Of a stretch of 64,000 nucleotides of DNA, positions 1 to 64,000 are shown piece by piece. Source of the DNA: Dehalococcoidia bacterium (GTDB lineage: Bacteria; Chloroflexota; Dehalococcoidia; UBA2979); NCBI GenBank assembly GCA_965262725.1, contig OZ253555.1, forward strand, positions 640,001 through 704,000. Reading direction: 5' to 3'. Below the pieces are notes generated by a model, which had not been told where the DNA came from, ran no database searches, and saw nothing but the letters and a program-made list of their open reading frames with translations. The position numbers and the translations under genes were made by a program. The stretch's first letter is position 1. Every line of letters starts with the position of its first letter.

Positions 1-54
1 GGGACCGGAGACACCAGCGAAGGCGGCCTCGCCGAGAGGATCGCGGCGCTGGAG

Positions 55-1494
55 GTGGCCGCCGTCGAGACACCATCTCCATCTCCACAGCCCGTCGCGA
101 CGGATTTGCCGCCAACCGGGACGCCGACGGCTGCACCCGCGCCATCGCCGCAGGCCCCGCGGCCGCTCCCGACGGTGGCCGCCACCGCCGAGACGGTCAT
201 GCCGCCCCAGGTCCGATACGTCTCGGATACGGGCGGCTCCGGAGTCAGCCACCGGGACGACTGCCGCGAGACGGCGCGCACCGGGCAGGCGGGACTGTCC
301 GAAGGCCAGCGGGTGCTGCGCGAGGCCAGGGGCATCGGTCGCTGCGATGGCTGGTCCCTCGTGCGGGCCAGCGGACGCGCGAGCTGGGTCCGCACCGGCT
401 ACCTGAGCGAGGCGCCGCTGCAGGTGACGCCGCCTCGCATCGCCACCGTGGCGCCTGTCCACACGGCCACCGCGGCGCCGCCCCCTGCGGCCTGCCGGAT
501 CGAGGATGCCGCTGCCCGGGTCGTCGGCAGCACGGCGCTGGTCGTCGGGGCCGAGGGAGGCCGGGGCACTGCGTTCTACGTCGGGAATGGCGAGTGGGTC
601 ACGGCCGCGCATGTGGTCGAGGACGTGCTCTCCGTCACGCTTCGCTCCGCGAGCGTCGACCTGCGAGCGGAGGTGCGCGGGCTGCATCCCACGAGCGACA
701 TTGCGATTCTCGGCGCCGCGTCGGATCTCCCCGCGCTGCGGTGGGGCAGTCTGCCGAGCGTAGGGGCGCCGGTCGCGACGGCCGGATACCCGCGGGGCGT
801 CGGCACCATCGCGTCTCTCACGAGGGGGCACGTCTCACGCCTCGTCAGGTTCGACTCGGATATCCACATACAGACCGACACGGCGATGAGCCCCGGCAAC
901 AGCGGGGGGCCGCTCTTCGACGCGTGCGGCGATGTCGTGGGCGTGGTGACGTCCAAGTGGGTCGACGAGGCCATAGAGGGGGTCGGCTTCGCCCTCGCCA
1001 ACCCGACCGCCGAGGAGCGCCTCGCCGTCGTTCGCTCGGGGCCGACGGCCGAGGAGGTGGGCGAGCTGCTCGTGGCGGTCTTCGATGGCTGGCGCACGGC
1101 CAATGAGGAGCTGGACGCGCTCACTGCCGAGTGGAACGCCGTGGCGGAGGCCGCACGCCTTCCCTCCGCCGCGCTCGAGACGATCGCCGCGCGCCGCACC
1201 GTGGCGGCTCAGCGCATGTTCGAGCTGCTGCGCGGCCGCGAGGGCGATCCGGCGCTGGGCGTGCCGGCGATGCGCAGGTGGTGGGCGCACGCGCTTGCCT
1301 ACTGGCGGGACGAGACCTACCTCGGCGTCATCATGCAGCGGCGTGCGCAGGCGACAACCGATGTGGCGGCTTTCGAGGCCGCACGGGCCGTAACGAGTGC
1401 GGCCTTCGGCTCGTACGAGGACGCGGAGTGCGCCGTTGCGGAGCACTTCGAACTCTCCGGCTGGACGCGCGAAGACGGCTCGCCCTGCTACTAG
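55..1494 (+). CDS. Trypsin-like serine protease with N-terminal Pro/Thr linker and SH3-like region (probably 5'-partial)
   Basis: Catalytic triad motifs TAAHVV, DIAIL and PGNSGGP; the frame is open from the window start. Confidence 0.85.
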   Translation: MAAVETPSPSPQPVATDLPPTGTPTAAPAPSPQAPRPLPTVAATAETVMPPQVRYVSDTGGSGVSHRDDCRETARTGQAGLSEGQRVLREARGIGRCDGWSLVRASGRASWVRTGYLSEAPLQVTPPRIATVAPVHTATAAPPPAACRIEDAAARVVGSTALVVGAEGGRGTAFYVGNGEWVTAAHVVEDVLSVTLRSASVDLRAEVRGLHPTSDIAILGAASDLPALRWGSLPSVGAPVATAGYPRGVGTIASLTRGHVSRLVRFDSDIHIQTDTAMSPGNSGGPLFDACGDVVGVVTSKWVDEAIEGVGFALANPTAEERLAVVRSGPTAEEVGELLVAVFDGWRTANEELDALTAEWNAVAEAARLPSAALETIAARRTVAAQRMFELLRGREGDPALGVPAMRRWWAHALAYWRDETYLGVIMQRRAQATTDVAAFEAARAVTSAAFGSYEDAECAVAEHFELSGWTREDGSPCY

Positions 1495-1639
1495 CGGCTC
1501 TCCTGAACCGGGGCGGGCCGCGAGGCTCGGTGGGGCATTGCTCCCCCGGCGCTGCGGATCTCGACGCGCGGGCGGTGCCTTTGCTCCCGGACGCGCGCCT
1601 GCGGACCGGATTCCCCTTTTGCTGCTCCCGGACGGTCGG

Positions 1640-1830
1640 AGGGAGAGCGCGGCAACAACGCCGAAATGATCTGAGAGCTTCCGCTCATCGAGGACATGGC
1701 TGATCACGTCCACCCGCTCTACCGTGAGATCCTCGCTGAGCGCAATGTGGTCGATACTCTTGCGACCTTGGAAGGTAACGGGACCGGTCGCGATCGTGAT
1801 GTCCGATGGCTTCCCGGCGCTGGCCCTCCT
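1640..1830 (-). pseudogene. C-terminal fragment of an endonuclease/exonuclease/phosphatase (EEP) family protein
   Basis: IDHIALS...LSDHFGVVA motifs; no intact 5' part. Confidence 0.6.
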
Positions 1831-2171
1831 GATCATTCTGTTCATCGTCGGCTCGGTATCCGAGCCGAGCGAGCCCGTCCCGCCCGCCACGCCGACGCCC
1901 GGGGTGTTCGCGCGCGCGGTGGCTGAGTCCACGCCCGACCGAGCCTACGGCCGGAGGGTTGGTGCCCGAGCAGGACGATCCAGGTGCCGAGGCCAGCCGC
2001 GACACCGCGCCCACCCGCGCCAGCCGCGCTCCCGTGGTGGCAGCGGCTCCCGTGGCCCTTGCCGAACCCGCCGCATAACGAGGGTCAGGTGGGCGCGAGG
2101 CTTGCGGCGTCCCCTTGCGCGTTCCCCCGCACCCACCGCTAGCATGGGGGAAGCCCGGGGAGGGAAGCGCC

Positions 2172-4490
2172 ATGCGCCGCCGCTATGGGCGGTACTCGTT
2201 GCCACTGCTCGCGGCCGTGCTCGCGCTCTCGGCAGCACCGACCGCCTGCAGCAGCGAGCCGGCCCGTGCCCCGGCGCCCGCGGTGGCCACGGTCGCGCCT
2301 TCGCGCGAGGCGCCGAGCCTGCCCGGGCCGACACCTCCGGCGACGGCGACGCCCCTGCCGACGCTCACAGCCAGCGCGACGCCGACGCCGGCCCTCCCGC
2401 CGACCGATTCGCCTTCGCCAACTCCGACTGTGGCGCCCCCGCCGACGGCGATTCCTACGCCGATCCCCACGCCGGCGACCACTCCGACGATTTCCGATCG
2501 GGCGGTCATCGAGGTCGTTGTCGACACCTGCCTGAACCTGCGCGAGGAGCCCTCGCTCGACGCGGCGGTCCGCACGTGCCTTCCGAACGGCGCCACCGTG
2601 AAGATCGCCGCGCCGCCATGGGAACACGGCAGAGCGAGCGATCTCCCGTGGCTGTACATCCGCACGAATGACGGGCTCGAGGGCTGGGCGAGCGCGGAGT
2701 ATCTGCGCCGGCACCGCGACGGCGCTCGGCTGGAGGAGGCGCCGGCACCCACGTTGCCGCCCGCGGGCGCCGGGCTGGCCACACCACCGGGCGTCTTCGC
2801 GGCGGTCGCCCTGGGTGGCCACTACGACGCCTGTGTGCTCACGGCGGCCAGGGAGGCAGTCTGCTGGGATATGAACGCCGCCGAGGAGGCAGTCGCCCTG
2901 CCTGGTCCGTACATCGCGATCGACGCGGCCGGGGGGACCACCTGCGCGGTCACGGCAGGCGGCGAGCCCGTCTGCTGGGGCAGCGACGAGTCAGCCGCCG
3001 ACGCCCCGCCTGGCCGGTATACGACGGTCAGCACGACCGAGGGCTACACGTGCGGGCTGACCGAGGCCGGCGAGGCGGTCTGCTGGGGCAGCCACAGCGA
3101 GCGTGCCCACAGGCAACGGGCCGAGGAGGGTGATACCGAGTGGTCCGGCTGGCCCCTGGGAAGGATGCCCGACCCCCCGCCCGACACCTACGTCGCGATC
3201 ACCGTCGGCTACTCGGGCTATCTCGACGGCAGCGTGTTGTCGGCCTGCGCCGCGCGGGCCGGCGGAGGACGTGCATGCTGGAGTTCGAGCGGGAAGTACG
3301 ACTACGACGAGGAGAGGCTCATCTGGGTCGGGGGCGGCGACCCGGCGGTGCCCGTGATCAACGGAGATTTCTGCTCCGTGAATGGGTGGGGACCTCCCTC
3401 CTGCAACTCGTATGGCCGCGGCTACACGGCGATCAGCGAGGGGGGAAGCCACACCTGCGCCATCACCCTCGACGGGGCTGCTGAGTGCTGGTCGTTCGAA
3501 GTCGGTGTCGGAGCGCTCGATGTGATGCACCCGCCCGATCCCTCGCCTGCCCGCTACGCGGCGATCAGCACGGATGGCCCCTACGGCTGCGCCGTGACGG
3601 ATGCCGGGGATCTCGCCTGCTGGGAGTCGGAGCGAAATGTGACGCCATCGCCCGACCCCGCGCCGGGCCCTTACGTGTCTGTGAGCGACGGAACGAGCCA
3701 TACCTGCGCGCTGACGGAGGCGGGCGAGGCGGTCTGCTGGGGCCTCACAAACCACGGGCAGACCCACGTGCCCCCCGGTGAGTACACAGCGATCAGCGCG
3801 GGTGAGTTCCACACATGTGCCCTGACCGTGACCGGCGAAGCGGTCTGCTGGGGCGCGATCTACGCCGACGCGCCTGCGGGGAGGTACGCAGCGCTCAGCG
3901 CGGGCTCGCCCGAGACCGGGGGCACCGCCTGCGCGCTGACGTATGCCGGGGAGCCGATCTGCTGGGGTGATCCGTACGGCATAGAGCCCCCGGCGGGTCG
4001 CTACGTGGCGATCGATGTACGCGATCAGCGTGGCTGCGCGCTCACCGAGGCAGGCGAAGCGGTTTGCTGGAATCGCAATGGCTCGCGAAACCTTGATGTC
4101 CCGTCGGATCCCTTCGCGGCGATCGGGGTGGGCGGTGGACGAACCTGCGCGCTCACGGCGCTCGGCGGGGTTCTCTGCTGGGACCGTGATGGCACGGTGA
4201 TGACCGGTACCCCCTCGGGTCATCACGTAGCCTTGGCCGTCGGCTGGAACCACGCCTGCGCGCTCACCGAGGGAGGCGAGGCGGCCTGCTGGGCATGGCG
4301 GTACAGCCGGTACAGGGGCCTGGAGGAGGAGGGTCCCTACGAGGGCGAGTTGACGCAGCCTCCACCCGGGCACTATATCGCGATCAGCGCGAGCGAGTAC
4401 CGGTCGTGCGCGCTCACCGAGGCAGGCGATGTCGTGTGCTGGGGCGACGCGGCGTACACGCGCATCCCCCGCCCGCTCAGCATCGAGTGA
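2172..4490 (+). CDS. Secreted/lipoprotein with PT-rich linker, SH3b domain and RCC1-like beta-propeller repeats
   Basis: Signal peptide ending ...PTAC; LNLREEPS...GWASAEYL (SH3b); many HTCALTEAGEAVCWG repeats. Confidence 0.85.
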   Translation: MRRRYGRYSLPLLAAVLALSAAPTACSSEPARAPAPAVATVAPSREAPSLPGPTPPATATPLPTLTASATPTPALPPTDSPSPTPTVAPPPTAIPTPIPTPATTPTISDRAVIEVVVDTCLNLREEPSLDAAVRTCLPNGATVKIAAPPWEHGRASDLPWLYIRTNDGLEGWASAEYLRRHRDGARLEEAPAPTLPPAGAGLATPPGVFAAVALGGHYDACVLTAAREAVCWDMNAAEEAVALPGPYIAIDAAGGTTCAVTAGGEPVCWGSDESAADAPPGRYTTVSTTEGYTCGLTEAGEAVCWGSHSERAHRQRAEEGDTEWSGWPLGRMPDPPPDTYVAITVGYSGYLDGSVLSACAARAGGGRACWSSSGKYDYDEERLIWVGGGDPAVPVINGDFCSVNGWGPPSCNSYGRGYTAISEGGSHTCAITLDGAAECWSFEVGVGALDVMHPPDPSPARYAAISTDGPYGCAVTDAGDLACWESERNVTPSPDPAPGPYVSVSDGTSHTCALTEAGEAVCWGLTNHGQTHVPPGEYTAISAGEFHTCALTVTGEAVCWGAIYADAPAGRYAALSAGSPETGGTACALTYAGEPICWGDPYGIEPPAGRYVAIDVRDQRGCALTEAGEAVCWNRNGSRNLDVPSDPFAAIGVGGGRTCALTALGGVLCWDRDGTVMTGTPSGHHVALAVGWNHACALTEGGEAACWAWRYSRYRGLEEEGPYEGELTQPPPGHYIAISASEYRSCALTEAGDVVCWGDAAYTRIPRPLSIE

Positions 4491-4589
4491 CGCCGCTGGC
4501 CGAATTGTCCGGACGCGGTCATCTGGTGTCGCGCGTTCGCCGCTCCGGTCTGGACGGCGCCGCTCATCGCCGGGGTGCGGGGACTTCCA

Positions 4590-4738
4590 GCCTGAACCGC
4601 CTCAACGTCGCGACCAGTCGCGCGCAGTGCCTCGCCGTCGTCGTGGCCGGCCCGGGCCTGCTCGGGGCGCTCTGCCGCACGCCGCGGCAGATGCAGCTGG
4701 CGAACGCGTTGTCGAGGCTCGTCGAAGTTTCGCCGTAG
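4590..4738 (+). pseudogene. C-terminal fragment of an SF1 helicase (AAA_12-type)
   Basis: NRLNVATSRAQ helicase motif VI; only the 3' end is present. Confidence 0.6.
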
Positions 4739-4909
4739 GTTAGAATGCGCACCGAAGTCGTGCACGTACGTCTGTTCACAGTCGCAGATGAACCGGGGTC
4801 CACCGCTGCTCCTCGCAAATAGAGGTCTGCGCATCGCGTGACGGCGCCGCGGCCATTGGCGGCTGGGACGTAGGCGCCTCATGGTGTCTTGGAAGAAACG
4901 GACGCGAAG

Positions 4910-6733
4910 ATGGACGCCAACCCTTACCCGCTGAGGCAGATCCTCGCCCTGGAGCGGCGATACGTGGTTCCCACCTTTCAGCGTGACTACGAGTGGACGA
5001 AGGACGGCCAGTGGGAACTGCTCTTCGACGACCTCGATGCGATCGCCCAGCGGCTTGGAGGAGCACGGCGCCTCGCTGCCCAGGAGGGGCGAGAGGCTGC
5101 CGAGGCTGACAGGGATGTCTCGCCGCACTTTCTCGGGGCGGTCGTTCTTGATCAGTTGCCGTCGCCTGCCGGTGGAATCGGCATGCGTGCCGTTATCGAT
5201 GGGCAACAGCGGATCACCACACTGCAGCTTCTCATCAGGGGTCTCCTCGATGTCCTTCTGGAGTATGAGTCCCCGCGACGGGGAATGGTGCGGCGGCTCC
5301 TTAGAAACCCGGACGACGTCGTCGCCAGCCCAGACGAGGCTCACAAACTCTGGCCGCGCAAGCGCGACCGTGAGGCTTGGCGAGAGGTGATGCAGGACGA
5401 GCAACCGGAGATCAATCATCCCTATGCGGACGCGCGCGTCTACTTTGCCGACCGGGTCCGCGATGCCGTAATCGCCGGCGACGCGGAACCCCGTGCAACG
5501 CTCGATCTTCTCGTGGACGGGTGCCTAGACCTCTTCCGACTCGTCGTGATCGACCTCGATCCGAACGACGACGCTCAGGTAATCTTCGAAGTATTGAATG
5601 GCCGACAGACGCCACTCTCATCGGCAGACCTCGTAAAAAACCTGCTCTTCCTCCGCGCTGAATCGAGTAGCCCATCAGAGATCGACCGACTGTATGACCG
5701 CTATTGGTCGAGGTTCGACGATGAATGGTGGAAGCATGAGGTGGGGCGCGGGCATGCCGCACGTCGGCACACAGACGTGATGCTCGCTGCATGGCTGACT
5801 GCGACCGACGAGGAGCCCGGTCACCCAGACCGGCTCTACGGGCACGTTCGCCGCCTCGTCGATCGCCGGCACATCAGCATTCCCGACTTGCTGGAGGGGA
5901 TCGGGAGGTACGCAGAGCATTATCGGAACTTCCGGGGAGCGCGACCGGTCGAGGACCTCCGCATCCGGACTGCATACGAACGGCTGCAGGCGCTGGGGGC
6001 GGTTACAGCGCTGCCGCTCGTTCTTTGGCTGCGTGACCTGCGACTCTCGGCGGCAACGGAGAGGAGGGCTGTCGTCGCGCTGGAGTCCTACCTAGTTCGT
6101 CGCGCAGCGATTGGAGCGAGCACGCGCGCGTACCAGCAAGTCTTTCGCGACGTCTTATCTGGTGCTAAGGAAGCCCTCAATACGGGAGAGTCTCCCGATA
6201 TGGCGGTCGAGAAGAGCCTCCTGGCGCTCGAGGCAAACGCCTGGCCGCGGGACGAGGAGGTCCGTGAGGCGTTCGTCAGCAGACGTTATTATGGGGTCGT
6301 TGCCCAGTACCTGATCCGATTACTGTTCGCGGCGATCGAAGAGCGTCTGAAGACTGAGAACAGACTCACAGAGCAGACGGCGGTTCCTTACGACGCCTTG
6401 ACCATCGAACACATCATGCCGCAGTCCTGGCGCGAGAACTGGCCGATCAGCGCGGCGAACGAGGCGGAGCAAACGCTCGCCGAACAACGGCGCGACACAC
6501 ATCTGCACAGACTAGGTAATCTGACCTTGCTGAACGGATCGTTGAACACGCTCCAGTCCAACGCACCGTGGTCCGAGAAGCGATTGGCGCTTGCCAAACA
6601 CTCAGCGTTGCGCCTAAACGCTGACTTGGTGACGAACGCAGTGTGGCGTACGTGGGACGAGCAGAAGATCGTAGAACGCGGCGAGTACCTGGCAGCTGTG
6701 GCCTGCCGGGCGTGGCCACGGCCGACTGACTGA
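4910..6733 (+). CDS. DUF262-DUF1524 protein (GmrSD-like type IV restriction endonuclease)
   Basis: FQRDYEW, DGQQR and FEVLNGR (DUF262); EHIMPQ and GNLTLL (HNH-like DUF1524). Confidence 0.88.
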   Translation: MDANPYPLRQILALERRYVVPTFQRDYEWTKDGQWELLFDDLDAIAQRLGGARRLAAQEGREAAEADRDVSPHFLGAVVLDQLPSPAGGIGMRAVIDGQQRITTLQLLIRGLLDVLLEYESPRRGMVRRLLRNPDDVVASPDEAHKLWPRKRDREAWREVMQDEQPEINHPYADARVYFADRVRDAVIAGDAEPRATLDLLVDGCLDLFRLVVIDLDPNDDAQVIFEVLNGRQTPLSSADLVKNLLFLRAESSSPSEIDRLYDRYWSRFDDEWWKHEVGRGHAARRHTDVMLAAWLTATDEEPGHPDRLYGHVRRLVDRRHISIPDLLEGIGRYAEHYRNFRGARPVEDLRIRTAYERLQALGAVTALPLVLWLRDLRLSAATERRAVVALESYLVRRAAIGASTRAYQQVFRDVLSGAKEALNTGESPDMAVEKSLLALEANAWPRDEEVREAFVSRRYYGVVAQYLIRLLFAAIEERLKTENRLTEQTAVPYDALTIEHIMPQSWRENWPISAANEAEQTLAEQRRDTHLHRLGNLTLLNGSLNTLQSNAPWSEKRLALAKHSALRLNADLVTNAVWRTWDEQKIVERGEYLAAVACRAWPRPTD

Positions 6734-7289
6734 CGGACTTCGGCATGTGGACGGGCGAGCCGAAGCTTCGCCCCTCAGATTCGCTTGAGTGGATTCGCCG
6801 GAGCGCCCGCGACGCTTATCGACAACACCATCTGTCATGCCAACACCTCGCGGTTCCCGGGCGCGCTGTAGCTGCGAGATCGGTAGGTGCGACCTGGATG
6901 GCCCAGCCACGCGCCAGTAGCGAGCTGATCAGAGTTGTCACATAAGTGACCTGCCGTCGTTAAGGCTAGCGAGCGCTCCGCGGACCGGCTTCGGTAGGTC
7001 TCGCCAAGGCGGAAGCACGTAGCCGATGTGGAGCGAGCGATGATTTCGAGGTGGCGAGCCGGATCGCCACCGAATACCGCACGCAGGGGTCCGAACAGGG
7101 CGCCCGCGACCTCCTCAACCGAATATTTCGCCCGTCGCGGTCCGAAGGCCGCAGGCGCACGGACCGCCGCCCACAGCCCACGTTCGTCCTACTTGGCCGA
7201 AAGGGCGGAAGCGATCATCGTCATGGACTCTGACCTACGGAGCCGGTGAGAGGGAGGGGCGAGCATGTCCATTCGCGACGGACACAGGC

Positions 7290-8707
7290 AGTAGCGTCCC
7301 AGCAAGTGGTGTCACAGGCGGGGAGACGGTCTCCGCAGGGGGACCTACTACCGACCACGGTGCCCATGCAGGTGGACGTAAGAGACCACCGCATCATCCT
7401 TCACGAAGTTATGACGAACGTGGAGGAGGACGACGGTGGTCAGAGAGAGCGTGGACGTGTTGGAACTGCTCCGCAAGCAGGCATCGGGAGCTGACCTCGA
7501 TTTCCTGCGCGAAGCGGTGGCTGTGCTCGCCGAGGCGGTCATGGACCAGGAGGTCTCGGCGCAGGTCGGCGCCGGCTACGGCGAGCGCAGCGAGATGCGC
7601 ACCACCCGGCGCAACGGCTACAGGCAAAGACGCTGGGACACGCGGGTGGGCAGCATCGACCTGCAGATCCCGAAGCTCCGCCAGGGGTCCTACTTCCCGG
7701 CGCTGCTCGAGCCCCGGCGCCGCTCAGAGCGCGCCTTGCTAGCCGTCGTCCAGCAAGCGTACGTGGAGGGCGTCTCCACTCGCCGCGTCGACGACCTCGT
7801 GCGCTCGCTCGGCTGCGAGGGCATCTCCAAGAGCCAGGTCTCGCGTATCTGCTCGGAGCTCGACACGGTCGTCACAAGTTTCCTCGGCCGGCCCCTGGAC
7901 TCCGGCCCCTACCGATACCTCTGGCTCGACGCGCTCACCCAGCGGGTGCGCGAGGAGGGCCGCATCGCCCAGGTGAGCGTCGTCGTCGCCACCGCGGTCA
8001 ACGTGGAGGGGAAGCGCGAGGTGCTGGGCATCGACGTCGGTACCAGCGAGGACGGGGCCTTCTGGCTGGCATTTCTCCGCGGCCTCGTAGCACGAGGGCT
8101 CTCCGGCGTGGAGCTGGTGACCTCCGACGCCCACCAGGGCCTGAGGGGAGCGATCGCGACCGTCTTCGGCGGCGCCTCCTGGCAGCGCTGCCGTACCCAC
8201 TTCATGCGGAACCTGCTCACACGCGTGCCGAAGAGCGCCGAGGCGCTGGTGGCGACGACCGTGCGCACCATCTACCAGCAGCCCTCGGCCTCCGAGGTGC
8301 ACGCCCAGCACACGCGGGTCGTGGAGCAGCTCGGTGCGCGCTTCCCGCAGGCCGCGGCAATGCTCGCCGACGCCGCGGAGGAGATCCTGGCGTTCACGGC
8401 CTTCCCGGTGGCGCACTGGCGGCAGATCTGGTCGAACAACCCCCAGGAGCGGCTCAACAAGGAGATCCGCCGGCGCACCAACGTGGTCGGCATCTTCCCC
8501 AACCGCTCAGCGGTCATCCGGCTCATCGGTGCGGTGCTCTCCGAGCAGCACGACGAGTGGGCCGTGGGGCGGCGCTACATGACGATGATGACGCTGCTCT
8601 CCCCGCCGGGGAGTGAGCTCACGTCAGGCAAGGAGGTGCTGCTGCAGGCTGCCGGCTAACAAATGATAAGGATGATGCGCAGTGACACCACTTGCCGGGA
8701 CGTGACC
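7290..8707 (+). mobile_element. IS256-family insertion sequence
   Basis: Imperfect 26-bp terminal inverted repeats (core CGTCCCRGCAAGTGGTGTCAC) at 7290-7315 and 8682-8707; no target-site duplication. Confidence 0.9.
7436..8659 (+). CDS. IS256 family transposase
   Basis: RNGYR, IPKLRQGSYFP, WLDA, TSDAH, WQRCRTHF and ERLNKEIRRR motifs. Confidence 0.95.
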   Translation: MVRESVDVLELLRKQASGADLDFLREAVAVLAEAVMDQEVSAQVGAGYGERSEMRTTRRNGYRQRRWDTRVGSIDLQIPKLRQGSYFPALLEPRRRSERALLAVVQQAYVEGVSTRRVDDLVRSLGCEGISKSQVSRICSELDTVVTSFLGRPLDSGPYRYLWLDALTQRVREEGRIAQVSVVVATAVNVEGKREVLGIDVGTSEDGAFWLAFLRGLVARGLSGVELVTSDAHQGLRGAIATVFGGASWQRCRTHFMRNLLTRVPKSAEALVATTVRTIYQQPSASEVHAQHTRVVEQLGARFPQAAAMLADAAEEILAFTAFPVAHWRQIWSNNPQERLNKEIRRRTNVVGIFPNRSAVIRLIGAVLSEQHDEWAVGRRYMTMMTLLSPPGSELTSGKEVLLQAAG

Positions 8708-10314
8708 CGGAGACGCTCGATCGCCTGTTCGACGCGCTCTTCGGCGACGAGCCGGAGGAGACGCGCGCCGAGATCCGCCGGCGCTACGCGAACAAGGAGC
8801 GGATCGCGGGGGCCGCGAAACGGATCGAGGCGATCGCGCTCGACATCGCCGAGCACTTCAGGGCGAAGATCCAGCCAAACGGGTTCAAGGCGCAGGTCGT
8901 CGTGCCGAGCCGGCAGGCCGCGCTGCGCTACGCCGAGCATCTCAACGCCTTCGGCCTCCCCGCTTACCCGGTTATCACGACCACCAACAACGACGGCTCC
9001 GAATTCCAGGTGGCCCGCGACCTGAACGAGGATGAGATCGTCGGGGCGTTCACCGACCCCGACGGCGAGCCGCAGGTCATCGTTGTCGTCGACAAGCTGA
9101 TCACCGGCTTCGACGCGCCCGTCGAGCAGGTGCTCTACCTCGACCGCGCGATCCGCGAGCACACGCTGCTGCAGGCGATCGCGCGCGTGAACCGCCCCTA
9201 CTCCCGCACGCGGGAAGGCGTCACGACCGAGAAGACCTACGGCCTCGTGGTCGACTACCATGGCGTCTCGCGCGAACTCGAGAGCGCCCTCGCGATCTTC
9301 GACCACAGCGACGTCCAGGAGGCGCTGACAGAGCTGCCCGAGGATCCCGGGCCCGCCATCCAGGCGGCGGCCGATCGCGCGGAGTCGCACTTCCGCGGAC
9401 TCCACCTCGACGACCCATGGGCCTGCGTTCACTCCTTCGATGCCGACGCGGAGACGGACGGCGACTACAAGGTGGACGCCTACGAGCACTTCGATCGCGA
9501 CTACCGCGACTTGTCGACGCTGATGGACCGCTTCCTGCCCGACAAGGCCGCCCGCGCCTACCTCGACCGACTGCGCCGGCTGACCGTGATCCGCTCGTAC
9601 GCGAGGGCGGTCTTCCTGCGCGAGCGCGCCGACATCGACTGGACCGCGGTCGGCGCCAAGGTGAAGCAGCTGCTCGACTCGCGCATCGACGCGACCGTCC
9701 GCACGCTGATGGCGCCCGTCTCCATCCTCGATGCCGACTTCGAGCAGAAGATCGAGCGACTCCCTCACGACGAGGCACGCGCCTCGGTCATGGAGCACGC
9801 GCTCCGGGCGCAGATCAAGGAGCGCGTCGCCGAGAATCCGGCGTTCTACGAGCGGCTCTCGGAGGCCCTCGAGCGGATCATCCGCGAGCTGCGCGCGAAG
9901 CTGATCGACGCTGCCGAGGGGTGCAAGCAGATGGCGGTGCTCCGCGCCCGGATCGGGCGCGAGGAGGCGATCGCCTCTGAGCAGGGCCTAACGCCGGTCG
10001 CGTTCGCCGTCTACGGTCTTCTCGCCGGCGGCGCGTCCAACGGCGCCGGCAGGGGCGGGGCGGACCGCTTCTCGGAAGAGAGCCCGGAAGTCCACATCGA
10101 GTTCGACGGTCCGCTGAAGGACGCCGCCCGCGAGATCGACGCGATCGTCGAGCAGCACAGCTCGATCATCGACTGGTGGGAGAACCTCGACGTCCAGCGC
10201 GAGATGCGGCGAGACATCAAGCGGCTGCTGCGCGAGACGAAGCGCTACGAGGAGGGCGAACTCGACGAGCTCGTGAGGCAGGTCGTCGAAGTGGCTCGGC
10301 GGCGCCTCGCATGA
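8708..10314 (+). pseudogene. hsdR: Type I restriction enzyme HsdR, C-terminal half (5' part removed at the IS256 end)
   Basis: KAQVVVPSR, VVDKLITGFDAP, LLQAIARVNR and GLVVDY motifs; starts directly at the IS256 right end. Confidence 0.85.
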
Positions 10315-11039
10315 CCGAGGGCGGCGAGGTCCGCTTCGGCGACGCCCGCATCCGCTACCAGGTCGTGCGCAGCCCGAGGCGGCACAAGACGATCGAGATC
10401 ACGGTCGATGAGCCGGGGCTGGTCACCGTCGCGGCGCCAGCGGGCACACCGGCCGCCGACCTCGAATCTGCCGTGCGCCGCCGCGCCGGCTGGATCATCC
10501 GGCACGACGGCGCGGCTTCGGCAGCTCTGCCGCCTCGCCGTTTCGTGAGCGGAGAGTCGCTACCGTACCTCGGGCGGTCCGTACTGATGGCGGTCCACCC
10601 GACCGACGGTGACGAGGTCGCCGTCCGCTTCCACCACTGGCAGTTCGATGTGGACGTACCACGCTCCTTCCAAGGGGACGATCGTCGTGCGAAGGTGCGC
10701 GCGGCCTTTGAGGCGTGGTACCGCGAGCGCGCCGGCATGAAGCTCTCGCCGCGCGTCGAGCGCATCGGGGGGCTCCTCGGCGTCCGGCCGAAGGCGGTCC
10801 TGATCCGGAGCCCGCGCAAGCGTTGGGCGAGTTGCGCTCCGGACGGGACGCTGCGCTTCAACTGGCGCGCGATCATGGCTCCGCCCGCGCTCCTCGACTA
10901 CGTCGTCGCCCACGAGCTCGCCCACCTCCGCGTCCGGGGCCACACCCCCGAGTACTGGGCCATCGTCGCGCAAGCCGTCCCGGACTACCGCCTCCGCCGC
11001 AAGCGCCTCCGCGAGGTTGGGCCGCAGCTGGGTATCTGA
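10311..11039 (+). CDS. YgjP/DUF45 (M48-like) metallo-hydrolase, typical type I RM neighbour
   Basis: RWASC, DYVVAHELAHL and HTPEYW; ATGA overlap with hsdR. Confidence 0.9.
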   Translation: MTEGGEVRFGDARIRYQVVRSPRRHKTIEITVDEPGLVTVAAPAGTPAADLESAVRRRAGWIIRHDGAASAALPPRRFVSGESLPYLGRSVLMAVHPTDGDEVAVRFHHWQFDVDVPRSFQGDDRRAKVRAAFEAWYRERAGMKLSPRVERIGGLLGVRPKAVLIRSPRKRWASCAPDGTLRFNWRAIMAPPALLDYVVAHELAHLRVRGHTPEYWAIVAQAVPDYRLRRKRLREVGPQLGI

Positions 11040-11160
11040 GCTCGAGCTGACGGGGCGTTCTCGGAGACGTGGGGATGGCTCCGAGCCACCCGATCCGCAA
11101 CACTCGTTAACGGTGGCTTACACCGCGTCCGTATCGCAATGAAATCGAAAGGCTCCCGCG

Positions 11161-11352
11161 GTGCCACGTGGCTTCGATAGCGTGGTTCTCGTCCTGCTGG
11201 ACGAGCGCTACGAGACCGTGGAGATTCTTGAGGCATCGCGCGGCGCGGTCGAGGAACATCTGAAGCGCCCAAGTTCAGGGGCACGCAACGGACGAGGCCA
11301 GATGGCGGTCACGGCGTTCCGCACTTTCGCACAGAAGTGCTGGCCAACGTAG
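11161..11352 (+). pseudogene. C-terminal fragment of a hypothetical protein
   Basis: Protein-like segment FDSVVLVLLDERYETVEI...; no clear start. Confidence 0.35.
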
Positions 11353-11577
11353 CCGATCCGTCACCTGCGTCCGCGAACCGGTGGGGACCGGGCGGCAGAT
11401 GCCCCACGGGACGGTGTGAGCCGCGCCGGACATCGACCTAGCGGCCCGGCGGCGCCCCGAACTTCGCCTGAACTGCCACGCGGTCCCTGCGGTGATACCT
11501 TCCCACCCCCGTACGATCTCGTTCGACACCCACCCGGTGGCCGCAGTGGCCGAATGCCGTTCTGATCGGAGCCGCAG

Positions 11578-12438
11578 GTGAAGCGTGATGCCTACCTGGC
11601 CGAGCCGGAAGTGCGCTCCTTCCTGAAGTGGGCTCGCCCGTTCGTGACCGGGGACCGTGAGCTCATCCACGGGTGGAGCGGCAAGCGGGGCGCGTTTGGC
11701 TGCCGGTCCCTGTTCGAGGCATACCGCCAGTTCGAGTGGGCGTTCAGAGTGCAGCTTCCCGGCGAGTCGAACACGTCCTGCGGGCGATCGCTCGACGACA
11801 ATTTCGCCGTGCTCGGTCGCTTGTCCCGCCTGCTACGGGAAGCCCGCGACCAGGGGAACGCGCCGGCGTTCTTGACGGCGGCCATCGCCGTGGTCGAGTG
11901 GGGAGGCGCGGGGGTGCGGCGGAACCGTGCCAGGTTGGAGGAGCGCGGAGCGGATGCGCTCGCGGACATTCGCGCGGACGCCGCTCGACTCGACCCGGCG
12001 CGCGCGGACCTCAGCCGACTGGACAAGGTCGGCTATCTGAACTCTGGATTCAGTAAGATCCACGCGCTTCTCATCGACGATTTCCCCATATACGACAGCA
12101 GAGTCGCCTGTGCCCTCGCGAGCATGGTGCGGCGCTACTGCGAGGAGAGCGGCCGCGCCGCTGTCCCGTGGCAACTCGCCTTCAGCATTCCGCCGTCCCA
12201 GGGACGGATCGTGCGGGATCCGTCCTGTGGCACCCTGCATTTCCGGAAGATGCGGTGGCGCGATACGAAGCAGTACGCGAGCTCGAACGTGATCGCCGCA
12301 TGGCTACTTGCGGCGCTCGCGGCTCACGGACCGTTTGGTGACCTTCCGCGCGACCAACGCCTGCCCGCCCTCCAGTCCGCCATGTTCATGCTCGGCTACC
12401 GTCCTGTTGTGGGCGGCGCGGGGTTCCCCGTCGACTGA
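11578..12438 (+). CDS. Hypothetical protein, possible HhH/OGG-fold DNA glycosylase-like
   Basis: VVEWGG, NSGFSKIHALL and PIYDSRVACAL segments; fold assignment is inference. Confidence 0.6.
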   Translation: MKRDAYLAEPEVRSFLKWARPFVTGDRELIHGWSGKRGAFGCRSLFEAYRQFEWAFRVQLPGESNTSCGRSLDDNFAVLGRLSRLLREARDQGNAPAFLTAAIAVVEWGGAGVRRNRARLEERGADALADIRADAARLDPARADLSRLDKVGYLNSGFSKIHALLIDDFPIYDSRVACALASMVRRYCEESGRAAVPWQLAFSIPPSQGRIVRDPSCGTLHFRKMRWRDTKQYASSNVIAAWLLAALAAHGPFGDLPRDQRLPALQSAMFMLGYRPVVGGAGFPVD

Positions 12439-12442
12439 GGGG

Positions 12443-12828
12443 TTCGCCGCCGACACCCGACCCGCGGCACGCGCGGGGCGATACCGCAGCTCGCCTCTGC
12501 GAGGTCTCGGGTCTCAGTCGTCGCTAGTGGTCGCCTCTACGCGAACCGGGGCCGGTCCGCTTCATTCGTCTTCCTCGGGTGGCCTCTTCCGTCTGTCGAA
12601 CCTCCCGGTCCGCCACGTCGCTGTCTCGCTGCCTTCCCTGCTGCTCGTGCACCTCCTCTACCGTCGTTCGACCCCGGGTTGTCCTGTCTGCTCGATTCGA
12701 CGCCTGCCGCGGAGAGCGCTGCTCGTTGCCTCGGGTGAGGGTGATCCGTGCCTGCGTCCCGGATGAGCGAGCCGTGCCGGTTTCTCTTCTCCCTGGAGTT
12801 GGTGGTACCGGCAAACGCACTGCTGACG
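12443..12828 (-). ncRNA. Putative ~390-nt structured non-coding leader RNA, copy A
   Basis: Near-identical to 43465-43850 and homologous to 27963-28173; conserved stems; starts just downstream of a TAGCCT -10 box (12835-12840). Confidence 0.55.
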
Positions 12829-12834
12829 GGGGAC

Positions 12835-13036
12835 AGGCTACGCAGGAGGGGTCCACGGGAAGTCCAGCGCAGGTCCAAAATCGGTCCAAAAGGTCCAGCA
12901 CAGATCCAGAATCGGTCCAAATCCGCGTGCACGGTTCCTGGGCTCGGCCGTATTCCCGGCGATCGGCTCCGTCAGGAAACGGTAGCTTTTCACAGGTTTG
13001 CACGCCGTTTGGACCAAATCTGGACCGAAATTGCCC
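12835..13036. promoter_or_regulatory. Divergent phased direct-repeat arrays (core TGGAC) with TAGCCT -10 box
   Basis: GTCCA-type words at 12851, 12862, 12873, 12884, 12893, 12904 and 12915; opposite-facing TGCAC/TGGAC/TGGAC/TGCCC at 12999, 13010, 13021 and 13032. Confidence 0.7.
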
Positions 13037-13828
13037 ACGGATCATTGTGATCTGGTTCTTCAACGTGGTTGTTCGTGAACAGGTGAAGCCGGGCTGCCTC
13101 GTCGATTCCCTCGACCCACCAGTCAGGCTCGTCCTTCCGAGGATTCTCTTCACGAGCATGTCGTGGCCAGTCCGCTGTCGATACGAATCTACTGATGCTG
13201 CGATGGCAGTGACGATCGCACGCCAGCGGACATGAGCTGCCGCACCTCGGCGGGGTCGATCGTTTCGGCCCACGCGGATTCGGTGATGAAGACATCGTGG
13301 AACTCGGACCGTTTCACGGCGCCGGTCCATCCCGCCGGCACCAACTAGGCCGTCCCATGCACGATCGGCACCCGCAGGGAGGCCCCGCCCAGGACCGGCA
13401 GGTCGCCCCAGTCGAGGCTGACGGCGGCCTCTGCGGGGACCGCGCCGCCGCAGCCCGTGAAGGCGTGGGTCATCCGCTCCGCGCCGGGGAGCGCGGGACG
13501 GTGCCGGCCGGGTCGGGCTGAACCTCCGTCATTTCGTGGCGCGCGAGGCAGTCGTCGCTCTCACGCCACTCGAAGAGGTCGCCCGCCTCCAGCGAGTCGT
13601 AGTGGGCCGCCCGCGACACGCCGTCGGCGTCGGACGTATGGATGAGGAGCCCCGTGGGGTTCGGAGGTCGCTGGCATCTACGGGCGCTGGCGTCGGCCGT
13701 CGGGACCTCCGGGTTCGGGAAGGCGAAGCGCGACCGACGGCTGCCCCCATACCATGGCGAACGTCGGGTGATCGGCGCGGGCGGGGGCAAACACCGCCGG
13801 TCCCTGCGCGGAAGGCAGGCGGCCAAGC

Positions 13829-14512
13829 ATGGCGGGGACGGACAGCCGGGAACCCTTTCCCGAGCCGACTGCGCGCGACCTCGCGGAGGCGGTGGTTCGT
13901 ACGAGCCTTTCCCTCGTCGCGGTGGTCGGCGGGCCGGCAAACCGGGTTCTCGATCTCGCGATCGTTCCGGCGTACGAGCGGCGGCGGGCGGACTGGTTCC
14001 GTCGGCTAGACGATCGCCTGAAGTGCCTCGAACAGGCGGTGGAGGGACTCACCGTTGAATCGCTGAGAGACGATGATGACTTCATCAGCGCGGTGACCAC
14101 CGCAACCCTGATCGGGCTCCGCACCCACGACGAGGAGAAGCTCGCGGCGCTTCAGAATGCCGTGGTCAACGTGGCGCTGGGCCGCGAATCCGCCCCGAAC
14201 CTGCAGTCCGTGTTTCTCAGCCTCGTGGACTACCTGACCCCGCTGCACATGCGATTGCTGCGCTTCTTCCAGGACCCGCGAGTGTTTGGCGAGACCCCGG
14301 GAAGACTGTCATCCGGGCTCACCACGCGCGACATCGTGCTGGCTGCCTTGCCGGACATACCCCCGACCGCCTACGACCTGCTCTCCGGGGACCTCGAGAG
14401 CCGAGGCCTGATCGCCCGTCCGAAGACTCCCGGGATTGGCCTCACTAGCGAGCAAACGACCGAGCTCGGGGCCAGGTTCCTGCGTTTCATCAGCGAGCAG
14501 CAGCCGGGCTAG
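13829..14512 (+). CDS. Hypothetical protein (weakly Abi-alpha-like)
   Basis: 227-aa ORF with globular composition; family is a guess. Confidence 0.65.
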   Translation: MAGTDSREPFPEPTARDLAEAVVRTSLSLVAVVGGPANRVLDLAIVPAYERRRADWFRRLDDRLKCLEQAVEGLTVESLRDDDDFISAVTTATLIGLRTHDEEKLAALQNAVVNVALGRESAPNLQSVFLSLVDYLTPLHMRLLRFFQDPRVFGETPGRLSSGLTTRDIVLAALPDIPPTAYDLLSGDLESRGLIARPKTPGIGLTSEQTTELGARFLRFISEQQPG

Positions 14513-14762
14513 GCACATCGCGGGTTGCGGTGCCCGGAGCGACGTCGCTGGCGAGCGGCCCACGCGAGAGCAGATCGAGATCCCGGACGCGACGCCCGCG
14601 ATCGTGGGTACCGCTCTCTGAGAGCGGGTTCAGGAGATCCTGGATGACCCGGCGCGAGCGGATCGCAGACCCGTCGCGCAGCGGCACTACACGCTGAGCG
14701 GCCGTCCTCGGCGAGGCGGGAGATCCACGCCCGCAGCTCCGCCGTCTCTCGGTCGTCGGCGC

Positions 14763-15269
14763 GTGAGCGGTGAGCGCGGCGCTCTCCCGGCTGCGGGCCA
14801 CGGGGCTGGACGTGGCGGAGGTCGACGGCGCCACGCTGTGGCTCCCCCCCGGGGTGACCGTGGATGCGTGGGAACTGGAGGAGCTGGCTGTCGGCGTCGC
14901 CGCGCATTCGGTGTCCCCCGCGAGCATTTCGAGCGCCTTGCACGCGCGTTCCTGCCCGGCTGGGACGATCCCTGGGTGAGGGTCGAGCGCGAGCGGCTGC
15001 GCGATCTCGCCCTGGAGGCGCTGGAGGCGGACGTGCGTCGGGCGGCGGCGAGCGGCGATAGGGATCGCGCACTGACTGCCGCCTACGCGGCGGTGCGTAT
15101 CGCTCCGCTCCGCGACAGCAGCGTCGGCGTGCTGATCCAGATCCTTCTCTCGCGGGGAAGCCCCGCCGTGGCGCTGCGGACCTACCATGGCTTCTATCGG
15201 CGCCTCAAGGCCATCGGGAGCGCGGCCCTCGGAGGCGACGCGAGCGCTGGTCGCGCCGATGCTGGGTAG
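14763..15269 (+). pseudogene. Frameshifted SARP/BTAD-domain regulator fragment
   Basis: SAALSRLR...VDAWEL in one frame; LPGWDDPWVRVERERLR...APLRDS in another. Confidence 0.6.
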
Positions 15270-15419
15270 CGCCCTCTGGCGGATGATCGAGGGCCGGTCG
15301 CCCTCGCGGTAGCGAGCGGCACCGACGAGGGGCCGAGCACGATCTGGGTCCGCGTGGCGGTGCCGGCAGCGCAGCGGCTCGGGCCAAGTCACGTACTGGA
15401 CGCTTGACGAGTGAGAGCC

Positions 15420-15503
15420 GTGCACCCTGTGCACCCATGCACTAGGGAATACAGGATGTGTACACCACACGTACTCCTAGGGAGCAGGATGCACAGGGTG
15501 CAC
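15420..15503. repeat. TGCAC iteron-like repeats (8-9 bp period) forming a 16-bp inverted repeat
   Basis: GTGCACCCTGTGCACC (15420-15435) versus GATGCACAGGGTGCAC (15488-15503). Confidence 0.7.
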
Positions 15504-15543
15504 GAGGGAGACGGGCGGGACGCGAGGAGGAGGGACGGCGAGC

Positions 15544-15810
15544 ATGGAGACAGAGGCCGCGGGACTGGTCACGTTTTCGCTGATGAGCAGGCAGGGCGGC
15601 GATCGGTGGCATTTGATCTGCGCCCGTTGCGGCCGCGGTCGGGTGCGCTCGGCCGTCGAGGTGTCGTGGCGTCGCGTGCGGCTGCTGCCAGCGCTCGGGG
15701 AGGTCTGGCAGGTGGACGGGAGTGATGCCGCGCTAGCGGCCGCCGTCGAGCACGAGCGGGAGCACGCCGCGGAAGGGGGCGCGCCTGATGGAGAAGGAAC
15801 ACGGCCATGA
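15544..15810 (+). CDS. Hypothetical phage/satellite protein (CxxC)
   Basis: ATG after a purine-rich tract; ATGA overlap with the next ORF. Confidence 0.5.
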   Translation: METEAAGLVTFSLMSRQGGDRWHLICARCGRGRVRSAVEVSWRRVRLLPALGEVWQVDGSDAALAAAVEHEREHAAEGGAPDGEGTRP

Positions 15811-16223
15811 CCAAGGCGGGGCCGATCGTGGTTCTCAAGGTCGAGATCCACGACTCGACGGGGCGCGAGGCATCGAGGCCGGGCGCGTTCATGGTGCGGC
15901 CTGACGAGGCCGAGAGAGCCGGGCTGGTGGTCGGCGTGACGCCGCATATGCACTTGGTCTTGCGTGGCCGGTCGCCGCTGGCGGTCGCCGTGTTCGAGCC
16001 CGACGCCGCGGAGCGGGCCGCCGCCCTGTCCATCGCCGCCATCCCGGGCGTGTTCGCAGACGGGAGGGTGACATCCGGCGGCCTCCCGCTGGTCGAGGTG
16101 GATGGCACGCGCTGGCACTGTGCCTCGGCTGAGGCGGACGCGGCGCGCGTCGTGCTGAGGCGTGAGCTTGGCCCTCGGTGGCGCTGGCCGTGTGAGATCG
16201 TGAAGGGGCTCGCCGCCGACTGA
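15807..16223 (+). CDS. Hypothetical phage/satellite protein
   Basis: 138-aa ORF coupled to the upstream ORF; GAAGGA RBS. Confidence 0.55.
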   Translation: MTKAGPIVVLKVEIHDSTGREASRPGAFMVRPDEAERAGLVVGVTPHMHLVLRGRSPLAVAVFEPDAAERAAALSIAAIPGVFADGRVTSGGLPLVEVDGTRWHCASAEADAARVVLRRELGPRWRWPCEIVKGLAAD

Positions 16224-16334
16224 TAGCGGAGGCGCTCGCGGGGGCGTAAGCCCTATCCCGCGCCTGATGGCACCGCCGGGCGCGCTTGGGGTGCCTAGGG
16301 GCGAAGCGGGGGTCTTCCTGCCACACACAGGACC

Positions 16335-16443
16335 GATCGCGGCCGAGGTGGCTACCTACCTCGAGGGGCTCACCATCCGGGGCGGCGACCTCGACGGCGA
16401 GCCGTTCCGGGTGCTCCCGTGGGAGCGCCGATTCCTGCGGGAG
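16335..16443 (+). pseudogene. N-terminal fragment of a phage terminase large subunit
   Basis: YLEGLTIRGGDLDGEPFRVLPWERRFLR resembles terminase N-termini; cut off by the convergent gene. Confidence 0.55.
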
Positions 16444-18026
16444 GACTCCCGAGCCTCGAACCAGACGAGCACCACGGCGCGAGCACAGGCATCGCCAAGG
16501 CGCTCTGCCTCTCGCGTCGGAAGGAACCTCGACCTGTGGCTGACGAGATTGCGAGTGCCGACGGCTGCCGCCAGCGTATTCGCGACCATTTGGTCGCGGT
16601 CGATGCCGGGTGTAGCGGCATGGACCGCCCTCTCAACGCTTCGCTCGGCTAGGTCTCCGGCCCCATCCCCCGTCTTCAGCGGTTTGAAGTGGGGAAGCCA
16701 CGCAGAGTCTCTCCCCAGGATCTGCACCATCGGCCGCAGCGTCTTGTTGTGAGGGCAATCGTCCTGGTGAGGCGTGTGACTGCACGGCGACTCGACTTCA
16801 AGGAGGGCGCGGAGGAGTTGCTCGACTGCTAGTGCTAGCGGCCTGAGCCTCCGATTGAGGAAGCCGGGGAAGCGGTCACGGCGCTGATCATCGTCGGTGA
16901 ACGACTCGTGCTGGAGGCTGCGCAGGACCTCGAAGAGGTCGTTCTCTTGGCAGAACGCCACGATCTCATCGGGCACGCTGTTGAGAGTGCCCCGACCGGC
17001 GATGCTCGCGAGAGGCTCTGCACCAACCATGAACCTCAGGTTCTCCCGTGCGTCGTCAGCAGCCGCGTCGACCGGATCGAGACGGCGCAAACCCGCGACC
17101 AGCGCCGGTCCGCGATGCCTCTCGGCGGAAGCGAGGAAGCTATCCCAGTCGTGTCCGAACGCATATCCGGCGAGTGCTTGGGCGTCGAGCAGGTATTGCT
17201 CCGCGTCCTCGGCCAGAGCGATGCGCTCGTCGGCACGGTACTCATTGATCAATCCGACAAGTCTTCCGAGGAACTCGAAGAAGGCCGGCTCGGCTACGCC
17301 TGACATCTCGAGGGCCCGCTGCGCCCAATCGGTCAGGACCGTCCGGAGTTGGTCGCGCGCCGGCTTCGAAAGCGATTCTCCTGAGAGCATGCCGTCGAAC
17401 GCTTCGTTAAGAGCAGCTTGGTCCGCGTAGAGAAACCTCTCCAACGCGTCGAAGCCAGCGGCCATCCCTCGGAGTGAACGGATCTCCTCGGTGTTATCGG
17501 GGAGGCGGTACCGACTCTGGAGTTCATGTGCCGGGTCTAGGTGTCGCAAGAATCGTGAGTGGACGTAGTAGTACTTCTGGCGGAGCAGTAGTTCGAGGAC
17601 ATGGACCTGCCAGGGGTGGTAGTACCGCTCGACAGCCGGGTGCCTTCTTACTTTTCGATCCGGCCCGGTGACGGCAACCTTGCCGGCGTCCCACGGCTCG
17701 AAGGTCGCGCAGTCGGGTGTGACGAGGAACGGATTGCGGCCACGCTCAGCGTCGAAGGAGTGGAGGCCGTCCGCATGGCGTAGCTGCAGCCTCCGCAATG
17801 CCTCGGGAGATGTCAGGTCTTCCGGGTTCGTGATGGGCACCCCGGAACCCATCTCGGCCGCCGCGATGACGTAGGCGGTTGGTCGGTGGACCCGGGCAGC
17901 GGGCAAGAGCAGGCAGTGTTGCTCATAGAACTCCAACTCCGAATCACTCGGCCAGCCCACGTTGAGCGAATTGGCATAGGACCTGAAGTTGCGGGCCGTG
18001 ATGAAGCGTTCGCCGTGCCGATTCAT
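16356..18026 (-). CDS. Large hypothetical protein with C-terminal RxxxxH (HEPN-like) motif
   Basis: Long ORF from ATG 18026; RNLVSH near the C-terminus; the extreme 3' end runs into the terminase fragment. Confidence 0.65.
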   Translation of the reverse strand: MNRHGERFITARNFRSYANSLNVGWPSDSELEFYEQHCLLLPAARVHRPTAYVIAAAEMGSGVPITNPEDLTSPEALRRLQLRHADGLHSFDAERGRNPFLVTPDCATFEPWDAGKVAVTGPDRKVRRHPAVERYYHPWQVHVLELLLRQKYYYVHSRFLRHLDPAHELQSRYRLPDNTEEIRSLRGMAAGFDALERFLYADQAALNEAFDGMLSGESLSKPARDQLRTVLTDWAQRALEMSGVAEPAFFEFLGRLVGLINEYRADERIALAEDAEQYLLDAQALAGYAFGHDWDSFLASAERHRGPALVAGLRRLDPVDAAADDARENLRFMVGAEPLASIAGRGTLNSVPDEIVAFCQENDLFEVLRSLQHESFTDDDQRRDRFPGFLNRRLRPLALAVEQLLRALLEVESPCSHTPHQDDCPHNKTLRPMVQILGRDSAWLPHFKPLKTGDGAGDLAERSVERAVHAATPGIDRDQMVANTLAAAVGTRNLVSHRSRFLPTREAERLGDACARAVVLVWFEARESSRRNRRSHGSTRNGSPSRSPPRMVSPSR

Positions 18027-18553
18027 GGGTCTCCTGCAGCAGGATGCTGCTTGCGCGCTCGAGGGTAGCAGCGATTGCAGAACGGTCACGTGGAGACCGG
18101 AGTTGTTGCTCGTCGTCGGCTCGGCCGCTGAGTGGCTGTGTGGCTCCACTGTGCCTGAATCGGTCGGCCTAGGCCTCCGTCTAGCCAAACAGCACCGCGG
18201 CGACCTTCTGCCACGGGCCGCGGAGGCTGGACGTTGACTCGTCTTCGACGAGGCCGTCCTCCCCGGCTAGTGTCCTCGATCCCTGAGATTTACGGGGAAG
18301 TTCGCTCCCGAGAGCCCCACCTCACACGGTTCCGCGCGGGCTGCGCAGCAACTGCCCACCACTGGGATATCCCCCGGGCGGCTAGGGCCGACGGCCTTGG
18401 CCGGAGGGCAGCCTCGACCGGAGCATGCGTCGCACCTCCGTGGTGGCTTAGCGCGGTTCGGGATGGGAGACTCACTCCGAAGAGTAGGCTGCCATCACCT
18501 AGATCCGGTGGCAGCGCGGCGTCTCGGGAGACAGGGCGGACCGGTAGCCGTGG

Positions 18554-19102
18554 ATGACTACGGAAGGCATCACGACTTGGGAGAACGCCCGCCGGCGAAG
18601 GTTGCTGAGCGACTTCCGGGACAATGTTGAACGGTACTTCGGTGCAGCCACTGACGAGGACGACGGCGCCGTTCGTCGTGAGCTTAATCGAGCCTTACCC
18701 GAAGTCCGGAGCGTCGTTGCTACCGCGGGGATAGTACCAATGCTCCGCTGGAATCCTCCGAGACTGATGGGCGGTCCCGCGATGGATGTCCACCTCCTCC
18801 GCGATCTGTTCCATCTCAAGCAGTTGTGGATCAGTCACACTCTTGTGTTGGACGAGCTAGACCGCTCTCTGGGCGTCTACGAAGCCGATAGACGTGGAGC
18901 ACTCGCACGGACCTGGAACCCCTTTTGGTGGCTCCAGCGAGGGCTGAGTTGGCTTGGTCGGATTCCCTTCCGCGTACTGCGTGCCGTTGGCATCAACACC
19001 ACTCGCCTTGAAGGCACCGGGGTTGGGTCGGTCATTGGACTCGTCACCGCTTTGGCCGCTCTGGCGGCGGCCCTTCTCACTATCGGTAATGAGATCCGTT
19101 GA
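18554..19102 (+). CDS. Hypothetical membrane protein
   Basis: 182 aa with a C-terminal hydrophobic helix (VIGLVTALAALAAALLTI). Confidence 0.7.
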   Translation: MTTEGITTWENARRRRLLSDFRDNVERYFGAATDEDDGAVRRELNRALPEVRSVVATAGIVPMLRWNPPRLMGGPAMDVHLLRDLFHLKQLWISHTLVLDELDRSLGVYEADRRGALARTWNPFWWLQRGLSWLGRIPFRVLRAVGINTTRLEGTGVGSVIGLVTALAALAAALLTIGNEIR

Positions 19103-19115
19103 GCTCCAAGCCGGC

Positions 19116-19190
19116 CTAGCCAAACAGCACCGCCGCGACCTTCTCGCTCGCTTCGCGCTGCATGTCGGGCAGCACGTGGGAGTAGAGGTC
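19116..19190 (-). pseudogene. 3' tail of a tyrosine integrase (second, shorter copy at 18181-18209)
   Basis: Encodes DLYSHVLPDMQREASEKVAAVLFG*, which includes the catalytic Tyr motif. Confidence 0.7.
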
Positions 19191-19408
19191 GCTTGTTGTG
19201 CTCATCTGCGTGTGGGGCTCGGGCTACGCGCCACCACCTACGGTTCGGACCGCGCCAGCCCCTTACCCAACCCACCCTCGACAACTCCTTTCCCTCCGCT
19301 GCGGGGAAGTCAGACTCCACCGAGCGTAGGCACTGGGCGGTCGGGGGTGGTGTCCCCATGTTCTTTGTCAAGGGCCAGCGCCACTGATCCGGGATGGCCG
19401 GCGCAGCG

Positions 19409-20626
19409 TCAGGTAGCCACCGACCCGTGACGAGGAGCCTCCTCGGCGCGGTACGGTTCGCGCGAGCGCAGCATGGCCAGGATGACGTCGCAGCGACGAC
19501 GCGCGAGGCAGATGACGGCTGCGGTGTGTTTCTTCCCCTCGGCCCGCTTGCGGTCGTAGAACGCCCGCGAGACGGGGTCGCGCAGCGAGGCGAAGGCGGA
19601 GAGGTACATCGCGTTCTTGAGCCGGTGATTCCCGCGGCGGCTCCGCGTCTGGCCCCGGATGCTGCTGCCGGATTGGCGGGTGACCGGGGCAGGGCCGGCG
19701 TAGCTGGCCAGCCTCGATCCGTTCGCGAAGCGAGAGATGTCACCGATCTCGGCGAGCATCCGCGCCCCCGTCGTCGGCCCGACCCCCGGCAGGGAGCCGA
19801 GGATGAGGCCGAAAGGGTGGGCCTCGAAGAGCTCCCCGATCTCCGCGCCGAGCCGCTCCCGCCGCTGCTGCGTGCGATCCAGCTCGGTCGCGACCTCGGC
19901 GATCACCCGACCCATCGCGACCGAGCCGGGTACGACCACGGTCTGGGCGCCGAGGGCCCCGGTGACGGCCTCGGTGAGCGCCTTCGCGAGGCGCGGCGAG
20001 CGCTTCCGGAGCGTCCGCGCGATGCGGCCGCGACCCGCCGTGGCCAGCGCCTGCGGTGTCGGGTAGCGGGCGAGCAGGTCCCGTGCCCCCGCATTGTGGA
20101 GCCTGGGGCCCAGTACGCGCTCCAGGGCCGGGGAGAGACCGGTGAGGGCGTCGCGGAGCCGGTTCGTGAGCCGCGTGGCATCGGCGGCGAGGTCGATGTC
20201 GTAGCCGTCGAGAACGCGCAGCTGCTCCAGGAGTTCGTCGTTGCCGGCGTCGAGCCAGTGCACCTGGTGGCGCCGGGTGCGGCCGGTGTCGGCCAGCACG
20301 AACGCGTCGCGACGGTCGGTCTTGGACTCACCCGGGTAGAGGTCGGCGGCACGGCGCATGACCAGCCCCGGCACGTACGCCACCGGCACGCCGCGGCGGG
20401 CGGCGACGGCGAGCACGAGCCGGGCCAGCGAGCCGGGCTGGTCGACGACCAGTGCCGCGGAGCCGAAGGACTCCGCGCGAGCGAGGAGCGCCTCGATGTC
20501 GGCCTCGTCGTTCGCGACGGCGACGGCGAACAGCGGCGAGCCTGCCGCGTCCAGCACATCGGCGAAGTGCTCGGTCTTGCCGATGTCGAGGCCGATCCAC
20601 ACGGTGGTTTCGTCGGGCGTACCCAC
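19409..20626 (-). CDS. IS110 family transposase/recombinase
   Basis: IGLDIGK, KTDRRDA, SLPGVG, LASYAG.APVTRQSG and GNHRLK motifs. Confidence 0.95.
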   Translation of the reverse strand: MGTPDETTVWIGLDIGKTEHFADVLDAAGSPLFAVAVANDEADIEALLARAESFGSAALVVDQPGSLARLVLAVAARRGVPVAYVPGLVMRRAADLYPGESKTDRRDAFVLADTGRTRRHQVHWLDAGNDELLEQLRVLDGYDIDLAADATRLTNRLRDALTGLSPALERVLGPRLHNAGARDLLARYPTPQALATAGRGRIARTLRKRSPRLAKALTEAVTGALGAQTVVVPGSVAMGRVIAEVATELDRTQQRRERLGAEIGELFEAHPFGLILGSLPGVGPTTGARMLAEIGDISRFANGSRLASYAGPAPVTRQSGSSIRGQTRSRRGNHRLKNAMYLSAFASLRDPVSRAFYDRKRAEGKKHTAAVICLARRRCDVILAMLRSREPYRAEEAPRHGSVAT

Positions 20627-20639
20627 TGCAACTCCTTCC

Positions 20640-20850
20640 GGGGTTTCTCCCTCATTCCAGCAGGAAGGCCGCAGGCGCGCTCGCCGTCATCCACCTTACA
20701 AATCAGCGATTGGCTCGCATGTCCCCATCAGAGGTTCATGCGCCGAACAGTGCCGGTGGCAACACCACCTGGGCCGTCCGTTGCGGCAGGGCCACTTGAG
20801 CCATGCCGGCACTGCTGGGCTTCCCGGGCTCAGAGGTTACTGAGCTCGTT
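20640..20850 (-). ncRNA. Bridge RNA of IS110 element 1
   Basis: Stem CAGUGCCGG/CCGGCACUG encloses target guides; a second loop holds donor guides matching the IS ends. Confidence 0.75.
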
Positions 20851-21595
20851 TGAAGAAGGTAAGGGGCCACTTCAGAGCATCACTCCCAACCCCATGTCCA
20901 TACAGTGCGAGTGGCCGACCTCGGTGGCCGTGGGGTTCTCGTCGCGGGGGCGGGCGGGTATGCCGACGATCGGCCGACGCGCGAGTACATCCGCGAGTCG
21001 CGGGTGCGCCATCACGCCTCGATGCCCCGGACGTGGCAATCGACCCCAGAGATACGATGCCTGTCCCGGAGCAGGAGATGAATCGGGCCTCGGCTTGAGT
21101 CGGCGAGCAGATAGCGGCGTCCGAGTAGACACGGCATCGCGATGTGCCGAGCAAGACAATCGCATGGCGCGAGTGGCCGAGCGCGAGGTTCGACCCGTGC
21201 ATGAAGAAAAAGATCATATGATCCGCTATCAATTCCCGCTCACGATCCGCTCGATCGTTCCCACGGCGCATCTGTGGAGCGCCGTCGGGTACCTACTCAA
21301 GCGGCGTCGGCGCTCGCGGGCACTCGCGACTCGGGAGCTTGAGCGAGGAATGGGACGCGCCGTCAGGCTGCCCTCCAGTGTCGACGTGGATCTCGTAGGG
21401 GCGAAGGAAGGCGCGCTTCACGAACGTGAGGTGGCGCTCGCTGCTGCCGGCCAGGTGAGAGCCCGGCGTCGCCGTCGCGCCACGCAGGCGCGCGGGGCCG
21501 CGGTCCCGGGAAGCACGCGGGCGCCAACGGCAGCCGCCCGAGCAACCGCGGCCGGCGCGGGCAGAGGCACCGCGAGGGGATGCTGCCCGAGTTCG

Positions 21596-21630
21596 ATGCT
21601 CGACGGGATTCGAACCCGCGACCCGTGGAC
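21596..21630 (-). other. tRNA T-arm remnant (possible att scar)
   Basis: GGTCGCGGGTTCGAATCCCGTC; no D or anticodon arm upstream. Confidence 0.45.
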
Positions 21631-21679
21631 CTGGCGGCTGATCGGGAGTTGATTGCGCTTCGTGCGCGACTCGCGGCAC

Positions 21680-21745
21680 TGAGCAGATCCTGAGCGACGT
21701 GTGAGCGAATCCTGAGCACCCCTGATCGCAGAATGGCCCTGCATC
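21680..21745 (+). promoter_or_regulatory. Phased direct-repeat array (core TGAGC)
   Basis: TGAGC at 21680, 21691, 21702 and 21713; downstream sequence homologous to 22666-22800. Confidence 0.6.
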
Positions 21746-21965
21746 GCCGCACGGCGCCACCCGAGCGAGCGTGCGGAGACGCGGAAGGGGCTCGCCGTGC
21801 GGTGCGCACTCCTCGCCGTCTTCACAGCGCTCGCTTGCCGGCGCCGCCGCCGGGGCCGGGTAGCCAGAGCACTCACCCGCATGTCCAGACTCGCAAGTCC
21901 TCCTGCCACCCCCCTCGCGGAGGTGCGCCCGGCGCACGACGCACTGGAGGACGGGGCAAACGCCG

Positions 21966-22420
21966 GTGCCTGAAGGGGCCGTCTTGCTGACGGTGCACGA
22001 GGCGGCTGCGCCGCTGCGGATCTCCCGCAACCTCGCCTACGAAGTCGTGGCGAGGGGCGAGCTCCCGGCGATTCGCCTCGGCCGCGTCATCCGCGTCCCG
22101 CGCGCGGCGCTTGAGTACGACCGCGGAACGATGCATGCCACGGACTACCGGGCGAAGCTCGCTGGCTACCACCGGTACTACGACTCCCGCCAGTTCGAGG
22201 ATGACTTCGGCGAGCCGCCCGTCTTGCTGGTGGTGGCTCAGGGCGACCGGGCCGAGGAGCACGTTGCGCGGGCGGCTCGCCTCGCTGCCCGCGTGTGCGG
22301 GTCCAGGCTTCCGTTGATCTTGACCGCCGAGTGGCGGTTCGCACGCGATCCGTCCAACGCCCGTGGACTGCCCGGGCCATCTGGCGGACGGTCGATGGAC
22401 CGGAGCCCCGCCGGCCATGG
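21966..22420 (+). pseudogene. Chimera of an HTH_17 excisionase and a replication-relaxation family C-terminal fragment
   Basis: LLTVHEAAAPLRISRNLAYEVVARGELPAIRLGR joined in frame to LEYDRGTM...YRAKLAGY. Confidence 0.6.
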
Positions 22421-22486
22421 CCGGACAGGACGCGCGCTGTGGAGCGCCGCGGTGGGAGCGGGACTCCGACTGAAGGAGGTGAACGA

Positions 22487-22580
22487 TGAGCGACGATCAG
22501 CCGTTGGCGGCGACCGAGGCTGCAAGAGTTGCTGCGCATCTCGCGCAACCTTGCCTCCGAGTTGGTAGCGCGAGGGGCCG
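22487..22580 (+). pseudogene. Degenerate excisionase copy
   Basis: AAGGAGG RBS; frameshifted ...LRISRNLASELVARG. Confidence 0.55.
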
Positions 22581-22582
22581 TC

Positions 22583-22681
22583 GGGAAAGTTAGGAAGGAT
22601 TCCGGAACGATTCTGGAACGTCTAGAACTCTTGTAGAACGCAGCCGGAACTTCCTGTGAACGCTCGATCGCAGGCTAGCCT
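22583..22681 (+). promoter_or_regulatory. Phased direct-repeat array (core GAAC) with TAGCCT -10 box
   Basis: GAA(C) at 22585, 22594, 22605, 22616, 22625, 22636, 22647 and 22658; TAGCCT at 22676. Confidence 0.7.
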
Positions 22682-22884
22682 TGCATCGTCGCACCACGCC
22701 CATCGAGGCGAGCGCGCATGGATGCGGAAGGGGCTTGGCCGTGCGGGATCCGTTGCTCGCCGTCGCCGCTGCGCTCGTCTTGCCGGCTGCTGCCTGCCGC
22801 GCCCGCCCGCGCCAGGCGGCCGATCCACTCGCGGCTCTCGCCCGCCCGCCTCCGGCGTGCGCGCACGCGGCACGGGGTTGCACC

Positions 22885-23110
22885 CGCTCCTCCTCGAGTA
22901 CGGCCGCGGAACCCTCGACTCGGGCGACTACCGCGCGAAGTTCGAGGGGTACCGCCGGTACGACGCCGCACGGAAGTGGGAAGACCACCTCCCGCGTCCG
23001 CCTACGTTGCGGCGAGCAACGCGCGGGGCACGGCGTCCGGCGAGCTGCACACGGGTGGGCCGGGCACGCCGGGGCGCTCACGACCACGGTATCGCGGATC
23101 GACCCCGGGG
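22885..23110 (+). pseudogene. Second replication-relaxation family C-terminal fragment
   Basis: LLEYGRGTLDSGDYRAKFEGYRRY, paralogous to 22110-22200. Confidence 0.5.
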
Positions 23111-23298
23111 ACGGCACACGCGTGGCCCGGCGGTGCCGTCTGGCGGCCGATTCACGGCCGCCGCCGGTCAGGCGAGGGGAGGATGGCCTGGATGATCACA
23201 CGAGGATTGCTGAAGCCGGGCCGGCTCCGGCCGCGGTCCAGCGACACGCAACTGCGTGGTCTGGCGCAGCGCGCGAGGCCGCCCACGAGGGGTGACCA

Positions 23299-23523
23299 GT
23301 GAATGACGACCCACTGCTGCTGACGGTCCCCGAGACCGCGAGGCTGCTTCGAATCTCGCGCAACCTCGCCTATGAACTGGTGGCGCGGGGGGAGCTGCCT
23401 TCCGTCCGGTTCGGCAGGGTGATTCGAATACCCCGGAGGGTGCTCACCGACTGGGTCCGGGAGTCGGTCGGCCGGCGCGACACGGGTGCGCGCGCGGAGA
23501 ACGAAACATCGGAGAGCCGCTGA
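23299..23523 (+). CDS. Excisionase / HTH_17 DNA-binding protein
   Basis: LLTVPETARLLRISRNLAYELVARGELPSVRFGRVIRIPR; adjacent to the integrase. Confidence 0.9.
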   Translation: MNDDPLLLTVPETARLLRISRNLAYELVARGELPSVRFGRVIRIPRRVLTDWVRESVGRRDTGARAENETSESR

Positions 23524-23616
23524 CAGAACGCCTGTTCTGCTAGAATGAATTCGGCTGTGCGCTTCACGCCGTCGGCACGGCGCGGGCATCGTGGAGCGCG
23601 GCAGAGGAGGCAGCCC

Positions 23617-24774
23617 ATGGGCAAGCGTGACTACGGTAGCGGTGCCCTCAGGAAGCGCGGGAAGGGCTGGCAGGCCACGCTCTGGCTCCCGCGTGATCCG
23701 GTCACCGGCAGGCGCACGCGCAAGACGTTCACGGCTGCGACGAGGAAGGAGGCTGTGGGGCTGCGCAGCGCATTCCAGCGTCGGCTCGAGCACGGCCTGG
23801 ACGTGGTGGGAGCAGAGTCACCACTCGGCGACTACTTCGAGCGCTGGTTGCGCGAGCACGCGGCCCGATCCGTTTCGGCACGGACACTGTCCGTCTACCG
23901 GCAGACCGGTCGTGTGTTCGTGGCTCCGATTGCCTCGGTGCGCTTGTCGGACGTCCGCCCGCCGCACATCGAGAGAGCGCTCGATGCGTACCTGCGGTCC
24001 GGTGCGGGCAACCGCACCGCCGCCAAGCACCTGACCGTCCTGAAGTCGGCGCTCGCCCGGGCGGTGAGGCTGGAGTTGATCTCGCGCAACCCGGCGGACG
24101 CGGTGACGAAGCCGCGCGCAACCCGCCGCGAGATGCGCGTGGCCGACATGGAGACACTTGCCGCCATCCTGGGCGCCTGCGCGGATCCCGATTTCAGGCG
24201 CCTGATCAATCTTGCCGTCCACACGGGCCTCCGGGCCGGGGAACTGCTCGGCCTGAGGTGGGCCGATGTCTCCTGGGAGCACTCGCTGCTGCAGGTGAAG
24301 CGCTCCCGCAACCTGTTCGCCGAATCCGGGTTTGCCGAGCCGAAGACGGCCGCGGGTCGCAGGGCGATCGCGCTCTCTGAGCGGGAGATAGCGCTTCTTC
24401 GCGAACATCGCTCTGCCCAGGCTGAGAGACGCCTCTCGCTCGGGCCGGCATGGCCGGGCACTGACCTCGTGTTTCCCCGCGCGGATGGGAAGCCGGAGAA
24501 CGTCGAGCGTCTCGCCCGGCAGTGGCGCGAACTCTGTCGCCGTGCCGGCGTGTCGGGACTGCGATTCCACGATCTCCGCCACACGAGTGCGACGATCGCC
24601 CTCACCAGCGGCGTCCACCCGAAGGTGGTTCAGGAGCGTCTGGGGCACTCGACCATCAGCGTCACGCTGGACACGTATTCCCACGTCCTCCCGTCCATGC
24701 AGGAAGACGCGGCGCACCGGATCGAGGAGGCGATGTCCGTCCTCGACGGCCGGGATCGCGTTCGAACGAATTGA
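23617..24774 (+). CDS. Tyrosine recombinase/integrase (ICE/phage type), intact
   Basis: GAGGAGG RBS; TGLRAGE, PKT, FHDLRH, LGHS and DTYSHV catalytic motifs. Confidence 0.95.
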   Translation: MGKRDYGSGALRKRGKGWQATLWLPRDPVTGRRTRKTFTAATRKEAVGLRSAFQRRLEHGLDVVGAESPLGDYFERWLREHAARSVSARTLSVYRQTGRVFVAPIASVRLSDVRPPHIERALDAYLRSGAGNRTAAKHLTVLKSALARAVRLELISRNPADAVTKPRATRREMRVADMETLAAILGACADPDFRRLINLAVHTGLRAGELLGLRWADVSWEHSLLQVKRSRNLFAESGFAEPKTAAGRRAIALSEREIALLREHRSAQAERRLSLGPAWPGTDLVFPRADGKPENVERLARQWRELCRRAGVSGLRFHDLRHTSATIALTSGVHPKVVQERLGHSTISVTLDTYSHVLPSMQEDAAHRIEEAMSVLDGRDRVRTN

Positions 24775-25114
24775 CGACAATTGCTCATCTGGCCAGCGGA
24801 GAGGAACCATCGCGGGCGTGAGCGCCCGGCATGAATCGTGCTGGTTGGCGCCACGCCCCGACCGATCGGTGGATTCGGGCTAGTCTGGCTTTGGCGGGTA
24901 CGCTGCGATCCGGGGTTCTCGGCATGCCTACGTGGCCGCTCGGTACCGGACTGTCACGCGGATATCCCTGAAGTGACGGAGGCAGTGTCGAGCGTTGCGG
25001 CCCTTCTCCATGTCTCGGCACGTCTTGGTACGCCGCCCACGCCCGCCGCAGCTGGGACGAAGACGACCTGCGCCGCACCTTCGAGGCACAGCCGGACTCG
25101 GACGACACACTGTT

Positions 25115-25691
25115 CCGCGGTGGAGATCAAACGCTGCGTCGGCGGCGGCCGCGAGACCTTGTCCCGCGCGTCATCGGCCGCTCGGTCAAGCCGCGAGCTG
25201 TGGGCACCAGCCCTGCGCTGGACGGGATCGTCGCCCGGTTCTCCGAGGGGCCGGTCCGGGAGACGGCCCGACACCTCATTGATCGCGCCCGCGCCGCTGG
25301 GGCGACGTTCGAGCCCGGATCGGGCGGCTTCAGTATCCGCGGCACCTGCGAGCTCTGGCCTCAGCCCGTCACCGTGGCCTGGCTCTACCCCTCCGCGACC
25401 GGCTGGGCGCGCACGGCTCACTTCTCGTTCGGTGCGGGCATCCTCGGCGGCTACGATCCGCTGGCGCCGGAGGCGCCGAGCGCCCTGCTCCGTCGCTACG
25501 CTGGTCAATTGGAGGCCGATCCGTATGCGCACGACGTGTCGAGCACGGGCGTCGTTGCCTGGTGTGTCGAACCAGACGACGCGGCGAAGGACATCGGCGT
25601 GCTCGCGGAGCGTGTCGAACGGGTGCTCGCCGACCTCAAGGCTCTGAAGCCGCAGAGCGGCGCGGGGAACCCGGTGGGGCACGACGCGTAG
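25115..25691 (+). pseudogene. C-terminal fragment of an endonuclease-associated hypothetical protein
   Basis: AVEIKR...ETL/VPRVIGRS split by frameshifts, followed by an open globular region. Confidence 0.4.
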
Positions 25692-25979
25692 GCTCGTGAT
25701 CGCGCAGCCCTTCGACTTCGAACGGCGCCGAGAACGACGCGTCGGAGGACGAGGCCAACGCGAGTGGCTCTACTGAGCCATGTACGCGCGGACTCCATCC
25801 AACGCGCAGCACCTCCTCACCCTGCAAGAGTTCAAGGCTGCCACTGCTGATCTGCCGGACGACCACGACCATCTTCCGGTGCTTGTCGAGGCCGAGATCC
25901 GGCTCCTACAGCCCCTCCTCGCCGGCCTCCAGGATGCGCTCGACCGTAAGAACGGAACGGCGCACGTCGGTGCCGAGCC

Positions 25980-27176
25980 TCAGGACGTTCGTGCAGCTCG
26001 ACTGGCAGGATCTTGAGGACGTCGGGCGGCCGCAACTCGCCCAGCTCGCGGCCTGCTAGCAGCATCATCCCGACTAGGATTGGAGCCACCGAGATCTTTC
26101 CGCACCTCGGTCGATGGACCTGGGGCTGCTGAGCGTCCTTCACCAGAGGAGGGCGCCCACCCGTACTCGATCAAGCGCTTCCGCGCCTTCTGGATATGCG
26201 CAACTCTGAAGAGGCGTCGCTTCCGAGCATTCCACCCGCGGAAGCGACGCACGAACTCGTCGGCCTCGAAGGGGTCAACGCCCTCATGAGCGATCAACCA
26301 GTGCGCCGTGGCTAGCAGCTCAAGACCGTAGGGCGACTCGTAGCCTTCGATCAGCACGGCGACGCGGTCGATCCGACTCGCTAGATCGGGATGGACCCCG
26401 ATGACTTCTTGCGCCTTCGGGAGGGCGCCTTCAGCGAGTGTGATCGCCGGGGGGCTGGTGCGATCGCCGTAGCCGCGCGTGAACTGGCCCTCCATAGCCC
26501 GCAGCACATCGTTGACGGTCTCCGTGTAAGGACCGTAGACGTGCACGCCAAATCGCAGCTTCAGTCGCTGACCAGCCTCCTGCAGGAAGTAGGCGAGCTT
26601 CTGAATCTCGATCGTAGACGCCTCGTAGCCCGGCTCGAGGTACTTGGCGAGCAGACCAACGATTGCGGCACGTCTCAGGGTCAAGCCTGGCTCCTTGTTG
26701 GCAACCGGAATCGCCGCACCCGCTGGCGCTCCAGCAGGCTCGTACACCTCAACCCTCACATCCGGCAACGCCGCGAAAGCCGCCTCAATTCGCGGACGCA
26801 CGTCCGCCCAGTCAAGACCACCGTTGCCGCAACCCAACGGCGGCACGGCAATCGAGCCGATCTGGAGGTCGCGGACTTGGCGCACAAGATCGTCAAGCCC
26901 TGATTCGATGTCTTTCAGTTTCGACCTCGCTCGCCAGTGTCGCTTCGTTGGGAAGTTGATGATGTACCGGGGGTCACCCAGCATCGAGACGACAAGAACC
27001 CGCCCGATACTGACGTCACCGCGCCGGCAGGCACGCTCGTAGATGCGGTAGTTCTCAGGGAAAGCCTGCTTGAACTGGAGAGCGATCCCCTTGCCCATCA
27101 CACCTACGGTGTTGACCGTGTTGACGATGGCTTCGGTCTTCGCGTTCAGGAGATTGCCGTGCTGCAAGTGAATCAT
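25980..27176 (-). CDS. darG: DarG macrodomain antitoxin
   Basis: AIVNTVNTVGVMGKGIALQFK, NFPTKRHW, PPLGCGNGGL, IQKLAYF and ESPYGLELLAT motifs. Confidence 0.93.
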   Translation of the reverse strand: MIHLQHGNLLNAKTEAIVNTVNTVGVMGKGIALQFKQAFPENYRIYERACRRGDVSIGRVLVVSMLGDPRYIINFPTKRHWRARSKLKDIESGLDDLVRQVRDLQIGSIAVPPLGCGNGGLDWADVRPRIEAAFAALPDVRVEVYEPAGAPAGAAIPVANKEPGLTLRRAAIVGLLAKYLEPGYEASTIEIQKLAYFLQEAGQRLKLRFGVHVYGPYTETVNDVLRAMEGQFTRGYGDRTSPPAITLAEGALPKAQEVIGVHPDLASRIDRVAVLIEGYESPYGLELLATAHWLIAHEGVDPFEADEFVRRFRGWNARKRRLFRVAHIQKARKRLIEYGWAPSSGEGRSAAPGPSTEVRKDLGGSNPSRDDAASRPRAGRVAAARRPQDPASRAARTS

Positions 27177-27860
27177 CAGTAGTACCAGTGAGGGCACGCC
27201 GCAACGGGGATGGACTTCGTGCCGTTCCGAGCGCCGGGGAGAAGGTCCCGTACCTTCTGCTGCATCGCCACGTCGACGACTCCTATGCCGATGACACTAC
27301 TCCACGGTGCGTATCCGTGCACGAGGAACTCGGCCTGACGCCGGCGAGGCCGGTCGGGATCGCTCGGAATCGAGTTCCAGTACGTCACAGGGGTGCTCGA
27401 CGACTTGAGGGTCGTCGGTTGGCCGTCCCACATCAGATTCCAGTCAACCTTGTTCAGATCCCCCAGCTCTTCATAGAACTCAGTGATCGCCATGTCCGCG
27501 TGGCCGTCGGTGAATGCAGTCGGGCGCTCGCCATTCAGGCCCTGCGCCGTACAGACCAGATGAACGACCGTGCGTTGCCGCGCGTCTGCGACTCTTCCTT
27601 GGCTAATCGGGAAGAGCATCGGGGGCCGCGGCGCGAAGAAGAACCGGGCATAGTCGGTGAGTACGCCACCAGATCCAGTCGGGATCGGCCGGCGGCGAGC
27701 CCTTTCAACGATGTGCCGGTAGGCAATATTGGTGAACTCCTCGGGTGTCTGCTTGCGGCACAGGATGCGTCCGTCCTCGACAATCGAAGGCAGGTTTGCC
27801 ACGTCGGTGAGATGAAAGACCCACGTAGGGTGAGGAATCCGCCCGGGCAGTTCGCGTACT
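27176..27860 (-). CDS. darT: DarT DNA ADP-ribosyltransferase toxin (DUF4433); start uncertain
   Basis: FHLT.VANLPSI, FAPRPPML, FTDGHA and RQAEFLV (catalytic Glu); TGATG coupling to darG. Confidence 0.9.
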
Positions 27861-27962
27861 CCACTAAGGCAAGCTTCGCCGAGCGCTTCCCAAGTCCAGC
27901 TGTCCTCGGCAACTCGCCACCACGATGGTAGCGCACTTGGCGCGCGGCACGATCGCGCCGAT

Positions 27963-28188
27963 TCGCTGTCTCGCCGCCTTCCTTGCCGCTCGTCTACCTC
28001 CTCTGCCGTTGCTCGTCCACGAGTTGCCCTGTCTGCTCGATTCGACGCCTGTAGCGGAGGGCGCTGCTCGTTGCCTCTGGTGAGGGTGATCCGTTCCGGT
28101 GTTTCGGATGAGCGATCCATGCCGGATTCTCTGCTCCCTGGAGTCAGCGGTACCGACGGAACGCACTGCTGACGAAGGGCAGGCTACG
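27963..28188 (-). ncRNA. Diverged 5' half of the putative leader RNA (copy B) with TAGCCT -10 box
   Basis: Alignable to 12618-12842 and 43640-43865, with many substitutions falling in loops. Confidence 0.5.
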
Positions 28189-28199
28189 AAGGGTCCGTC

Positions 28200-28889
28200 C
28201 TATCCCCACGCCTTGCTACGGGCCCATTCGTCGACAGCTGCCTTCGACGCCTGCAGTCGTGCCGTGTCGCCTCCGAACATCCCGGCTGCCAGCGGCAACC
28301 AAGCGTGGCCGTCACGTTTCACTTCAACAGCGACGACAACCGGGAGCCATTCGGACGACCAGGGCCCGCGACGCCATGCGAAGCGGCCCCCCGAGAAGCG
28401 CGCCGACTCTCCAGAGGTCAACCACCAATCGGCCTCCGCGAGAGACAGCACGTACTCGAACCTGTCGAACAGGTCCGTGTATTCCTCGTCCGAGGGGATG
28501 ATCTCGCTGAAGGACTCGCGGAGCGCTCCGTGCAGTTCATCGCTCAGGGGAGTGCGCCCGCCCTTCCCGGCTCCCCGCAACTCCTGAGCGACGCGGTCGT
28601 CGACCACGCTGCGGGGCGAGAGTGCCTGAAGGATGGGGCCGCGTTCGTTGTCGGTGCGCACTTCGAGGGAGAGAGAGGTGCTGAGCCCGGAGTAGTTCTC
28701 GCGAGCGACCATCGCGATTCCGGCCGCATATAGCGCCAGGAGTGCCGGATAGCGCACCAGTTCGAGGAACACGGTTTGCCCCGAGCGACCGTGAGGTGCC
28801 TCGGCCAGGCGGCGCAGCAAGACAGTGAGCTCTCGCCCGTGCGCTTCTTCCTCGCCCCAGTACGCAGCGCCAGCGACGAGATGCATCAC
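28200..28889 (-). CDS. Hypothetical protein, probably the C-terminal part of a larger (SIR2/caspase-fused type) protein
   Basis: YPALLALYAAGIA, TPLSDELH and FDRFEY segments; family is inference. Confidence 0.55.
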   Translation of the reverse strand: MMHLVAGAAYWGEEEAHGRELTVLLRRLAEAPHGRSGQTVFLELVRYPALLALYAAGIAMVARENYSGLSTSLSLEVRTDNERGPILQALSPRSVVDDRVAQELRGAGKGGRTPLSDELHGALRESFSEIIPSDEEYTDLFDRFEYVLSLAEADWWLTSGESARFSGGRFAWRRGPWSSEWLPVVVAVEVKRDGHAWLPLAAGMFGGDTARLQASKAAVDEWARSKAWG

Positions 28890-28938
28890 ACGGTCCGCCA
28901 GACCCGCATAGCGGCGCGCACGGTCGGGAAGTCGACTC

Positions 28939-29280
28939 CTACCGCTGCGGGCGCTGCCGCCTGGCGCGCTTCGGAGTCGGGCACGGCGCCGCAGGGGAGA
29001 CGTCGACCGCGGCCGAGTCCTCGTTGAGCGTGCGGCGCCGAACGATGAGGCCGCTGCTGGTCACGAGGACGCCTAGGTCGCCGCCCGCGTCGCGGATCGC
29101 CTTCATTGCCGCTTCGCGCGTGATGGCGATCGCGACGTAGGAGCCCGGCCGCAAATCCCACGCGAGCCACACGTGCATCTTCCGACGATTCTGGATCGCC
29201 CGAATCGCGGCCCTCACCAACTCGCGGGAGGTCGGCTGCGGGGCCGCGTCGTCAACCACGCTCCGATCCGGCGTCGTCAC
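28939..29280 (-). CDS. Hypothetical protein
   Basis: 113-aa ORF with AGGA upstream; lies downstream of the promoter at 29423. Confidence 0.45.
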   Translation of the reverse strand: MTTPDRSVVDDAAPQPTSRELVRAAIRAIQNRRKMHVWLAWDLRPGSYVAIAITREAAMKAIRDAGGDLGVLVTSSGLIVRRRTLNEDSAAVDVSPAAPCPTPKRARRQRPQR

Positions 29281-29407
29281 CCTGTCCTATTCCCGCACAG
29301 GAGAGCGCCGCAGCGCGCCGAGAGACTGTGCACACGATCGGGGCTCTGCGCGTGGCGGCCTAGGACGGGCGCGGCTGCGGGCGGCGTGACTCGCCGCCGC
29401 TCACGGA

Positions 29408-29613
29408 GTGCTGACGGGGGACAGGCTACGAGCGGACATTCGCATGGCGTTCCCACTGTTCTCACAGGATCCCCACCGTTTCCCATTCGCCGCGAATCCC
29501 CCCGCCCGGACCCAGGGGGCAACTCGACGCGAACTGCGAGCAGCGCCCCAGTAGCGTACTTCGGCCGATTCCGTGGGACTCTCGTGGAACGCTCAGGGAA
29601 CAAATCGGGGATC
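29408..29613. promoter_or_regulatory. Divergent phased repeat arrays (core GGGAA/GGAAC) with TAGCCT -10 box and the first bases of the leader RNA
   Basis: TGCTGACGGGGGACAGGCTACG identical to 12820-12842; TTCCCA-like words at 11/9/11/10 spacing; four opposite-facing words at 29575, 29586, 29597 and 29608. Confidence 0.55.
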
Positions 29614-29872
29614 GATGATCCACGCGACCGGACAGGCGGCCTGCACCCGTTTACACGGCGCTCTGCCGAGACGCTCTCCCACGGCTTGCCCAGCGCTCCG
29701 TGGCCCCGAAGTCCAGTGCCCGGGCGGGCGTACCCGGGCGACCGCAGTCTGTCCGCCCTTGACTTTCACCGTGCGGTTCCGCTAATCAGAGGTGCCCCTG
29801 TGGGGGCTAATCCTCCCCGCCGTCCGCCGCTTCTTGTGGCGAACTGGCGGGGTTATTCTTTGGACGCCTCCC

Positions 29873-30268
29873 ATGGCCGACCGAGTCGTCGTGTACGTCG
29901 ATGCGCAGAACGTCCTCCACCAGGCGCGTCGCTGCTTCCACGCGGAATCCGGACACCACACCGACGGCCAGATCGACCCGTTCGCGCTCGGAGAGTTGAT
30001 CTGCAGCCGCGCCCCGCCGGGTTACACGCGGACCCTGAGCGAGGTGCGCATGTACACCGGGCGCCCGGACTCGAGCAGGGAGCCGCGGACATACGGCGCT
30101 CACAGGCGTCAGTGCCAGGCGTGGGAGCGCGCCGGGGGCGTCGTGATCCCGCAAGCGGTGCGCTACCCGATGGACTGGCCCGCGAGCAGGGCCGAGCAGA
30201 AGGGCGTGGACGTCCAACTTGCGATCGACTTCATCGCCGGAGCCCTCGACGATCGCTACGAGGTCGAC
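29873..30268 (+). pseudogene. NYN (PIN-like) domain protein, 3'-truncated
   Basis: VYVDAQNV and EQKGVDVQLAID; cut before the SxDxD motif by a duplicated segment. Confidence 0.8.
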
Positions 30269-30657
30269 ATCCCCGAGGGCGACCTGGCGGCGGAAGGCGG
30301 CGGGGGTGGGCGGGCTCGCCGGGCCCCAGGCCCGGGAGCGGCTCCAGCGCCGTGCCGCTCCCCTCGGGCTGCCCGTCCAGGAGTCCGCGAGCGTCCCGTC
30401 GCCCGGTCGTGCGTGGCCCCGATGGCGGCGCGGCGTGCGGGATCCGGCCGCGGAGCCGGGCCCGCGGTGGCGCCCTCCGCGGAGACCCGATGAACGAGGC
30501 CGGCGAGACCTGGTGGGTCTACGAGGACGATATCGCCGCGCACGCGCGCGTCCACAAGGCGAGCTGCTGGCACTGCAACAACGGACGCGGCCACAGTCGC
30601 CTTCCCAGCAACCGCTGGCATGGCCCGTACGCGAGCGAAGCGGAGGCGCTCCGTCTC
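30269..30657 (+). repeat. 389-bp direct duplication of 37175-37563
   Basis: Near-identical sequence including the 5' end of the His/Cys-domain recombinase gene. Confidence 0.9.
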
Positions 30658-31149
30658 CGACAGGGAGACCTGATTCCCGTGTCGCTCTTCGCAGGGAGAT
30701 GACATGAACCACAGCAGGCACATCGTGGTGCCGAGCGCGACCCCGGCCGCCGGCCGCCGGAGCATCTCTACGTGCCCCCGAACAGGCTGCGGGCGATCGC
30801 GATTCAGGGGATCGATCCTGTCGTCGCGAACGTCACCGTCGATTCCGATCAGGCAGTACTCGCTCTGCGTCGCAGCGTCGTAGACCCAGACCCTGGTGAA
30901 GGCGATGTCGTTGTGGTTCGGGCCCGGCAGGAGACCGTGGTGAGTCTGGCTTGCCCCGCTCGCGGCGCCCGGGACGTCGTGTACGCGTCACCGCCGCCGT
31001 CCTCCGCATGGAGTGATGGACCACGCCTGAGCCACGACCGCACCCGCTTCCGACGGCCGCCCCGATCTGGCCGGGTCGCCGCCCGCCGCCAGAGGTGATC
31101 GCCGCCGTCCGCTCCGTGGGTGCTGCGGGAGCCACGCACGCCATCCATT

Positions 31150-31330
31150 GGTGATCACGTCCCGCGACGGCCGGACCCCATACGGCTCTTGACCCCAGCA
31201 CGCGACGGCGCCGCCGGCCCTGACGCCGCACGTGAGATCCACTCCGGCGCCGACGGACGTGCATGTCCCGCCGGGCGGCGTGGCCTGGCCGGGGTCATCG
31301 CCGCCCCAGCAGGCGCCGGTGCCGAGTCGC
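31150..31330 (-). pseudogene. RCC1-like repeat fragment
   Basis: ACWGGDDPGQATPPGG...TCGVRAGGAVACWG. Confidence 0.5.
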
Positions 31331-31704
31331 GCCGCCCATCTCGCGGGCGGTACTCCGCAGCCGGGCGGCACCCGACGCGGCCGCCCGCGCGCGCCCGGCT
31401 TCGCGCGCCCGCCGCCGCGGGCGGGCAGGTAGTGCAGTTCGTCGAGCGCCCGAACGCCTCCGCCTCGAGTGCCTCGCGCTTCCCCGGCTCCCGTGCCCGC
31501 CAGGCCGTGGAGTACTCCGGCCCTGCCGGCCGTTCCCTCCGGCTCGACGCGGCGTCCGTGCGGCCATGGCGCACGGTTCGGCGCTCTGATCCGCCGTCTC
31601 CGGCCGCCAGCGGGAGCCTCGGTCGCGCAGCGTACAGCGGCCTCCCCGCTGCTCACGGCGCCGGCCCTGCTACTCCCGGCACCTGGCCCCGGTGAACCGG
31701 CGGG

Positions 31705-34263
31705 GTGGTTCGCGATCCGGGCCGCTATGCTCGCCTCGTGGATCGTCGACTCCTCGCATGGCTGGCGGCGATACTCGTCCTGCTGGCGCTGTCGTGTCAG
31801 AGCGACCCTCCGCAATCCACCCGGACGACGACCCCGATCCCCGCCACCCCTACGCAGGGCGCGGCCGCGACCACCGTGGCGACCACGGCCTCCACACCCT
31901 CCCCCACAGCGACCGCCGCCCCGATCCCGGCGCGCTCCCCCACGGCGACCGCCGCCCCGACCCCGGCACCCTCGCCGACGGCGACCGCAACCCTCACCTC
32001 CGAGCCCGCACCACCCGCCGTCAGCGTCGTCGGCCCGCTGCTCGTCTTCTCCGAGCGACTGGCGCCGCCCGGCGCGGCCGCCGGCGGGCAGGGAGACACG
32101 CGGCGCGTGTACGTGTACGACCTCGGGCTCGGGGTCTACTGGGCTGCGCTCGACTACGAGGAGACGGATCGGTCATCGGTGCAGCCGGCGGGCCCGGGGC
32201 TCATCGCGTGGAGCGACGGTCAGGTCCGACGCGTGGGCCTCGGAGGTCAGACGGAGGCCACCCTTCTCGAAGGTCGCACCATCGGGTCCGTTCGCGTTTC
32301 GCCCGACGGCGCGAAGGTGGCGCTCATGCTCGAGGGGCCGCCGACCGTCCTCGTCCTCGACATCGCCAGCGGTGAGGAGCTGCTTCGGGCCACGAGCGCG
32401 GGTTCACTGCTTGCGCCCCTGCGTGAGGCGACATCGGAGCCCGGACCGGTTCTCGGTAGCTGGAGCCACGACAGCGCCGGGCTGGGCGTGGTCTGGGGCG
32501 AACGCACCGCGCTGCTCTCGATCGCCGGGGACCTGCGCCTGCTGCCGGTCGACTGGCACGTGTCGCCTCATCTCCGCTACGCCCTGCGCCTTGGCGAGAG
32601 TGCCGAGACCGCCTGTCTGAACCGCCACGACTGCAGGGAGACATGGAAGAGCTTCGATGCGATCGACATCGTGACGGCGAACGTGCTGTGGACCGTAACC
32701 GGCGCCGAGGGGGCCGGCCTGACGTGGTACTCAGGGGACCATGATGACCGCTGGTGGAGGCCCACCGGCCCGGGATGGTCGGGCGAGCCCCGATTCGTCG
32801 CCTTCCGTGACATGGCGGGCGGTCCGCGGATGCTGGACGCCGCCTCGGGGGAGACATATCCGGTCCAGTTCTACCGGAACTCGGTGCCCCGGGAGGCGAG
32901 GGGGCTGCTCGAAGGCGGAGCGTGGAGCAACTGCCGCGGAGGCGACGGGCGGGGTCGCAGCTATCCGTGCCAGGTCTGGTACGACGAGCGCGTCGTGTGG
33001 GAGGGGGCGGGGGGGTGGACTCGCTACCTCGGATTCGTGGAGTCGGCAGCCGGACTGGCGCTCCACGGGGTGAGAACGATCGAGGTGGGACCGGAGCCCC
33101 CTGCCGGGGAGCCCCCGGCCCGGGAGGCGATGGTCGGGCCGCTCCTGCTGTACGCGGTGTGGGGCGGACCCGCGTACGCGGACGAGGGCGCCGGTCTCGA
33201 CATCTTCTCAACCTCCGACGTCGAGGCAGTCGCCACCTGGCGTGTGATGGCCTACGACGCAGGCACGGGACGGAGCTGGCCGGCCCACGAGGATCGGTAC
33301 CACTTCTCCTGGTGGGGATCCTCCTGGGGCGACTGGGACGACCAGGTGCAGGGAGCGCGGGACGGTCTCGTCACCGGCGGACCGGGAGGGATGCGCCACA
33401 TCGCCCCCGGCGGCCAGGCGGAGAGGTTGCTGACCGAGCACTGGCCGGCCGAATTCCGCGTCTCCCCGGATGGACGCCGGGTCGCCGCCCGCTTCCACGG
33501 CGGAGGTCGTGGGCCTGATGGGCGCTACAACCCTGCCCGCACCGTCGTCTTCGACCTTCGCTCCGGGGAAGAGATCCTGCGTGTCGTGCACGACGAGATT
33601 CCCACCGCCGTTGGACTACGTTCTGCCGGGTCCGCCTGGACCGTCTGGGGACAGGCATGGACCTCGGACTCCAGCGCCCTCGTGCTGGACGTCGTGGACG
33701 ACCCCATGGGGCACGGGGGTCCGGCGGTCGGGGTCATCGCACGGCTCGACGGCGCGATTCACCGCCTTCCCTGTCCGGGGAACCCTTATTCCGAATCGGG
33801 GAGGTGCGACGCACCCGACGGCAGGCATGTCGTGCGGGGGCGCCAGACGGAGTCGGGGCCGTACACCGAGTCGAACTGGCGATCCATCGACATCATCGCC
33901 GTCGAGTCCGGGGACATCCTCCGGTCCGTCGCGTCGCCCGTCCGTCTCGGTGACTGGGACTGGGAGTGGGCCTCCCCCGACCACTTCGCCTGGTCGGATG
34001 CCCTCCTGCCCCGCGTCTACCCTTCCGAGTTCGCCGCCCGCACCAGGGCGGGCAAGCATGCGGACGTCTCGGTTCTGAACATCCGCACGGGCGAGACCGC
34101 CATGCTGGACATACAGGAGTACCTCGCGCGCTTCCACCCGCCCCCCCGGGCGATCACCGACTGCCCCGAGAACCCCGGACACCCGTGCCGCATCCTTCTC
34201 GACGGCGAGGTCGTGGGGGAGGGGCGCTGGCCCACCATCATCGGCTTCGCCGAGCTCGACTGA
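31705..34263 (+). CDS. Large lipoprotein with PT linker and two tandem beta-propeller-like modules
   Basis: LLALSC lipobox; duplicated VGPLL...YD...RVSPDG...PC...GF.E architecture. Confidence 0.8.
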   Translation: MVRDPGRYARLVDRRLLAWLAAILVLLALSCQSDPPQSTRTTTPIPATPTQGAAATTVATTASTPSPTATAAPIPARSPTATAAPTPAPSPTATATLTSEPAPPAVSVVGPLLVFSERLAPPGAAAGGQGDTRRVYVYDLGLGVYWAALDYEETDRSSVQPAGPGLIAWSDGQVRRVGLGGQTEATLLEGRTIGSVRVSPDGAKVALMLEGPPTVLVLDIASGEELLRATSAGSLLAPLREATSEPGPVLGSWSHDSAGLGVVWGERTALLSIAGDLRLLPVDWHVSPHLRYALRLGESAETACLNRHDCRETWKSFDAIDIVTANVLWTVTGAEGAGLTWYSGDHDDRWWRPTGPGWSGEPRFVAFRDMAGGPRMLDAASGETYPVQFYRNSVPREARGLLEGGAWSNCRGGDGRGRSYPCQVWYDERVVWEGAGGWTRYLGFVESAAGLALHGVRTIEVGPEPPAGEPPAREAMVGPLLLYAVWGGPAYADEGAGLDIFSTSDVEAVATWRVMAYDAGTGRSWPAHEDRYHFSWWGSSWGDWDDQVQGARDGLVTGGPGGMRHIAPGGQAERLLTEHWPAEFRVSPDGRRVAARFHGGGRGPDGRYNPARTVVFDLRSGEEILRVVHDEIPTAVGLRSAGSAWTVWGQAWTSDSSALVLDVVDDPMGHGGPAVGVIARLDGAIHRLPCPGNPYSESGRCDAPDGRHVVRGRQTESGPYTESNWRSIDIIAVESGDILRSVASPVRLGDWDWEWASPDHFAWSDALLPRVYPSEFAARTRAGKHADVSVLNIRTGETAMLDIQEYLARFHPPPRAITDCPENPGHPCRILLDGEVVGEGRWPTIIGFAELD

Positions 34264-34269
34264 ACCTGT

Positions 34270-34450
34270 CCCCTCGCCGTGTCCACCGCGCGCTCGCCAA
34301 CAGGGAGACCGCGGTCATCCTCAACACGCTCTTCGATCGTCTCTACGTCCTCCGCATCCAGCTCATGCACGGCGGGGCGACGTGGCAGAGTTCCGTCAAC
34401 CGCGACCAGGTCCGCGACGGGTCGCGGATCCTGGCGTTCCTCGTGCCCCT
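34270..34450 (+). pseudogene. HEPN-domain C-terminal fragment
   Basis: LFDRLYVLRIQLMHGGATWQSSVNR (RxxxxH). Confidence 0.55.
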
Positions 34451-34579
34451 GTATCGTCCGGGCCTGCAATTCCTCCGGCTGCTCCGCGTTCAGCGCCGCG
34501 GTCGCGGAAAACTAGCACCCCGTCGATGTCACGCCGGCCACGCCCCCTGAGGCCGGGTGACGCGAGGGGAGCCCCCACG

Positions 34580-35020
34580 GCAGTCCGCGCTCCGGCGAGC
34601 GGCGGCGCTCCCCGACGCGGACGCGCTCGCGGAGTTACGAGAGCGCCGCGGCGCTCTGCCGGGGAGACTTCCTCGAGGGGGAGCCGTTCCCGTGGCTCGA
34701 CGCCTACCGGGCCAACTACCGCCGGCGCCTGGCCGAGGGCGCGAGCGGGGCGCGGCCGTGGCCGAACGGCTCGGGGAACCGGAGCGGGCGGCCCGCCTCT
34801 ACCAGGCGGTCCTGGATCAGGAGCCGGCGGACGAGGCGGCGGCGCGCGGGCGGATGCGCCTGCTCGCGGCGGCCGGGGACAGCACCGGCGTCCGCCGGGT
34901 CTTCAAGGCGCTGACCGAGGCGCTGCGGCGGGAGCTGGACGACCCGCGGGTCGCGCCCGCGCGGGAGACGAGGGAGTTGCTCGCCGAGCTCTGGCCGGGG
35001 AGCAGGGAGCGGGGGTGTGA
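34580..35020 (+). pseudogene. BTAD domain fragment (copy 1), frameshifted
   Basis: Paralogous to 61220-61654. Confidence 0.7.
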
Positions 35021-35574
35021 TCATGCCGCTCGCCCGGGTGCGACGCGCGGGTCGGATGGGCGGCCGCGGTGCGTGGGGCGCCTGCCCGGCGCTCGCGGGA
35101 GCGGCGCTCCTGCTGGCGGCGATCCTCGGCGTGCGCAGGCGGGAGCCGGCGGACATCGCCTGGGGCGCGGGCTTTGGCGCCTGCTTCCTGGCGCTGGCCT
35201 GGTCGGATCTCCGCAGCCGCGTGATCCCGAACCGGATCGTCTGCCCGGCGCTGGTGCTGGCGCTCGCCGCCTCCGGCGCCTGGCCCGACCGCGCCTTCGC
35301 CGAGGCGCTCACGGGCGGGCTCGGCGCGCTGGCCGCCGCGATCGCCGTCGCCGGCCTGAGCGGAGGCGGGCTCGGCGGCGGGGACGTGAAGATGGCCGCT
35401 CTTGTCGGGGCGGTCGTGGGCTACCCGGCGGTGCTGCCGGCCGGCCTCGTGACCGTGTTGGCGGGAGGCGCGACGGCCGCGGTGCTGCTCGTCACGCGGC
35501 GCGTTGGGCGGGGTGACCGCATGCCGTACGGGCCGTTCATCGCGGCCGGCGCGGTCGCAGCGCTGCTGGCCTGA
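35017..35574 (+). CDS. A24 family prepilin peptidase
   Basis: DLRSRVIPN, LGGGDVKM and PYGPFI motifs. Confidence 0.88.
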   Translation: MIMPLARVRRAGRMGGRGAWGACPALAGAALLLAAILGVRRREPADIAWGAGFGACFLALAWSDLRSRVIPNRIVCPALVLALAASGAWPDRAFAEALTGGLGALAAAIAVAGLSGGGLGGGDVKMAALVGAVVGYPAVLPAGLVTVLAGGATAAVLLVTRRVGRGDRMPYGPFIAAGAVAALLA

Positions 35575-35709
35575 TGCCGTTGGGGGGCGCCGGCGGATGG
35601 CACCGGCGACGGTGTCGGGGGTGGGCGGATCAGCGCGAGATCGTTCGAGCCCCGTTTGGTGGGCCTGGTGCGAACGCCGAGCAGCGCGGGCGTCGGCCGG
35701 CCGCCCGCC

Positions 35710-36153
35710 TCACTCCCCGAAGAAGTAGCTGGTGCCGTAGCGCTCGCCAATGGCGATGATGTCGTGGGGGCGCTCACCCAGCTCGTCGAAGAGGCCCTCG
35801 ATGCCCGCTGGGGCGAACCAGAAGATCATCTCGGCCTCGCTGTCCGAGTCGTTGCGGAAGCCGTGCCTGGTACCGCGCGGGATGTTCAGGAACGTACCGG
35901 GCCCCGCTTCGACCAGGCGGTCGTCGAGGCGGAAGGTGAGCCGTCCGCGCAGCACGAAGAAGGCCTCTTCCTCGCGACTGTGCACATGCGCGGCCGGCCC
36001 GCCACCGGGCGGCACGATCGCGTGCGTGAGGAAGTAGCTGCCGTGCGTGTGCTCGCCCCGCGCGAGCGTCGCGTAGATGTCGCCGCCGGCCGCCGTCGCC
36101 TGACCCCGACGATCCTCGGGTCGGACGATGCGAGGCTCAATCGGTTCGTTCAT
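35710..36153 (-). CDS. Cupin domain protein
   Basis: HVHSREEEAFFVL...PRGTRHGFRN. Confidence 0.88.
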   Translation of the reverse strand: MNEPIEPRIVRPEDRRGQATAAGGDIYATLARGEHTHGSYFLTHAIVPPGGGPAAHVHSREEEAFFVLRGRLTFRLDDRLVEAGPGTFLNIPRGTRHGFRNDSDSEAEMIFWFAPAGIEGLFDELGERPHDIIAIGERYGTSYFFGE

Positions 36154-36307
36154 GACTCCTCCGTCAGCGCTCTGGTGCCCCAGGACGGCGGCGCGACAGC
36201 CCTGACCCGAGACCTGTAGGCCGAAGCACGATTGTGCCAGACGTAGCGACATGCTGGCTTCCGTCGCCCGGATGGACGAGTCGATCCGCTGAGCAAAGAC
36301 TGGGCCC

Positions 36308-36530
36308 TGCCCCACCCCGTCGTGCACTTCGAGCTCGGGGGCGCCACCGGCACCGCGCTCTAGCGGTTCTACGCGGCTGCCATCGGGTGGGAGGTCAACG
36401 TCGACCACCACACAGGCATCGACGGCGGGATCGCCGCCGCGGAGCAGCAGCGGATGGTGACGATCGCGCTGTTCGCCGACCCCAGGGGCAACTTCATCGG
36501 GCTGGTCCAGCCGGAGACGCCTCCCGCGTA
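36308..36530 (+). pseudogene. VOC/glyoxalase family pseudogene with internal stop and deletion
   Basis: PVVHFEL...*RFY...GW and FADPQGNFIGL. Confidence 0.65.
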
Positions 36531-37395
36531 GGGTAGCCTTGGTACCCGGTGGCTGCGAAGGTGCGGCGATCTGGAGTAGGGACAGGCGGGCCATCCCCCG
36601 CTGTCCAACACGGGAGCGATTCACGCCGCGACGCCGCGACGCGGGCCCGCTCCGCCGGGCTCGCGACCGGGCGGCGCGGGGATCACGCCGGCGGTCGCCG
36701 TTCTGCGTGATCGCTTAAGCCGTGCGTAGACTGCACGCGCGAGCGGGCGGAGCGTGAGGCGGGACTGACCGACGGGTCCGGGGGCGACTGGCGGCGCGAG
36801 GCGAAAGCCCCCTCGCGACGCGCCCCACCCACCACGACCGGATCGTGAGAGAGCGTGGCGATGGCGACCGCTCATGGGATCGCGCCCGGGGAGCTGCGGG
36901 AGTGAATGGCATGCCGCGAGCTCACGGTGGGAGGCCGGCGGCGCCGCTCGACGTGGGGGTGATAACGCCGCCTCGCCGGCGAACGGGCACTGCGCGCCCG
37001 GCGTGCCTGCCGCCGGCGCTGCAGGCGGCAGGTGCCGACGGCTGCGCGCCCGCGCCGGCGGAGGGCCGGTCCACCGACGGCCCCGCCACGGCCGCCCGGC
37101 GCGGCCCGCCCGCGAGCCCTGAGCCGTGGCCCTCGACTCGCCGGGGTCCCCGGGAGGGAGAGGGAGCGGCCTGGATCCCCGAGGGCGACCTGACGGCGGA
37201 CGGCGGCGGGGGTGGGCGGGCTCGCCGGGCACCAGGCCCGGGAGCGGCTCCAGCGCCGTGCCGCTCTCGTCGAGCTGCCCGTCCAGGAGCCCGCGAGCGT
37301 CCCGTCGCCCGGTCGTGCGTGGCCCCGATGGCGGCGCGGCGTGCGGGATCCGGCCGCGGAGCCGGGCCCGCGGTGGCGCCCTCGCCGGAGACCCG

Positions 37396-38330
37396 ATGAG
37401 CGAGGCCGGCGAGACCTGGTGGGTCTACGAGGACGATATCGCCGCGCACGCGCGCGTCCACAAGGCGAGCTGCTGGCACTGCAACAACGGCCGCGGCCAC
37501 AGCCGTCTTCCCAGCAACCGCTGGCATGGCCCGTACGCGAGCGAAGCGGAGGCGCTCCGTCTCGCCGTGCGCCTCTGGCCGGACGACGCCCGCGTGTGCA
37601 ACCGGTGTGCGGGTCGCGGCACGGCGACCGCGGCCGAGGCGCGCACGCCGGCCACGTGGACGGCCTACGGCTCCGCCTGGCGCCGCTTCAGCGCCTGGTG
37701 CGAGGAGCGGGGAGCCCAGGCGCTGCCGGCCACCTCCGAGGACGTCGGCAGCTACCTGCTCGAGCGCATCGCCCAGGGCCGCACGCCCTCGACCGTCAAC
37801 GTCGACGCCGGTGCGATCTCCGCGCAGCACCGCGACGCCGGACTCCCCGATCCGACGCGGGCGGAGAGCGTGCTCCGCCTGGTCGGCGAGCAGCGGAGCC
37901 GGCGGCGCGGCGCGGCGCGGCGCGGCGACCCGCTCACGGCCGCCCGACTCGACCAGGTGCTTCAGGCGATCCCCGACACGGCGATCGGCCGGCGCGACCG
38001 CGCGCTGCTGCTGGTGATGCGCGACTGCCGGCTGCGGCCGTTCGAAGCCGCGGCGCTGAGGTGGAGGGACGTCGCGGCCGGCGGCGTGGCGATCGCGGTG
38101 CGCCTCACCCAGGTCCGCGGGAGCGTCACGGTCGACCTGTGGCTGATCAGCGAGCGAGCGCGCCAGGCGCTCGCCGCCCTCCTCCCGGACGCGGAGCGCG
38201 ATCCCGAGCAGCACGTCTTCCTGGTGGTCACCGCCCCGCGGCGCGGTCAGCCGCTGAGCGGGGACACCGTCAGCGACATCGTCCGGCGCCGCGTGAAGGC
38301 CGCCGGGATCGAGGGGAGACACCCCATGTC
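37396..38330 (+). pseudogene. Cre-like tyrosine recombinase with N-terminal His/Cys domain; 3'-truncated
   Basis: TWTAYGSAWRRFSAWC, AISAQH and RDRALLLVMRDCRLR; lacks HxxR and the catalytic Tyr. Confidence 0.75.
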
Positions 38331-38647
38331 CGTAACGCGCAAGGGGCGCCCCCACCCGGGCAGCGAATCGGGGTGTCGGGTGCGCGATGCGCAAGGAGAT
38401 CGTGAGCAGTCGGAGCGCCGTGTTAGAGCCGTGCGCGCGGCGGTGTTCCGAGGTCGACGCCGCCGCAGAGAATGGTCTTGGCCGGCGTGAGATGGGTGTC
38501 GGCTTCTGCGGACATGCGGTGGCTGGCCGACCGCTGCCGGTCGCCCGTGACGCGGGGTGCGCAGGTACTCGCCTCGCCGAGTTGCGCCCTCAACGAGCTC
38601 CAGACCCTGGATGAGTCGCGGCCCGCCGAGGCGCTCCGCGACCTCCG

Positions 38648-39874
38648 TCAGGCGGCGAGCTCAGCGTCCTCGGTGCCCAGGCCGCCCCAGGCAGTCTCCT
38701 CGTCGTAGAGCCGGCGCTTGTGCAGGCAGCCGTGCAGGAACGCGACCAGGCGGTTGGCGAGGGCGCGCAGCGCCTGGTTGTGCCCGTCGCCGAGCGCCCG
38801 CCGCTGCTGGTAGTACGCCCGGCACCCGGGACTCGCCTGGAGCGAGCAGAACGCCCACATGTGTATCGCGTCGTAGAGGCGCCGGTTCCGCACGTGGCGC
38901 GCGGTGACCGCCCGCTTCCGCCCCGATGATATGGTGAGCGGCGACGTGCCCGCGTAGTTCCTGCGGGACTTCGCGGACACGAAGCGTTCGGGGTCATCCC
39001 CGAACTCGCCCAGCACCCGGGCGCCGAGCACGGGCCCCAGGCCCGGCATCGACAGGTAAATCGCGGCGTCCGGGTGCTCCTCAAGAGACGCGGCCAGCTT
39101 CGACTCCAGTACCTCGAGTTGCCGGTTGATCTCCTGGAGCTGGGCAACCTGGGCGAGCACGCTGTCGGCGAACGCCTCGCTGAGCGCGGGCGCGACCGGG
39201 AGCGTGCGGAGCCGGAGTACCTCGCGTATCTCTTCCGCCCGCGTGTCCAGGTTGCGCTTGCGGCCTCCGCGCCTGAGCGCCGCGCGGAGCTGCGTCCGCG
39301 TCAGCTTCGCCGCCGCGAGCGGCTCCGGGGCGACGGCCAGCACCGAGAGCGCATCGGGATGCGTGAGGTCGGGGAAGGCCTGGAGTGCGGCCGGGAAGTA
39401 CTGCAGCAGCGCGCTGCGCAGCCGGTTGCTCTCGCGGGTGCGATTCCAGACCAGCTGCTGCTGGGCGCGGGCGCGCACCTGCACGGCGGAGGCGAGGGCG
39501 CTGTCGCCCGCGACCGGCCGGTGGTTGTGGCTGTCGGTGCGAACGAGGTTCGCGAGCATGCGCGCATCGCCCCGGTCCGACTTCCCGCCGCCGACCTGGT
39601 GTCGCTCGCGGTAGAGGGCCGCCACCCGCGGATTGATGGCGTAGACCCGGTAGCCCGCGCCGATGAGCGCTGCGACCCACGGGCCGCGGTCGGTCTCGAT
39701 GCCGACCACGACCTGGCCGGCCTCCTGTGCATGCTCGGCGAGCAGCGCATGGAGCGCGGTCATGCCCTCCGCTCCCTCGGGGAGTCGCTTCGCCGCGAGG
39801 CTCTCGCCCTCCTCGTTCATGACATGGACATCGTGATGGTCCTCGGCCCAGTCGTCGCCCACGTACACCGTCAA
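38648..39874 (-). CDS. IS110 family transposase/recombinase (element 2)
   Basis: VGDDWAEDHHD, GIET, KSDRGDA, SMPGLG and YAGTSP.T.SSG motifs. Confidence 0.95.
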   Translation of the reverse strand: MTVYVGDDWAEDHHDVHVMNEEGESLAAKRLPEGAEGMTALHALLAEHAQEAGQVVVGIETDRGPWVAALIGAGYRVYAINPRVAALYRERHQVGGGKSDRGDARMLANLVRTDSHNHRPVAGDSALASAVQVRARAQQQLVWNRTRESNRLRSALLQYFPAALQAFPDLTHPDALSVLAVAPEPLAAAKLTRTQLRAALRRGGRKRNLDTRAEEIREVLRLRTLPVAPALSEAFADSVLAQVAQLQEINRQLEVLESKLAASLEEHPDAAIYLSMPGLGPVLGARVLGEFGDDPERFVSAKSRRNYAGTSPLTISSGRKRAVTARHVRNRRLYDAIHMWAFCSLQASPGCRAYYQQRRALGDGHNQALRALANRLVAFLHGCLHKRRLYDEETAWGGLGTEDAELAA

Positions 39875-39884
39875 CCCGTGCTCC

Positions 39885-40110
39885 CTTCCTGCTCGACCCT
39901 GCTGGCTAAACCCACGGGCCTGCTCCGCAACGAGCTAATGGCACGGTGCTCTACAGGCACGACACCCCATCAGTGCATCGCAGGCCCGGACGAACCAGCC
40001 GGGGCACGGTCTACCTGTGGAGGTCGCAAGCGCCTCAGCGTTGGTCAGTGCTCTCCGACTGGCGGGTCCGGAACCATCCTCCCAGATCGCTCTGGTCCTC
40101 TGGTTCGGCT
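39885..40110 (-). ncRNA. Bridge RNA of IS110 element 2
   Basis: CCAUUAG guide matches the left junction CT-AATGG; stem-enclosed target loop. Confidence 0.65.
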
Positions 40111-40116
40111 CCCATT

Positions 40117-40247
40117 AGCGGAGGATCTCTCCGTCCTCGGTGATGCGCTCCGACACGAGTGCCGGGTCGAGCGGATGTGCCAGCTGCTCAAGCGCGGCCC
40201 GGCTCAGGCGGCGCGATCGCGTCGCCCTGCGTCTGACTTCAGCCATG
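40117..40247 (-). pseudogene. Rad52/Rad22-like annealing protein N-terminus, interrupted by IS110 element 2
   Basis: LAHPLDPALVSER...GEILR, cut at the IS core. Confidence 0.6.
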
Positions 40248-41292
40248 ATTCCTTCTCTCTTGCGTGTGCCTCGTGGAGCGAACGCAGGAACGCCGCGCGT
40301 CCGTCGCGGCGCCGTCCCAGTTCGCTGAGGTCGTGCGCCCCACCGGGGAGCGGCACGACGGTCGCCCGCTCCGCGAGCGCGGAGATGAGGCGGTCGGCGG
40401 CCTGACGGCCGGGGTGGTCGGCGTCGAGCGCGAGGTAGACGCGCCCGAGCGAGCGGAGGGCTGAGAGCGCCTCCCGCGAGACGTGGGTGCCGAGCAGCGC
40501 GACGGCCGGCAGCCGCCACGCGCAGAGGGTCAGCCAGTCGAAGGGACCCTCGGTCACGACGGCGGCCGCGGCCCCGGCCCGGCGTACCTGCTCCAGGCCG
40601 AGCAGCGGCGACGGCAGGCGCAGGTTGAGGTAGCGAGGCTCCCGGCCGTCGAGCGACCGCGCGGTGAGCCAGGTCGCCAGGCCCCGGGCGTCCAGGTCCG
40701 GGACGACGATCCGCCCGGCGAGCGCGTCGCGATCGCCGCTCAGGAGCCCGAGCCCCCGGGCCGTGTCGAGCCCGAGCCTCGAGCGCTCCAGGTGACGGGC
40801 GAGCCCGCCGCCCGCGAAGCCGACGCGCAGCCCGGAAGCCACGCCCTCGTCGATACCGCGGCCGCGGACGTACGAGCGGGCCTCGCGGCTGCGCCCGTAC
40901 TGCCCGGCGTAGAGGGAGGCGGCGGCCTCGATGACCGCCGCCTCGTCCGCGGCCACCGCCCGGACCGCTCGCCGAAGCGGGGATCGCGGCGCGGCGGCGG
41001 GCGCCGGGTGACCCCCAGCGGCGCTTCCTGCGAGCAGGGCGGCCGTCTCCCGGAACCCGATTCCCTGCAGGCGGCCGACGAAGTCGAAGACGTCGCCGCC
41101 CGCGTCGCAGCCGAAGCAGAAATAGCTGCCCGACTCCTCGTAGACCACGAGGCTCGGGGTGCGGTCCTCGTGGAACGGGCAGAGCCCGACGAGGCGGCGG
41201 CCCGAGCGCCGGAGCTCCACTCCGGCGCCCGAGACCGCGTGCGCGATCGGGTGTTGAGCCCGGATCGCCTCGATGTCGTAGAGCTCAGCCAC
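40204..41292 (-). CDS. DnaG-like primase (CHC2 zinc finger + Toprim)
   Basis: CPFHEDRTPS, CFGC, YLN, TEGPFD and LALDADHPG motifs. Confidence 0.92.
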   Translation of the reverse strand: MAELYDIEAIRAQHPIAHAVSGAGVELRRSGRRLVGLCPFHEDRTPSLVVYEESGSYFCFGCDAGGDVFDFVGRLQGIGFRETAALLAGSAAGGHPAPAAAPRSPLRRAVRAVAADEAAVIEAAASLYAGQYGRSREARSYVRGRGIDEGVASGLRVGFAGGGLARHLERSRLGLDTARGLGLLSGDRDALAGRIVVPDLDARGLATWLTARSLDGREPRYLNLRLPSPLLGLEQVRRAGAAAAVVTEGPFDWLTLCAWRLPAVALLGTHVSREALSALRSLGRVYLALDADHPGRQAADRLISALAERATVVPLPGGAHDLSELGRRRDGRAAFLRSLHEAHAREKESWLKSDAGRRDRAA

Positions 41293-41587
41293 CGCGGGTG
41301 AGCTCGAGCAGGCGCCGCCGGAAGCAGGCCTCCTCGAGCGTGAGCCTCGCGCCGGCGCCCCATCCGCCCGGCAGGTGCCGCCCGAGCAGCACCCCCGGCG
41401 GGTCACCGGACTCCCAGTAGCGGAGATGAAGCTCCGCCTCGCTGTCGCACTCGCCCAGCCGGGCGAGCAGTGCCGAGACGGCGGGCTTCGCCGCCTCGCG
41501 TCGCTCCTCGGGCCACCCGAGGTACTGCTCGTAGCTGCGTTCCCAGACGGCTCGCACCGCCTGCCGGAAGCGATTCTCCCTCTGCAT
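41285..41587 (-). CDS. Hypothetical protein of the replication operon
   Basis: AAGGAG RBS; overlaps the primase start. Confidence 0.7.
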   Translation of the reverse strand: MQRENRFRQAVRAVWERSYEQYLGWPEERREAAKPAVSALLARLGECDSEAELHLRYWESGDPPGVLLGRHLPGGWGAGARLTLEEACFRRRLLELTRGG

Positions 41588-41738
41588 GTCGCACTCCTTC
41601 CTCGGACACTCGCTGGACACCAGCCGATCGCTTCGCGCCCGCGGGCGGACGCATCTCGCCCACGCATGGACACGACGACATCGGGGCCGCCCGAAGGCGG
41701 CCCCGAAGATGACGGCGGTGCCGGTGGCTACGAGGGGG

Positions 41739-42725
41739 TCAGGCGAGCGGGCGTGCACCCCGGAGCGCCTGCGGGGCGAAGCGTCGGCCGCGCTCCCATC
41801 GCCTGAGGCCGAGCGCCGAGACGACCTCCCAGCCGCCGTCCGCAGTGGGGATCAGCACGGCCCCCCGGCCGAAGCCGGCGCGGTAGTGGATCGCCGCCAG
41901 GAGGTCGAGACGGCGGCAGGCGGTGAGCCAGCAGCCGTAGAGGTGGCGTGCCAGCTCGTCCGGCAGCCCGTCCAGCTCGGCGGATTCGAGCAGCTCGATC
42001 GCCCGGGCCGGCTCGCGCCGGTACAGGCGCCGCGCCTCGCGGAGCGCCGCCTCCGCGGCCCTCGTCTTGACGTCCTGTTCGCGCCGCCGTAGCGTTACGA
42101 ACGTACGTTCGAGGTCCGGCACGCTGCTGATTGTCTTTCCTACGGATGACAGCAGCCGCCGGGCCTCACCAATCCTTCCGCCGTCCAGGTGGTCCCCGGC
42201 CAGCTCCAGCTCATCCCGCATCCGCGCCTCCTCTTCCTGCGCCTGCTCCTCCGCCAGCAGTCGGGCGATGTCCTCACGCCCGGCGAGCGTCGCAGCCTCT
42301 CGTTCCAGCACGGCGGCGTGCGCCTCGGCCTGGTTCACGAGCCGCTGAGCCGCCCCCGCCACGCCCTCCGCCCGCTGCCCGGCGGCGGGCTCGAAGGCCG
42401 ACCGCGCGAGTGCGCCGGCACGGCCCGCGGCCTCGCCCAGCTCCGAGGCGACCCCCCGCAGCCGTGCGGCCTCGCTCCGGAGCGCCCTGAGGCGGCCGAG
42501 ACCCTGCTCCGCCTCCCGGCGGCGCTCGCCGTCACGGGCGAGCAGCACCTGCAGCTCGTCGAGCGCCCGCCGCGCCGCCCGCGTGAGCGCCTCGATCTCC
42601 TCCGGTCCGCTGCGCCGGATCACGGGCACGAGCGCCCGCGTCCCGGGGACCGGCCCCGCCTCGGCGAACAACCCGCGGACTCCTGCCAGCTCACCCAGAC
42701 TCGTCAGCACGATTTCCTGCGTCAC
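41739..42725 (-). CDS. Hypothetical coiled-coil protein
   Basis: 328-aa ORF; GTGA overlap with the upstream gene. Confidence 0.7.
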   Translation of the reverse strand: MTQEIVLTSLGELAGVRGLFAEAGPVPGTRALVPVIRRSGPEEIEALTRAARRALDELQVLLARDGERRREAEQGLGRLRALRSEAARLRGVASELGEAAGRAGALARSAFEPAAGQRAEGVAGAAQRLVNQAEAHAAVLEREAATLAGREDIARLLAEEQAQEEEARMRDELELAGDHLDGGRIGEARRLLSSVGKTISSVPDLERTFVTLRRREQDVKTRAAEAALREARRLYRREPARAIELLESAELDGLPDELARHLYGCWLTACRRLDLLAAIHYRAGFGRGAVLIPTADGGWEVVSALGLRRWERGRRFAPQALRGARPLA

Positions 42726-43345
42726 CTTCCATCACTCCTTCCCGCCGCTGCGGCGAATCCGCCGTTGCGGCCCTCGAACGCCTCCAGGGGCGATGCTTCC
42801 TTCTCGAACGGGCCCACCCACGGGGTCGGTTCCGCCGGTGCCGGCTCCGGCGCCGGCTCCTGCTCGGGCCGAACCCGCTCCGGCTCCCGCGGCATGCTCA
42901 CGGGCGTTCCGAGCTGTGGGGCCACGACGCGCTGGAGCTGCTGCCTGAGGGTCGCCAGCAGCTCCTCGTCGTCCACGTCCCGGCCTGATGCCGTCAGCGC
43001 GAGGAAGAGCACGTGCCGCCTGTGGCCCTCTGCGTCCTCGAACACCTGCAGCAGCGACTCCAGCGGACGCTCCTCGAGCGTGACCGTGCGCTGCACCACC
43101 ACGAGCAGGTGCCCGGGCGGTGCCACGCCGAGTCCGCGGAGGTGATCCCGCGTCACGCGTGTGATCGCACGCCTGAGGCGTCGCCCCTGTCTTCCGTCCA
43201 CGTCCGCCTCGACCGTCGGGCGCCACGGCCGCCTGCGTGCGGCACACGCGCTCCGCATCGCCGTGAACCGCCGGCCGCACCCGTTCCGCATGCGGGCCAC
43301 CGGCCCCGCGGCCCGGCCCCTCCGGCCCTTCTTCCTGCCTGCCAT
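42722..43345 (-). CDS. Hypothetical protein, first gene of the operon (start 43345 or 43201)
   Basis: AAGGAG RBS before ATG 43345; in-frame GTG at 43201. Confidence 0.6.
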   Translation of the reverse strand: MAGRKKGRRGRAAGPVARMRNGCGRRFTAMRSACAARRRPWRPTVEADVDGRQGRRLRRAITRVTRDHLRGLGVAPPGHLLVVVQRTVTLEERPLESLLQVFEDAEGHRRHVLFLALTASGRDVDDEELLATLRQQLQRVVAPQLGTPVSMPREPERVRPEQEPAPEPAPAEPTPWVGPFEKEASPLEAFEGRNGGFAAAAGRSDGR

Positions 43346-43427
43346 CCGACTCTCTCCTTCTGCTGCTCCGTCCCGGCTCATCGCGGCGGGACGGCCCTTA
43401 ACTCGATCGCCGAGTCCTCCCCGGCAC

Positions 43428-43462
43428 AGAAAAGCCCCGTGGCACGGGAGCCGTACGGGGCT
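43428..43462 (-). terminator. Terminator-like hairpin at the 3' end of leader RNA copy C
   Basis: AGCCCCGT...ACGGGGCT followed by TTTCT on the minus strand. Confidence 0.55.
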
Positions 43463-43464
43463 GC

Positions 43465-43851
43465 TTCGCCGCCGACACCCGACCCGCGGCACGCGCGGGG
43501 CGATGCCGCAGCTCGCCTCTGCGAGGCCTCGGGTCTCAGTCGTCGCTCGTGGTCGCCTCTATGCGAACCGGGGCCGGTCCGCTTCATTCGTCTTCCTCGG
43601 TGGTCCTCCTCCGTCTGTCGAACCTCTCGGTCCGCCACGTCGCTGTCTCGCTGCCTTCCCTGCTGCTCGTGCACCTCCTCTACCGTCGTTCGTCTCTGGG
43701 TTGCCCTGTCTGCTCGATTCGATGCCTGCCGCGGAGAGCGCTGCTCGTTGCCTCGGGTGAGGGTGATCCGTGCCTGCGTCCCGGATGAGCGATCCGTGCC
43801 GGTTTCTCTTCTCCCTGGAGTTGGCGGTACCGGCGAAACGCACTGCTGACG
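43465..43851 (-). ncRNA. Putative ~390-nt structured leader RNA, copy C (native context)
   Basis: Lies between the TAGCCT box (43858-43863) and the primase operon; near-identical to copy A. Confidence 0.6.
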
Positions 43852-43857
43852 AGGGGA

Positions 43858-44336
43858 AGGCTACGCCCAGACGTTCACAGAAAGTTCCGGCTGCGTTCCA
43901 TGAGAGTTCCAAACGTTCCGGATTTCTTCCGGATTTGTTCCTTTTCCGCCGTGCGGGGCCGATTGGCGCCGCCAGCCCCGTCCCGGAGGGCGCCGCGACT
44001 CCCGGGCTGCGGGAATGACCCGGAACGATGGGCACGGTGGCAGCCGCACGGCCGTGGACGCGGCTCGACCCCGGTCCAGGCTGGTCGCACGAGCGATCAG
44101 CCGCGTGCCGACGGTCCGCTACCTCAGCAGCGCATGGATTGAATCTGGCCACGCGACCGTCGGAACCTCTCCCGGGGCCCCTGCCTGTGGCCCACGCCGT
44201 CCGGTCAGGGCCGTGCGGACCCGCTTGGGCGCCCGCGCACGGGCCGGCCGCGGGCCGGCGGCTTCGCCCGGGCAGGCGACTCCGCCTTCGGGTCGCAGGA
44301 ACGCCCTGTGAACAAATCCGGAACAAATTAGGAGCG
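43858..44336. promoter_or_regulatory. Divergent phased direct-repeat arrays (core GAAC) with TAGCCT -10 box
   Basis: GTTC-type words at 43873, 43884, 43895, 43906, 43915, 43926 and 43937; opposite-facing GAAC/GAGC at 44299, 44310, 44321 and 44332. Confidence 0.7.
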
Positions 44337-44999
44337 GATCTTTGTATTTTGTTTTCTTGAACGGGGTGTGCAGGTCGCGTTCTGGCTCGCTCACGGACGA
44401 TCCGTGCATCCCCACAGCGAGCAGCACGTCCCGGCAGTCGGCTCTGTCCTCAGTGGTAGTGATCCCGCCTCAGCAGACGTGCGGCTTCTTGCGAACTCAC
44501 GGGTGCTGGACGAGTTCACTGCTGGAGTCGGTACCGGTCGGTCGCATGGCGACTCCAGTCACGGGCATGCACGCTCGGCAGAGTGCCGTTCTCGAAGCGC
44601 CCACGGACGAGATGTCAGGAGTGGCGACGACCCTCGTCCTGCTGCGCGAGCGCACCCACGACGTCGTGGTACCGCTGGCCGAGCAGCGCCGCCGACCGAA
44701 GGCTCCGCAGGTGCGCACGACGCCGGCCTGCTCCCCCGAAAGGGGACGTGTTCGCGCGGTGTACGCCATCGCCGTAGCCCAGACCGCTGCCGGCAGCACC
44801 TGCCCGGCACGGCTCCACCGAAGGTCCGGTCCGACGTGGATGCGGGGAGATGCACAGAGGTGCCTCGCTGACTCTGGGATAATGATGTCTGACGGCCTTC
44901 CGCCCCTGACGCCGCTGATCGCCAGGAGTGGCGATCCGCCGGCCATACCGGGGCGGGCGCGCCGAGGAACCGCATTCCGGGACAAGAGGAGAGGATCTG

Positions 45000-45257
45000 A
45001 TGCCCACATTCACGAAGATGGACCCTGCTGATGTCGCCGTCGGCCGCGGGCGCGCCGCCGCGGAGATGCGGAAGCCCTACATCGAGGCGCTGAACGCGGG
45101 CGACGCGGGGAGCGTGGAGCTTGAGCGCGGCGAGAAGCCGGCGACCGTGAAGCGGCTGCTTCAGGAAGCGGCACGTCAGGCGAACGTCCGCATCCGCTGC
45201 TCGTGGGCGGACAGCCAGCAGCGCATGCTGGTGTGGAAGAAGGTTGGCACGCGCTGA
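45000..45257 (+). CDS. Small hypothetical protein (possible DNA-binding)
   Basis: GAGGA RBS; 85 aa; GATAAT upstream and hairpin downstream. Confidence 0.7.
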   Translation: MPTFTKMDPADVAVGRGRAAAEMRKPYIEALNAGDAGSVELERGEKPATVKRLLQEAARQANVRIRCSWADSQQRMLVWKKVGTR

Positions 45258-45633
45258 CGCGGCGCGCGCGGCACCGGAGGGGCTCCAGCGGATCCCGCCT
45301 CGCGGTCGGGACTCCGCCCCGACCTTGCCGCGCGGGGACGTTACGTACATTCCTCTTCACGGCGCTCGCCGGCACGACCGTCCGACGCCGTTGATCCAGG
45401 CCTATGCCCGGCCCAGTGGAGCGCGTGCAAGCGCGCTCGATGACTCGCGACCTGACGCCCCCCGGTGCGGCGCGCGCCGCTTCAGCACTTGGCGGGTCGG
45501 GGACGGTGCCGGGTGCGTTGCTCCGGCGGCCCACCGATCGTGCGGGCGGGGCACCGAAGGGATCGTGTTTCTGAGTGCCGCCCACGAAGAAGATGGCGAC
45601 CGCCCGGGAGGACGAGAACGGGGAGGCCGGAGG

Positions 45634-45837
45634 ATGACCGGGGCCTTCTTCGTCAACGAGGACAAGCCGACCGGCTCGGCGACGGTCCACCAGGCGGGGG
45701 GCCCCTGCCGTGTCCCCCAGCGGAAGCGGGCACGAGATGGGCAATGGCACGGCCCGTTTCGACTCAAGGAGGGGGCCCTGCGAGTTGCCCGTGACGTCGG
45801 CCGCGACGTCTACGAATGCCAGCGCTGTAACCCCTGA
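45634..45837 (+). CDS. Small His/Cys (putative zinc-binding) protein
   Basis: GGAGG RBS; VH....C...WHGPF...CQRC; homologous to the N-terminus of 37396. Confidence 0.7.
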   Translation: MTGAFFVNEDKPTGSATVHQAGGPCRVPQRKRARDGQWHGPFRLKEGALRVARDVGRDVYECQRCNP

Positions 45838-45974
45838 GGCCGCGTCCGCCGTCCTCCCGTGGGCGCGCCCGGGCGGGGTGCTCGGCTGCACATGGCGATT
45901 CGTCGTTCCCGCGGTTGCGTCCGTTGCTCTCGACACGACACGTCCGGTGGCAGGCAGACACGGGGACTGGCGGG

Positions 45975-46868
45975 TCAGCGGCCGGCCATCCGGTCGCCGC
46001 CGGCCGCCGCCACGTCGAAGGGCACATCGATCGTGACGGCCGGCCACAGTCCGATCGAACGGAGGTAGCCGACCACCCGACGCCAGGCCTCGTCGGCGCC
46101 GACGGTCAGCTGCATCATCGCGTTCTGCGGATTGGGAAAGTGCACACCGAACAGCTGGTTGATGAACGGCCGCGCAAACCCTGTCATCTGCGGCGCGCGG
46201 AAGGGTGTGCACGGCACGAACGAGAACGGTGCGGTCGTGATCTGATCGAGCATCCGCCCGTTGTACAGAACCCGGTGCCCGAACTCGACGGAGGCGTTGC
46301 CCCGCATGAGCGAGGTCTCTACGTAGAACCCGTCGATTGCGGCCTCGTCGGCGATGTCGCAGCCGCGACGGCTCATGCCGTACGGGAAGCGCTCCGCAAC
46401 GACGAAGGCGGTATCGAGCATGAAGTCGAACCCGGCCTCGCCCGCGCGGACCGAGCCGAAGAAGATGACATCCCCGTCATCGAGGTCCCGAAGTACCGGT
46501 CGCGCCTCCTGCCGGCAGATCGCGTACCGCATCTGCGACCCGAAGACCCACGGGTCCGTGTTCTGGGCACGCGGCGGTGGCTTTCCCGGTGTGACGAGGC
46601 GGTGTAGCTGCGTCGGTAGTCCTGACTCGCGGGCCGAGAGCGACGTGACGCTCGTCGGAGCTTCCCACTCGCCCCAGAACCCGATCGACTGCGCCGCGGG
46701 CCGGCGCATCCACCGGCCGTCGTCACCGACCGGGATCGCGAGTCGGGCGTCTGCGTTGATGAACTTGCGTGTGTGACCGCGACCCGTGTTCCAGGCGCAC
46801 CGATCATCCTGGAGGGAGCGTGCCGACGGCTCACCGCCGGGATGATTGAAGAGGATCGCGCGTCCCAT
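45975..46868 (-). CDS. Hypothetical protein (FWGEWE / NTDP motifs)
   Basis: 297-aa ORF; HPGGE, HTRKF, FWGEWE, NTDPWVFG...CRQ, GDVIFFGS and LDTAFVV. Confidence 0.7.
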   Translation of the reverse strand: MGRAILFNHPGGEPSARSLQDDRCAWNTGRGHTRKFINADARLAIPVGDDGRWMRRPAAQSIGFWGEWEAPTSVTSLSARESGLPTQLHRLVTPGKPPPRAQNTDPWVFGSQMRYAICRQEARPVLRDLDDGDVIFFGSVRAGEAGFDFMLDTAFVVAERFPYGMSRRGCDIADEAAIDGFYVETSLMRGNASVEFGHRVLYNGRMLDQITTAPFSFVPCTPFRAPQMTGFARPFINQLFGVHFPNPQNAMMQLTVGADEAWRRVVGYLRSIGLWPAVTIDVPFDVAAAGGDRMAGR

Positions 46869-46904
46869 CTGCGGGCTCCCTCCGCGCCGTCCCGGGGAGT
46901 CTAC

Positions 46905-47735
46905 GCCCGGTCCGGGGTCCCGCGCGCACGAGCCGAGCTCCTCGACGCTCCCGCCCTCGTAGAGGACGAGGCTGACGCCCGAGGCGATCTCTCCGCGCAG
47001 GCAGCCCGGCCAGGACTGCGCCGCCACGCCGTCGCGCGACGGGTCGGCCGTGGCCGGTCCGTCGCTCCGGGCGATCACGAGCGCCGTGGCCGGGACGCCC
47101 TCCGCGTACAGCTCGAGGGAGGAGCGGTTCACGAATTCCGGCGCCCCGAGGATGTAGGAGACGTAGGCGCCGCCCTCGAGCTCGTAGAGCGCCGTGACGT
47201 GCCGGCTCTCGGCGCAGCCGACCAGGTCGCCGACGCTTCCCCCCTCGTAGATTGAGGATGCTGAAGCCCACCGCCACGGCGCCCCGCAGGCAGTCCGGCG
47301 CCGGCCCCGCCTCCTCGAACCCGACGTGGTAGACGCGCGTGCGGCTGCCGTCCCCCGAGGTCACCCGTCACCGTGATCTCGCGGAGGTCCTCCAGGGCAA
47401 CCTGGTGGCCCTCCGCCTCCTCGTCGGCATCGGGCGGGTCGATGTCGACGTCGCCGAGGCGATGCAGCGCCTCGGCGGTGACGGTCGTCTCGCTCACGCC
47501 GTCGTCCGCTGCGCCCTCGTAGCCGGTGGTGCCGGGGTCGAACTCCCCGATGTCGACGTCGCTCAGCGTGAGCGAGCTGAGGCGAGCAATGGCGTCGGGC
47601 ATGTTGTAGGTGTAGACGCGATCGTCGCTCTCGACGGCGACGTACATCACGTCGCCGTCGGACCAGATGCCTCGCGGGCTGTTGTTGCTGGCCTTCTTCA
47701 GTTCCCTGGACTCTCCGAACTCCTCGTCGCGGACG
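46905..47735 (-). pseudogene. Fragment of a surface protein with cadherin-like beta-sandwich
   Basis: PRGIWSDGDVMYV, LSSLTLSDVDIGEF and SGDGSRTRVY; several frameshifts. Confidence 0.6.
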
Positions 47736-47739
47736 CGCT

Positions 47740-50460
47740 CCAGCTCCTGTGGGAGATCGCGCGGCGCTGCTACGGCGACGGCAGCCGCTTCGTCGAGATC
47801 TTCGAGGCGAGCCGCGGCCTGCCGATGGAGGGCGGCGAACACTTCAGCGACCCGCGGGTCATCCGGCCCGGCTGGGTGCTGCGCGTGCCGCTGCCCGCGC
47901 TCAACGTGGACGCCGGGGACGACGTCACGACCTACCGCGTGCGCCGCGGCGACCACCTCTGGGGGATCGCCGAGCGCTTCCTCGGCGACGGCTTCCGCTG
48001 GATCGAGATCTGGGAGCACAACAGCGGGCGGGAGGTGGACGCGGGCTCCCGGCTCACCGACCCGAACCAGATCCACCCGGGATGGCTGCTGGAGCTGCCG
48101 CTGCGGGACGGCGAGGCGGCGCTGCGGGCAGAGGCCCGGGCCCCGGCGGCACCCCCCGCGCCTCTCCCGGTGGAGAGCGCGGTCCGGCCGGCCTTCGCGG
48201 ACGCCATGGCTGGTGCTGCCACCCGCGCCGGCACCGTGGCCGCCGGGGACGCCGATGCAGACGCCGGCGTTGCGGATGGCGGTGGTGGCTGGGACTGGGA
48301 ATGGCCGCAGGTGCCGCGAACGGTCACCTGGAGCGCGGCGGGCTTCGCGGTGATCGGCGGCACGGCCATCTTCGTGCAGCGGCTGCACCGCGGAGGCCGG
48401 CTGCGGTTCCGCCCCGGCGGGGGCCGCGGCGGGGACGGTCCGGGCGACGCCGGGCGCGTGGCGCTCGCCACCGGTGCGCTCGGGACGGCGCTCGCGGACC
48501 TTGGCTTCGCTGGCTCGATGCCGCTGCTCGTGCTCGAAGGGGGCTCGGTGCTCGAGTTCACGGTGGCGTGCCCGCCCGGTGACGCCGGCGCCCTCCTCGC
48601 GGCGCGCCATGACCTCGAGCGCCGCCTCGGCTGCGATGTCGAGGCCGCGGCGCACGGCCCCACGCGCGTCGCACTGACGCTGGGTGCGTCCGGGCGGCCT
48701 CCGGGCGGGCTCGGCGAGGCACCGTACGCCTCGCCGGCGCTCGTGGTGCCGGTCGGCGCGACCGACGCGGGCGTCGTCTACCTCAACCTCGCGGCCGCGG
48801 GCAGCGTGACCGTGACCGGCCCGGCCGGGGAGCGGCGGGCACGGCTGCGCTCGTGGGTCGCGACGCTCCAGACGACCTGTAGCCCGGACCAGCTCTCATT
48901 CCGCGTGGACTCCGCCGCCGCCGGGCTGCTCGATGCGGATGAGGGTCTCCTCTACTTCGGCGACGCGGCCGGCGCCCATGGCGCCGCGGACCTGGCGGAC
49001 GAACTGGATGAGATCATCCAGAGCCGGAACTCGGGTCATGGGATGAGCCGGCCGCTCGTCGCCGTCTTCGATCTGACCGGAAGCGGCGACGATGTGCCGG
49101 CCGGAGCGATGCGCCACGGGCCGGCGGCCGGGTCATCGTGATCCGCTGCCTGCCGCCGGGCGAATCCGCGGATCCGCTCACGGACTCCGGAGGGCTGGTC
49201 GCCTTCCGCGGGGCGGGAGACGGAGCGGACGGAGACGCGGACGCAGTCCCGCCCGGTGCGATCGTCCTGAGGATCGGCCGGGACGGGCCGCTGCTGCTCG
49301 AGCGGTGCACGTGCGGCGGGACACGTCGGCCAGGTGGAGCGAGAGCGCGGACCCGGCCGCGCTGACAGACGTGCTCGACCGGATGGCCGGGGATCTGCCA
49401 CCTCCACGGGAGGCGGACGTGAGCACCTCGGCCGACGGACGACCACGGACCGGCGCCGCTCGCGAGGGCGATGCCGAAGGTGTGGGCGCCGCCCTCGCGC
49501 ACCCGGTGATGCCCCGCGACCCGCTCGCCGCGTTCGCGGCGGACGACGGCGTCGGGGACCAGGACGCGGCCTGTGCACCCGTCCAGCCGGACGGCGAGGC
49601 CGAGCCGGATCCTCCCGGGCCCGTGGAGCCTGCGGTCGGGCACGATACCGGGTGCGAGGACGGGTGCGCGTGGCCAGCCGTCCCCGCGGAGCAGGCTGAA
49701 GAGGATGTCTCGCCGCAGGCCGGTGAGGCGCCCGACGAAGCGATCCTCTCCGGCGAAGCCCTGCGGGCCGAGGGCCCGGTGACGCCGCCGGAGCCGCAAC
49801 CGGTGGCGGCGCCGGGCGGTGTCAGCCAGCCCGCGGCCGCGATCCGCCAGTCGGCGCTGCTCACGCACGACGGCCTCCCCGCGGCGGCGGTGGATGCCCC
49901 GACCGCCGCGCAGGCGGTCTTCACGGTGCGGTCTTCGAGCTGCAGCTCGGAACCACGACCGTCGCGGGCTGGCCCATAGCGAAGTCCCGCGAACTGCTGG
50001 CGTTCCTCGCCACGCATGGCGGAACGCCCGTGCCACGCGAGTTCGTCGCCGAGGCGCTGTGGCCGGACCTACCCCTGGGATGCGAGCCTCCGGCACACCA
50101 TCGCGAATGCCGTGAGCAGCCTGCGGGGAGTCGTGCGGTCCGCGGCAGGCAGCGATGAACTTGCAGCCGGTGGTCACCGCCCGCCAGCGATACCAGCTCC
50201 AGACCGCTCTCTTCCGCATCGACCTCGACGAATTCGAGTCCGCGCTCAGGCGCGCGGCCGTGCTCCCCGATGTGGACGCGCTTGCCGAGTACGAGCGCGC
50301 CGCGGCGCTCTGCCGGGGAGACTTGATCGAGGGAGAGCCGTTCCCGTGGCTCGACGCCTGCCGGGCCGACTACCGCCGGCGAGCGGCCGAAGGGGCGAGC
50401 CGCGGCGCGGTGATCGCCGCACGGCTCGGGGAGCGGGAGCGGGCTGCGCTTCTCTACGGG
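47740..50460 (+). pseudogene. LysM-LysM-TM-...-wHTH/BTAD protein (copy 2), 5'-truncated and frameshifted
   Basis: LWEIARRCYGDG...IRPGWVL, YRVRRGDHLWGIAERFLG and ELLAFLA...EALWP; BTAD segment in a shifted frame. Confidence 0.75.
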
Positions 50461-51512
50461 GGAGGCATGGGAGGCGCAGCGGGAGGCGGGCGAGGGAGGA
50501 ACTCCCGAATCCGCCGACCGCTAGTTCGTTCTATGCGCTCGCTTCCCAACGGATCATGTCCGCCTCGTGGGGGCGTGGCGACCGGCGGAGGAACGGTCCC
50601 CTGAGGAACGCGGGTGACCAGCATGCCCGCTCCGCACTGATCGCGAATGACGCCGGGCACGACCTGTGGCGCCCGTGGGGCGCGGTCGAGCGGGTCGCCC
50701 ACGGGGTCACCAACCGCAGGGCGTGGTGATGGGCTCGCGAGCGTCGGACGCCTCCACCGCGTGATCCTCACGCACGAGCCGACCGGCGAGGCGGCGGCGC
50801 GCGGGCTGGTGTGCCAGCTCGAGGCTACGGGGCGGGGCACGGCGACGACCTTCACCGGGCCGGCGCGCCGAAACGGGATCGCTGAGCGCAATCCTAGCGA
50901 ATAGGCTGCGATCAGCCCCGAGCATAGCTTCTTCCTGAGAATCGTTACCGAACTGCCACTAGAAGGGGGCCGATTGTCCACTGAACGTTCATAGCTAGTT
51001 GGTACGCTGCCATGAATGGACCCCGTGCTCCGGGAGGCATTGACGTGGCGCTCGACAGACCAGTCCATGCACCTGAGATGGTGGGCGGAACGACGGCCCG
51101 TGCCGTCGCTCTGGGGTCTCCTGTGCAGGGCGACCTAGCACATACCCCCCTCCCCCCACTTCTGTATCGCCCATGCTTCATCGCGCTTCCTCCTGCATCC
51201 CGTCCCGCCGGGCCGTGCTTCGACGCGGCTCGTGCCGCTTGCGATCGTCGCCGGCCTCACGGGCCGTTCGCGGCGGTGGGCGCGGGCAACGCCGACCGGG
51301 CGGAACACCCCGCGGGTTCTCACTGACCACTCGCCCCCTGCGCCCGCACGGTCCGGTGCCGGCACCGAGGGAGCACGCGTGACCATGCGGGAACGGCCAC
51401 CGGTCGGCTACGCGGTCCCTGACTCACGGGCAGCACCGTCGCACGTCCCGGTCGGGGCGATGCCGACAGCGCGCCGTGCCACTTGGCACGTCGGTGGGGG
51501 AATGGCGGACCG

Positions 51513-54179
51513 GTGAACAGACGCGATCTCTGGTGGCTCGGTCTCGCGGTCGTCGCCGGCCTGGCGGTGGGGATGGTCATCCGCCAGACGTACGAGCCGT
51601 TCGCGGCGGTGGCGTCCCATCTGGACGCCGCCGGGACACTGCCCCCGATCGTGGCTCAGGGTACGACGTCTTCGGCGATTCGGGCCGCGGAGCGGGCGCT
51701 GTGCGTGAGCGGCTCGGCGGTGGGCGCGGGCAACGAGGGTCTGCTCGACGACTGCGCGGTGCTGCTTCAGGCGAGGGACACGCTGCGCGGCACGGCGACG
51801 CTCAACTGGAGCGCCGACACCGCGATCGCGGACTGGACTGGCATCGCCCTATCCGGGACGCCGCAGCGCGTGACGGAACTGACGCCGACGTACGCCGGTC
51901 TCAACGGCAGCATCCCGCCCGTGTTGGGCAGTCTCCCCGGGCTGGAGGACCTGCAACTCTCCAACAATGCGCTGACGGGCTCGATTCCCGCGGAGCTGGG
52001 CTCGCTGAGTGAGCTGGACATCCTCTACCTCCACAACAACCAGCTTGAGGGCGCGATTCCCGCGGAGCTGGGGAACCTCGCGAAGCTGCGATTCCTGGGC
52101 CTGCGCAACAACCAGCTCACGGGCACGATCCCGGCCGCGTTCGCCAGCCTGTGGGAACTGCAGGACCTCTACCTCAACAACAACCAGCTCACGGGCGCGA
52201 TTCCGGCCCTGCTGGGCGACCTCGACCTGCGCATCCTCTACGTGGCGGGCAACAGCGGGCTCACGGGCTGCATCCCTGCGGCGCTGAGCAGCGTCACCTT
52301 CAGCGACCTCGCGACGCTGAGCCTGGAGGATTGTGAGGCGGAGCCCACGCACACGCTGACGACATCGAGGACCGGCATCGGCAGCATCTCTCCGGCGCCG
52401 GGCGCGCACAGCCACCGCAGCGGGGCGCTCGTGCGCGTGGAGGTGACTCCGGGAGACGGGTATCGCGTGGCGTCGTGGGGCGGCGACTGCAGCGGAAACG
52501 GCCGGGCGACGGAGTGCATCCTCACGCTGGACGCCGCCAGGACGGCGAGCGTGACCTTTGAGGCGGGAGAGCCCATCGCGACGTACACGCTGACGACGTC
52601 GGCGGGGTCGAACGGGAGCATCTCGCCCGCAGCGGGCACGCACATCTACGACGAAGACACGAGCGTGACGGTGACGGCGGCGCCGGGGGAAGGCTACCGC
52701 GTGGGGGCCTGGGGCGGCGACTGCAGCGGCGCGGCCCTGACCTGCGTGCTGACGATGGACGCGGACAAGACGGCGAGCGTGACCTTCGAGCGGACGGCGC
52801 ACACGCTCACGACCTCGGCGGGAGCGAACGGGAGCATCTCGCCCGCGGCGGGCTCGCACAGCTACGACGAGGACACGAGCGTCACCATCACGGCGACGCC
52901 GGATGAGGGCTACGGCGTCGACTCGTGGGGTGGCGACTGCAGCGGCACGGCCCTGACGTGCGTGCTGACGATGGACGCGGACAAGGCCGCGCGCGTCGTG
53001 TTCGCGCCGTCGGGTGCGGTCTGCACAACCGCCACGGACGCGACCTGCGTCCGGGCCGTCTACACCGGCGCGCCGGGCGACTACAGCTCCATCGCGGACA
53101 TCCCCGCGGACGCGCTCATCACGCCGGACGCGGCCGGCCGCTACCACGTGGAGCGGGGCGAGCAGGTGACGGTCATCACGGCCGCCACGGTGCCCACGGG
53201 CTACACGCGCTTCTACCTGCAGTGGCGGCCTGAGGGGACCCCCCCGCCGACCTCGTTCACGCGGCTGATCCCCCCCGTGGGGACGACGTACACGTTCACG
53301 CCGACGGAGGACGAGGCCGGGTCGACGCTGATCACGTTCGACCTGACGGCGGCGCGGCCGCGGCCGCTCTCAATCGGCGACAAGCCCGAGCTGGGGGACG
53401 TGGTGGCGACGACCGTCTTCCAGGTGGTCTCGTGTGGGTCGGGTGTCGCCGTGCCTGCTCCGACGACGAACGGGGAACTGGTCGGGGACTGCGAACAACT
53501 CTTGGCGCTCCGGGACACGCTGGAGGGCGCGGCAGCGCTGAACTGGAGCGCGAGGAGGGCCATGACGAGTTGGGCCGGCGTGACGATGTCGGGCACGCCC
53601 CGGCACGTGACGGAGCTGGAGCTGGCGAACAGCGGGTTGACGGGCGAGCTAACGGGCCTGCTGGGCACGCTCACGGCGCTGACGGAGCTGCGGCTCGATG
53701 GGAACGCCCTCACGGGCATGGTCCCGTCGAAGCTTGGCCAGTTGGCGGACCTGACGCATGTCTACCTGGCCGGGAACAACCTGACGGGCTGCGTGCCGAC
53801 GTCGCTGAGGGCGGTGGCGAACAACGACATCCCCCTGTTGAACTTGGCAGACTGCGGCGCGCCGGCCGACGTTTCCGACCGAACGCGAGGGGATCCGCTC
53901 CCGGTCGGCACCTACCAGTTCGACTTTTCCTCTCAGCACGGACCTCTTGTGTTCGACATCCCACCTGGTGCCAGCGTGGAGTTGGATTACTTGGTCGTCA
54001 GCGAGCCACAGGAAGGGACTGGCGATTCCACTGAGGGTCTCCTTCTGCAAGACGAAGCCACAAAATCTTGGGTCTGTCTCGATCTAGTACGGGCCATCGA
54101 ATGTAATCGATGGGTGAGCGGTCAGAGTGTAGACGTGACCTTTGACCGTATCATCGAATCGCTCTGGGTAGCTGAGTAG
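51513..54179 (+). CDS. Leucine-rich repeat surface protein with InlB B-repeat-like domains
   Basis: Plant-type LRRs (LYLHNNQLEGAIPAELGNL); three TLTTS.G.NGSISP...WGGDCSG repeats; N-terminal TM helix. Confidence 0.9.
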   Translation: MNRRDLWWLGLAVVAGLAVGMVIRQTYEPFAAVASHLDAAGTLPPIVAQGTTSSAIRAAERALCVSGSAVGAGNEGLLDDCAVLLQARDTLRGTATLNWSADTAIADWTGIALSGTPQRVTELTPTYAGLNGSIPPVLGSLPGLEDLQLSNNALTGSIPAELGSLSELDILYLHNNQLEGAIPAELGNLAKLRFLGLRNNQLTGTIPAAFASLWELQDLYLNNNQLTGAIPALLGDLDLRILYVAGNSGLTGCIPAALSSVTFSDLATLSLEDCEAEPTHTLTTSRTGIGSISPAPGAHSHRSGALVRVEVTPGDGYRVASWGGDCSGNGRATECILTLDAARTASVTFEAGEPIATYTLTTSAGSNGSISPAAGTHIYDEDTSVTVTAAPGEGYRVGAWGGDCSGAALTCVLTMDADKTASVTFERTAHTLTTSAGANGSISPAAGSHSYDEDTSVTITATPDEGYGVDSWGGDCSGTALTCVLTMDADKAARVVFAPSGAVCTTATDATCVRAVYTGAPGDYSSIADIPADALITPDAAGRYHVERGEQVTVITAATVPTGYTRFYLQWRPEGTPPPTSFTRLIPPVGTTYTFTPTEDEAGSTLITFDLTAARPRPLSIGDKPELGDVVATTVFQVVSCGSGVAVPAPTTNGELVGDCEQLLALRDTLEGAAALNWSARRAMTSWAGVTMSGTPRHVTELELANSGLTGELTGLLGTLTALTELRLDGNALTGMVPSKLGQLADLTHVYLAGNNLTGCVPTSLRAVANNDIPLLNLADCGAPADVSDRTRGDPLPVGTYQFDFSSQHGPLVFDIPPGASVELDYLVVSEPQEGTGDSTEGLLLQDEATKSWVCLDLVRAIECNRWVSGQSVDVTFDRIIESLWVAE

Positions 54180-54185
54180 CGCGCG

Positions 54186-55645
54186 GTGATGGTACTTCAG
54201 CATGCCCCCAAGCCGATCGTAAAGGTTATCGCCACACTGCTTCTTGCTTTGGCCTCCACCGGGTTGTCACTCTTCCTACCCGTCGTAGTTTCCCCGGAGC
54301 TCTCCCAGATGGCGTTTGCGGATATCGACACTACAGCCGCAAACGTGCTGTGGGCTAACGTAAGTCGAGAGACGATCGAGGGTGAGAGCGTTACTGTTTG
54401 CTCCGACACGCATCGGAACGCCGCGCAGGACGCAGTACAGATGTGGAACAGCGGCCTGCGGGACAAGGGCTTCGTGGAATTCGACGTGTTCACCTTCGCC
54501 GACACGTGCCCCAGTGTCGCCGCCGAGTCAACGGTCAGTGTCGATCACATACTCGTACGGGGTTTGCCCGAGACTGACCCGGACTTCCGATGTCCCACAT
54601 ACTCGGATGGCACTGGCGCTACTGGTTGTGCGCTGTTGGTGGCTCAGAGAGGTGTCCAGAACAATTTTGTTGGGATTCTCGAACTGCGATTGAATACTGA
54701 CAAGAGACCCGTCGCGCACGAGAATCCGTCGCATCCAGGCTACACCGTGGCGGGGTTTGAGGCCAATCGACGCACGGTAGCCCACGAGTTGGGTCATGCA
54801 CTCGGCATGGATCACCCTAGCGCAGCGGCACGTCCCGGACGAGCAGCACGTGCACGCTCACGATGAGCGGTAACCGCAGCGCGAGCGTCAGCTTCATCCG
54901 GCAGTACAGGCTGACGACATCGGCGGGAGCGAACGGGAGCATCTCCCCTGCGACGGGCAGCCACGACAGCGGCGCGTCCGTGACTGTGAGGGCGACGCCG
55001 ACGAACGCCAACTACGCCATCAGTTCGTGGGGCGGGAACTGCAGCGGCACGTCCCGGACGAGCAGCACGTGCACGCTCACGATGAGCGGTAACCGCAGCG
55101 CGAGCGTCAGCTTCATCCGGCAGTACAGGCTGACGACATCGGCGGGAGCGAACGGGAGCATCTCCCCTGCGACGGGCAGCCACGACAGCGGCGCGTCCGT
55201 GACTGTGAGGGCGACGCCGACGAACGCCAACTACGCCATCAGTTCGTGGGGCGGGAACTGCAGCGGCACGTCCCGGACGAGCAGCACGTGCACGCTCACG
55301 ATGAGCGGTAACCGCAGCGCGAGCGTCAGCTTCGCGAGGGTGCCGGTCACGTACACGCTGAGCACGTCGGTGAGGCCGTCGGGAATCGGGTCGATCAGCG
55401 TCAGCCCGGCGGGGCCGTACAGTCCGGGGACAAGCGTGAGCGCGTCGGCCACATCGAACTATCCGGACTATCGGTTCTCCCACTGGGTGGGTCCGGGATC
55501 GGGCGTCTCGCCGCGGACCATCACGATGAACGGGCACTATAGCCTGACGGCCGTCTTCGTGCCGATCACCGAGTGCACGCCGGGCGTGGACTGCCGCCGG
55601 AGCGACGACGGCGAGGGCGAGGAGGGGAGCACGCCCGCGCCGTAG
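54186..55645 (+). pseudogene. Secreted zinc metallopeptidase with B-repeats, split by a frameshift/deletion near 54820
   Basis: HELGHALGMDH metzincin motif, then B-repeats in a different frame. Confidence 0.7.
54822..55333 (+). repeat. Exact 219-bp tandem repeat (about 2.3 copies)
   Basis: Units start at 54822, 55041 and 55260. Confidence 0.9.
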
Positions 55646-55702
55646 CGACGCCGCTGGGGCGACAATCGCTTCGGGCAGGCCGATGCGCCCGTGGGCCTCT
55701 AG

Positions 55703-57095
55703 CAGGGTTGTGATTTTCTCCCTGGGTGCCCGGAGCATGGCCGGCGGTGCCCCGCGGGTGCAACAAACGCCCCCGGTAGCTGTCAGAAGCCCCAGGTAGT
55801 GGTCGACTGTAACTGATAAGACGAGTACACTAACGATCATACAAGAGGGACCCCCACGAGGGAGGATATCGATGCGAGGACAGAGCGAGGACCAGGGCCG
55901 CGCCACTCTCACCTACCCGGAGATGTTCGTCCCCAGCGACCACCCGCTCCGACGCATCAAGCCCATCGTCGACCGGGCGCTCGCCAATCTCTCCCCGCGC
56001 TTCGACGGTCTCTACAGCGAGTCCGGGCGACCGTCGATTCCGCCCGAGACGCTGCTCAAGTCGACACTCCTCATCGCCTTCTTCTCGATTCGTAGCGAGA
56101 GCCAGTTCTGCGAGCGGCTGCGGTCCGACATGGCGTTCAAGTGGTTCCTCGACCTCCCGGGAGACCCCGGTTCCTTCGACCGCTCCACGTTCTCGAAGAA
56201 CCGCTCCCGGCTCCTTGACGGCGACATCGCCCGGGGGTTCTTCGAGGAAGTCGTGAGGGAGGCGAGGGAGCGGAACCTGCTGTCCGAGGAGCACTTCACG
56301 GTCGACGGGTCGCAGCTCGAGGCGTGGGCGTCGCACAAGAGCTACCGGTCACGCGACGAGCAGGACGGGGACAAGCCTGCGGGCCGCAATCCGGACGTCG
56401 ACTTCCGCGGCGAGCGCCGGCACCGGGACACCCACGTCAGCACGACCGATCCCGGCGCGCACCTGTACCGGAAGGGGAACGGGCAGGCGGCGCGCCCGAG
56501 CTACATCGGGCATGTGATGACGGAGAACCGCAACGGGCTCATCGTCGATGTCGAGCTCACGACGGCGCACGGGCGGGCGGAGCGGGATGCGGCGCTGGCC
56601 ATGGCCGAGCGCAGCCTGACACCGGGGGCGACGCTGGGCGCCGACAAGGGATACGACGCGAAGCACTTCGTGGAGGGGCTGTGCGAACTCGGGGTCGTGC
56701 CGCACGTGGCACGGCGAGCGAAGCACAGCGCCATCCCCGAGGAGGTGGCGCAGACGCCCGGCTACGAGGTGAGTCAGCGCCGGCGCAAGATGGTGGAGGA
56801 GAGCTTCGGGTGGCTGAAGACCGTGGGGGGCGGGCGCAAGCTCCGCTACATCGGCGAACAGGTCAACGGTTTCTGGATGGAGATGGGCGCTGCCGCGTAC
56901 AACCTGGTGCGCGTGGCCAATATCGACGCCGCGCTGTCACGGGCGTAGTGCGCCCGGAGTAGGTCCCGGGGCGCCCGGACGGGGTGAGAGAGCCCCGGAG
57001 GGGGCCAGAATCGGCCCCGAAATGACGCCGCATACGCCCTCTTGGCGGTGATTCGCTCCGTGGCCGCGCCAAAGGGGGCCTTTTTCCCGACCCTG
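55703..57095 (+). mobile_element. IS5-family insertion sequence
   Basis: CAGGGT terminal inverted repeat; CTAG on both flanks (55699-55702 and 57096-57099). Confidence 0.85.
55872..56948 (+). CDS. IS5 family transposase
   Basis: GRPSIPPE, FTVDGS, ADKGYD and VEESFGWLK motifs. Confidence 0.93.
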   Translation: MRGQSEDQGRATLTYPEMFVPSDHPLRRIKPIVDRALANLSPRFDGLYSESGRPSIPPETLLKSTLLIAFFSIRSESQFCERLRSDMAFKWFLDLPGDPGSFDRSTFSKNRSRLLDGDIARGFFEEVVREARERNLLSEEHFTVDGSQLEAWASHKSYRSRDEQDGDKPAGRNPDVDFRGERRHRDTHVSTTDPGAHLYRKGNGQAARPSYIGHVMTENRNGLIVDVELTTAHGRAERDAALAMAERSLTPGATLGADKGYDAKHFVEGLCELGVVPHVARRAKHSAIPEEVAQTPGYEVSQRRRKMVEESFGWLKTVGGGRKLRYIGEQVNGFWMEMGAAAYNLVRVANIDAALSRA

Positions 57096-57260
57096 CTAGG
57101 CGGCGATCAGCGCCAGCCCGGAGTGCACCTGCGCTCTCGCACGTCGGCGATGTCGTGTGTTGGGGGGAAACGCGGTACGGGAAGGAGTTGTTGATTCTCC
57201 CGTAAGCGGGGCGAAGGCCGCTCGCATATTCGGGCCGAGAGCTGAGCAGAAGGCGGATTC

Positions 57261-57614
57261 ATGGAGATCGACTTTGGCGTATGGAACGCCGTGGCGGCGG
57301 ACGGCCGGCCTTATCCTGACCCCCTCACGCTGGCCGAGCAGCGCGTGCTGGAGGAACTGCGCAAGGGTGGAACGAACGGCGAGATCGCTGAGCGACTGGG
57401 GCTCGCCCCGGAGACGGTCCAGACTCACGTTGCGAGAATGCTCTCGAAGCTCGATCTCGACACCCGCCGACAGCTCACCGCGTGGCAACCCGAGCGACCC
57501 GGAGTCCGAAGACGGGTGCGCTCCCTGCTCGCGCCGCTGGCGTTCTGGATGCCCGGGTCTACAGTCAGCCAATACTTGGGGCGGCGTTGCCGCGTCGCGG
57601 GAGAAGTGCGATGA
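57261..57614 (+). CDS. LuxR-type HTH regulator
   Basis: LTLAEQRVL...TNGEIAERLGLAPETVQTHVARMLSKL. Confidence 0.8.
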   Translation: MEIDFGVWNAVAADGRPYPDPLTLAEQRVLEELRKGGTNGEIAERLGLAPETVQTHVARMLSKLDLDTRRQLTAWQPERPGVRRRVRSLLAPLAFWMPGSTVSQYLGRRCRVAGEVR

Positions 57615-58849
57615 GAGTACGGCATCGAGGTCTCGGGGTTGCGGCTCTGGTGCTGACGCTGGTCGTGGGGGCTGCCTGTGGGTCGGCTACCCCTCAGCCG
57701 TCGCCGGTAGGCACGGCTCCACTGGCACCTGCCGCTCTGTCTAGCCCCAGCGCCGAGCCCACGGCGACTGCCGAGCCCACGGCGACCGCCGAGCCCACGG
57801 CGACTGCCGAGCCCACGGCGACCGCGACACCCACGGCGACTGCCGAGCCCACGGCGACCGCGACACCCACGGCGACCGCCGAGCCCACGGCGACCGCGAC
57901 ACCCACGGCGACTGCGGAGCCCACGGCGACTGCGGAGCCCACGGCGACCGCGACACCCACGGCGACTGCGGAGCCCACGGCGACTGCGGAGCCCACGGCG
58001 ACTGCGGAGCCCACGGCGACTGCGACACCCACTCCGACCACACCTGTCCAGGTTGCGTCGTGCGCGTCAGGGATCGCGGTCCCGAATCCGACCACGAACG
58101 AGCAACTCGTGGGGGAATGCGCCCATCTGCTAGCGCTCAGGGACACACTCGCGGGAACAAGGACGCTCAACTGGAGCACCACGAGGGATATGGCAAGCTG
58201 GACCGGCGTGACGGTGGAGGGGACGCCCCGACGGGTGGTGAAACTGGATCTGGCGAATAGCGGGTTGACGGGCGAACTCTCGGGCCTGCTGGGCACGCTC
58301 ACCTCGCTAACGGAACTGCGGCTGGACGGGAACGCCCTCACGGGCCGGATCCCGTCGAAGGTCATCAGGTTGACGCGCCTGACGGATGCCTACCTGGCCA
58401 GCAACAACCTGACTGGCTGTGTGCCGCCGTCGCTCCGGCTAGTGGGGAACAACGACATGCCCTCCCTCGGCCTGGGGGACTGCGACGCACCAACAGACGT
58501 CTCCGACCGAACTCGAGGGGATCCGCTCCCGGTCGGCACCTATCAATACAAGGCGTCATCGCGGCACGTGCCTCTTGTATTCGATATCCCGCCCGGAGCC
58601 AGCATGGCGTTGGATGACCTTGTGGCCACCGAGCCAGAGGAAGGGACCGGATACTCCACTCAGGGTCTCCTTCTGCAAGACGAAGCCACACAATCCTGGC
58701 TGTGCCTCGACCTACTCCGCGCAATCGAATGCAATCGGTGGGTGCTGCAGACGGGTCAGGGTCCGGCGTTATCGGGCGAGCCTAGTCTCGATGTGATCTT
58801 TGACCGCATCGTCGAATCCCTATGGTTGGCCGAGCGGAGCGAAGGGTGA
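57611..58849 (+). CDS. LRR lipoprotein with PTATAE/T repeats, paralog of the 51513 C-terminus
   Basis: VGAAC lipobox; LRRs; shared C-terminal domain. Confidence 0.85.
   Translation: MRVRHRGLGVAALVLTLVVGAACGSATPQPSPVGTAPLAPAALSSPSAEPTATAEPTATAEPTATAEPTATATPTATAEPTATATPTATAEPTATATPTATAEPTATAEPTATATPTATAEPTATAEPTATAEPTATATPTPTTPVQVASCASGIAVPNPTTNEQLVGECAHLLALRDTLAGTRTLNWSTTRDMASWTGVTVEGTPRRVVKLDLANSGLTGELSGLLGTLTSLTELRLDGNALTGRIPSKVIRLTRLTDAYLASNNLTGCVPPSLRLVGNNDMPSLGLGDCDAPTDVSDRTRGDPLPVGTYQYKASSRHVPLVFDIPPGASMALDDLVATEPEEGTGYSTQGLLLQDEATQSWLCLDLLRAIECNRWVLQTGQGPALSGEPSLDVIFDRIVESLWLAERSEG
57757..58026 (+). repeat. 18-bp coding tandem repeat (15 units, PTATAE/PTATAT)
   Basis: CCCACGGCGACYGCSRMR units. 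Confidence 0.9.
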
Positions 58850-58894
58850 CGCTACGAGATGGCTCCAGCGCAGATCGCAGGATGCATCACCGGT

Positions 58895-59302
58895 GGTACG
58901 ACAGCGGTGCGTCGGTGACGGTAACGGCGAGGCCGAACGCCAACTAGGCCATCGCCTCCTGGGGCGGGAACTGCAGCGGCACGTCCTCCACGAGCAGCAC
59001 GTGCACGCTCACGATGAGCGGTAACCGCAGCGCGAGCGTCGGCTTCGCGCGGGTGCCGGTCACGTACACGCTGAGCACGTCGGTGAGGCCGTCGGGAATC
59101 GGGTCGATCAGCGTCAGCCCGGCGGGGCCGTACGGTCCGGGGACAAGCGTGAGCGCATCGGCCACATCGAACTATCCGGACTATCGATTCTCCCACTGGG
59201 TGGGTCCGGGATCGGGCGTCTCGCCGCGGACCATCACGATGAACGGGCACTACAGTCTGACGGCCGTCTTCGTGCCGATCACCGAGTGCACGCCGGGCGT
59301 GG
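58895..59302 (+). pseudogene. Degenerate copy of the B-repeat region 55180-55589
   Basis: Near-identical, with TAC>TAG nonsense change at about 58944. Confidence 0.75.
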
Positions 59303-59805
59303 AGCAGGTGGAGCTGCCCCCGGAGCGGCGGCGGCGGGTCGTGGTGCTGGTCGACGAGTCGAGCACGCTCGCGGCGGTCGACTACAGCCGGATGCTCTCC
59401 GAGCCTGGGAAGTAGGGAGCGAGCTTCGTGCTGGTCACGCAGGGCCTGGCGAAGCTCGATGCCGTCGACCGGTCGCTGGCGCCGACGATCTTCTCGAACA
59501 TCGACGGCCTCACCGTCTTCCAGGTCAGCGCCGAGGACGCCCGCCGGCTGGCGCCGGAACTCGGGGGCGACCTCGAGGTCGAGGACTTGACCGGCCTCGA
59601 CGATTTCGCGTGCTACGCGCGTTGGTGGGACGGCGCCGCGCGGCCGGCCGCGTTCTCGTTCCGCGTGGACCCGCCGGCCGCGGTGGCGGCGGAGCGGGTG
59701 CGCGCGGTGGCGGGACGCTCGGCGCTGCGCTTCGGCCGGCCGCGAGAGACCGTCGCAGCCGAGGTCGCGCTCGCTCTTGAGGCCACGGGCTCGCCCGCGC
59801 CGTGA
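59303..59805 (+). pseudogene. VirD4/TraG-like coupling ATPase C-terminal fragment
   Basis: VVLVDE...MLSE..K*GASFVLVTQ...IFSN...FQVSAEDA; internal stop. Confidence 0.7.
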
Positions 59806-60052
59806 GGGGCCGAGAGCGGTCGGGCGCGGCCGGACCGCTCCGGCCCGTGGGCGGCAGAGTGGACCGGGCGGTTTGGCCGTGGCCTCAATGCTGAAGGGGG
59901 ACAGGTCCCGGAGCAGATCAGGTAGTCGACCGGAAGCTCGAAGCGCTCTCGAGCCAGACCAGTCGGCTGATGGAGGAACACCAGGACTTGTGTGCGGGCG
60001 GAGGTGGTCGGGCAGGTTCTGCCTCGTCCGGCCACATCCACGAGCGAATCGC

Positions 60053-60370
60053 TCAGAGCCGCCACGCGGGCGACTCGCCGTCGTTGAGGGCGACGAGCGC
60101 GTCGCGCACGGGCTCAGGGAGGCTCTCCCAGGGCGGCAGTGTGTAGCCGTCGAACTCGGCGACGGGCACCCACTCCTCCGGCGCGACCTCCTTCTCGATC
60201 GCTTCGATCCCGTAGTTGTGCAGCCCCCAGATCTGGGTACGGCAGCGGTAGGGGCCAGCCGCCTCGATGGCGGCGGCGACCTCGTCGGTGAAGTTGGGTC
60301 CGTCCCCGTCGTCGAAGCCGAACTTCGAGAACGCGTCGGTGATCTCCCAGCAGATGATCCGTCGTGGCAT
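60053..60370 (-). CDS. Small acidic hypothetical protein
   Basis: AGGGAG RBS; FSKFGFDDGDG...WGLHNY. Confidence 0.65.
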   Translation of the reverse strand: MPRRIICWEITDAFSKFGFDDGDGPNFTDEVAAAIEAAGPYRCRTQIWGLHNYGIEAIEKEVAPEEWVPVAEFDGYTLPPWESLPEPVRDALVALNDGESPAWRL

Positions 60371-60404
60371 CAGGTTCTCCCTCTCTCGGTGCTGCAGAGG
60401 TGCT

Positions 60405-61654
60405 CGGCCGGATGGCCGGGGATCCTCCGCCTCCCCGGGAGGCGGAGGCGCGCACCCCGGCCGGCGGACGGCCGCGGACCGGCGACGATCGCGGGGGCGA
60501 TGCCGCCGGTGTGGGCGCCACCCTCGCGCACCCGGTCGTGCCCCCGGTCGTGCCCCACGACCCGCCCGGGTTCGCAGCACGCGGCGGCGGCGGGCGAGAC
60601 GCCGTGTCCTCTGCGCCCGTCCGACCGGGCGGCGAGCCGGATCTGGATCTGGATCCGGATCTGCCCGAGCCCGTGCCCGCGGCCCCGCAGGATGCCGGGT
60701 GCGAGGACGGTCGGGTGCGGTCGGCGGCCCCCCCGGAGCCGCCCGGCGGGGCGGCCGCGGGCGCGATCCTCTCCGGCGGATCCCCGCAGGCACACGGCCC
60801 GGCGCCGGCGATCCGCCAGTCGGCGCTGCTCACTCACACCGACCTCTCCCCGGCGGCGGCGGATGGCCCGCCCGCCGCGCAGGCGGTCTTCACGGTGCGG
60901 TGCCTCGGCCCCTTCGAGCTGCGGCTCGGAGCCACCCCCGTCGCGAGCTGGCCCGTCACGAAGTCCCGCGAGCTGCTGGCGTTCCTCGCCACGCAGGGCG
61001 GAAGGCCCGTGCCGCGCGAGTCCGTCGCCGAGGCGCTGTGGCCGGACTACCTCTGGGACGCGAGCCTCCGGCACACGATCGCGAATGCCGTGAGCAGCCT
61101 GCGGGGAGTCGTGCGGTCCGCGGCAGGCAGCGATGAACTTGCAGCCGGTGGTCACCGCCCGCCAGCGATACCAGCTCCAGACCGCCCTCTTCCGCATCGA
61201 CCTCGACGAATTCGAGTCCGCGCTCAGGCGCGCGGCCGTGCTCCCCGATGTGGACGCGCTTGCCGAGTACGAGCGCGCCGCGGCGCTCTGCCGGGGAGAC
61301 TTCCTCGAGGGGGAGCCGTTCCCGTGGCTCGACGCCTACCGGGCCGACTACCGCCGGCGAGTGTCCGACGGGGCGAGCCGCGGCGCAGCGGTCGCCGAAC
61401 GGCTCGGGGAGCGGGAGCGGGCGTCGCTCCTCTACCGGGTGGTCCTGGAGCAGGAGCCGACCGACGAGGCGGCCGCGCGGGGACTGATGCGCCATCTCGC
61501 GGCGGCCCGGGACGCCAACGGGGTCCGCAAGGTCTTCAAGGTGCTGTCCGAGGCGTTGAAACGGGAGCTGGACGACCCGCAGGCGGCGCCCGGGCAGGAG
61601 ACGCGGGAGCTGCTCGCCGCGCTCCTGGCCCGGGAGCCGGGAGCGGTGGTGTGA
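60405..61654 (+). pseudogene. wHTH/BTAD C-terminal part (copy 3), frame change at about 61133
   Basis: VRCLGPFEL...KSRELLAFL, then BTAD in ORF 61133-61654. Confidence 0.75.
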
Positions 61655-62208
61655 CGGGGCGCATCGCCGGCGTGCGCCCCGCTTGGCTGGTGAGGGACCG
61701 GGAGCCGCGGGCAGCGTACCCGGCGCTCGCGGGAGCGGCTCTCGTGGTCGGGGCGATCCTCGCGCTGCGCGGGCGGGAGCCGGCGGAGATCGTCCTGGGT
61801 TCGGGCTTCGGTGTCTGCTTCCTGGCGCTGGCCTGGTCGGACCTCCGGCGCCGCGTCATCCCGAACCGGCTCGTCTACCCGGCGCTGGTCCTGGCGATCG
61901 CCGTCTCCGGCGCCTGGCCCGACCGCGGGGTGGTCGAGGCGCTCACGGGCGGGCTCGGCGCGCTTGTCGTCGCGATCGCCATCCGCGGACTGAGCGGGGG
62001 CGGCCTCGGCGGCGGGGACGTGAAGATGGTTGCGCTTGTTGGGGCGGTCGTGGGCTACCCGGGCGTGCTGTCGGCCGGATTCTGGGCCGCGCTCGCGGGA
62101 GGCGTGACGGCCGCGGCGCTGCTGGTCACGCGGCGAGCCGGCCGCGGTGACCGCGTGCCCTACGGGCCGTGCATCGCGCTCGGCGCGGTTGCGGCGCTGC
62201 TGGGCTGA
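61651..62208 (+). CDS. A24 family prepilin peptidase (second copy)
   Basis: DLRRRVIPN, LGGGDVKM and PYGP motifs; GTGA overlap. Confidence 0.88.
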   Translation: MTGRIAGVRPAWLVRDREPRAAYPALAGAALVVGAILALRGREPAEIVLGSGFGVCFLALAWSDLRRRVIPNRLVYPALVLAIAVSGAWPDRGVVEALTGGLGALVVAIAIRGLSGGGLGGGDVKMVALVGAVVGYPGVLSAGFWAALAGGVTAAALLVTRRAGRGDRVPYGPCIALGAVAALLG

Positions 62209-62588
62209 TGGTGCCCGTAGGCATCAGCGAACAGTCGCGGAGATCGTGTGACCCACCCCGACTTGCCTCTCTGCATGGCCACGCGAATCGGAGTCGGGTC
62301 GGATGGGCGCGAAGTCGTTCGAGCGTTGTGTGGTGGGCCTAACTTGGGGATTATATAGTTCGTCACCCTTGACGCCGCGAACCTGTGGTACGGTCGAGGC
62401 GCTCACCACAGATTGACTGCTCACCGCATAGGCGGCTCTCCATGCCTCCCTGCGGAGTGTGAGTTGTCTGCTGTGGTGAGCGGCCAGCCGTCCACCGCAG
62501 GGAGGCACCCCACTACGTAGTCACCCAGGCAACGGTCCTTCCTGCACCACAGGAAGGAGAAGGAGAATGACCCATCGTTTCCCGGATA

Positions 62589-63197
62589 GTGACTGCACTC
62601 GCGCTGGCCACGCTGGCGCTGGCGGTACTCGGAGTCCGGACGACCGCCACACCCAACGAAGCGCGCATTCCTCTAGACGCCGTGGCCGCAGTCCACGTCA
62701 AGGAGCGCGACTCAAGCTGGATGTCCTACATCGCCGGGGCACCGCCACTCGTCAACCGCGACTTCATGAGCCGCTACGGCCCGCCGGTCACCCCGACGCC
62801 CGAGCCGCCAGCGGTCGACGGCTTCACCGTCAGCGGCGTAGGCCCGGAGACACACACCTTCGAGGCAAGCGGCATTCTCTCCTGCTCCGTCGACTATGAA
62901 CGCCCACGATCTGCTGCGGGCATCAGCGTTGATGTGCGGATAGCCGGCGATAGTGGCACGCCGTGGAGGACTGGCCCGAGCGGAACCACCAGCCCGGTGA
63001 GTCAGCTCAGCAGCACGCAACACAGAGAGATCTACTTCGGGGACCGCTACCCGGACCTTGAGGGCCGCTTCCTGAGTGGCGGGGACCGCTTCCTCCCGCC
63101 CTACTCAGTGGTGGTCCTGACTGCCGAGTACAGCGTGTTCGCGAGGGGGATCTACGTTTGGCGGCCCCTCCCATGGACTGTCGAGTGCCGACCGTGA
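62589..63197 (+). CDS. Hypothetical exported protein (IS1595 passenger)
   Basis: Hydrophobic N-terminus; start uncertain. Confidence 0.5.
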   Translation: MTALALATLALAVLGVRTTATPNEARIPLDAVAAVHVKERDSSWMSYIAGAPPLVNRDFMSRYGPPVTPTPEPPAVDGFTVSGVGPETHTFEASGILSCSVDYERPRSAAGISVDVRIAGDSGTPWRTGPSGTTSPVSQLSSTQHREIYFGDRYPDLEGRFLSGGDRFLPPYSVVVLTAEYSVFARGIYVWRPLPWTVECRP

Positions 63198-63261
63198 GCC
63201 CGCTGGCAGCGTGCGCCGTACCGGATTCTGATACGCTGAGCCCGGGATAGGGAGGCGAAGC

Positions 63262-63357
63262 ATGGCGAGGCAACCGAAGGATCTACGGATACCCACCACG
63301 CCCGAGAAGCTCCTACAGGCGGTGCTGAAACCGCCGAAGAAGCCGCCCGCGCGGTAA
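63262..63357 (+). CDS. 31-aa basic peptide
   Basis: GGGAGG RBS; MARQPKDLRIPTTPEKLLQAVLKPPKKPPAR*. Confidence 0.5.
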   Translation: MARQPKDLRIPTTPEKLLQAVLKPPKKPPAR

Positions 63358-63372
63358 TCTCCCACTGGCTGT

Positions 63373-63449
63373 TGGAGGCCCCGGCGGGATTCGAACCCGC
63401 GTCTCGCGATTTTCAGTCGCGTGTCTTGCCCAGACTTGACTACGGGGCC
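63373..63449 (-). tRNA. tRNA with GAA (Phe) anticodon and atypical U73
   Basis: GGCCCCG/CGGGGCC acceptor, GTC/GAC D-stem, CGCGA-CTGAAAA-TCGCG, GCGGG-TTCGAAT-CCCGC, encoded CCA. Confidence 0.9.
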
Positions 63450-63655
63450 TCTGATGCACGCAGCGGCGCGGTTGAATCCGACCGCTGCTCGGGCTACGAT
63501 GGGGGCCGCGAGGCACTCCATCGTGAACCGAAGAAGCGGCCCCGCCCGGCAAGGCGGGGTCGCTTCACGTCTGGGGCCATTATAGGGGAAGGCACAGAAC
63601 GCGCGTTCTGTGCCGTGTGCTGCGGGTGGCGGGATCTGCTGCGGGCGATACAGAC

Positions 63656-64000
63656 CTAGCGGATCAGTTCCCCGTACTGGAGGCGCTTCCCGACCAGCCC
63701 GCGCACGACGGCGCGCATCTGGTCGATGGTGTCCATCGGGCGGGCGTTGTGCCGCCCGGCGAACTCCGTCACGTAGCGGTCCAGGTGCTTCACGCTCATG
63801 TGGTGGAGCGTGCCCTGATACCCGCGCTTGAACATCGACCACAGCGACTCGATGCCGTTGGTGTGGGTGTTCCCGATCACGTATGTCCCGACCGAGTGCT
63901 GGACCGCGTCGTGCTTGTACTCGCCCGCCAGCGGGACGTAGGCCGCGTGGCCGTCGGAGTACACCTGAGCGCCGCGGGCGGCGTGCTCGCGCACGAAGTC
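63656..64000 (-). CDS. IS1595 family transposase (3' part)
   Basis: YSDGHAAY, HTNGIESLWSMFKRG and KHLDRYVTEFAGRHN motifs. Confidence 0.92.
   Translation of the reverse strand, partial: DFVREHAARGAQVYSDGHAAYVPLAGEYKHDAVQHSVGTYVIGNTHTNGIESLWSMFKRGYQGTLHHMSVKHLDRYVTEFAGRHNARPMDTIDQMRAVVRGLVGKRLQYGELIR

Follow-up and report, generated by a model that had tools for sequence, protein, structure and literature searches.

Phased Repeat Arrays as Candidate Lineage-Specific Operators in a Family of Dehalococcoidia Integrative Conjugative Elements

The window analyzed here is a stretch of 64,000 nucleotides from a Dehalococcoidia bacterium of the phylum Chloroflexota (GenBank assembly GCA_965262725.1, contig OZ253555.1, forward-strand positions 640,001–704,000). 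The host, which is not an actinomycete, has a genome rich in insertion sequences (IS) and integrative conjugative elements (ICEs). Judged by gene content, the array-bearing loci (Table 1) are copies and remnants of related large ICEs of the T4SS type, in agreement with an earlier sequence-only reading that had called them related mobile elements. The arrays belong to two types of ICE promoter, T1 and T2. The T1 operon consists of a leader of about 400 nt, three genes without family, and genes for a CHC2+Toprim primase, a Rad52-like protein, and ArdC. The T2 operon codes for VirB6/TrbL, pilin, VirB4, coupling protein, relaxase, Xis, and integrase (domain matches: TrbL, T4SS pilin, TraG P-loop/AAA_10, TraG-D_C, Replic_Relax, HTH_17, and integrase). 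T1 is taken as a DNA-establishment operon and T2 as the transfer operon. The T1 operon in the window is cut at 40116 by an IS (38314–40119); intact copies extend to the genes for the Rad52-like protein and ArdC. Two open reading frames behind the T1-type promoter at 29423 (28939–29280 and 28200–28889) match no Pfam family.

Table 1. Arrays, Promoter Elements, and ICE Genes in the Window (Window Coordinates)
Feature	Positions	Strand	Description
T1 leader remnant, copy A	12443–12834	-	95.5% identity to copy C; operon behind it lost
TAGCCT -10-like hexamer, T1 copy A	12835–12840	-	9 nt past the proximal word
Array A	12851–12920	-	seven GGACC-class words (TGGACC); T1-type promoter; spacing 11-11-11-9-11-11
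Distal inverted four-word array, copy A	12999–13036	+	TTGCAC, TTGGAC, CTGGAC, TTGCCC, then conserved CGGATC motif
Type B (small SARP-like, wHTH+BTAD) gene remnant	14770–15270	+	degenerate; upstream of copy A
T2-type promoter remnant	21680–21734	+	four TGAGC words, CAGAAT hexamer 21729–21734, then truncated TrbL start
HTH_17 + Replic_Relax remnant	21966–22568	+	relaxase fragment of a decayed ICE
T2-type promoter remnant	22594–22681	+	seven GGAAC-class words 22594–22661, CAGGCT 22671–22676, TAGCCT 22676–22681
HTH_17 excisionase-like gene	23299–23523	+	
Tyrosine integrase	23545–24774	+	
Third T1 leader copy	27956–28188	-	85% identity; TAGCCT kept at 28181–28186, without array
T1-type promoter	29423–29485	-	degenerate GGAAC/GGGAA-like array; TAGCCT at 29423–29428
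Distal inverted four-word array, 29423 promoter	29575–29612	+	2 to 3 of 4 words exact
T1 operon	40204–43492	-	ORF1 42722–43492, ORF2 41739–42725, ORF3 41285–41758, DnaG-like primase 40204 to about 41290
T1 leader, copy C	43465–43857	-	conserved; 5' hairpin with compensatory changes
TAGCCT -10-like hexamer, T1 copy C	43858–43863	-	recognized by sequence
Array C	43873–43941	-	seven GGAAC-class words; T1 promoter; spacing 11-11-11-9-11-11
Distal inverted four-word array, copy C	44299–44335	+	GGAAC, TGAAC, GGAAC, GGAGC, then GGATC and TATTTT
85-aa conserved small protein	45000–45257	+	divergent side of T1; no family match
Type A gene (LysM ... wHTH+BTAD), ICE of copy C	47339–50900	+	frameshift-split as assembled; wHTH about 49955–50421
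Second type A C-terminal (wHTH+BTAD) remnant	60400–61924	+	frameshifted

The common spacing proposed for arrays A, C, and 22594 agrees with the individual word starts. On the plus strand, the TCCA-containing words of array A begin at 12852, 12863, 12874, 12885, 12894, 12905, and 12916, and the TTC(C/A) words of array C begin from 43874 to 43938 with the same spacing. The 22594 array, with GAAG at 22594 and GAAC at 22605, 22616, 22625, 22636, 22647, and 22658, reads 11-11-11-9-11-11 towards its promoter. As a control for chance, a five-word pattern (spacing 11-9-11-11, at most one mismatch) matched the window twice with GAAC and once with GGAC, and none of 100 dinucleotide-preserving shuffles of the window. 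The four TGAGC words at 21680–21717 are spaced 11-11-11 as described. The array at 29438–29485 is likewise real, but its in-phase words (CGAAT, GGAAC, TGAGA, TGGGG, and GGGAA) are degenerate. The words reported as TGGAC and (G/A/T)GAAC do differ, although in hexamer register they become GGACC and GGAAC, one base apart.

The layout is also conserved in homologous loci. In a survey of 33 arrays (16 T1 and 17 T2) from 7 genomes, in-phase words occupy positions -14, -25, -36, -47, -56, -67, and -78 from an nAnnnT hexamer. We read a clear 9-bp step in 26 of the 33 and an ambiguous one in 2; it is missing from 5 arrays, each of just 3 to 4 words. In a full cassette a five-base word occurs 7 to 9 times in direct orientation, and its proximal copy ends 9 nt before the hexamer. 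These hexamers are candidate -10 elements. The earlier choice of TAGCCT holds for T1 copies A and C; at 22594 and the other T2 promoters a CAnnCT hexamer 9 nt past the last word is the better candidate, and TAGCCT lies a further 5 nt along. A search of 43300–44700 for a sigma-70-like -35/-10 pair found none.

About seven word classes were counted among the 33 arrays, including GGAAC, GGACC, GGGAC, AGGAAG, and GTGACC. The T1 and T2 arrays share their class in all five ICEs of other genomes (three in G003, one each in G025 and G020) and in the GGAAC and GTGACC pairs of G000. Since T1 and T2 arrays within one ICE are often near-copies (spacers 37/43 in G000 and 32/43 in G003), part of this concordance stems from duplication or gene conversion. 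The suggestion that each element has its own operator word is nevertheless supported: the word is lineage-specific, the spacing is conserved, and both promoters carry the same word.

How a word may change is illustrated by arrays A and C. The DNA downstream of the two copies is 95.5% identical over 404 nt, confirming the reported near-identity. The arrays themselves match at 25/35 word positions and 16/43 within-array spacer positions, and the adjoining 30 nt at 25/30. The contrast between words and spacers points to selection on the words. Since the spacers are far more diverged than the flank, the cassette appears to have been swapped as a block; the idea of a concerted word change at about 11 sites thus gives way to whole-cassette replacement.

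We then turn to the question as to which protein reads the words. Xis, Cox, and BldC proteins bind phased direct repeats, and HTH_17 genes occur at 21966, at 23299, and in every ICE. In one rival reading, such proteins polymerize head to tail on the arrays and set a transfer switch. The HTH_17 helix region (ISRNLAYELVARGELP) is identical beside GGAAC and GGACC arrays, however, and a GGACC-class and a GGAAC-class element share 97% identity in their xis-int DNA. Proteins that stay constant while the word varies cannot explain word specificity, and we consider this reader highly improbable. We give as little credence to the arrays being iterons that serve partition, replication, or the assembly of a relaxosome (centromere, ori, or oriT) and lie near promoters by chance. 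Plasmid R1 parC does have 11-bp iterons flanking a promoter, and upstream of T1 the inverted distal array, with its conserved CGGAT(C) motif and an AT-rich stretch, might represent an oriT-like site. Against this, the proximal word keeps one distance to the hexamer across all word classes and at two operons unrelated to each other, no par or rep genes were seen beside the arrays in the annotated regions, and the relaxase tracks the ICE backbone rather than the word.

A better candidate is a protein of about 1200 aa, here called type A, with N-terminal hydrophobic segments, two LysM domains, a middle domain, a proline-rich linker, and a C-terminal SARP domain (wHTH+BTAD). Hydropathy predicts the order TM-LysM-TM-middle domain-linker-wHTH-BTAD. 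Pfam detects LysM (3.3e-10) and BTAD (25.9 bits; cut-off 22.1), and Trans_reg_C at 20.5 bits falls under its cut-off of 26.2. The wHTH matches EmbR (2fez) with an E of 2.1e-5. Its AlphaFold model is of low confidence (pLDDT about 50–60), and the top five Foldseek hits, EmbR and AfsR, are weak (E about 1e-3, TM 0.43).

Each ICE center in G003 (three), G025, and G000 contains one type A gene, and the wHTH groups by word class, not by genome: identity is 71–75% within a class across genomes, and 53% (G000) or 58–59% (G003) between classes within one genome. The recognition helix is class-specific: RH[TM][IL]ANAVS[SG]LRG for GGAAC, [KR]H.LSN..TTLR[ST] for GGACC, RRLLGNAVSALRS for GGGAC, RHLISNAASGIR for AGGAAG, and RHVMTNVASSLRT for GTGACC. 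This co-variation runs against the backbone phylogeny of the ICEs. When proteins of the GGAAC ICE of G000 are compared with G003c (GGACC) and G025 (GGAAC), identities are 82 and 73% for ORF2, 85 and 75% for TrbL, 71 and 61% for the relaxase, and 63 and 46% for the small SARP B1, but 54 and 66% for the C-terminal domain and 45 and 65% for the middle domain of type A. Of these proteins, type A alone resembles the element with the same word more closely, a discordance that comprises few independent lineages, namely this one triple and the contrast within G000. Type A is the best candidate for the postulated cognate regulator. Location also favors it: in G000, a GGACC-class type A reading frame precedes two GGACC T2 arrays (37029 and 1078707) by about 30 to 170 bp. 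With type A next to the T2 array, co-segregation with the word could on the other hand reflect linkage instead of function. Such proximity is no rule: metagenome contig L065 has a GGACC-class type A gene and a TGAGC-word T2-type array in convergent orientation, 4.4 kb apart, probably a case of an adjacent remnant.

Should type A have another role, the words might be read by the small type B proteins (about 250 aa), which have the classic small-SARP architecture (BTAD 52 bits). In six contexts (G000 A, three in G003, G020, and G025) type B genes are found close to the regulatory region of T1, at 1 to 4 kb on its upstream side, and the 18-kb ICE center of G025 contains just one gene of type A and one of type B. 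We regard this assignment as quite unlikely, and both paralogues were rejected as followers of the word, as neither identities nor helices track word class. Comparison of B2 between GGAAC and GGGAC ICEs gives identities of 86% and 78%, and its recognition helix (PASAVARLH.AIARLRSAG) is unchanged. B1 tracks the backbone, and its helix is nearly alike in GGAAC and GGACC elements, yet varies inside the GGAAC class.

Another ICE protein, such as ORF1–3, the 85-aa and 67-aa small proteins, or a central-region protein, could read the words, possibly as a promoter-coating repressor of the immunity type. We find this unlikely, though conceivable. ORF1, ORF2, ORF3, and the small divergent proteins have no match in Pfam, PHROGs, or NCBIfam, the co-variation scan covered part of the ICE genes, and the inverted orientation of the second array relative to the first hints at looping, a device of many repressors. 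The opposed four-unit arrays reported at three loci are indeed present, with just 2 to 3 of the 4 words exact, and recur in 8 of 10 homologous loci compared. The divergent switch proposed earlier found no support: beyond the inverted array there is no conserved -10 and no universally conserved divergent gene. In G025 and G020 the region upstream of T1 yielded neither the 85-aa nor the 67-aa protein, and ORF2 tracks the backbone. Moreover, these promoters have no -35 box and carry words in that position, which suits an activator.

With moderate confidence, we therefore propose from sequence comparison that the arrays are lineage-specific operators of this Dehalococcoidia-class ICE family, which the C-terminal wHTH of type A may read to activate T1 and T2. 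Each ICE would place the same cassette before both operons, and the C-terminal OmpR-type winged helix of its own type A protein would most likely read the words. Protomers may bind side by side along one DNA face. The steps 11+11+11+9 sum to 42 bp, or four turns of 10.5 bp, so the 9-bp step looks like a phase correction that would keep all protomers on this face. The two proximal protomers would then stand in for the -35 contact and, like SARPs, activate the RNA polymerase, and the LysM domains may pass on some sensed signal. The word differs by lineage, which probably limits each lineage to its own membrane-anchored SARP-type regulator. Through word classes with matching recognition helices, ICE lineages residing in one cell would form specificity groups that are orthogonal in regulation.

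Several known systems resemble parts of this arrangement. Known SARP domains are N-terminal and soluble; here the domain sits at the C-terminus of a protein of about 1200 aa with hydrophobic segments and LysM. SARPs (AfsR with its afs box, ActII-ORF4, DnrI, PimR; EmbR 2fez) share the OmpR-type wHTH and BTAD with type A. They bind direct repeats spaced by 11 or 22 bp, of which the 3' one lies 8 bp from the -10 (PMC10936776). The ICE arrays are alike in their 11-bp direct repeats on one face, and SARP promoters likewise have no good -35 and a proximal repeat 8 to 9 bp from the -10; the stated rule is 8 bp, compared with 9 nt to the hexamer here with the pentamer as unit (PMC10936776). The 2 to 3 repeats of known SARP boxes contrast with arrays of 7 to 9 with a 9-bp phase step. 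The predicted regulon consists of ICE transfer and establishment operons in a Chloroflexota host rather than an antibiotic cluster, and unlike SARPs the ICE family has several word classes with matching helices.

ToxR, TcpP, and CadC are membrane-tethered OmpR-type activators with an N-terminal wHTH and a periplasmic sensor, and ToxR binds heptad repeats at ctx. Type A is alike as a predicted membrane-anchored one-component regulator with tandem direct repeats upstream of its predicted target promoters, whereas its wHTH is C-terminal in the order predicted by hydropathy. Xis/Cox/BldC filaments compare in that they, too, involve phased direct repeats located in the control region of a mobile element. 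Phage immunity and plasmid iteron/incompatibility groups also keep a circuit and swap operator and cognate DNA-binding protein, which lets several lineages share one cell without cross-talk, as proposed for the ICEs. Those groups use repressors or Rep initiators instead of a candidate activator of conjugation genes, and unlike theirs the ICE operator is a long phased array at two promoters. The leader of copy C also carries a terminator-like hairpin at 43433–43452.

The sequence-only reading had described three main arrays of seven repeated words, spaced 11-11-11-9-11-11 bp towards the promoter, and all three are present in the window (Table). A five-word pattern at this spacing, with at most one mismatch allowed, matches just these sites in the window and gave no match in 100 dinucleotide-preserving shuffles of it. 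The TGAGC array and the three inverted four-word arrays were also found as described; one further array is there in degenerate form. For comparison, 33 arrays from seven genomes were aligned by the hexamer located 9 nt past the last word. Sixteen of them precede T1, the promoter of the ICE establishment operon, and 17 precede T2, the promoter of the ICE transfer operon. The words fall at positions -14, -25, -36, -47, -56, -67 and -78 from the hexamer. Read in this register, the words belong to the classes GGAAC (G000, the genome of the window, and the related genomes G008 and G025), GGACC (copy A of T1 in the window, two further G000 arrays, and one ICE of G003), GGGAC/GGAGC (two other ICEs of G003), AGGAAG/AGAAC (G020), GTGACC (G000, G002), GAGCA (the earlier TGAGC; the window, G000, G002) and GGATT (G023).

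Most arrays contain 7 to 9 words. On inspection, 26 of the 33 arrays show the 9-bp step clearly, two are ambiguous and five lack it; these five have just three or four words, the shorter arrays being spaced 11-11(-11). The step recurs in all five classes with five or more words. Since 11, 11, 11 and 9 bp add up to 42 bp, or four turns of 10.5 bp, we infer that the step corrects the phase, so that every site stays on the same face of the DNA.

At T1 and T2 alike, 9 nt separate the proximal pentamer from the predicted -10 hexamer nAnnnT, a distance that becomes 8 only if the word unit is extended by 1 nt in the 3' direction. The T2 hexamer at the T1-equivalent position reads CAnnCT with invariant A and T, which argues for a word-9 nt-nAnnnT geometry common to both promoters. 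A TAGCCC/T motif 5 nt past CAnnCT was rejected as the T2 -10 element, since its A is lost in three to four variants and A and T are both retained in the upstream CAnnCT. No sigma-70-type -35/-10 pair was detectable around copy C. [quoted passage not shown] The array geometry is close to this rule, and we therefore propose that the two proximal protomers would activate the promoter in SARP-like class II fashion, with cooperative occupancy added by the upstream words. Like SARP boxes, the arrays are direct repeats 11 bp apart (with the full spacing in the 26 arrays), but SARP boxes hold two or three repeats per site, and the phase step sets the present arrays apart.

Table. Positions of the features discussed; window positions unless a genome or contig is named.
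Feature	Position (strand)	Genome or contig	Word class
Seven-word array, T1 copy A	12851-12920 (-)	window	GGACC
Seven-word array, T1 copy C	43873-43941 (-)	window
Seven-word array	22594-22661 (+)	window
TGAGC array	21680-21717	window	GAGCA
Inverted four-word arrays	12999-13036; 29575-29612; 44299-44335	window
Degenerate array	29438-29485	window
Two tandem decayed T2 remnants	21680-24774	window
Third T1 leader remnant	27956-28188	window
T1 leader with 5'-proximal hairpin	43604-43863 (-)	window
Terminator-like hairpin and T-run	43433-43452 (-)	window
IS truncating copy C operon	38314-40119	window
Ms_AS-4 match	38969-39050	window
Rejected att candidate	40079-40119	window
VCWG coding repeats	2889-4445	window
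18-bp tandem array (D1)	57686-58111	window
219-bp tandem duplication	54817-55452; 58944-59165	window
Related fourth copy	58925-59224	window
T2 arrays behind type A frames	37029; 1078707	G000	GGACC
T2 array before 619-aa frame	1076108	G000	GGAAC
Shortened type A-like gene	1076679-1078538	G000
Further arrays	2010816; 2097857	G000	GTGACC
Further array	1448k	G000	GAGCA
865-bp element, one copy	380699-381563	G000
Rad52-like ORF	5191-6138 (-); 391191-392138	L012; G000
T2-type CTGAGC array	5259-5330 (-)	L065
Tad/Flp pilus-like locus	12044-17926	L030

These promoters belong to a genome crowded with mobile DNA. G000 is a single contig of 3.67 Mb with 70.6% G+C and many insertion sequences; more than 25 copies of an 865-bp element are 100% identical, which indicates a very recent IS burst. 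A genome-wide scan found 14 loci with at least six of seven identical tetramers at the exact array spacing, and fuzzy promoter-core searches returned two types of site, with seven members in one type and 11 in the other. The T2 operon, as seen at locus L011, encodes in order a TrbL/VirB6-like protein, a T4SS pilin, a VirB4-like ATPase, a coupling protein, a Replic_Relax relaxase, an HTH_17 Xis protein and a tyrosine integrase (domains Phage_integrase, Replic_Relax, TraG-D_C/TrwB, TraG P-loop/AAA_10, TrbL and T4SS_pilin). As in ICEs of the T4SS type, integrase, relaxase, coupling protein and VirB4-type ATPase thus stand in one block. At least five copies of this 12-kb block are present at 91-96% identity, and T2 arrays reach eight or nine words. 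T1 and T2 usually point away from each other across a central region of 18 to 90 kb, G020 being an exception in which both point the same way on one contig; from the constancy of the divergent arrangement we infer that they form the arms of a single large ICE. The window itself holds two tandem decayed T2 remnants. In the first, TGAGC words come with a TrbL stub and a fragment of a relaxase; in the second, GGAAC words are followed by Xis and integrase.

If the word classes reflect specificity, some protein should vary with them, and the sequence-only reading had pointed to HTH_17/Xis-like and SARP/BTAD proteins. The HTH_17/Xis protein fails as the specificity reader: its helix region is the same beside GGAAC and GGACC arrays, and the xis-int DNA is 97% identical between elements of the two classes. 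A filament of the BldC/Xis kind would call for an HTH_17/MerR-like specificity that matches the repeats, whereas the HTH_17 proteins here are alike across word classes. The arrays could also be compared to plasmid centromeres or iterons (ParR-parC, Rep iterons), which have a par or rep neighbour; a non-exhaustive search of the adjoining annotated genes found neither. A second group of candidates is type B, SARP-like proteins of about 250 aa with wHTH and BTAD domains, several paralogues of which are encoded near T1. B2 proteins of GGAAC and GGGAC ICEs are 86% and 78% identical and have the same helix. B1 of the G000 GGAAC ICE is 63% identical to that of a GGACC ICE from the same genus and 46% identical to that of the GGAAC ICE in G025. 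Both B1 and B2 track the ICE backbone, not the word class.

The third candidate, type A, is a protein of about 1150 to 1300 aa. Hydrophobic segments at its N-terminus are followed by two LysM domains, a middle domain that has no assignment and a linker rich in proline, and a wHTH+BTAD module forms the C-terminus. Its wHTH domain clusters by word class, with 71-75% identity within a class across genomes versus 53% between classes in G000 and 58-59% in G003. Comparison of the G000 GGAAC ICE with a GGACC ICE of G003 and the GGAAC ICE of G025 separates word from backbone. ORF2 (82 vs 73% identity), TrbL (85 vs 75%), the relaxase (71 vs 61%) and B1 (63 vs 46%) are all closer to G003, but the C-terminal domain (54 vs 66%) and the middle domain (45 vs 65%) of type A are closer to G025. 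Among the families tested, type A alone sides with the word against the backbone. The recognition helix of type A also has its own pattern in each word class. The G000 GGACC T2 arrays lie directly behind type A reading frames of the GGACC class. As type A is physically near T2, linkage could mimic co-variation, and the set comprises few independent lineages.

On the metagenome contig L065, a seven-word CTGAGC array of the T2 type and a type A gene with a GGACC helix are convergent at a distance of 4.4 kb; this is probably a case of a neighbouring remnant, similar to the tandem remnants of the window. A shortened type A-like gene of G000 (a 619-aa frame that has lost the LysM region) stands between a GGAAC and a GGACC T2 array, which marks the locus as a mosaic of two specificity groups. 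Metagenome contigs searched with the type A C-terminus gave one close and 24 distant loci (28-34% identity), and the available flanks of the distant loci contain no phased array of five or more words.

The SARP-like module of type A occupies residues ~1046-1267 of 1275. Here it is C-terminal, behind LysM and hydrophobic segments; in the SARP family, by contrast, this domain is N-terminal in a soluble regulator. BTAD (PF03704) scores 25.9 bits in G000 (cut-off 22.1) and 43.7 bits in G025; Trans_reg_C (PF00486), at 20.5 bits, stays under its cut-off of 26.2. The wHTH domain can be aligned to that of EmbR (2fez) at E 2.1e-5. The structure model of the C-terminus is confident in BTAD alone (pLDDT >90), and its top Foldseek matches, EmbR and AfsR (E about 1e-3), are weak for the wHTH since the model has low confidence outside BTAD. 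All ESM Atlas matches to the middle domain were below 0.9 and uninformative. In databases the LysM+BTAD architecture carries automatic names only; about 47 clusters reach 43% identity or more, and MAGs of Actinomycetota contain more distant forms. One type A gene is present in each of the three ICE centres of G003 and in those of G025 and G000. The window copies are split by frameshifts as assembled, which may reflect decay or an error of the assembly; other parts of G000 contain intact copies. In G025 the gene follows a Tad/Flp pilus gene set, judged by eye, and precedes T2. This pilus-like locus, in the T1-T2 interval of the ICE centre (L030), encodes CpaE-like, ATPase, membrane, 61-aa Flp-like pilin and TadE-like proteins as assigned by sequence.

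How arrays change their word can be read from copies A and C, the leaders of which are 95.5% identical. Within the arrays, 25 of 35 word positions match, as do 16 of 43 spacer positions and 25 of the next 30 nt. This is the pattern left when a diverged homologue replaces a cassette while selection acts on both words and spacing. It does not have the signature of eleven coordinated point mutations, although the change at about 11 sites had been described as concerted. Within one ICE, T1 and T2 spacers match at 37/43 positions (G000 GGAAC) or 32/43 (G003), and T1 and T2 words agree in all five ICEs of other genomes as well as in the G000 pairs. Duplication or gene conversion accounts for part of this concordance, which is also what a shared trans-acting reader would require.

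With less than even confidence, we propose that these elements use a swappable regulatory code. A membrane-anchored, peptidoglycan-binding SARP would use its LysM domains to sense a cue from the envelope or from mating contact. Seven to nine winged helices would then form a helically phased filament on the lineage-specific words, with the 9-bp step as phase corrector. This would switch on the transfer and establishment operons together. Through exchange of cassettes, helix and word would diversify jointly and give rise to at least five orthogonal specificity groups, allowing several ICE lineages to share one genome without cross-activation. Known SARP regulons are antibiotic clusters, whereas the genes here serve conjugation and establishment, in a different host phylum, the Chloroflexota, and with several classes of word and helix. 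The model would extend SARP control to horizontal gene transfer, and it suggests how co-resident ICE lineages remain independent in their regulation. The circuit is compact, with one long phased operator cassette at two promoters. GGAAC and GGACC are natural variants that differ by a single base, and the recognition helix of the candidate reader varies with the word, which provides a natural specificity series for winged helices of the OmpR/SARP type. If the LysM and membrane part is a sensor, cell-envelope signals would be tied to conjugation. To our knowledge, the timing of transfer by conjugative elements is largely unknown outside model Proteobacteria and Firmicutes. Full-text literature searches, judged at the level of abstracts, gave no account of such ICE regulation or of LysM-SARP proteins, and for Chloroflexota they gave nothing on how conjugative elements time their transfer.

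The T1 unit consists of the array, TAGCCT, a conserved leader of ~400 nt and an operon for ORF1 (256 aa), ORF2 (328 aa), ORF3 (157 aa), a CHC2+Toprim primase, a Rad52-like protein, a 69-aa protein, ArdC and a 105-aa protein. ORF1-3 and the small proteins matched no family in Pfam, PHROGs or NCBIfam. The Rad52-like ORF (315 aa), between primase and ArdC, matches TIGR00607 at E 2.9e-20, below the curated cut-off, and may encode a single-strand annealing protein. Of 61 related genomes, G000 counted, 8 contain a homologue of the leader, as do 7 of 36 within its family; an ORF2 search of genome contigs gave eight loci, mostly in the set already, two of them without the promoter. Copy A retains the leader alone. 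The copy C operon is cut at 40116 by a 1.8-kb IS with several genomic copies; a 41-bp sequence considered as an att site was rejected because it is the end of this IS. An Rfam scan of the window at gathering thresholds reported only one tRNA and, in the interior of the IS, Ms_AS-4 (RF02464), with nothing in the T1 leader.

Upstream of T1, at a distance of ~80 to 360 bp, lies the inverted four-word array, followed by a conserved CGGAT(C) motif. This array recurs in eight of the ten homologous loci displayed, in addition to the three window copies, and may serve DNA looping or a divergent promoter. In the leader, a 5'-proximal hairpin pairs alignment columns 24-36 with 64-72, and compensatory changes affect two of its pairs (CG to UA in four sequences, UA to CG in three). 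Also inside the leader, copy C has a terminator-like hairpin with a T-run immediately ahead of ORF1, a hint of control by attenuation or antitermination. Together the two hairpins make a second, post-initiation layer of control possible.

The window contains other repeats. In repeat family D1, an 18-bp unit is repeated in tandem about 17 times. A 219-bp tandem duplication with 100% identical copies gives three consecutive small ORFs (64-73 aa, very high GC3), and a fourth related copy is present. Finally, six or more copies of a coding repeat of ~92-108 nt ending in VCWG encode a protein that, by eye, looks RCC1-like.

Follow-up and report, generated by a model that had tools for sequence, protein, structure and literature searches.

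A probable bridge-RNA-guided IS110-group element with a CC core at an IS21-family end in a Dehalococcoidia genome

An IS110-family element of 1512 bp was recognised on the minus strand (19351-20862) of a 64,000-nucleotide stretch of Dehalococcoidia DNA, called the window here. Judged from sequence comparison, it is very probably an IS110-group insertion sequence that moves by bridge-RNA-guided recombination. Its boundaries were determined by alignment of the six copies in this genome and their relatives, and the similarity ends at TTACC... on the left and at ...GGGACA on the right. A first-pass annotation of the window had given a span of 19341-20872, which was loose by about 10 nt of flank on each side. 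On the other hand, all of the strings it quoted were recovered in place, among them the left junction GAAGTGGCC-CC-TTAC (20873-20859, minus strand) and the right junction ATGGGGACA-CC-ACC (19359-19346, minus strand). The left end, or arm, is 236 nt long (20862-20627), non-coding and upstream of the recombinase gene, and the right end is 58 nt (19408-19351). A long left end, a short right end and the absence of terminal inverted repeats are the arrangement of the IS110 group. The element is bordered by a left CC (20863-20864, minus strand) and a right CC (19349-19350, minus strand), which are assigned as the two copies of the core. Beyond the left CC, the flank GGGAGTGATGCTCTGAAGTGG... (20865-20888, minus strand) is the diverged outer tip of an IS21-family left end, and 26 nt of the left flank are 92% identical to an IS21-family copy (L092). 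No Pfam family was found in the window ORFs beside the element (16356-18188, 15477-16328 and 18554-19102). Therefore, the IS21 genes no longer adjoin this element copy.

The arm contains two internal loops closed by four conserved helices, as is typical of IS110 bridge RNAs. The target-binding loop (20746-20816, minus strand) has a closing helix at 20816-20800/20760-20746 and an inner hairpin at 20787-20773. In the alignment of 46 sequences, its helices 1 and 2 comprise 15 and 4 pairs, of which 10 are compensatory. The donor-binding loop (20674-20744, minus strand) is closed by helices at 20744-20731/20688-20674, and helices 3 and 4 comprise 10 pairs with 6 compensatory; the inner stem of this second loop, GCGA/UCGC, was recognised by eye only. 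Over the 29 pairs and 46 sequences, 97.4% of the cells are paired, compared with 23-54% when the 3' partners are slid. Changes on both sides occur in 16 of the 29 pairs, and none of 500 shuffles attained the observed values. The 9-bp stem CAGTGCCGG/CCGGCACTG described earlier was confirmed, and it lengthens to 11+4 pairs on the alignment. The fold of the arm as a single sequence was uninformative (z = -1.22) and the alignment-based test was used instead. RNAalifold additionally pairs CCCC of the left target guide with GGGG of the right target guide (4 bp), so that the first loop may be partly closed by guide-to-guide pairing. This pairing was left out of the tested structure because both guides read one C-rich site and are complementary by construction. 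A search of Rfam returned no bridge-RNA family for the arm but three sub-threshold chance hits (GRIK4 3' UTR, snoZ178 and HOXB13-AS1).

Four guide segments were assigned in the loops, all on the minus strand. The left target guide AAGUGGCCCU (20788-20797) runs in the sense of the left flank AAGTGGCC-CC; the match quoted earlier, AAGTGGCCC, is at 20797-20789, and the last U of the guide faces a bottom-strand G. The right target guide CCAGGUGG (20765-20772) contains GGUGG, complementary to CC-ACC and present in the DNA as GGTGG at 20769-20765. Taken in full, the 8-mer complements CCACCTGG, which is the outer site in the IS21 end. The UG just 3' of it (20763-20764) occupies the handshake-guide position and complements the donor C-A before the core; by the rule given in passages of PMC11208158, it would act as a handshake guide. 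In the second loop, the left donor guide AUGGGGACA (20720-20728) exactly repeats the final 9 nt of the right end, so that the string of the right junction, ATGGGGACA, recurs in the arm at 20728-20720. The right donor guide GUAAGG (20694-20699; GTAAGG at 20699-20694 in the DNA) is complementary to CC-TTAC, that is, the core and the left end. Neither left guide offers a Watson-Crick pair to the second core base, the target guide having CU and the donor guide UG against CC. The UG following the right donor guide pairs with its own donor. The four assignments, the bridge-RNA reading and the CC core had been proposed from this copy, and each is independently supported by comparison, through the covariation of guides with flanks and ends, the covarying helices and the unoccupied paralogous sites.

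Changes in the loop segments go along with changes in the target flanks and in the ends of the element itself, as expected of a bridge RNA. Position 3 of the left target guide takes all four bases: this copy (c1) has G, the sister copies c2 and c3 have A, L013/14/15/33/L102 have C and the G103 copies have T, and the left flank usually carries the same base. Among 17 insertion events, the left guide matches the flank at 9/9 positions in seven, 8/9 in one, 7/9 in six, 5/9 in one and 4/9 in two. The earlier annotation had considered that other copies at sites unrelated to their guides would speak against its reading; with at least 7/9 matches in 14 of the 17 events, the comparison mostly did not turn against it. 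The exceptions are a truncated fragment (L008, 4/9) and two poly-C-type elements swept in by the filter, and L018 has two flank mismatches, the variable position among them. At the five distal left-guide positions, 61 of 85 match, whereas the permuted mean is 45.2 and none of 20000 permutations reaches 61. A second guide change, GUAGCC in L106, also meets a matching flank (CAGCC). On the right side, the target guides CCAGGUGG, UCGGGUGG, UCAAGUGG, CUGGGGGG and UGAAAGGG accompany the flanks CCACC..., CCACCC..., CCACTTG..., C-runs and CCCTTTCA, respectively, and three guide variants match three right flanks. The match is at least 5 nt contiguous from the core in 10 of the 14 events with a known right flank. 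In the other four, the flank matches CC alone, and a flank swap accounts for one of them (c3). The donor guides behave in the same way. The first three bases of the left donor guide agree with the right end in 49 of 56 elements, with four haplotypes (ATG, ATA, ACG and ACA), and for the right donor guide, agreement with the left end extends to 67 of 68 elements in four classes (e.g. AUAACG with GTTAT).

The natural target of this sublineage is a motif, TGGCCCCACC, that is repeated inside the left end of an IS21-family element with 14 copies in this genome; the cognate target is GAAATGGCC-CC-ACCC. Sister lineages with C-rich guides insert into C-runs. Of the 37 GAANTGGCCCC sites of this genome, 28 carry T, 5 carry G and 4 carry A. 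The copy with a G guide occupies a G site, both copies with an A guide occupy A sites, and none of the T sites is occupied. Simple arithmetic, (5/37)(4/37)^2, gives about 0.002 for this agreement by chance.

That the guide-flank matches arose by chance or as a side effect of repeats, the arm being no more than a structured 5' UTR, is very improbable. Such a reading could appeal to the GC-rich sequence, to the missing Rfam match and to the short matches of 5 and 6 nt, which are weak alone and gain weight solely through position and covariation. However, among 20000 first-order-Markov imitations of the 236-nt arm, a match of at least 9 nt from the left flank plus core (14 nt) appeared in 254 and one from the right end in 136, and both 9-mers appeared together in only 3. 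Several guide positions also covary with flanks and ends across genomes. The annotation had read the core as CC rather than the CT of IS621, and the alternatives are a CT-type core or an exchange of 1 or 3 nt inside the C run. These are unlikely on the present evidence. In their favour, the left target guide ends in CU in at least 44 of the 46 aligned sequences, and the junctions of poly-C-targeting relatives are ambiguous owing to C runs. The base that precedes TTAC (G in CC-GTTAC, T in CC-TTTAC) also varies in step with base 5 of the right donor guide, which hints at a shifted register in those clades. The CC reading is nevertheless supported by three independent unoccupied paralogous sites, each with exactly two C fewer than both junctions summed. 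The IS21 sites contain 4 C where the junctions have 4+2, a paralog at G000 1512822-1513620 has 5 C against 4+3, and a neighbouring repeat in L035 has 5 C against 4+3. By these paralogous sites, the core occurs at each of the two junctions and a single time in an unoccupied site. In this lineage, the target (GGCC-CC-ACC) and the donor (GACA-CC-TTAC) have exactly CC in common. All of the 68 tabulated elements carry C at both core positions, and neither junction has T at the second.

The recombinase gene is a 405-aa ORF with a GTG start (19409-20626, minus strand). Its product has an N-terminal DEDD/RuvC-like domain (Pfam DEDD_Tnp_IS110, PF01548, residues 11-166, full profile, 2.9e-38) and a C-terminal Tnp domain (Transposase_20, PF02371, residues 275-357, 1.2e-22), the pair that marks the IS110 family. 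The NCBIfam equivalog NF033542 ("IS110 family RNA-guided transposase") scores 209.6 bits over a cut-off of 140. In a phmmer comparison, the Tnp domain aligns with the IS621 chain 8wt6_A (E 3.4e-17) and the N-terminal domain is unaligned; S319 is aligned to the first S of ESGSS in that chain. The motif residues are D14, D62, D104, D107 and S319, the D residues lying within conserved motifs. The second acidic residue, for which the E of the name "DEDD" is the comparison, is D (VVDQPGS) in 13 of 13 aligned proteins. The enzyme had been called intact, and this holds for the open frame and the putative catalytic motifs. On the other hand, two substitutions occur in this copy alone, R285T (GPRTGA to GPTTGA) and L312P (YAGLAP to YAGPAP). 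Residues 285 and 312 are invariant in 12 aligned relatives, down to about 48% identity, and in c2 and c3. Therefore, the intactness is unproven. It is a real possibility, a little short of even, that the element and its bridge RNA are genuine while this copy is non-autonomous, its recombinase crippled and its movement dependent on the c3 enzyme in trans. The private changes argue for this, and in the alignment the IS621 counterpart of L312 is the L of AGL, seven residues ahead of the catalytic serine motif. Decay is also common among the sister copies: c2 has a 1-nt deletion, c4 has the motif serine changed to P (RQPGSS), c5 stops prematurely and c6 is frameshifted. Among the six copies, open frames are confined to c1 and c3. 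Against it, the 405-aa frame is open with all five motif residues present, and the guides and ends of this copy match each other perfectly. From the sequences, c3 (G000 1438894-1440417), which lies outside the window, appears more likely than this copy to be active.

The steps of movement proposed for this element follow the mechanism of the IS110 family. Recombination between the two CC copies would excise a circle. In the circle, the joined right and left ends would set TTGACA (19366-19371, minus strand), a -35 half completed only there, 18 nt from the -10-like TACCTT (TANNNT; 20856-20861, minus strand), and as a result the left arm and the recombinase gene would be transcribed. The position of TTGACA at 19371-19366, stated earlier, was confirmed, as was, by computation, the 18-nt spacer. 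Among relatives, TTGAC occurs in all 49 of the distinct right ends and at a fixed distance, the end of the hexamer preceding the last base by 14 or 15 nt, and T4, A5, T8 and T9 of the left end are invariant in 46 sequences. TACCTT, a predicted promoter half, shares 3 of 6 bases with TATAAT and falls below the threshold of the scan tool. No sigma-70-like site was found in the integrated state. The transcribed arm would fold into the two internal loops. The first would read the target through AAGUGGCC(C), in the sense of the left flank, and GGUGG, antisense to CC-ACC. The second would read the joined ends through AUGGGGACA, in the sense of the right end, and GUAAGG, antisense to CC-TTAC. The DEDD/serine recombinase would then exchange strands at CC.

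Traces of an empty allele or a circle were sought in other genomes and in sequencing runs. In the 40 other genomes searched, neither an orthologue of the left flank nor a true empty allele of this locus was found. In the assembled contigs of four runs, there was neither an empty allele at this locus nor a contig joining across the element or the circle joint. The single joint listed, 20412 to 21166 (side 21), looks unrelated. Contigs of run X15 cross both junctions of this insertion; X15 may be the source sample, and therefore they give no independent support. All of the 24 sequencing runs listed are assembled contigs and none is recorded as RNA.

The element is a typical representative of a class that was described in 2024, and what sets it apart is chiefly recombination at CC instead of CT and homing into the ends of another mobile element. 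The mechanism itself is already known, and the NCBI annotation model already names the protein. The closest described systems are the bridge recombinases and bridge RNAs of IS621 and IS622 (ISCro4), compared here through parts of Durrant 2024 (PMC11208160), Hiraizumi 2024 (PMC11208158) and a preprint (10.1101/2025.05.14.653916). In those parts, IS621 and IS622 share with this element the DEDD-type and serine recombinase domains, an RNA upstream in a long left end with two internal loops, a -35 in the right end and a -10 in the left end (predicted halves in the present element), and a 2-nt core. In each loop, the 5' side is sense to the left half-site (9 nt here) and the 3' side antisense to the right-hand one (5-8 nt here). 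As in the handshake, the right target guide is also followed by 2 nt that complement donor positions 7 and 6. According to passages of PMC11208158, position 9 is an almost invariant T in IS621 and related orthologues, the IS621-like core is CT, and handshake guides pair with non-cognate DNA only. In contrast, the core here is CC, with C, C in 68/68 elements. The guide rule seen in part of PMC11208160 is also departed from, because the right guides end with GG on CC while the left guides place CU and UG opposite CC and leave the second core base without a Watson-Crick pair. As expected from the passages on the handshake, the UG that follows the right target guide is complementary to A7/C6 of the donor but not to C7 of the target. 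The UG after the right donor guide also fits its own donor, and not the target, which is unexpected, the register of the clade being uncertain; in IS621, a dinucleotide in this position pairing with its own donor blocks strand exchange (passages of PMC11208158). Further differences from IS621 are that phmmer aligns the Tnp domain alone, that the second acidic residue is D, and that the target is an IS21-family end and not a REP element.

Similar behaviour is known from other IS110-type elements. The parts of Siddiquee et al. 2024 (PMC11187229) compared here describe ISEc21 with its seekRNA, in which a non-coding region upstream of tnp likewise sets the target and a circle with abutted ends is formed; they also report natural re-programming among close relatives. 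ISEc21 differs in host phylum and target, and it is likened to the present element by description and not by sequence. Homing into the end of another mobile element by guides also has a counterpart outside the group. IS4321/IS5075 of the IS1111 group, in which the RNA lies downstream, insert into the terminal inverted repeats of Tn21-family transposons. In contrast, the present element belongs to the IS110 group and its target is a repeated motif of an IS21-family left end. A literature search on a natural CC core of IS110 elements brought up only the Durrant paper and its own preprint; this search covered papers and not ISfinder, and a natural CC core may already be published. Two donor-loop strings of this lineage are absent from the covered part of the supplements of Durrant et al., an absence of little weight, and two shorter strings occur there only in synthetic oligos or unrelated rows.

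The CC core puts C where, in the passages of PMC11208158, IS621-like enzymes read the near-invariant T via a main-chain contact. Elements with this pattern come from Dehalococcoidia and Acidimicrobiia MAGs and many Actinomycetota, and all of the 68 tabulated fit it. We tentatively propose, as possible rather than probable, a clade with CC-core exchange, an unpaired or wobbled second core base in the left guides, and both post-guide dinucleotides complementary to the donor. Should these features be functional, the CC clade would differ in how the core is recognised and in how the handshake step works. The core limits the sites that bridge editors can address, and therefore a natural enzyme using CC is worth testing; if the proposal is true, CC-core sites become addressable by bridge editing, and near-identical copies with single guide-base differences and matching flanks would be a ready-made natural specificity series. 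The copies at hand present natural guide reprogramming in a clean and internally controlled form, being 94-98% identical with single guide-base differences and lying at sites with the same base. The CC core is documented in a large, mostly actinobacterial branch of the IS110 family. For testing, c3 is to be preferred over the copy in the window. The earlier annotation had named the element a candidate new programmable tool, which reaches further than the sequence evidence. For genomes of the Dehalococcoidia type, the comparison points to an RNA-guided element that parasitises the ends of IS21-family elements.

The strings quoted by the first-pass annotation for c1, the IS110-family element studied here, were all found at its coordinates when the minus strand of 19200-21000 was read. 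On that strand lie the left junction GAAGTGGCC-CC-TTAC (20873-20859), the right junction ATGGGGACA-CC-ACC (19359-19346) and, in the 236-nt non-coding left end (the arm, 20862-20627), four guides. They are the left target guide match AAGTGGCCC (20797-20789), GGTGG of the right target guide (20769-20765), the left donor guide ATGGGGACA (20728-20720) and GTAAGG of the right donor guide (20699-20694). Among six copies in the host genome G000 and their relatives, similarity ends at TTACC... on the left and at ...GGGACA on the right. Therefore, the element proper is 19351-20862 (minus strand, 1512 bp), with CC at either side, and the span of 19341-20872 proposed before holds it together with about 10 nt of flank per side. 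On the plus strand, the last bases of c1 and the adjoining flank form a hairpin across the right junction (19343-19357; GGGGGTGGTGTCCCC) that resembles a terminator and runs into a T-rich tail.

G000 (3.67 Mb, one contig) carries three full-length copies at 98-100% identity (c1, c2 and c3), three more at about 80% (c4, c5 and c6) and ten partial matches. The recombinase frame of c1 (19409-20626, minus strand, 405 aa) matched Pfam DEDD_Tnp_IS110 (2.9e-38, full profile) and Transposase_20 (1.2e-22), and scored 209.6 bits against the NCBIfam equivalog NF033542, 'IS110 family RNA-guided transposase' (cut-off 140). Among solved structures, its C-terminal domain aligned with the IS621 transposase 8wt6_A (E 3.4e-17) and with ISCro4; S319 (RQSGSS) fell on the first serine of ESGSS in 8wt6_A. 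The enzyme had been called intact. The open frame and the motif residues D14, D62, D104, D107 and S319 agree with this, but R285T and L312P occur in c1 only; neither position varies among 12 relatives or in c2 and c3, and L312 aligns with the leucine of AGL in IS621. The c2 gene has a 1-nt deletion. The frame of c3, outside the window, is open with consensus residues at 285 and 312, and c1 may depend on the c3 enzyme, a reading held at somewhat less than even weight. The c4-c6 copies, whose guides target poly-C, are all defective: c4 (1722019-1723535) has RQPGSS, with proline for the motif serine, c5 (3063051-3064563) a premature stop and c6 (3314219-3315735) a frameshift. A second, distant IS110-family frame lies at 38690-39592 of the window (minus strand; 34% identity to the c1 protein over 305 aa by tblastn), with a twin at G000 1914923-1915825.

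No Rfam 15 family fits the arm. Forty-six distinct arms were aligned with MAFFT, with no structure fitting, and folded by RNAalifold. In the consensus, a long helix closes the first internal loop, which has a small hairpin on its inner side, and two helices close the second. Four pairs between the C-rich left and the G-rich right target guide were left out before the covariation test because these guides address one and the same site, which makes them complementary in any case. Of 1329 cells in the 29 pairs tested, 97.4% were standard-paired, with changes on both sides in 16 pairs. None of 500 shuffles reached any of the five pairing measures, and pairing fell to 23-54% when the 3' partners were shifted by 1-3 columns. 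Each loop carries one of the four guide segments on its 5' side and another on its 3' side. The IS621 RNA is arranged likewise: according to PMC11208160, its 5' sides pair 8-9 nt of the bottom strand and its 3' sides 4-7 nt of the top strand.

The donor guides were compared with the element ends. In 33 of 56 elements, the left donor guide was identical to the last 9 nt of the right end; 22 elements had a single mismatch and 1 had two. At the first three guide bases (haplotypes ATG, ATA, ACG and ACA), guide and right end agreed in 49 of the 56, and in six of the seven disagreements a G faces a bottom-strand T. For the right donor guide, agreement with the core and left end was seen in 67 of 68 elements, in the classes GUAAGG/CCTTAC, GUAACG/CGTTAC, GUAAAG/CTTTAC and AUAACG/CGTTAT (guide/end). 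Its fifth base (alignment columns 210-215) covaries over the 68 left ends with the base preceding TTAC: C in CC/TTAC, G in CC/GTTAC and T in CC/TTTAC, the slash here marking the element boundary. In the actinobacterial relatives this guide seems, from the sequences, to contact one core base only.

The target guides follow the flanks. In 20000 first-order-Markov imitations of the 236-nt arm, a match of at least 9 nt to the left flank plus core arose 254 times, one to the right end 136 times and both 3 times; the 5- and 6-nt matches carry little weight alone. Position 3 of the left target guide varies over all four bases among copies. The c1 guide has G there and the flank GAAGTGG; c2 and c3 have A and the flanks GAAATGG. 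Five insertions in one MAG have C and five in the related genome G103 have T, and the flank carries the same base in all five of each set. Locus L106 has an additional guide change (GUAGCC) and the same change in its flank (CAGCC). Across 17 distinct events, in which the filter included the poly-C-type elements L026 and L027, nine guide positions matched the flank at 9/9 in seven events, 8/9 in one, 7/9 in six, 5/9 in one and 4/9 in two. The five distal positions matched in 61 of 85 cases against 45.2 with permuted flanks; none of 20000 permutations reached 61, a significance somewhat overstated because kin are not independent. Departures from the rule are L008, a truncated fragment (4/9), and L018, with a T guide at a C site. 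A within-genome control is cleaner: G000 holds 37 GAANTGGCCCC sites, with T in 28, G in 5 and A in 4, and its three copies with known guides occupy one G site (c1), two A sites (c2, c3) and none of the 28 T sites. The chance of this pattern is about 0.002 by arithmetic on the site counts.

In c1 the right target guide is CCAGGUGG. Copies c2 and c3 share UCGGGUGG with the C-guide copies and have flanks CCACCC..., as these do; G103 has UCAAGUGG, and its locus L120 has flank CCACTTG (7-nt match). The guide of the 80% copies and of most relatives is CUGGGGGG, next to C runs in the flanks, and that of L035 is UGAAAGGG, next to flank CCCTTTCA (8-nt match). Where the right flank is known (14 events), at least 5 nt from the core matched in 10 and CC alone in 4; c3 is among the latter, as accounted for by a flank swap with c2. 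The proposal that all four guides match the junctions of c1 itself is thus borne out by guide variants following flanks and ends across copies and by the covarying helices around the loops.

The target could be named. A 2.63-kb element with 14 near-identical copies carries the TGGCCCCACC motif at two places in its left end. Its first frame matches Mu-transpos_C_2 and its second IstB_IS21 (1e-60); therefore it belongs to the IS21 family. Copy c1 lies in what is left of such an end, diverged and devoid of genes. The c1 right target guide is predicted to fit the outer site of the IS21 end (CCACCTGG) perfectly, and that of c2 and c3 fits the inner site (CCACCC). Loose contig ends in four sequencing runs gave further insertions of the types CCATTTGGCCCC/TTAC... 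and ...ACA/CCACC-TTGATCC, and an unoccupied AAAGTGGCCCCACC site was seen in one run. The two 98% copies (loci L002 and L003), c3 (1438894-1440417) and c2 (1516332-1517862), lie about 77 kb apart in inverted orientation, with flanks exchanged: an IS21-family copy is split so that its first 58 nt form the c3 left flank and the other 2.57 kb adjoins the c2 right end, and the c2 left and c3 right flanks are contiguous in the paralog 1512822-1513620. An inversion through recombination between c2 and c3 is the simplest reading of these flanks. The tip adjoining c3 (about 1438893) differs from other copies in one base of 58 (98.3%); the IS21 copies are otherwise 99.9-100% identical over 2.6 kb. Judging by the flank strings, that base apparently faces left-guide position 3 (GAAATGG, not GAATTGG). 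Either the guide chose a rare variant site or conversion between copies reached the flank.

The CC core suggested earlier is upheld by exactly two duplicated C at each of three unoccupied paralogous sites. IS21-end sites read TGG-CCCC-ACC, against junctions TGG-CCCC/TTAC and ACA/CC-ACC. The uninterrupted 800-bp paralog at 1512822-1513620, which joins the c2 left flank (329 bp, 96.7%) to the c3 right flank (470 bp, 98.9%), has 5 C against 4+3 at the junctions, and so does the repeat adjoining L035. Target and donor in the c1 lineage have exactly CC in common. A true empty allele of the c1 locus was found neither in 40 relatives nor in contigs of the four runs. The IS621 core is CT, with an 'almost invariant' T that a main-chain amide recognises (PMC11208158), whereas C stands at both positions in 68 of 68 tabulated elements here. 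The IS621 core takes part in all four pairings (PMC11208160); here, in contrast, the left target guide presents CU (CA in some relatives) and the left donor guide UG to CC. As expected from the IS621 handshake, the UG after the c1 right target guide complements donor C6-A7 and not target C7. The right donor guide is likewise followed by UG, and this dinucleotide also complements the donor that the guide itself reads, an arrangement described as locking the IS621 complex (PMC11208158). The pairing register may differ in the c1 clade, as the covariation of the fifth base of the right donor guide with the base before TTAC hints.

When the ends were joined in silico, TTGACA (19371-19366, minus strand) and TACCTT stood 18 nt apart, the spacing previously noted for the circle; no sigma-70-like site was found in the integrated state. 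TTGAC occurs in 49 of 49 distinct right ends, located without it as anchor, ending 14 or 15 nt ahead of the last base, and T-A-N-N-T-T is invariant in the left ends of 46 arms. Since TACCTT holds three of the six -10 consensus bases, a junction promoter is inferred from what is described for the family (PMC11208160, PMC11208158, PMC11187229).

In a scan of species-representative genomes (79 loci), the closest proteins, 94% and 81% identical, were from MAGs of Dehalococcoidia bacterium, followed by Acidimicrobiia/Microthrixaceae MAGs (54-72%) and many Actinomycetota (about 50%). By DNA search, the arm is patchy in the host's family: it is present in 10 of 98 other genomes, 0/4 of the same genus and 8/19 of another, a pattern consistent with horizontal spread. 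Segments of the arm were also seen in contigs of run X2, labelled sponge metagenome. The initial 15 or so nucleotides of the c1 left end (CCTTACCTTCTTCAAG) recur at G000 1589515, 3127801 and 1188270 behind the same upstream sequence, with no recombinase match close by, and may be remnants within another repeat. Five loci in related MAGs (L016, L017, L019, L022 and L024) lack about the first 30 nt of the left end and share one identical replacement upstream, as if borne in a larger repeated unit.

The bridge-RNA mechanism is already known, the c1 protein is already named by NF033542, and natural re-programming among close relatives has been reported (Siddiquee et al. 2024, PMC11187229). No paper naming a natural CC core came up in text searches, which is weak evidence as these reached neither ISfinder nor most supplements. 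The interest of c1 is modest and lies in its CC core and its homing into IS21-family ends.
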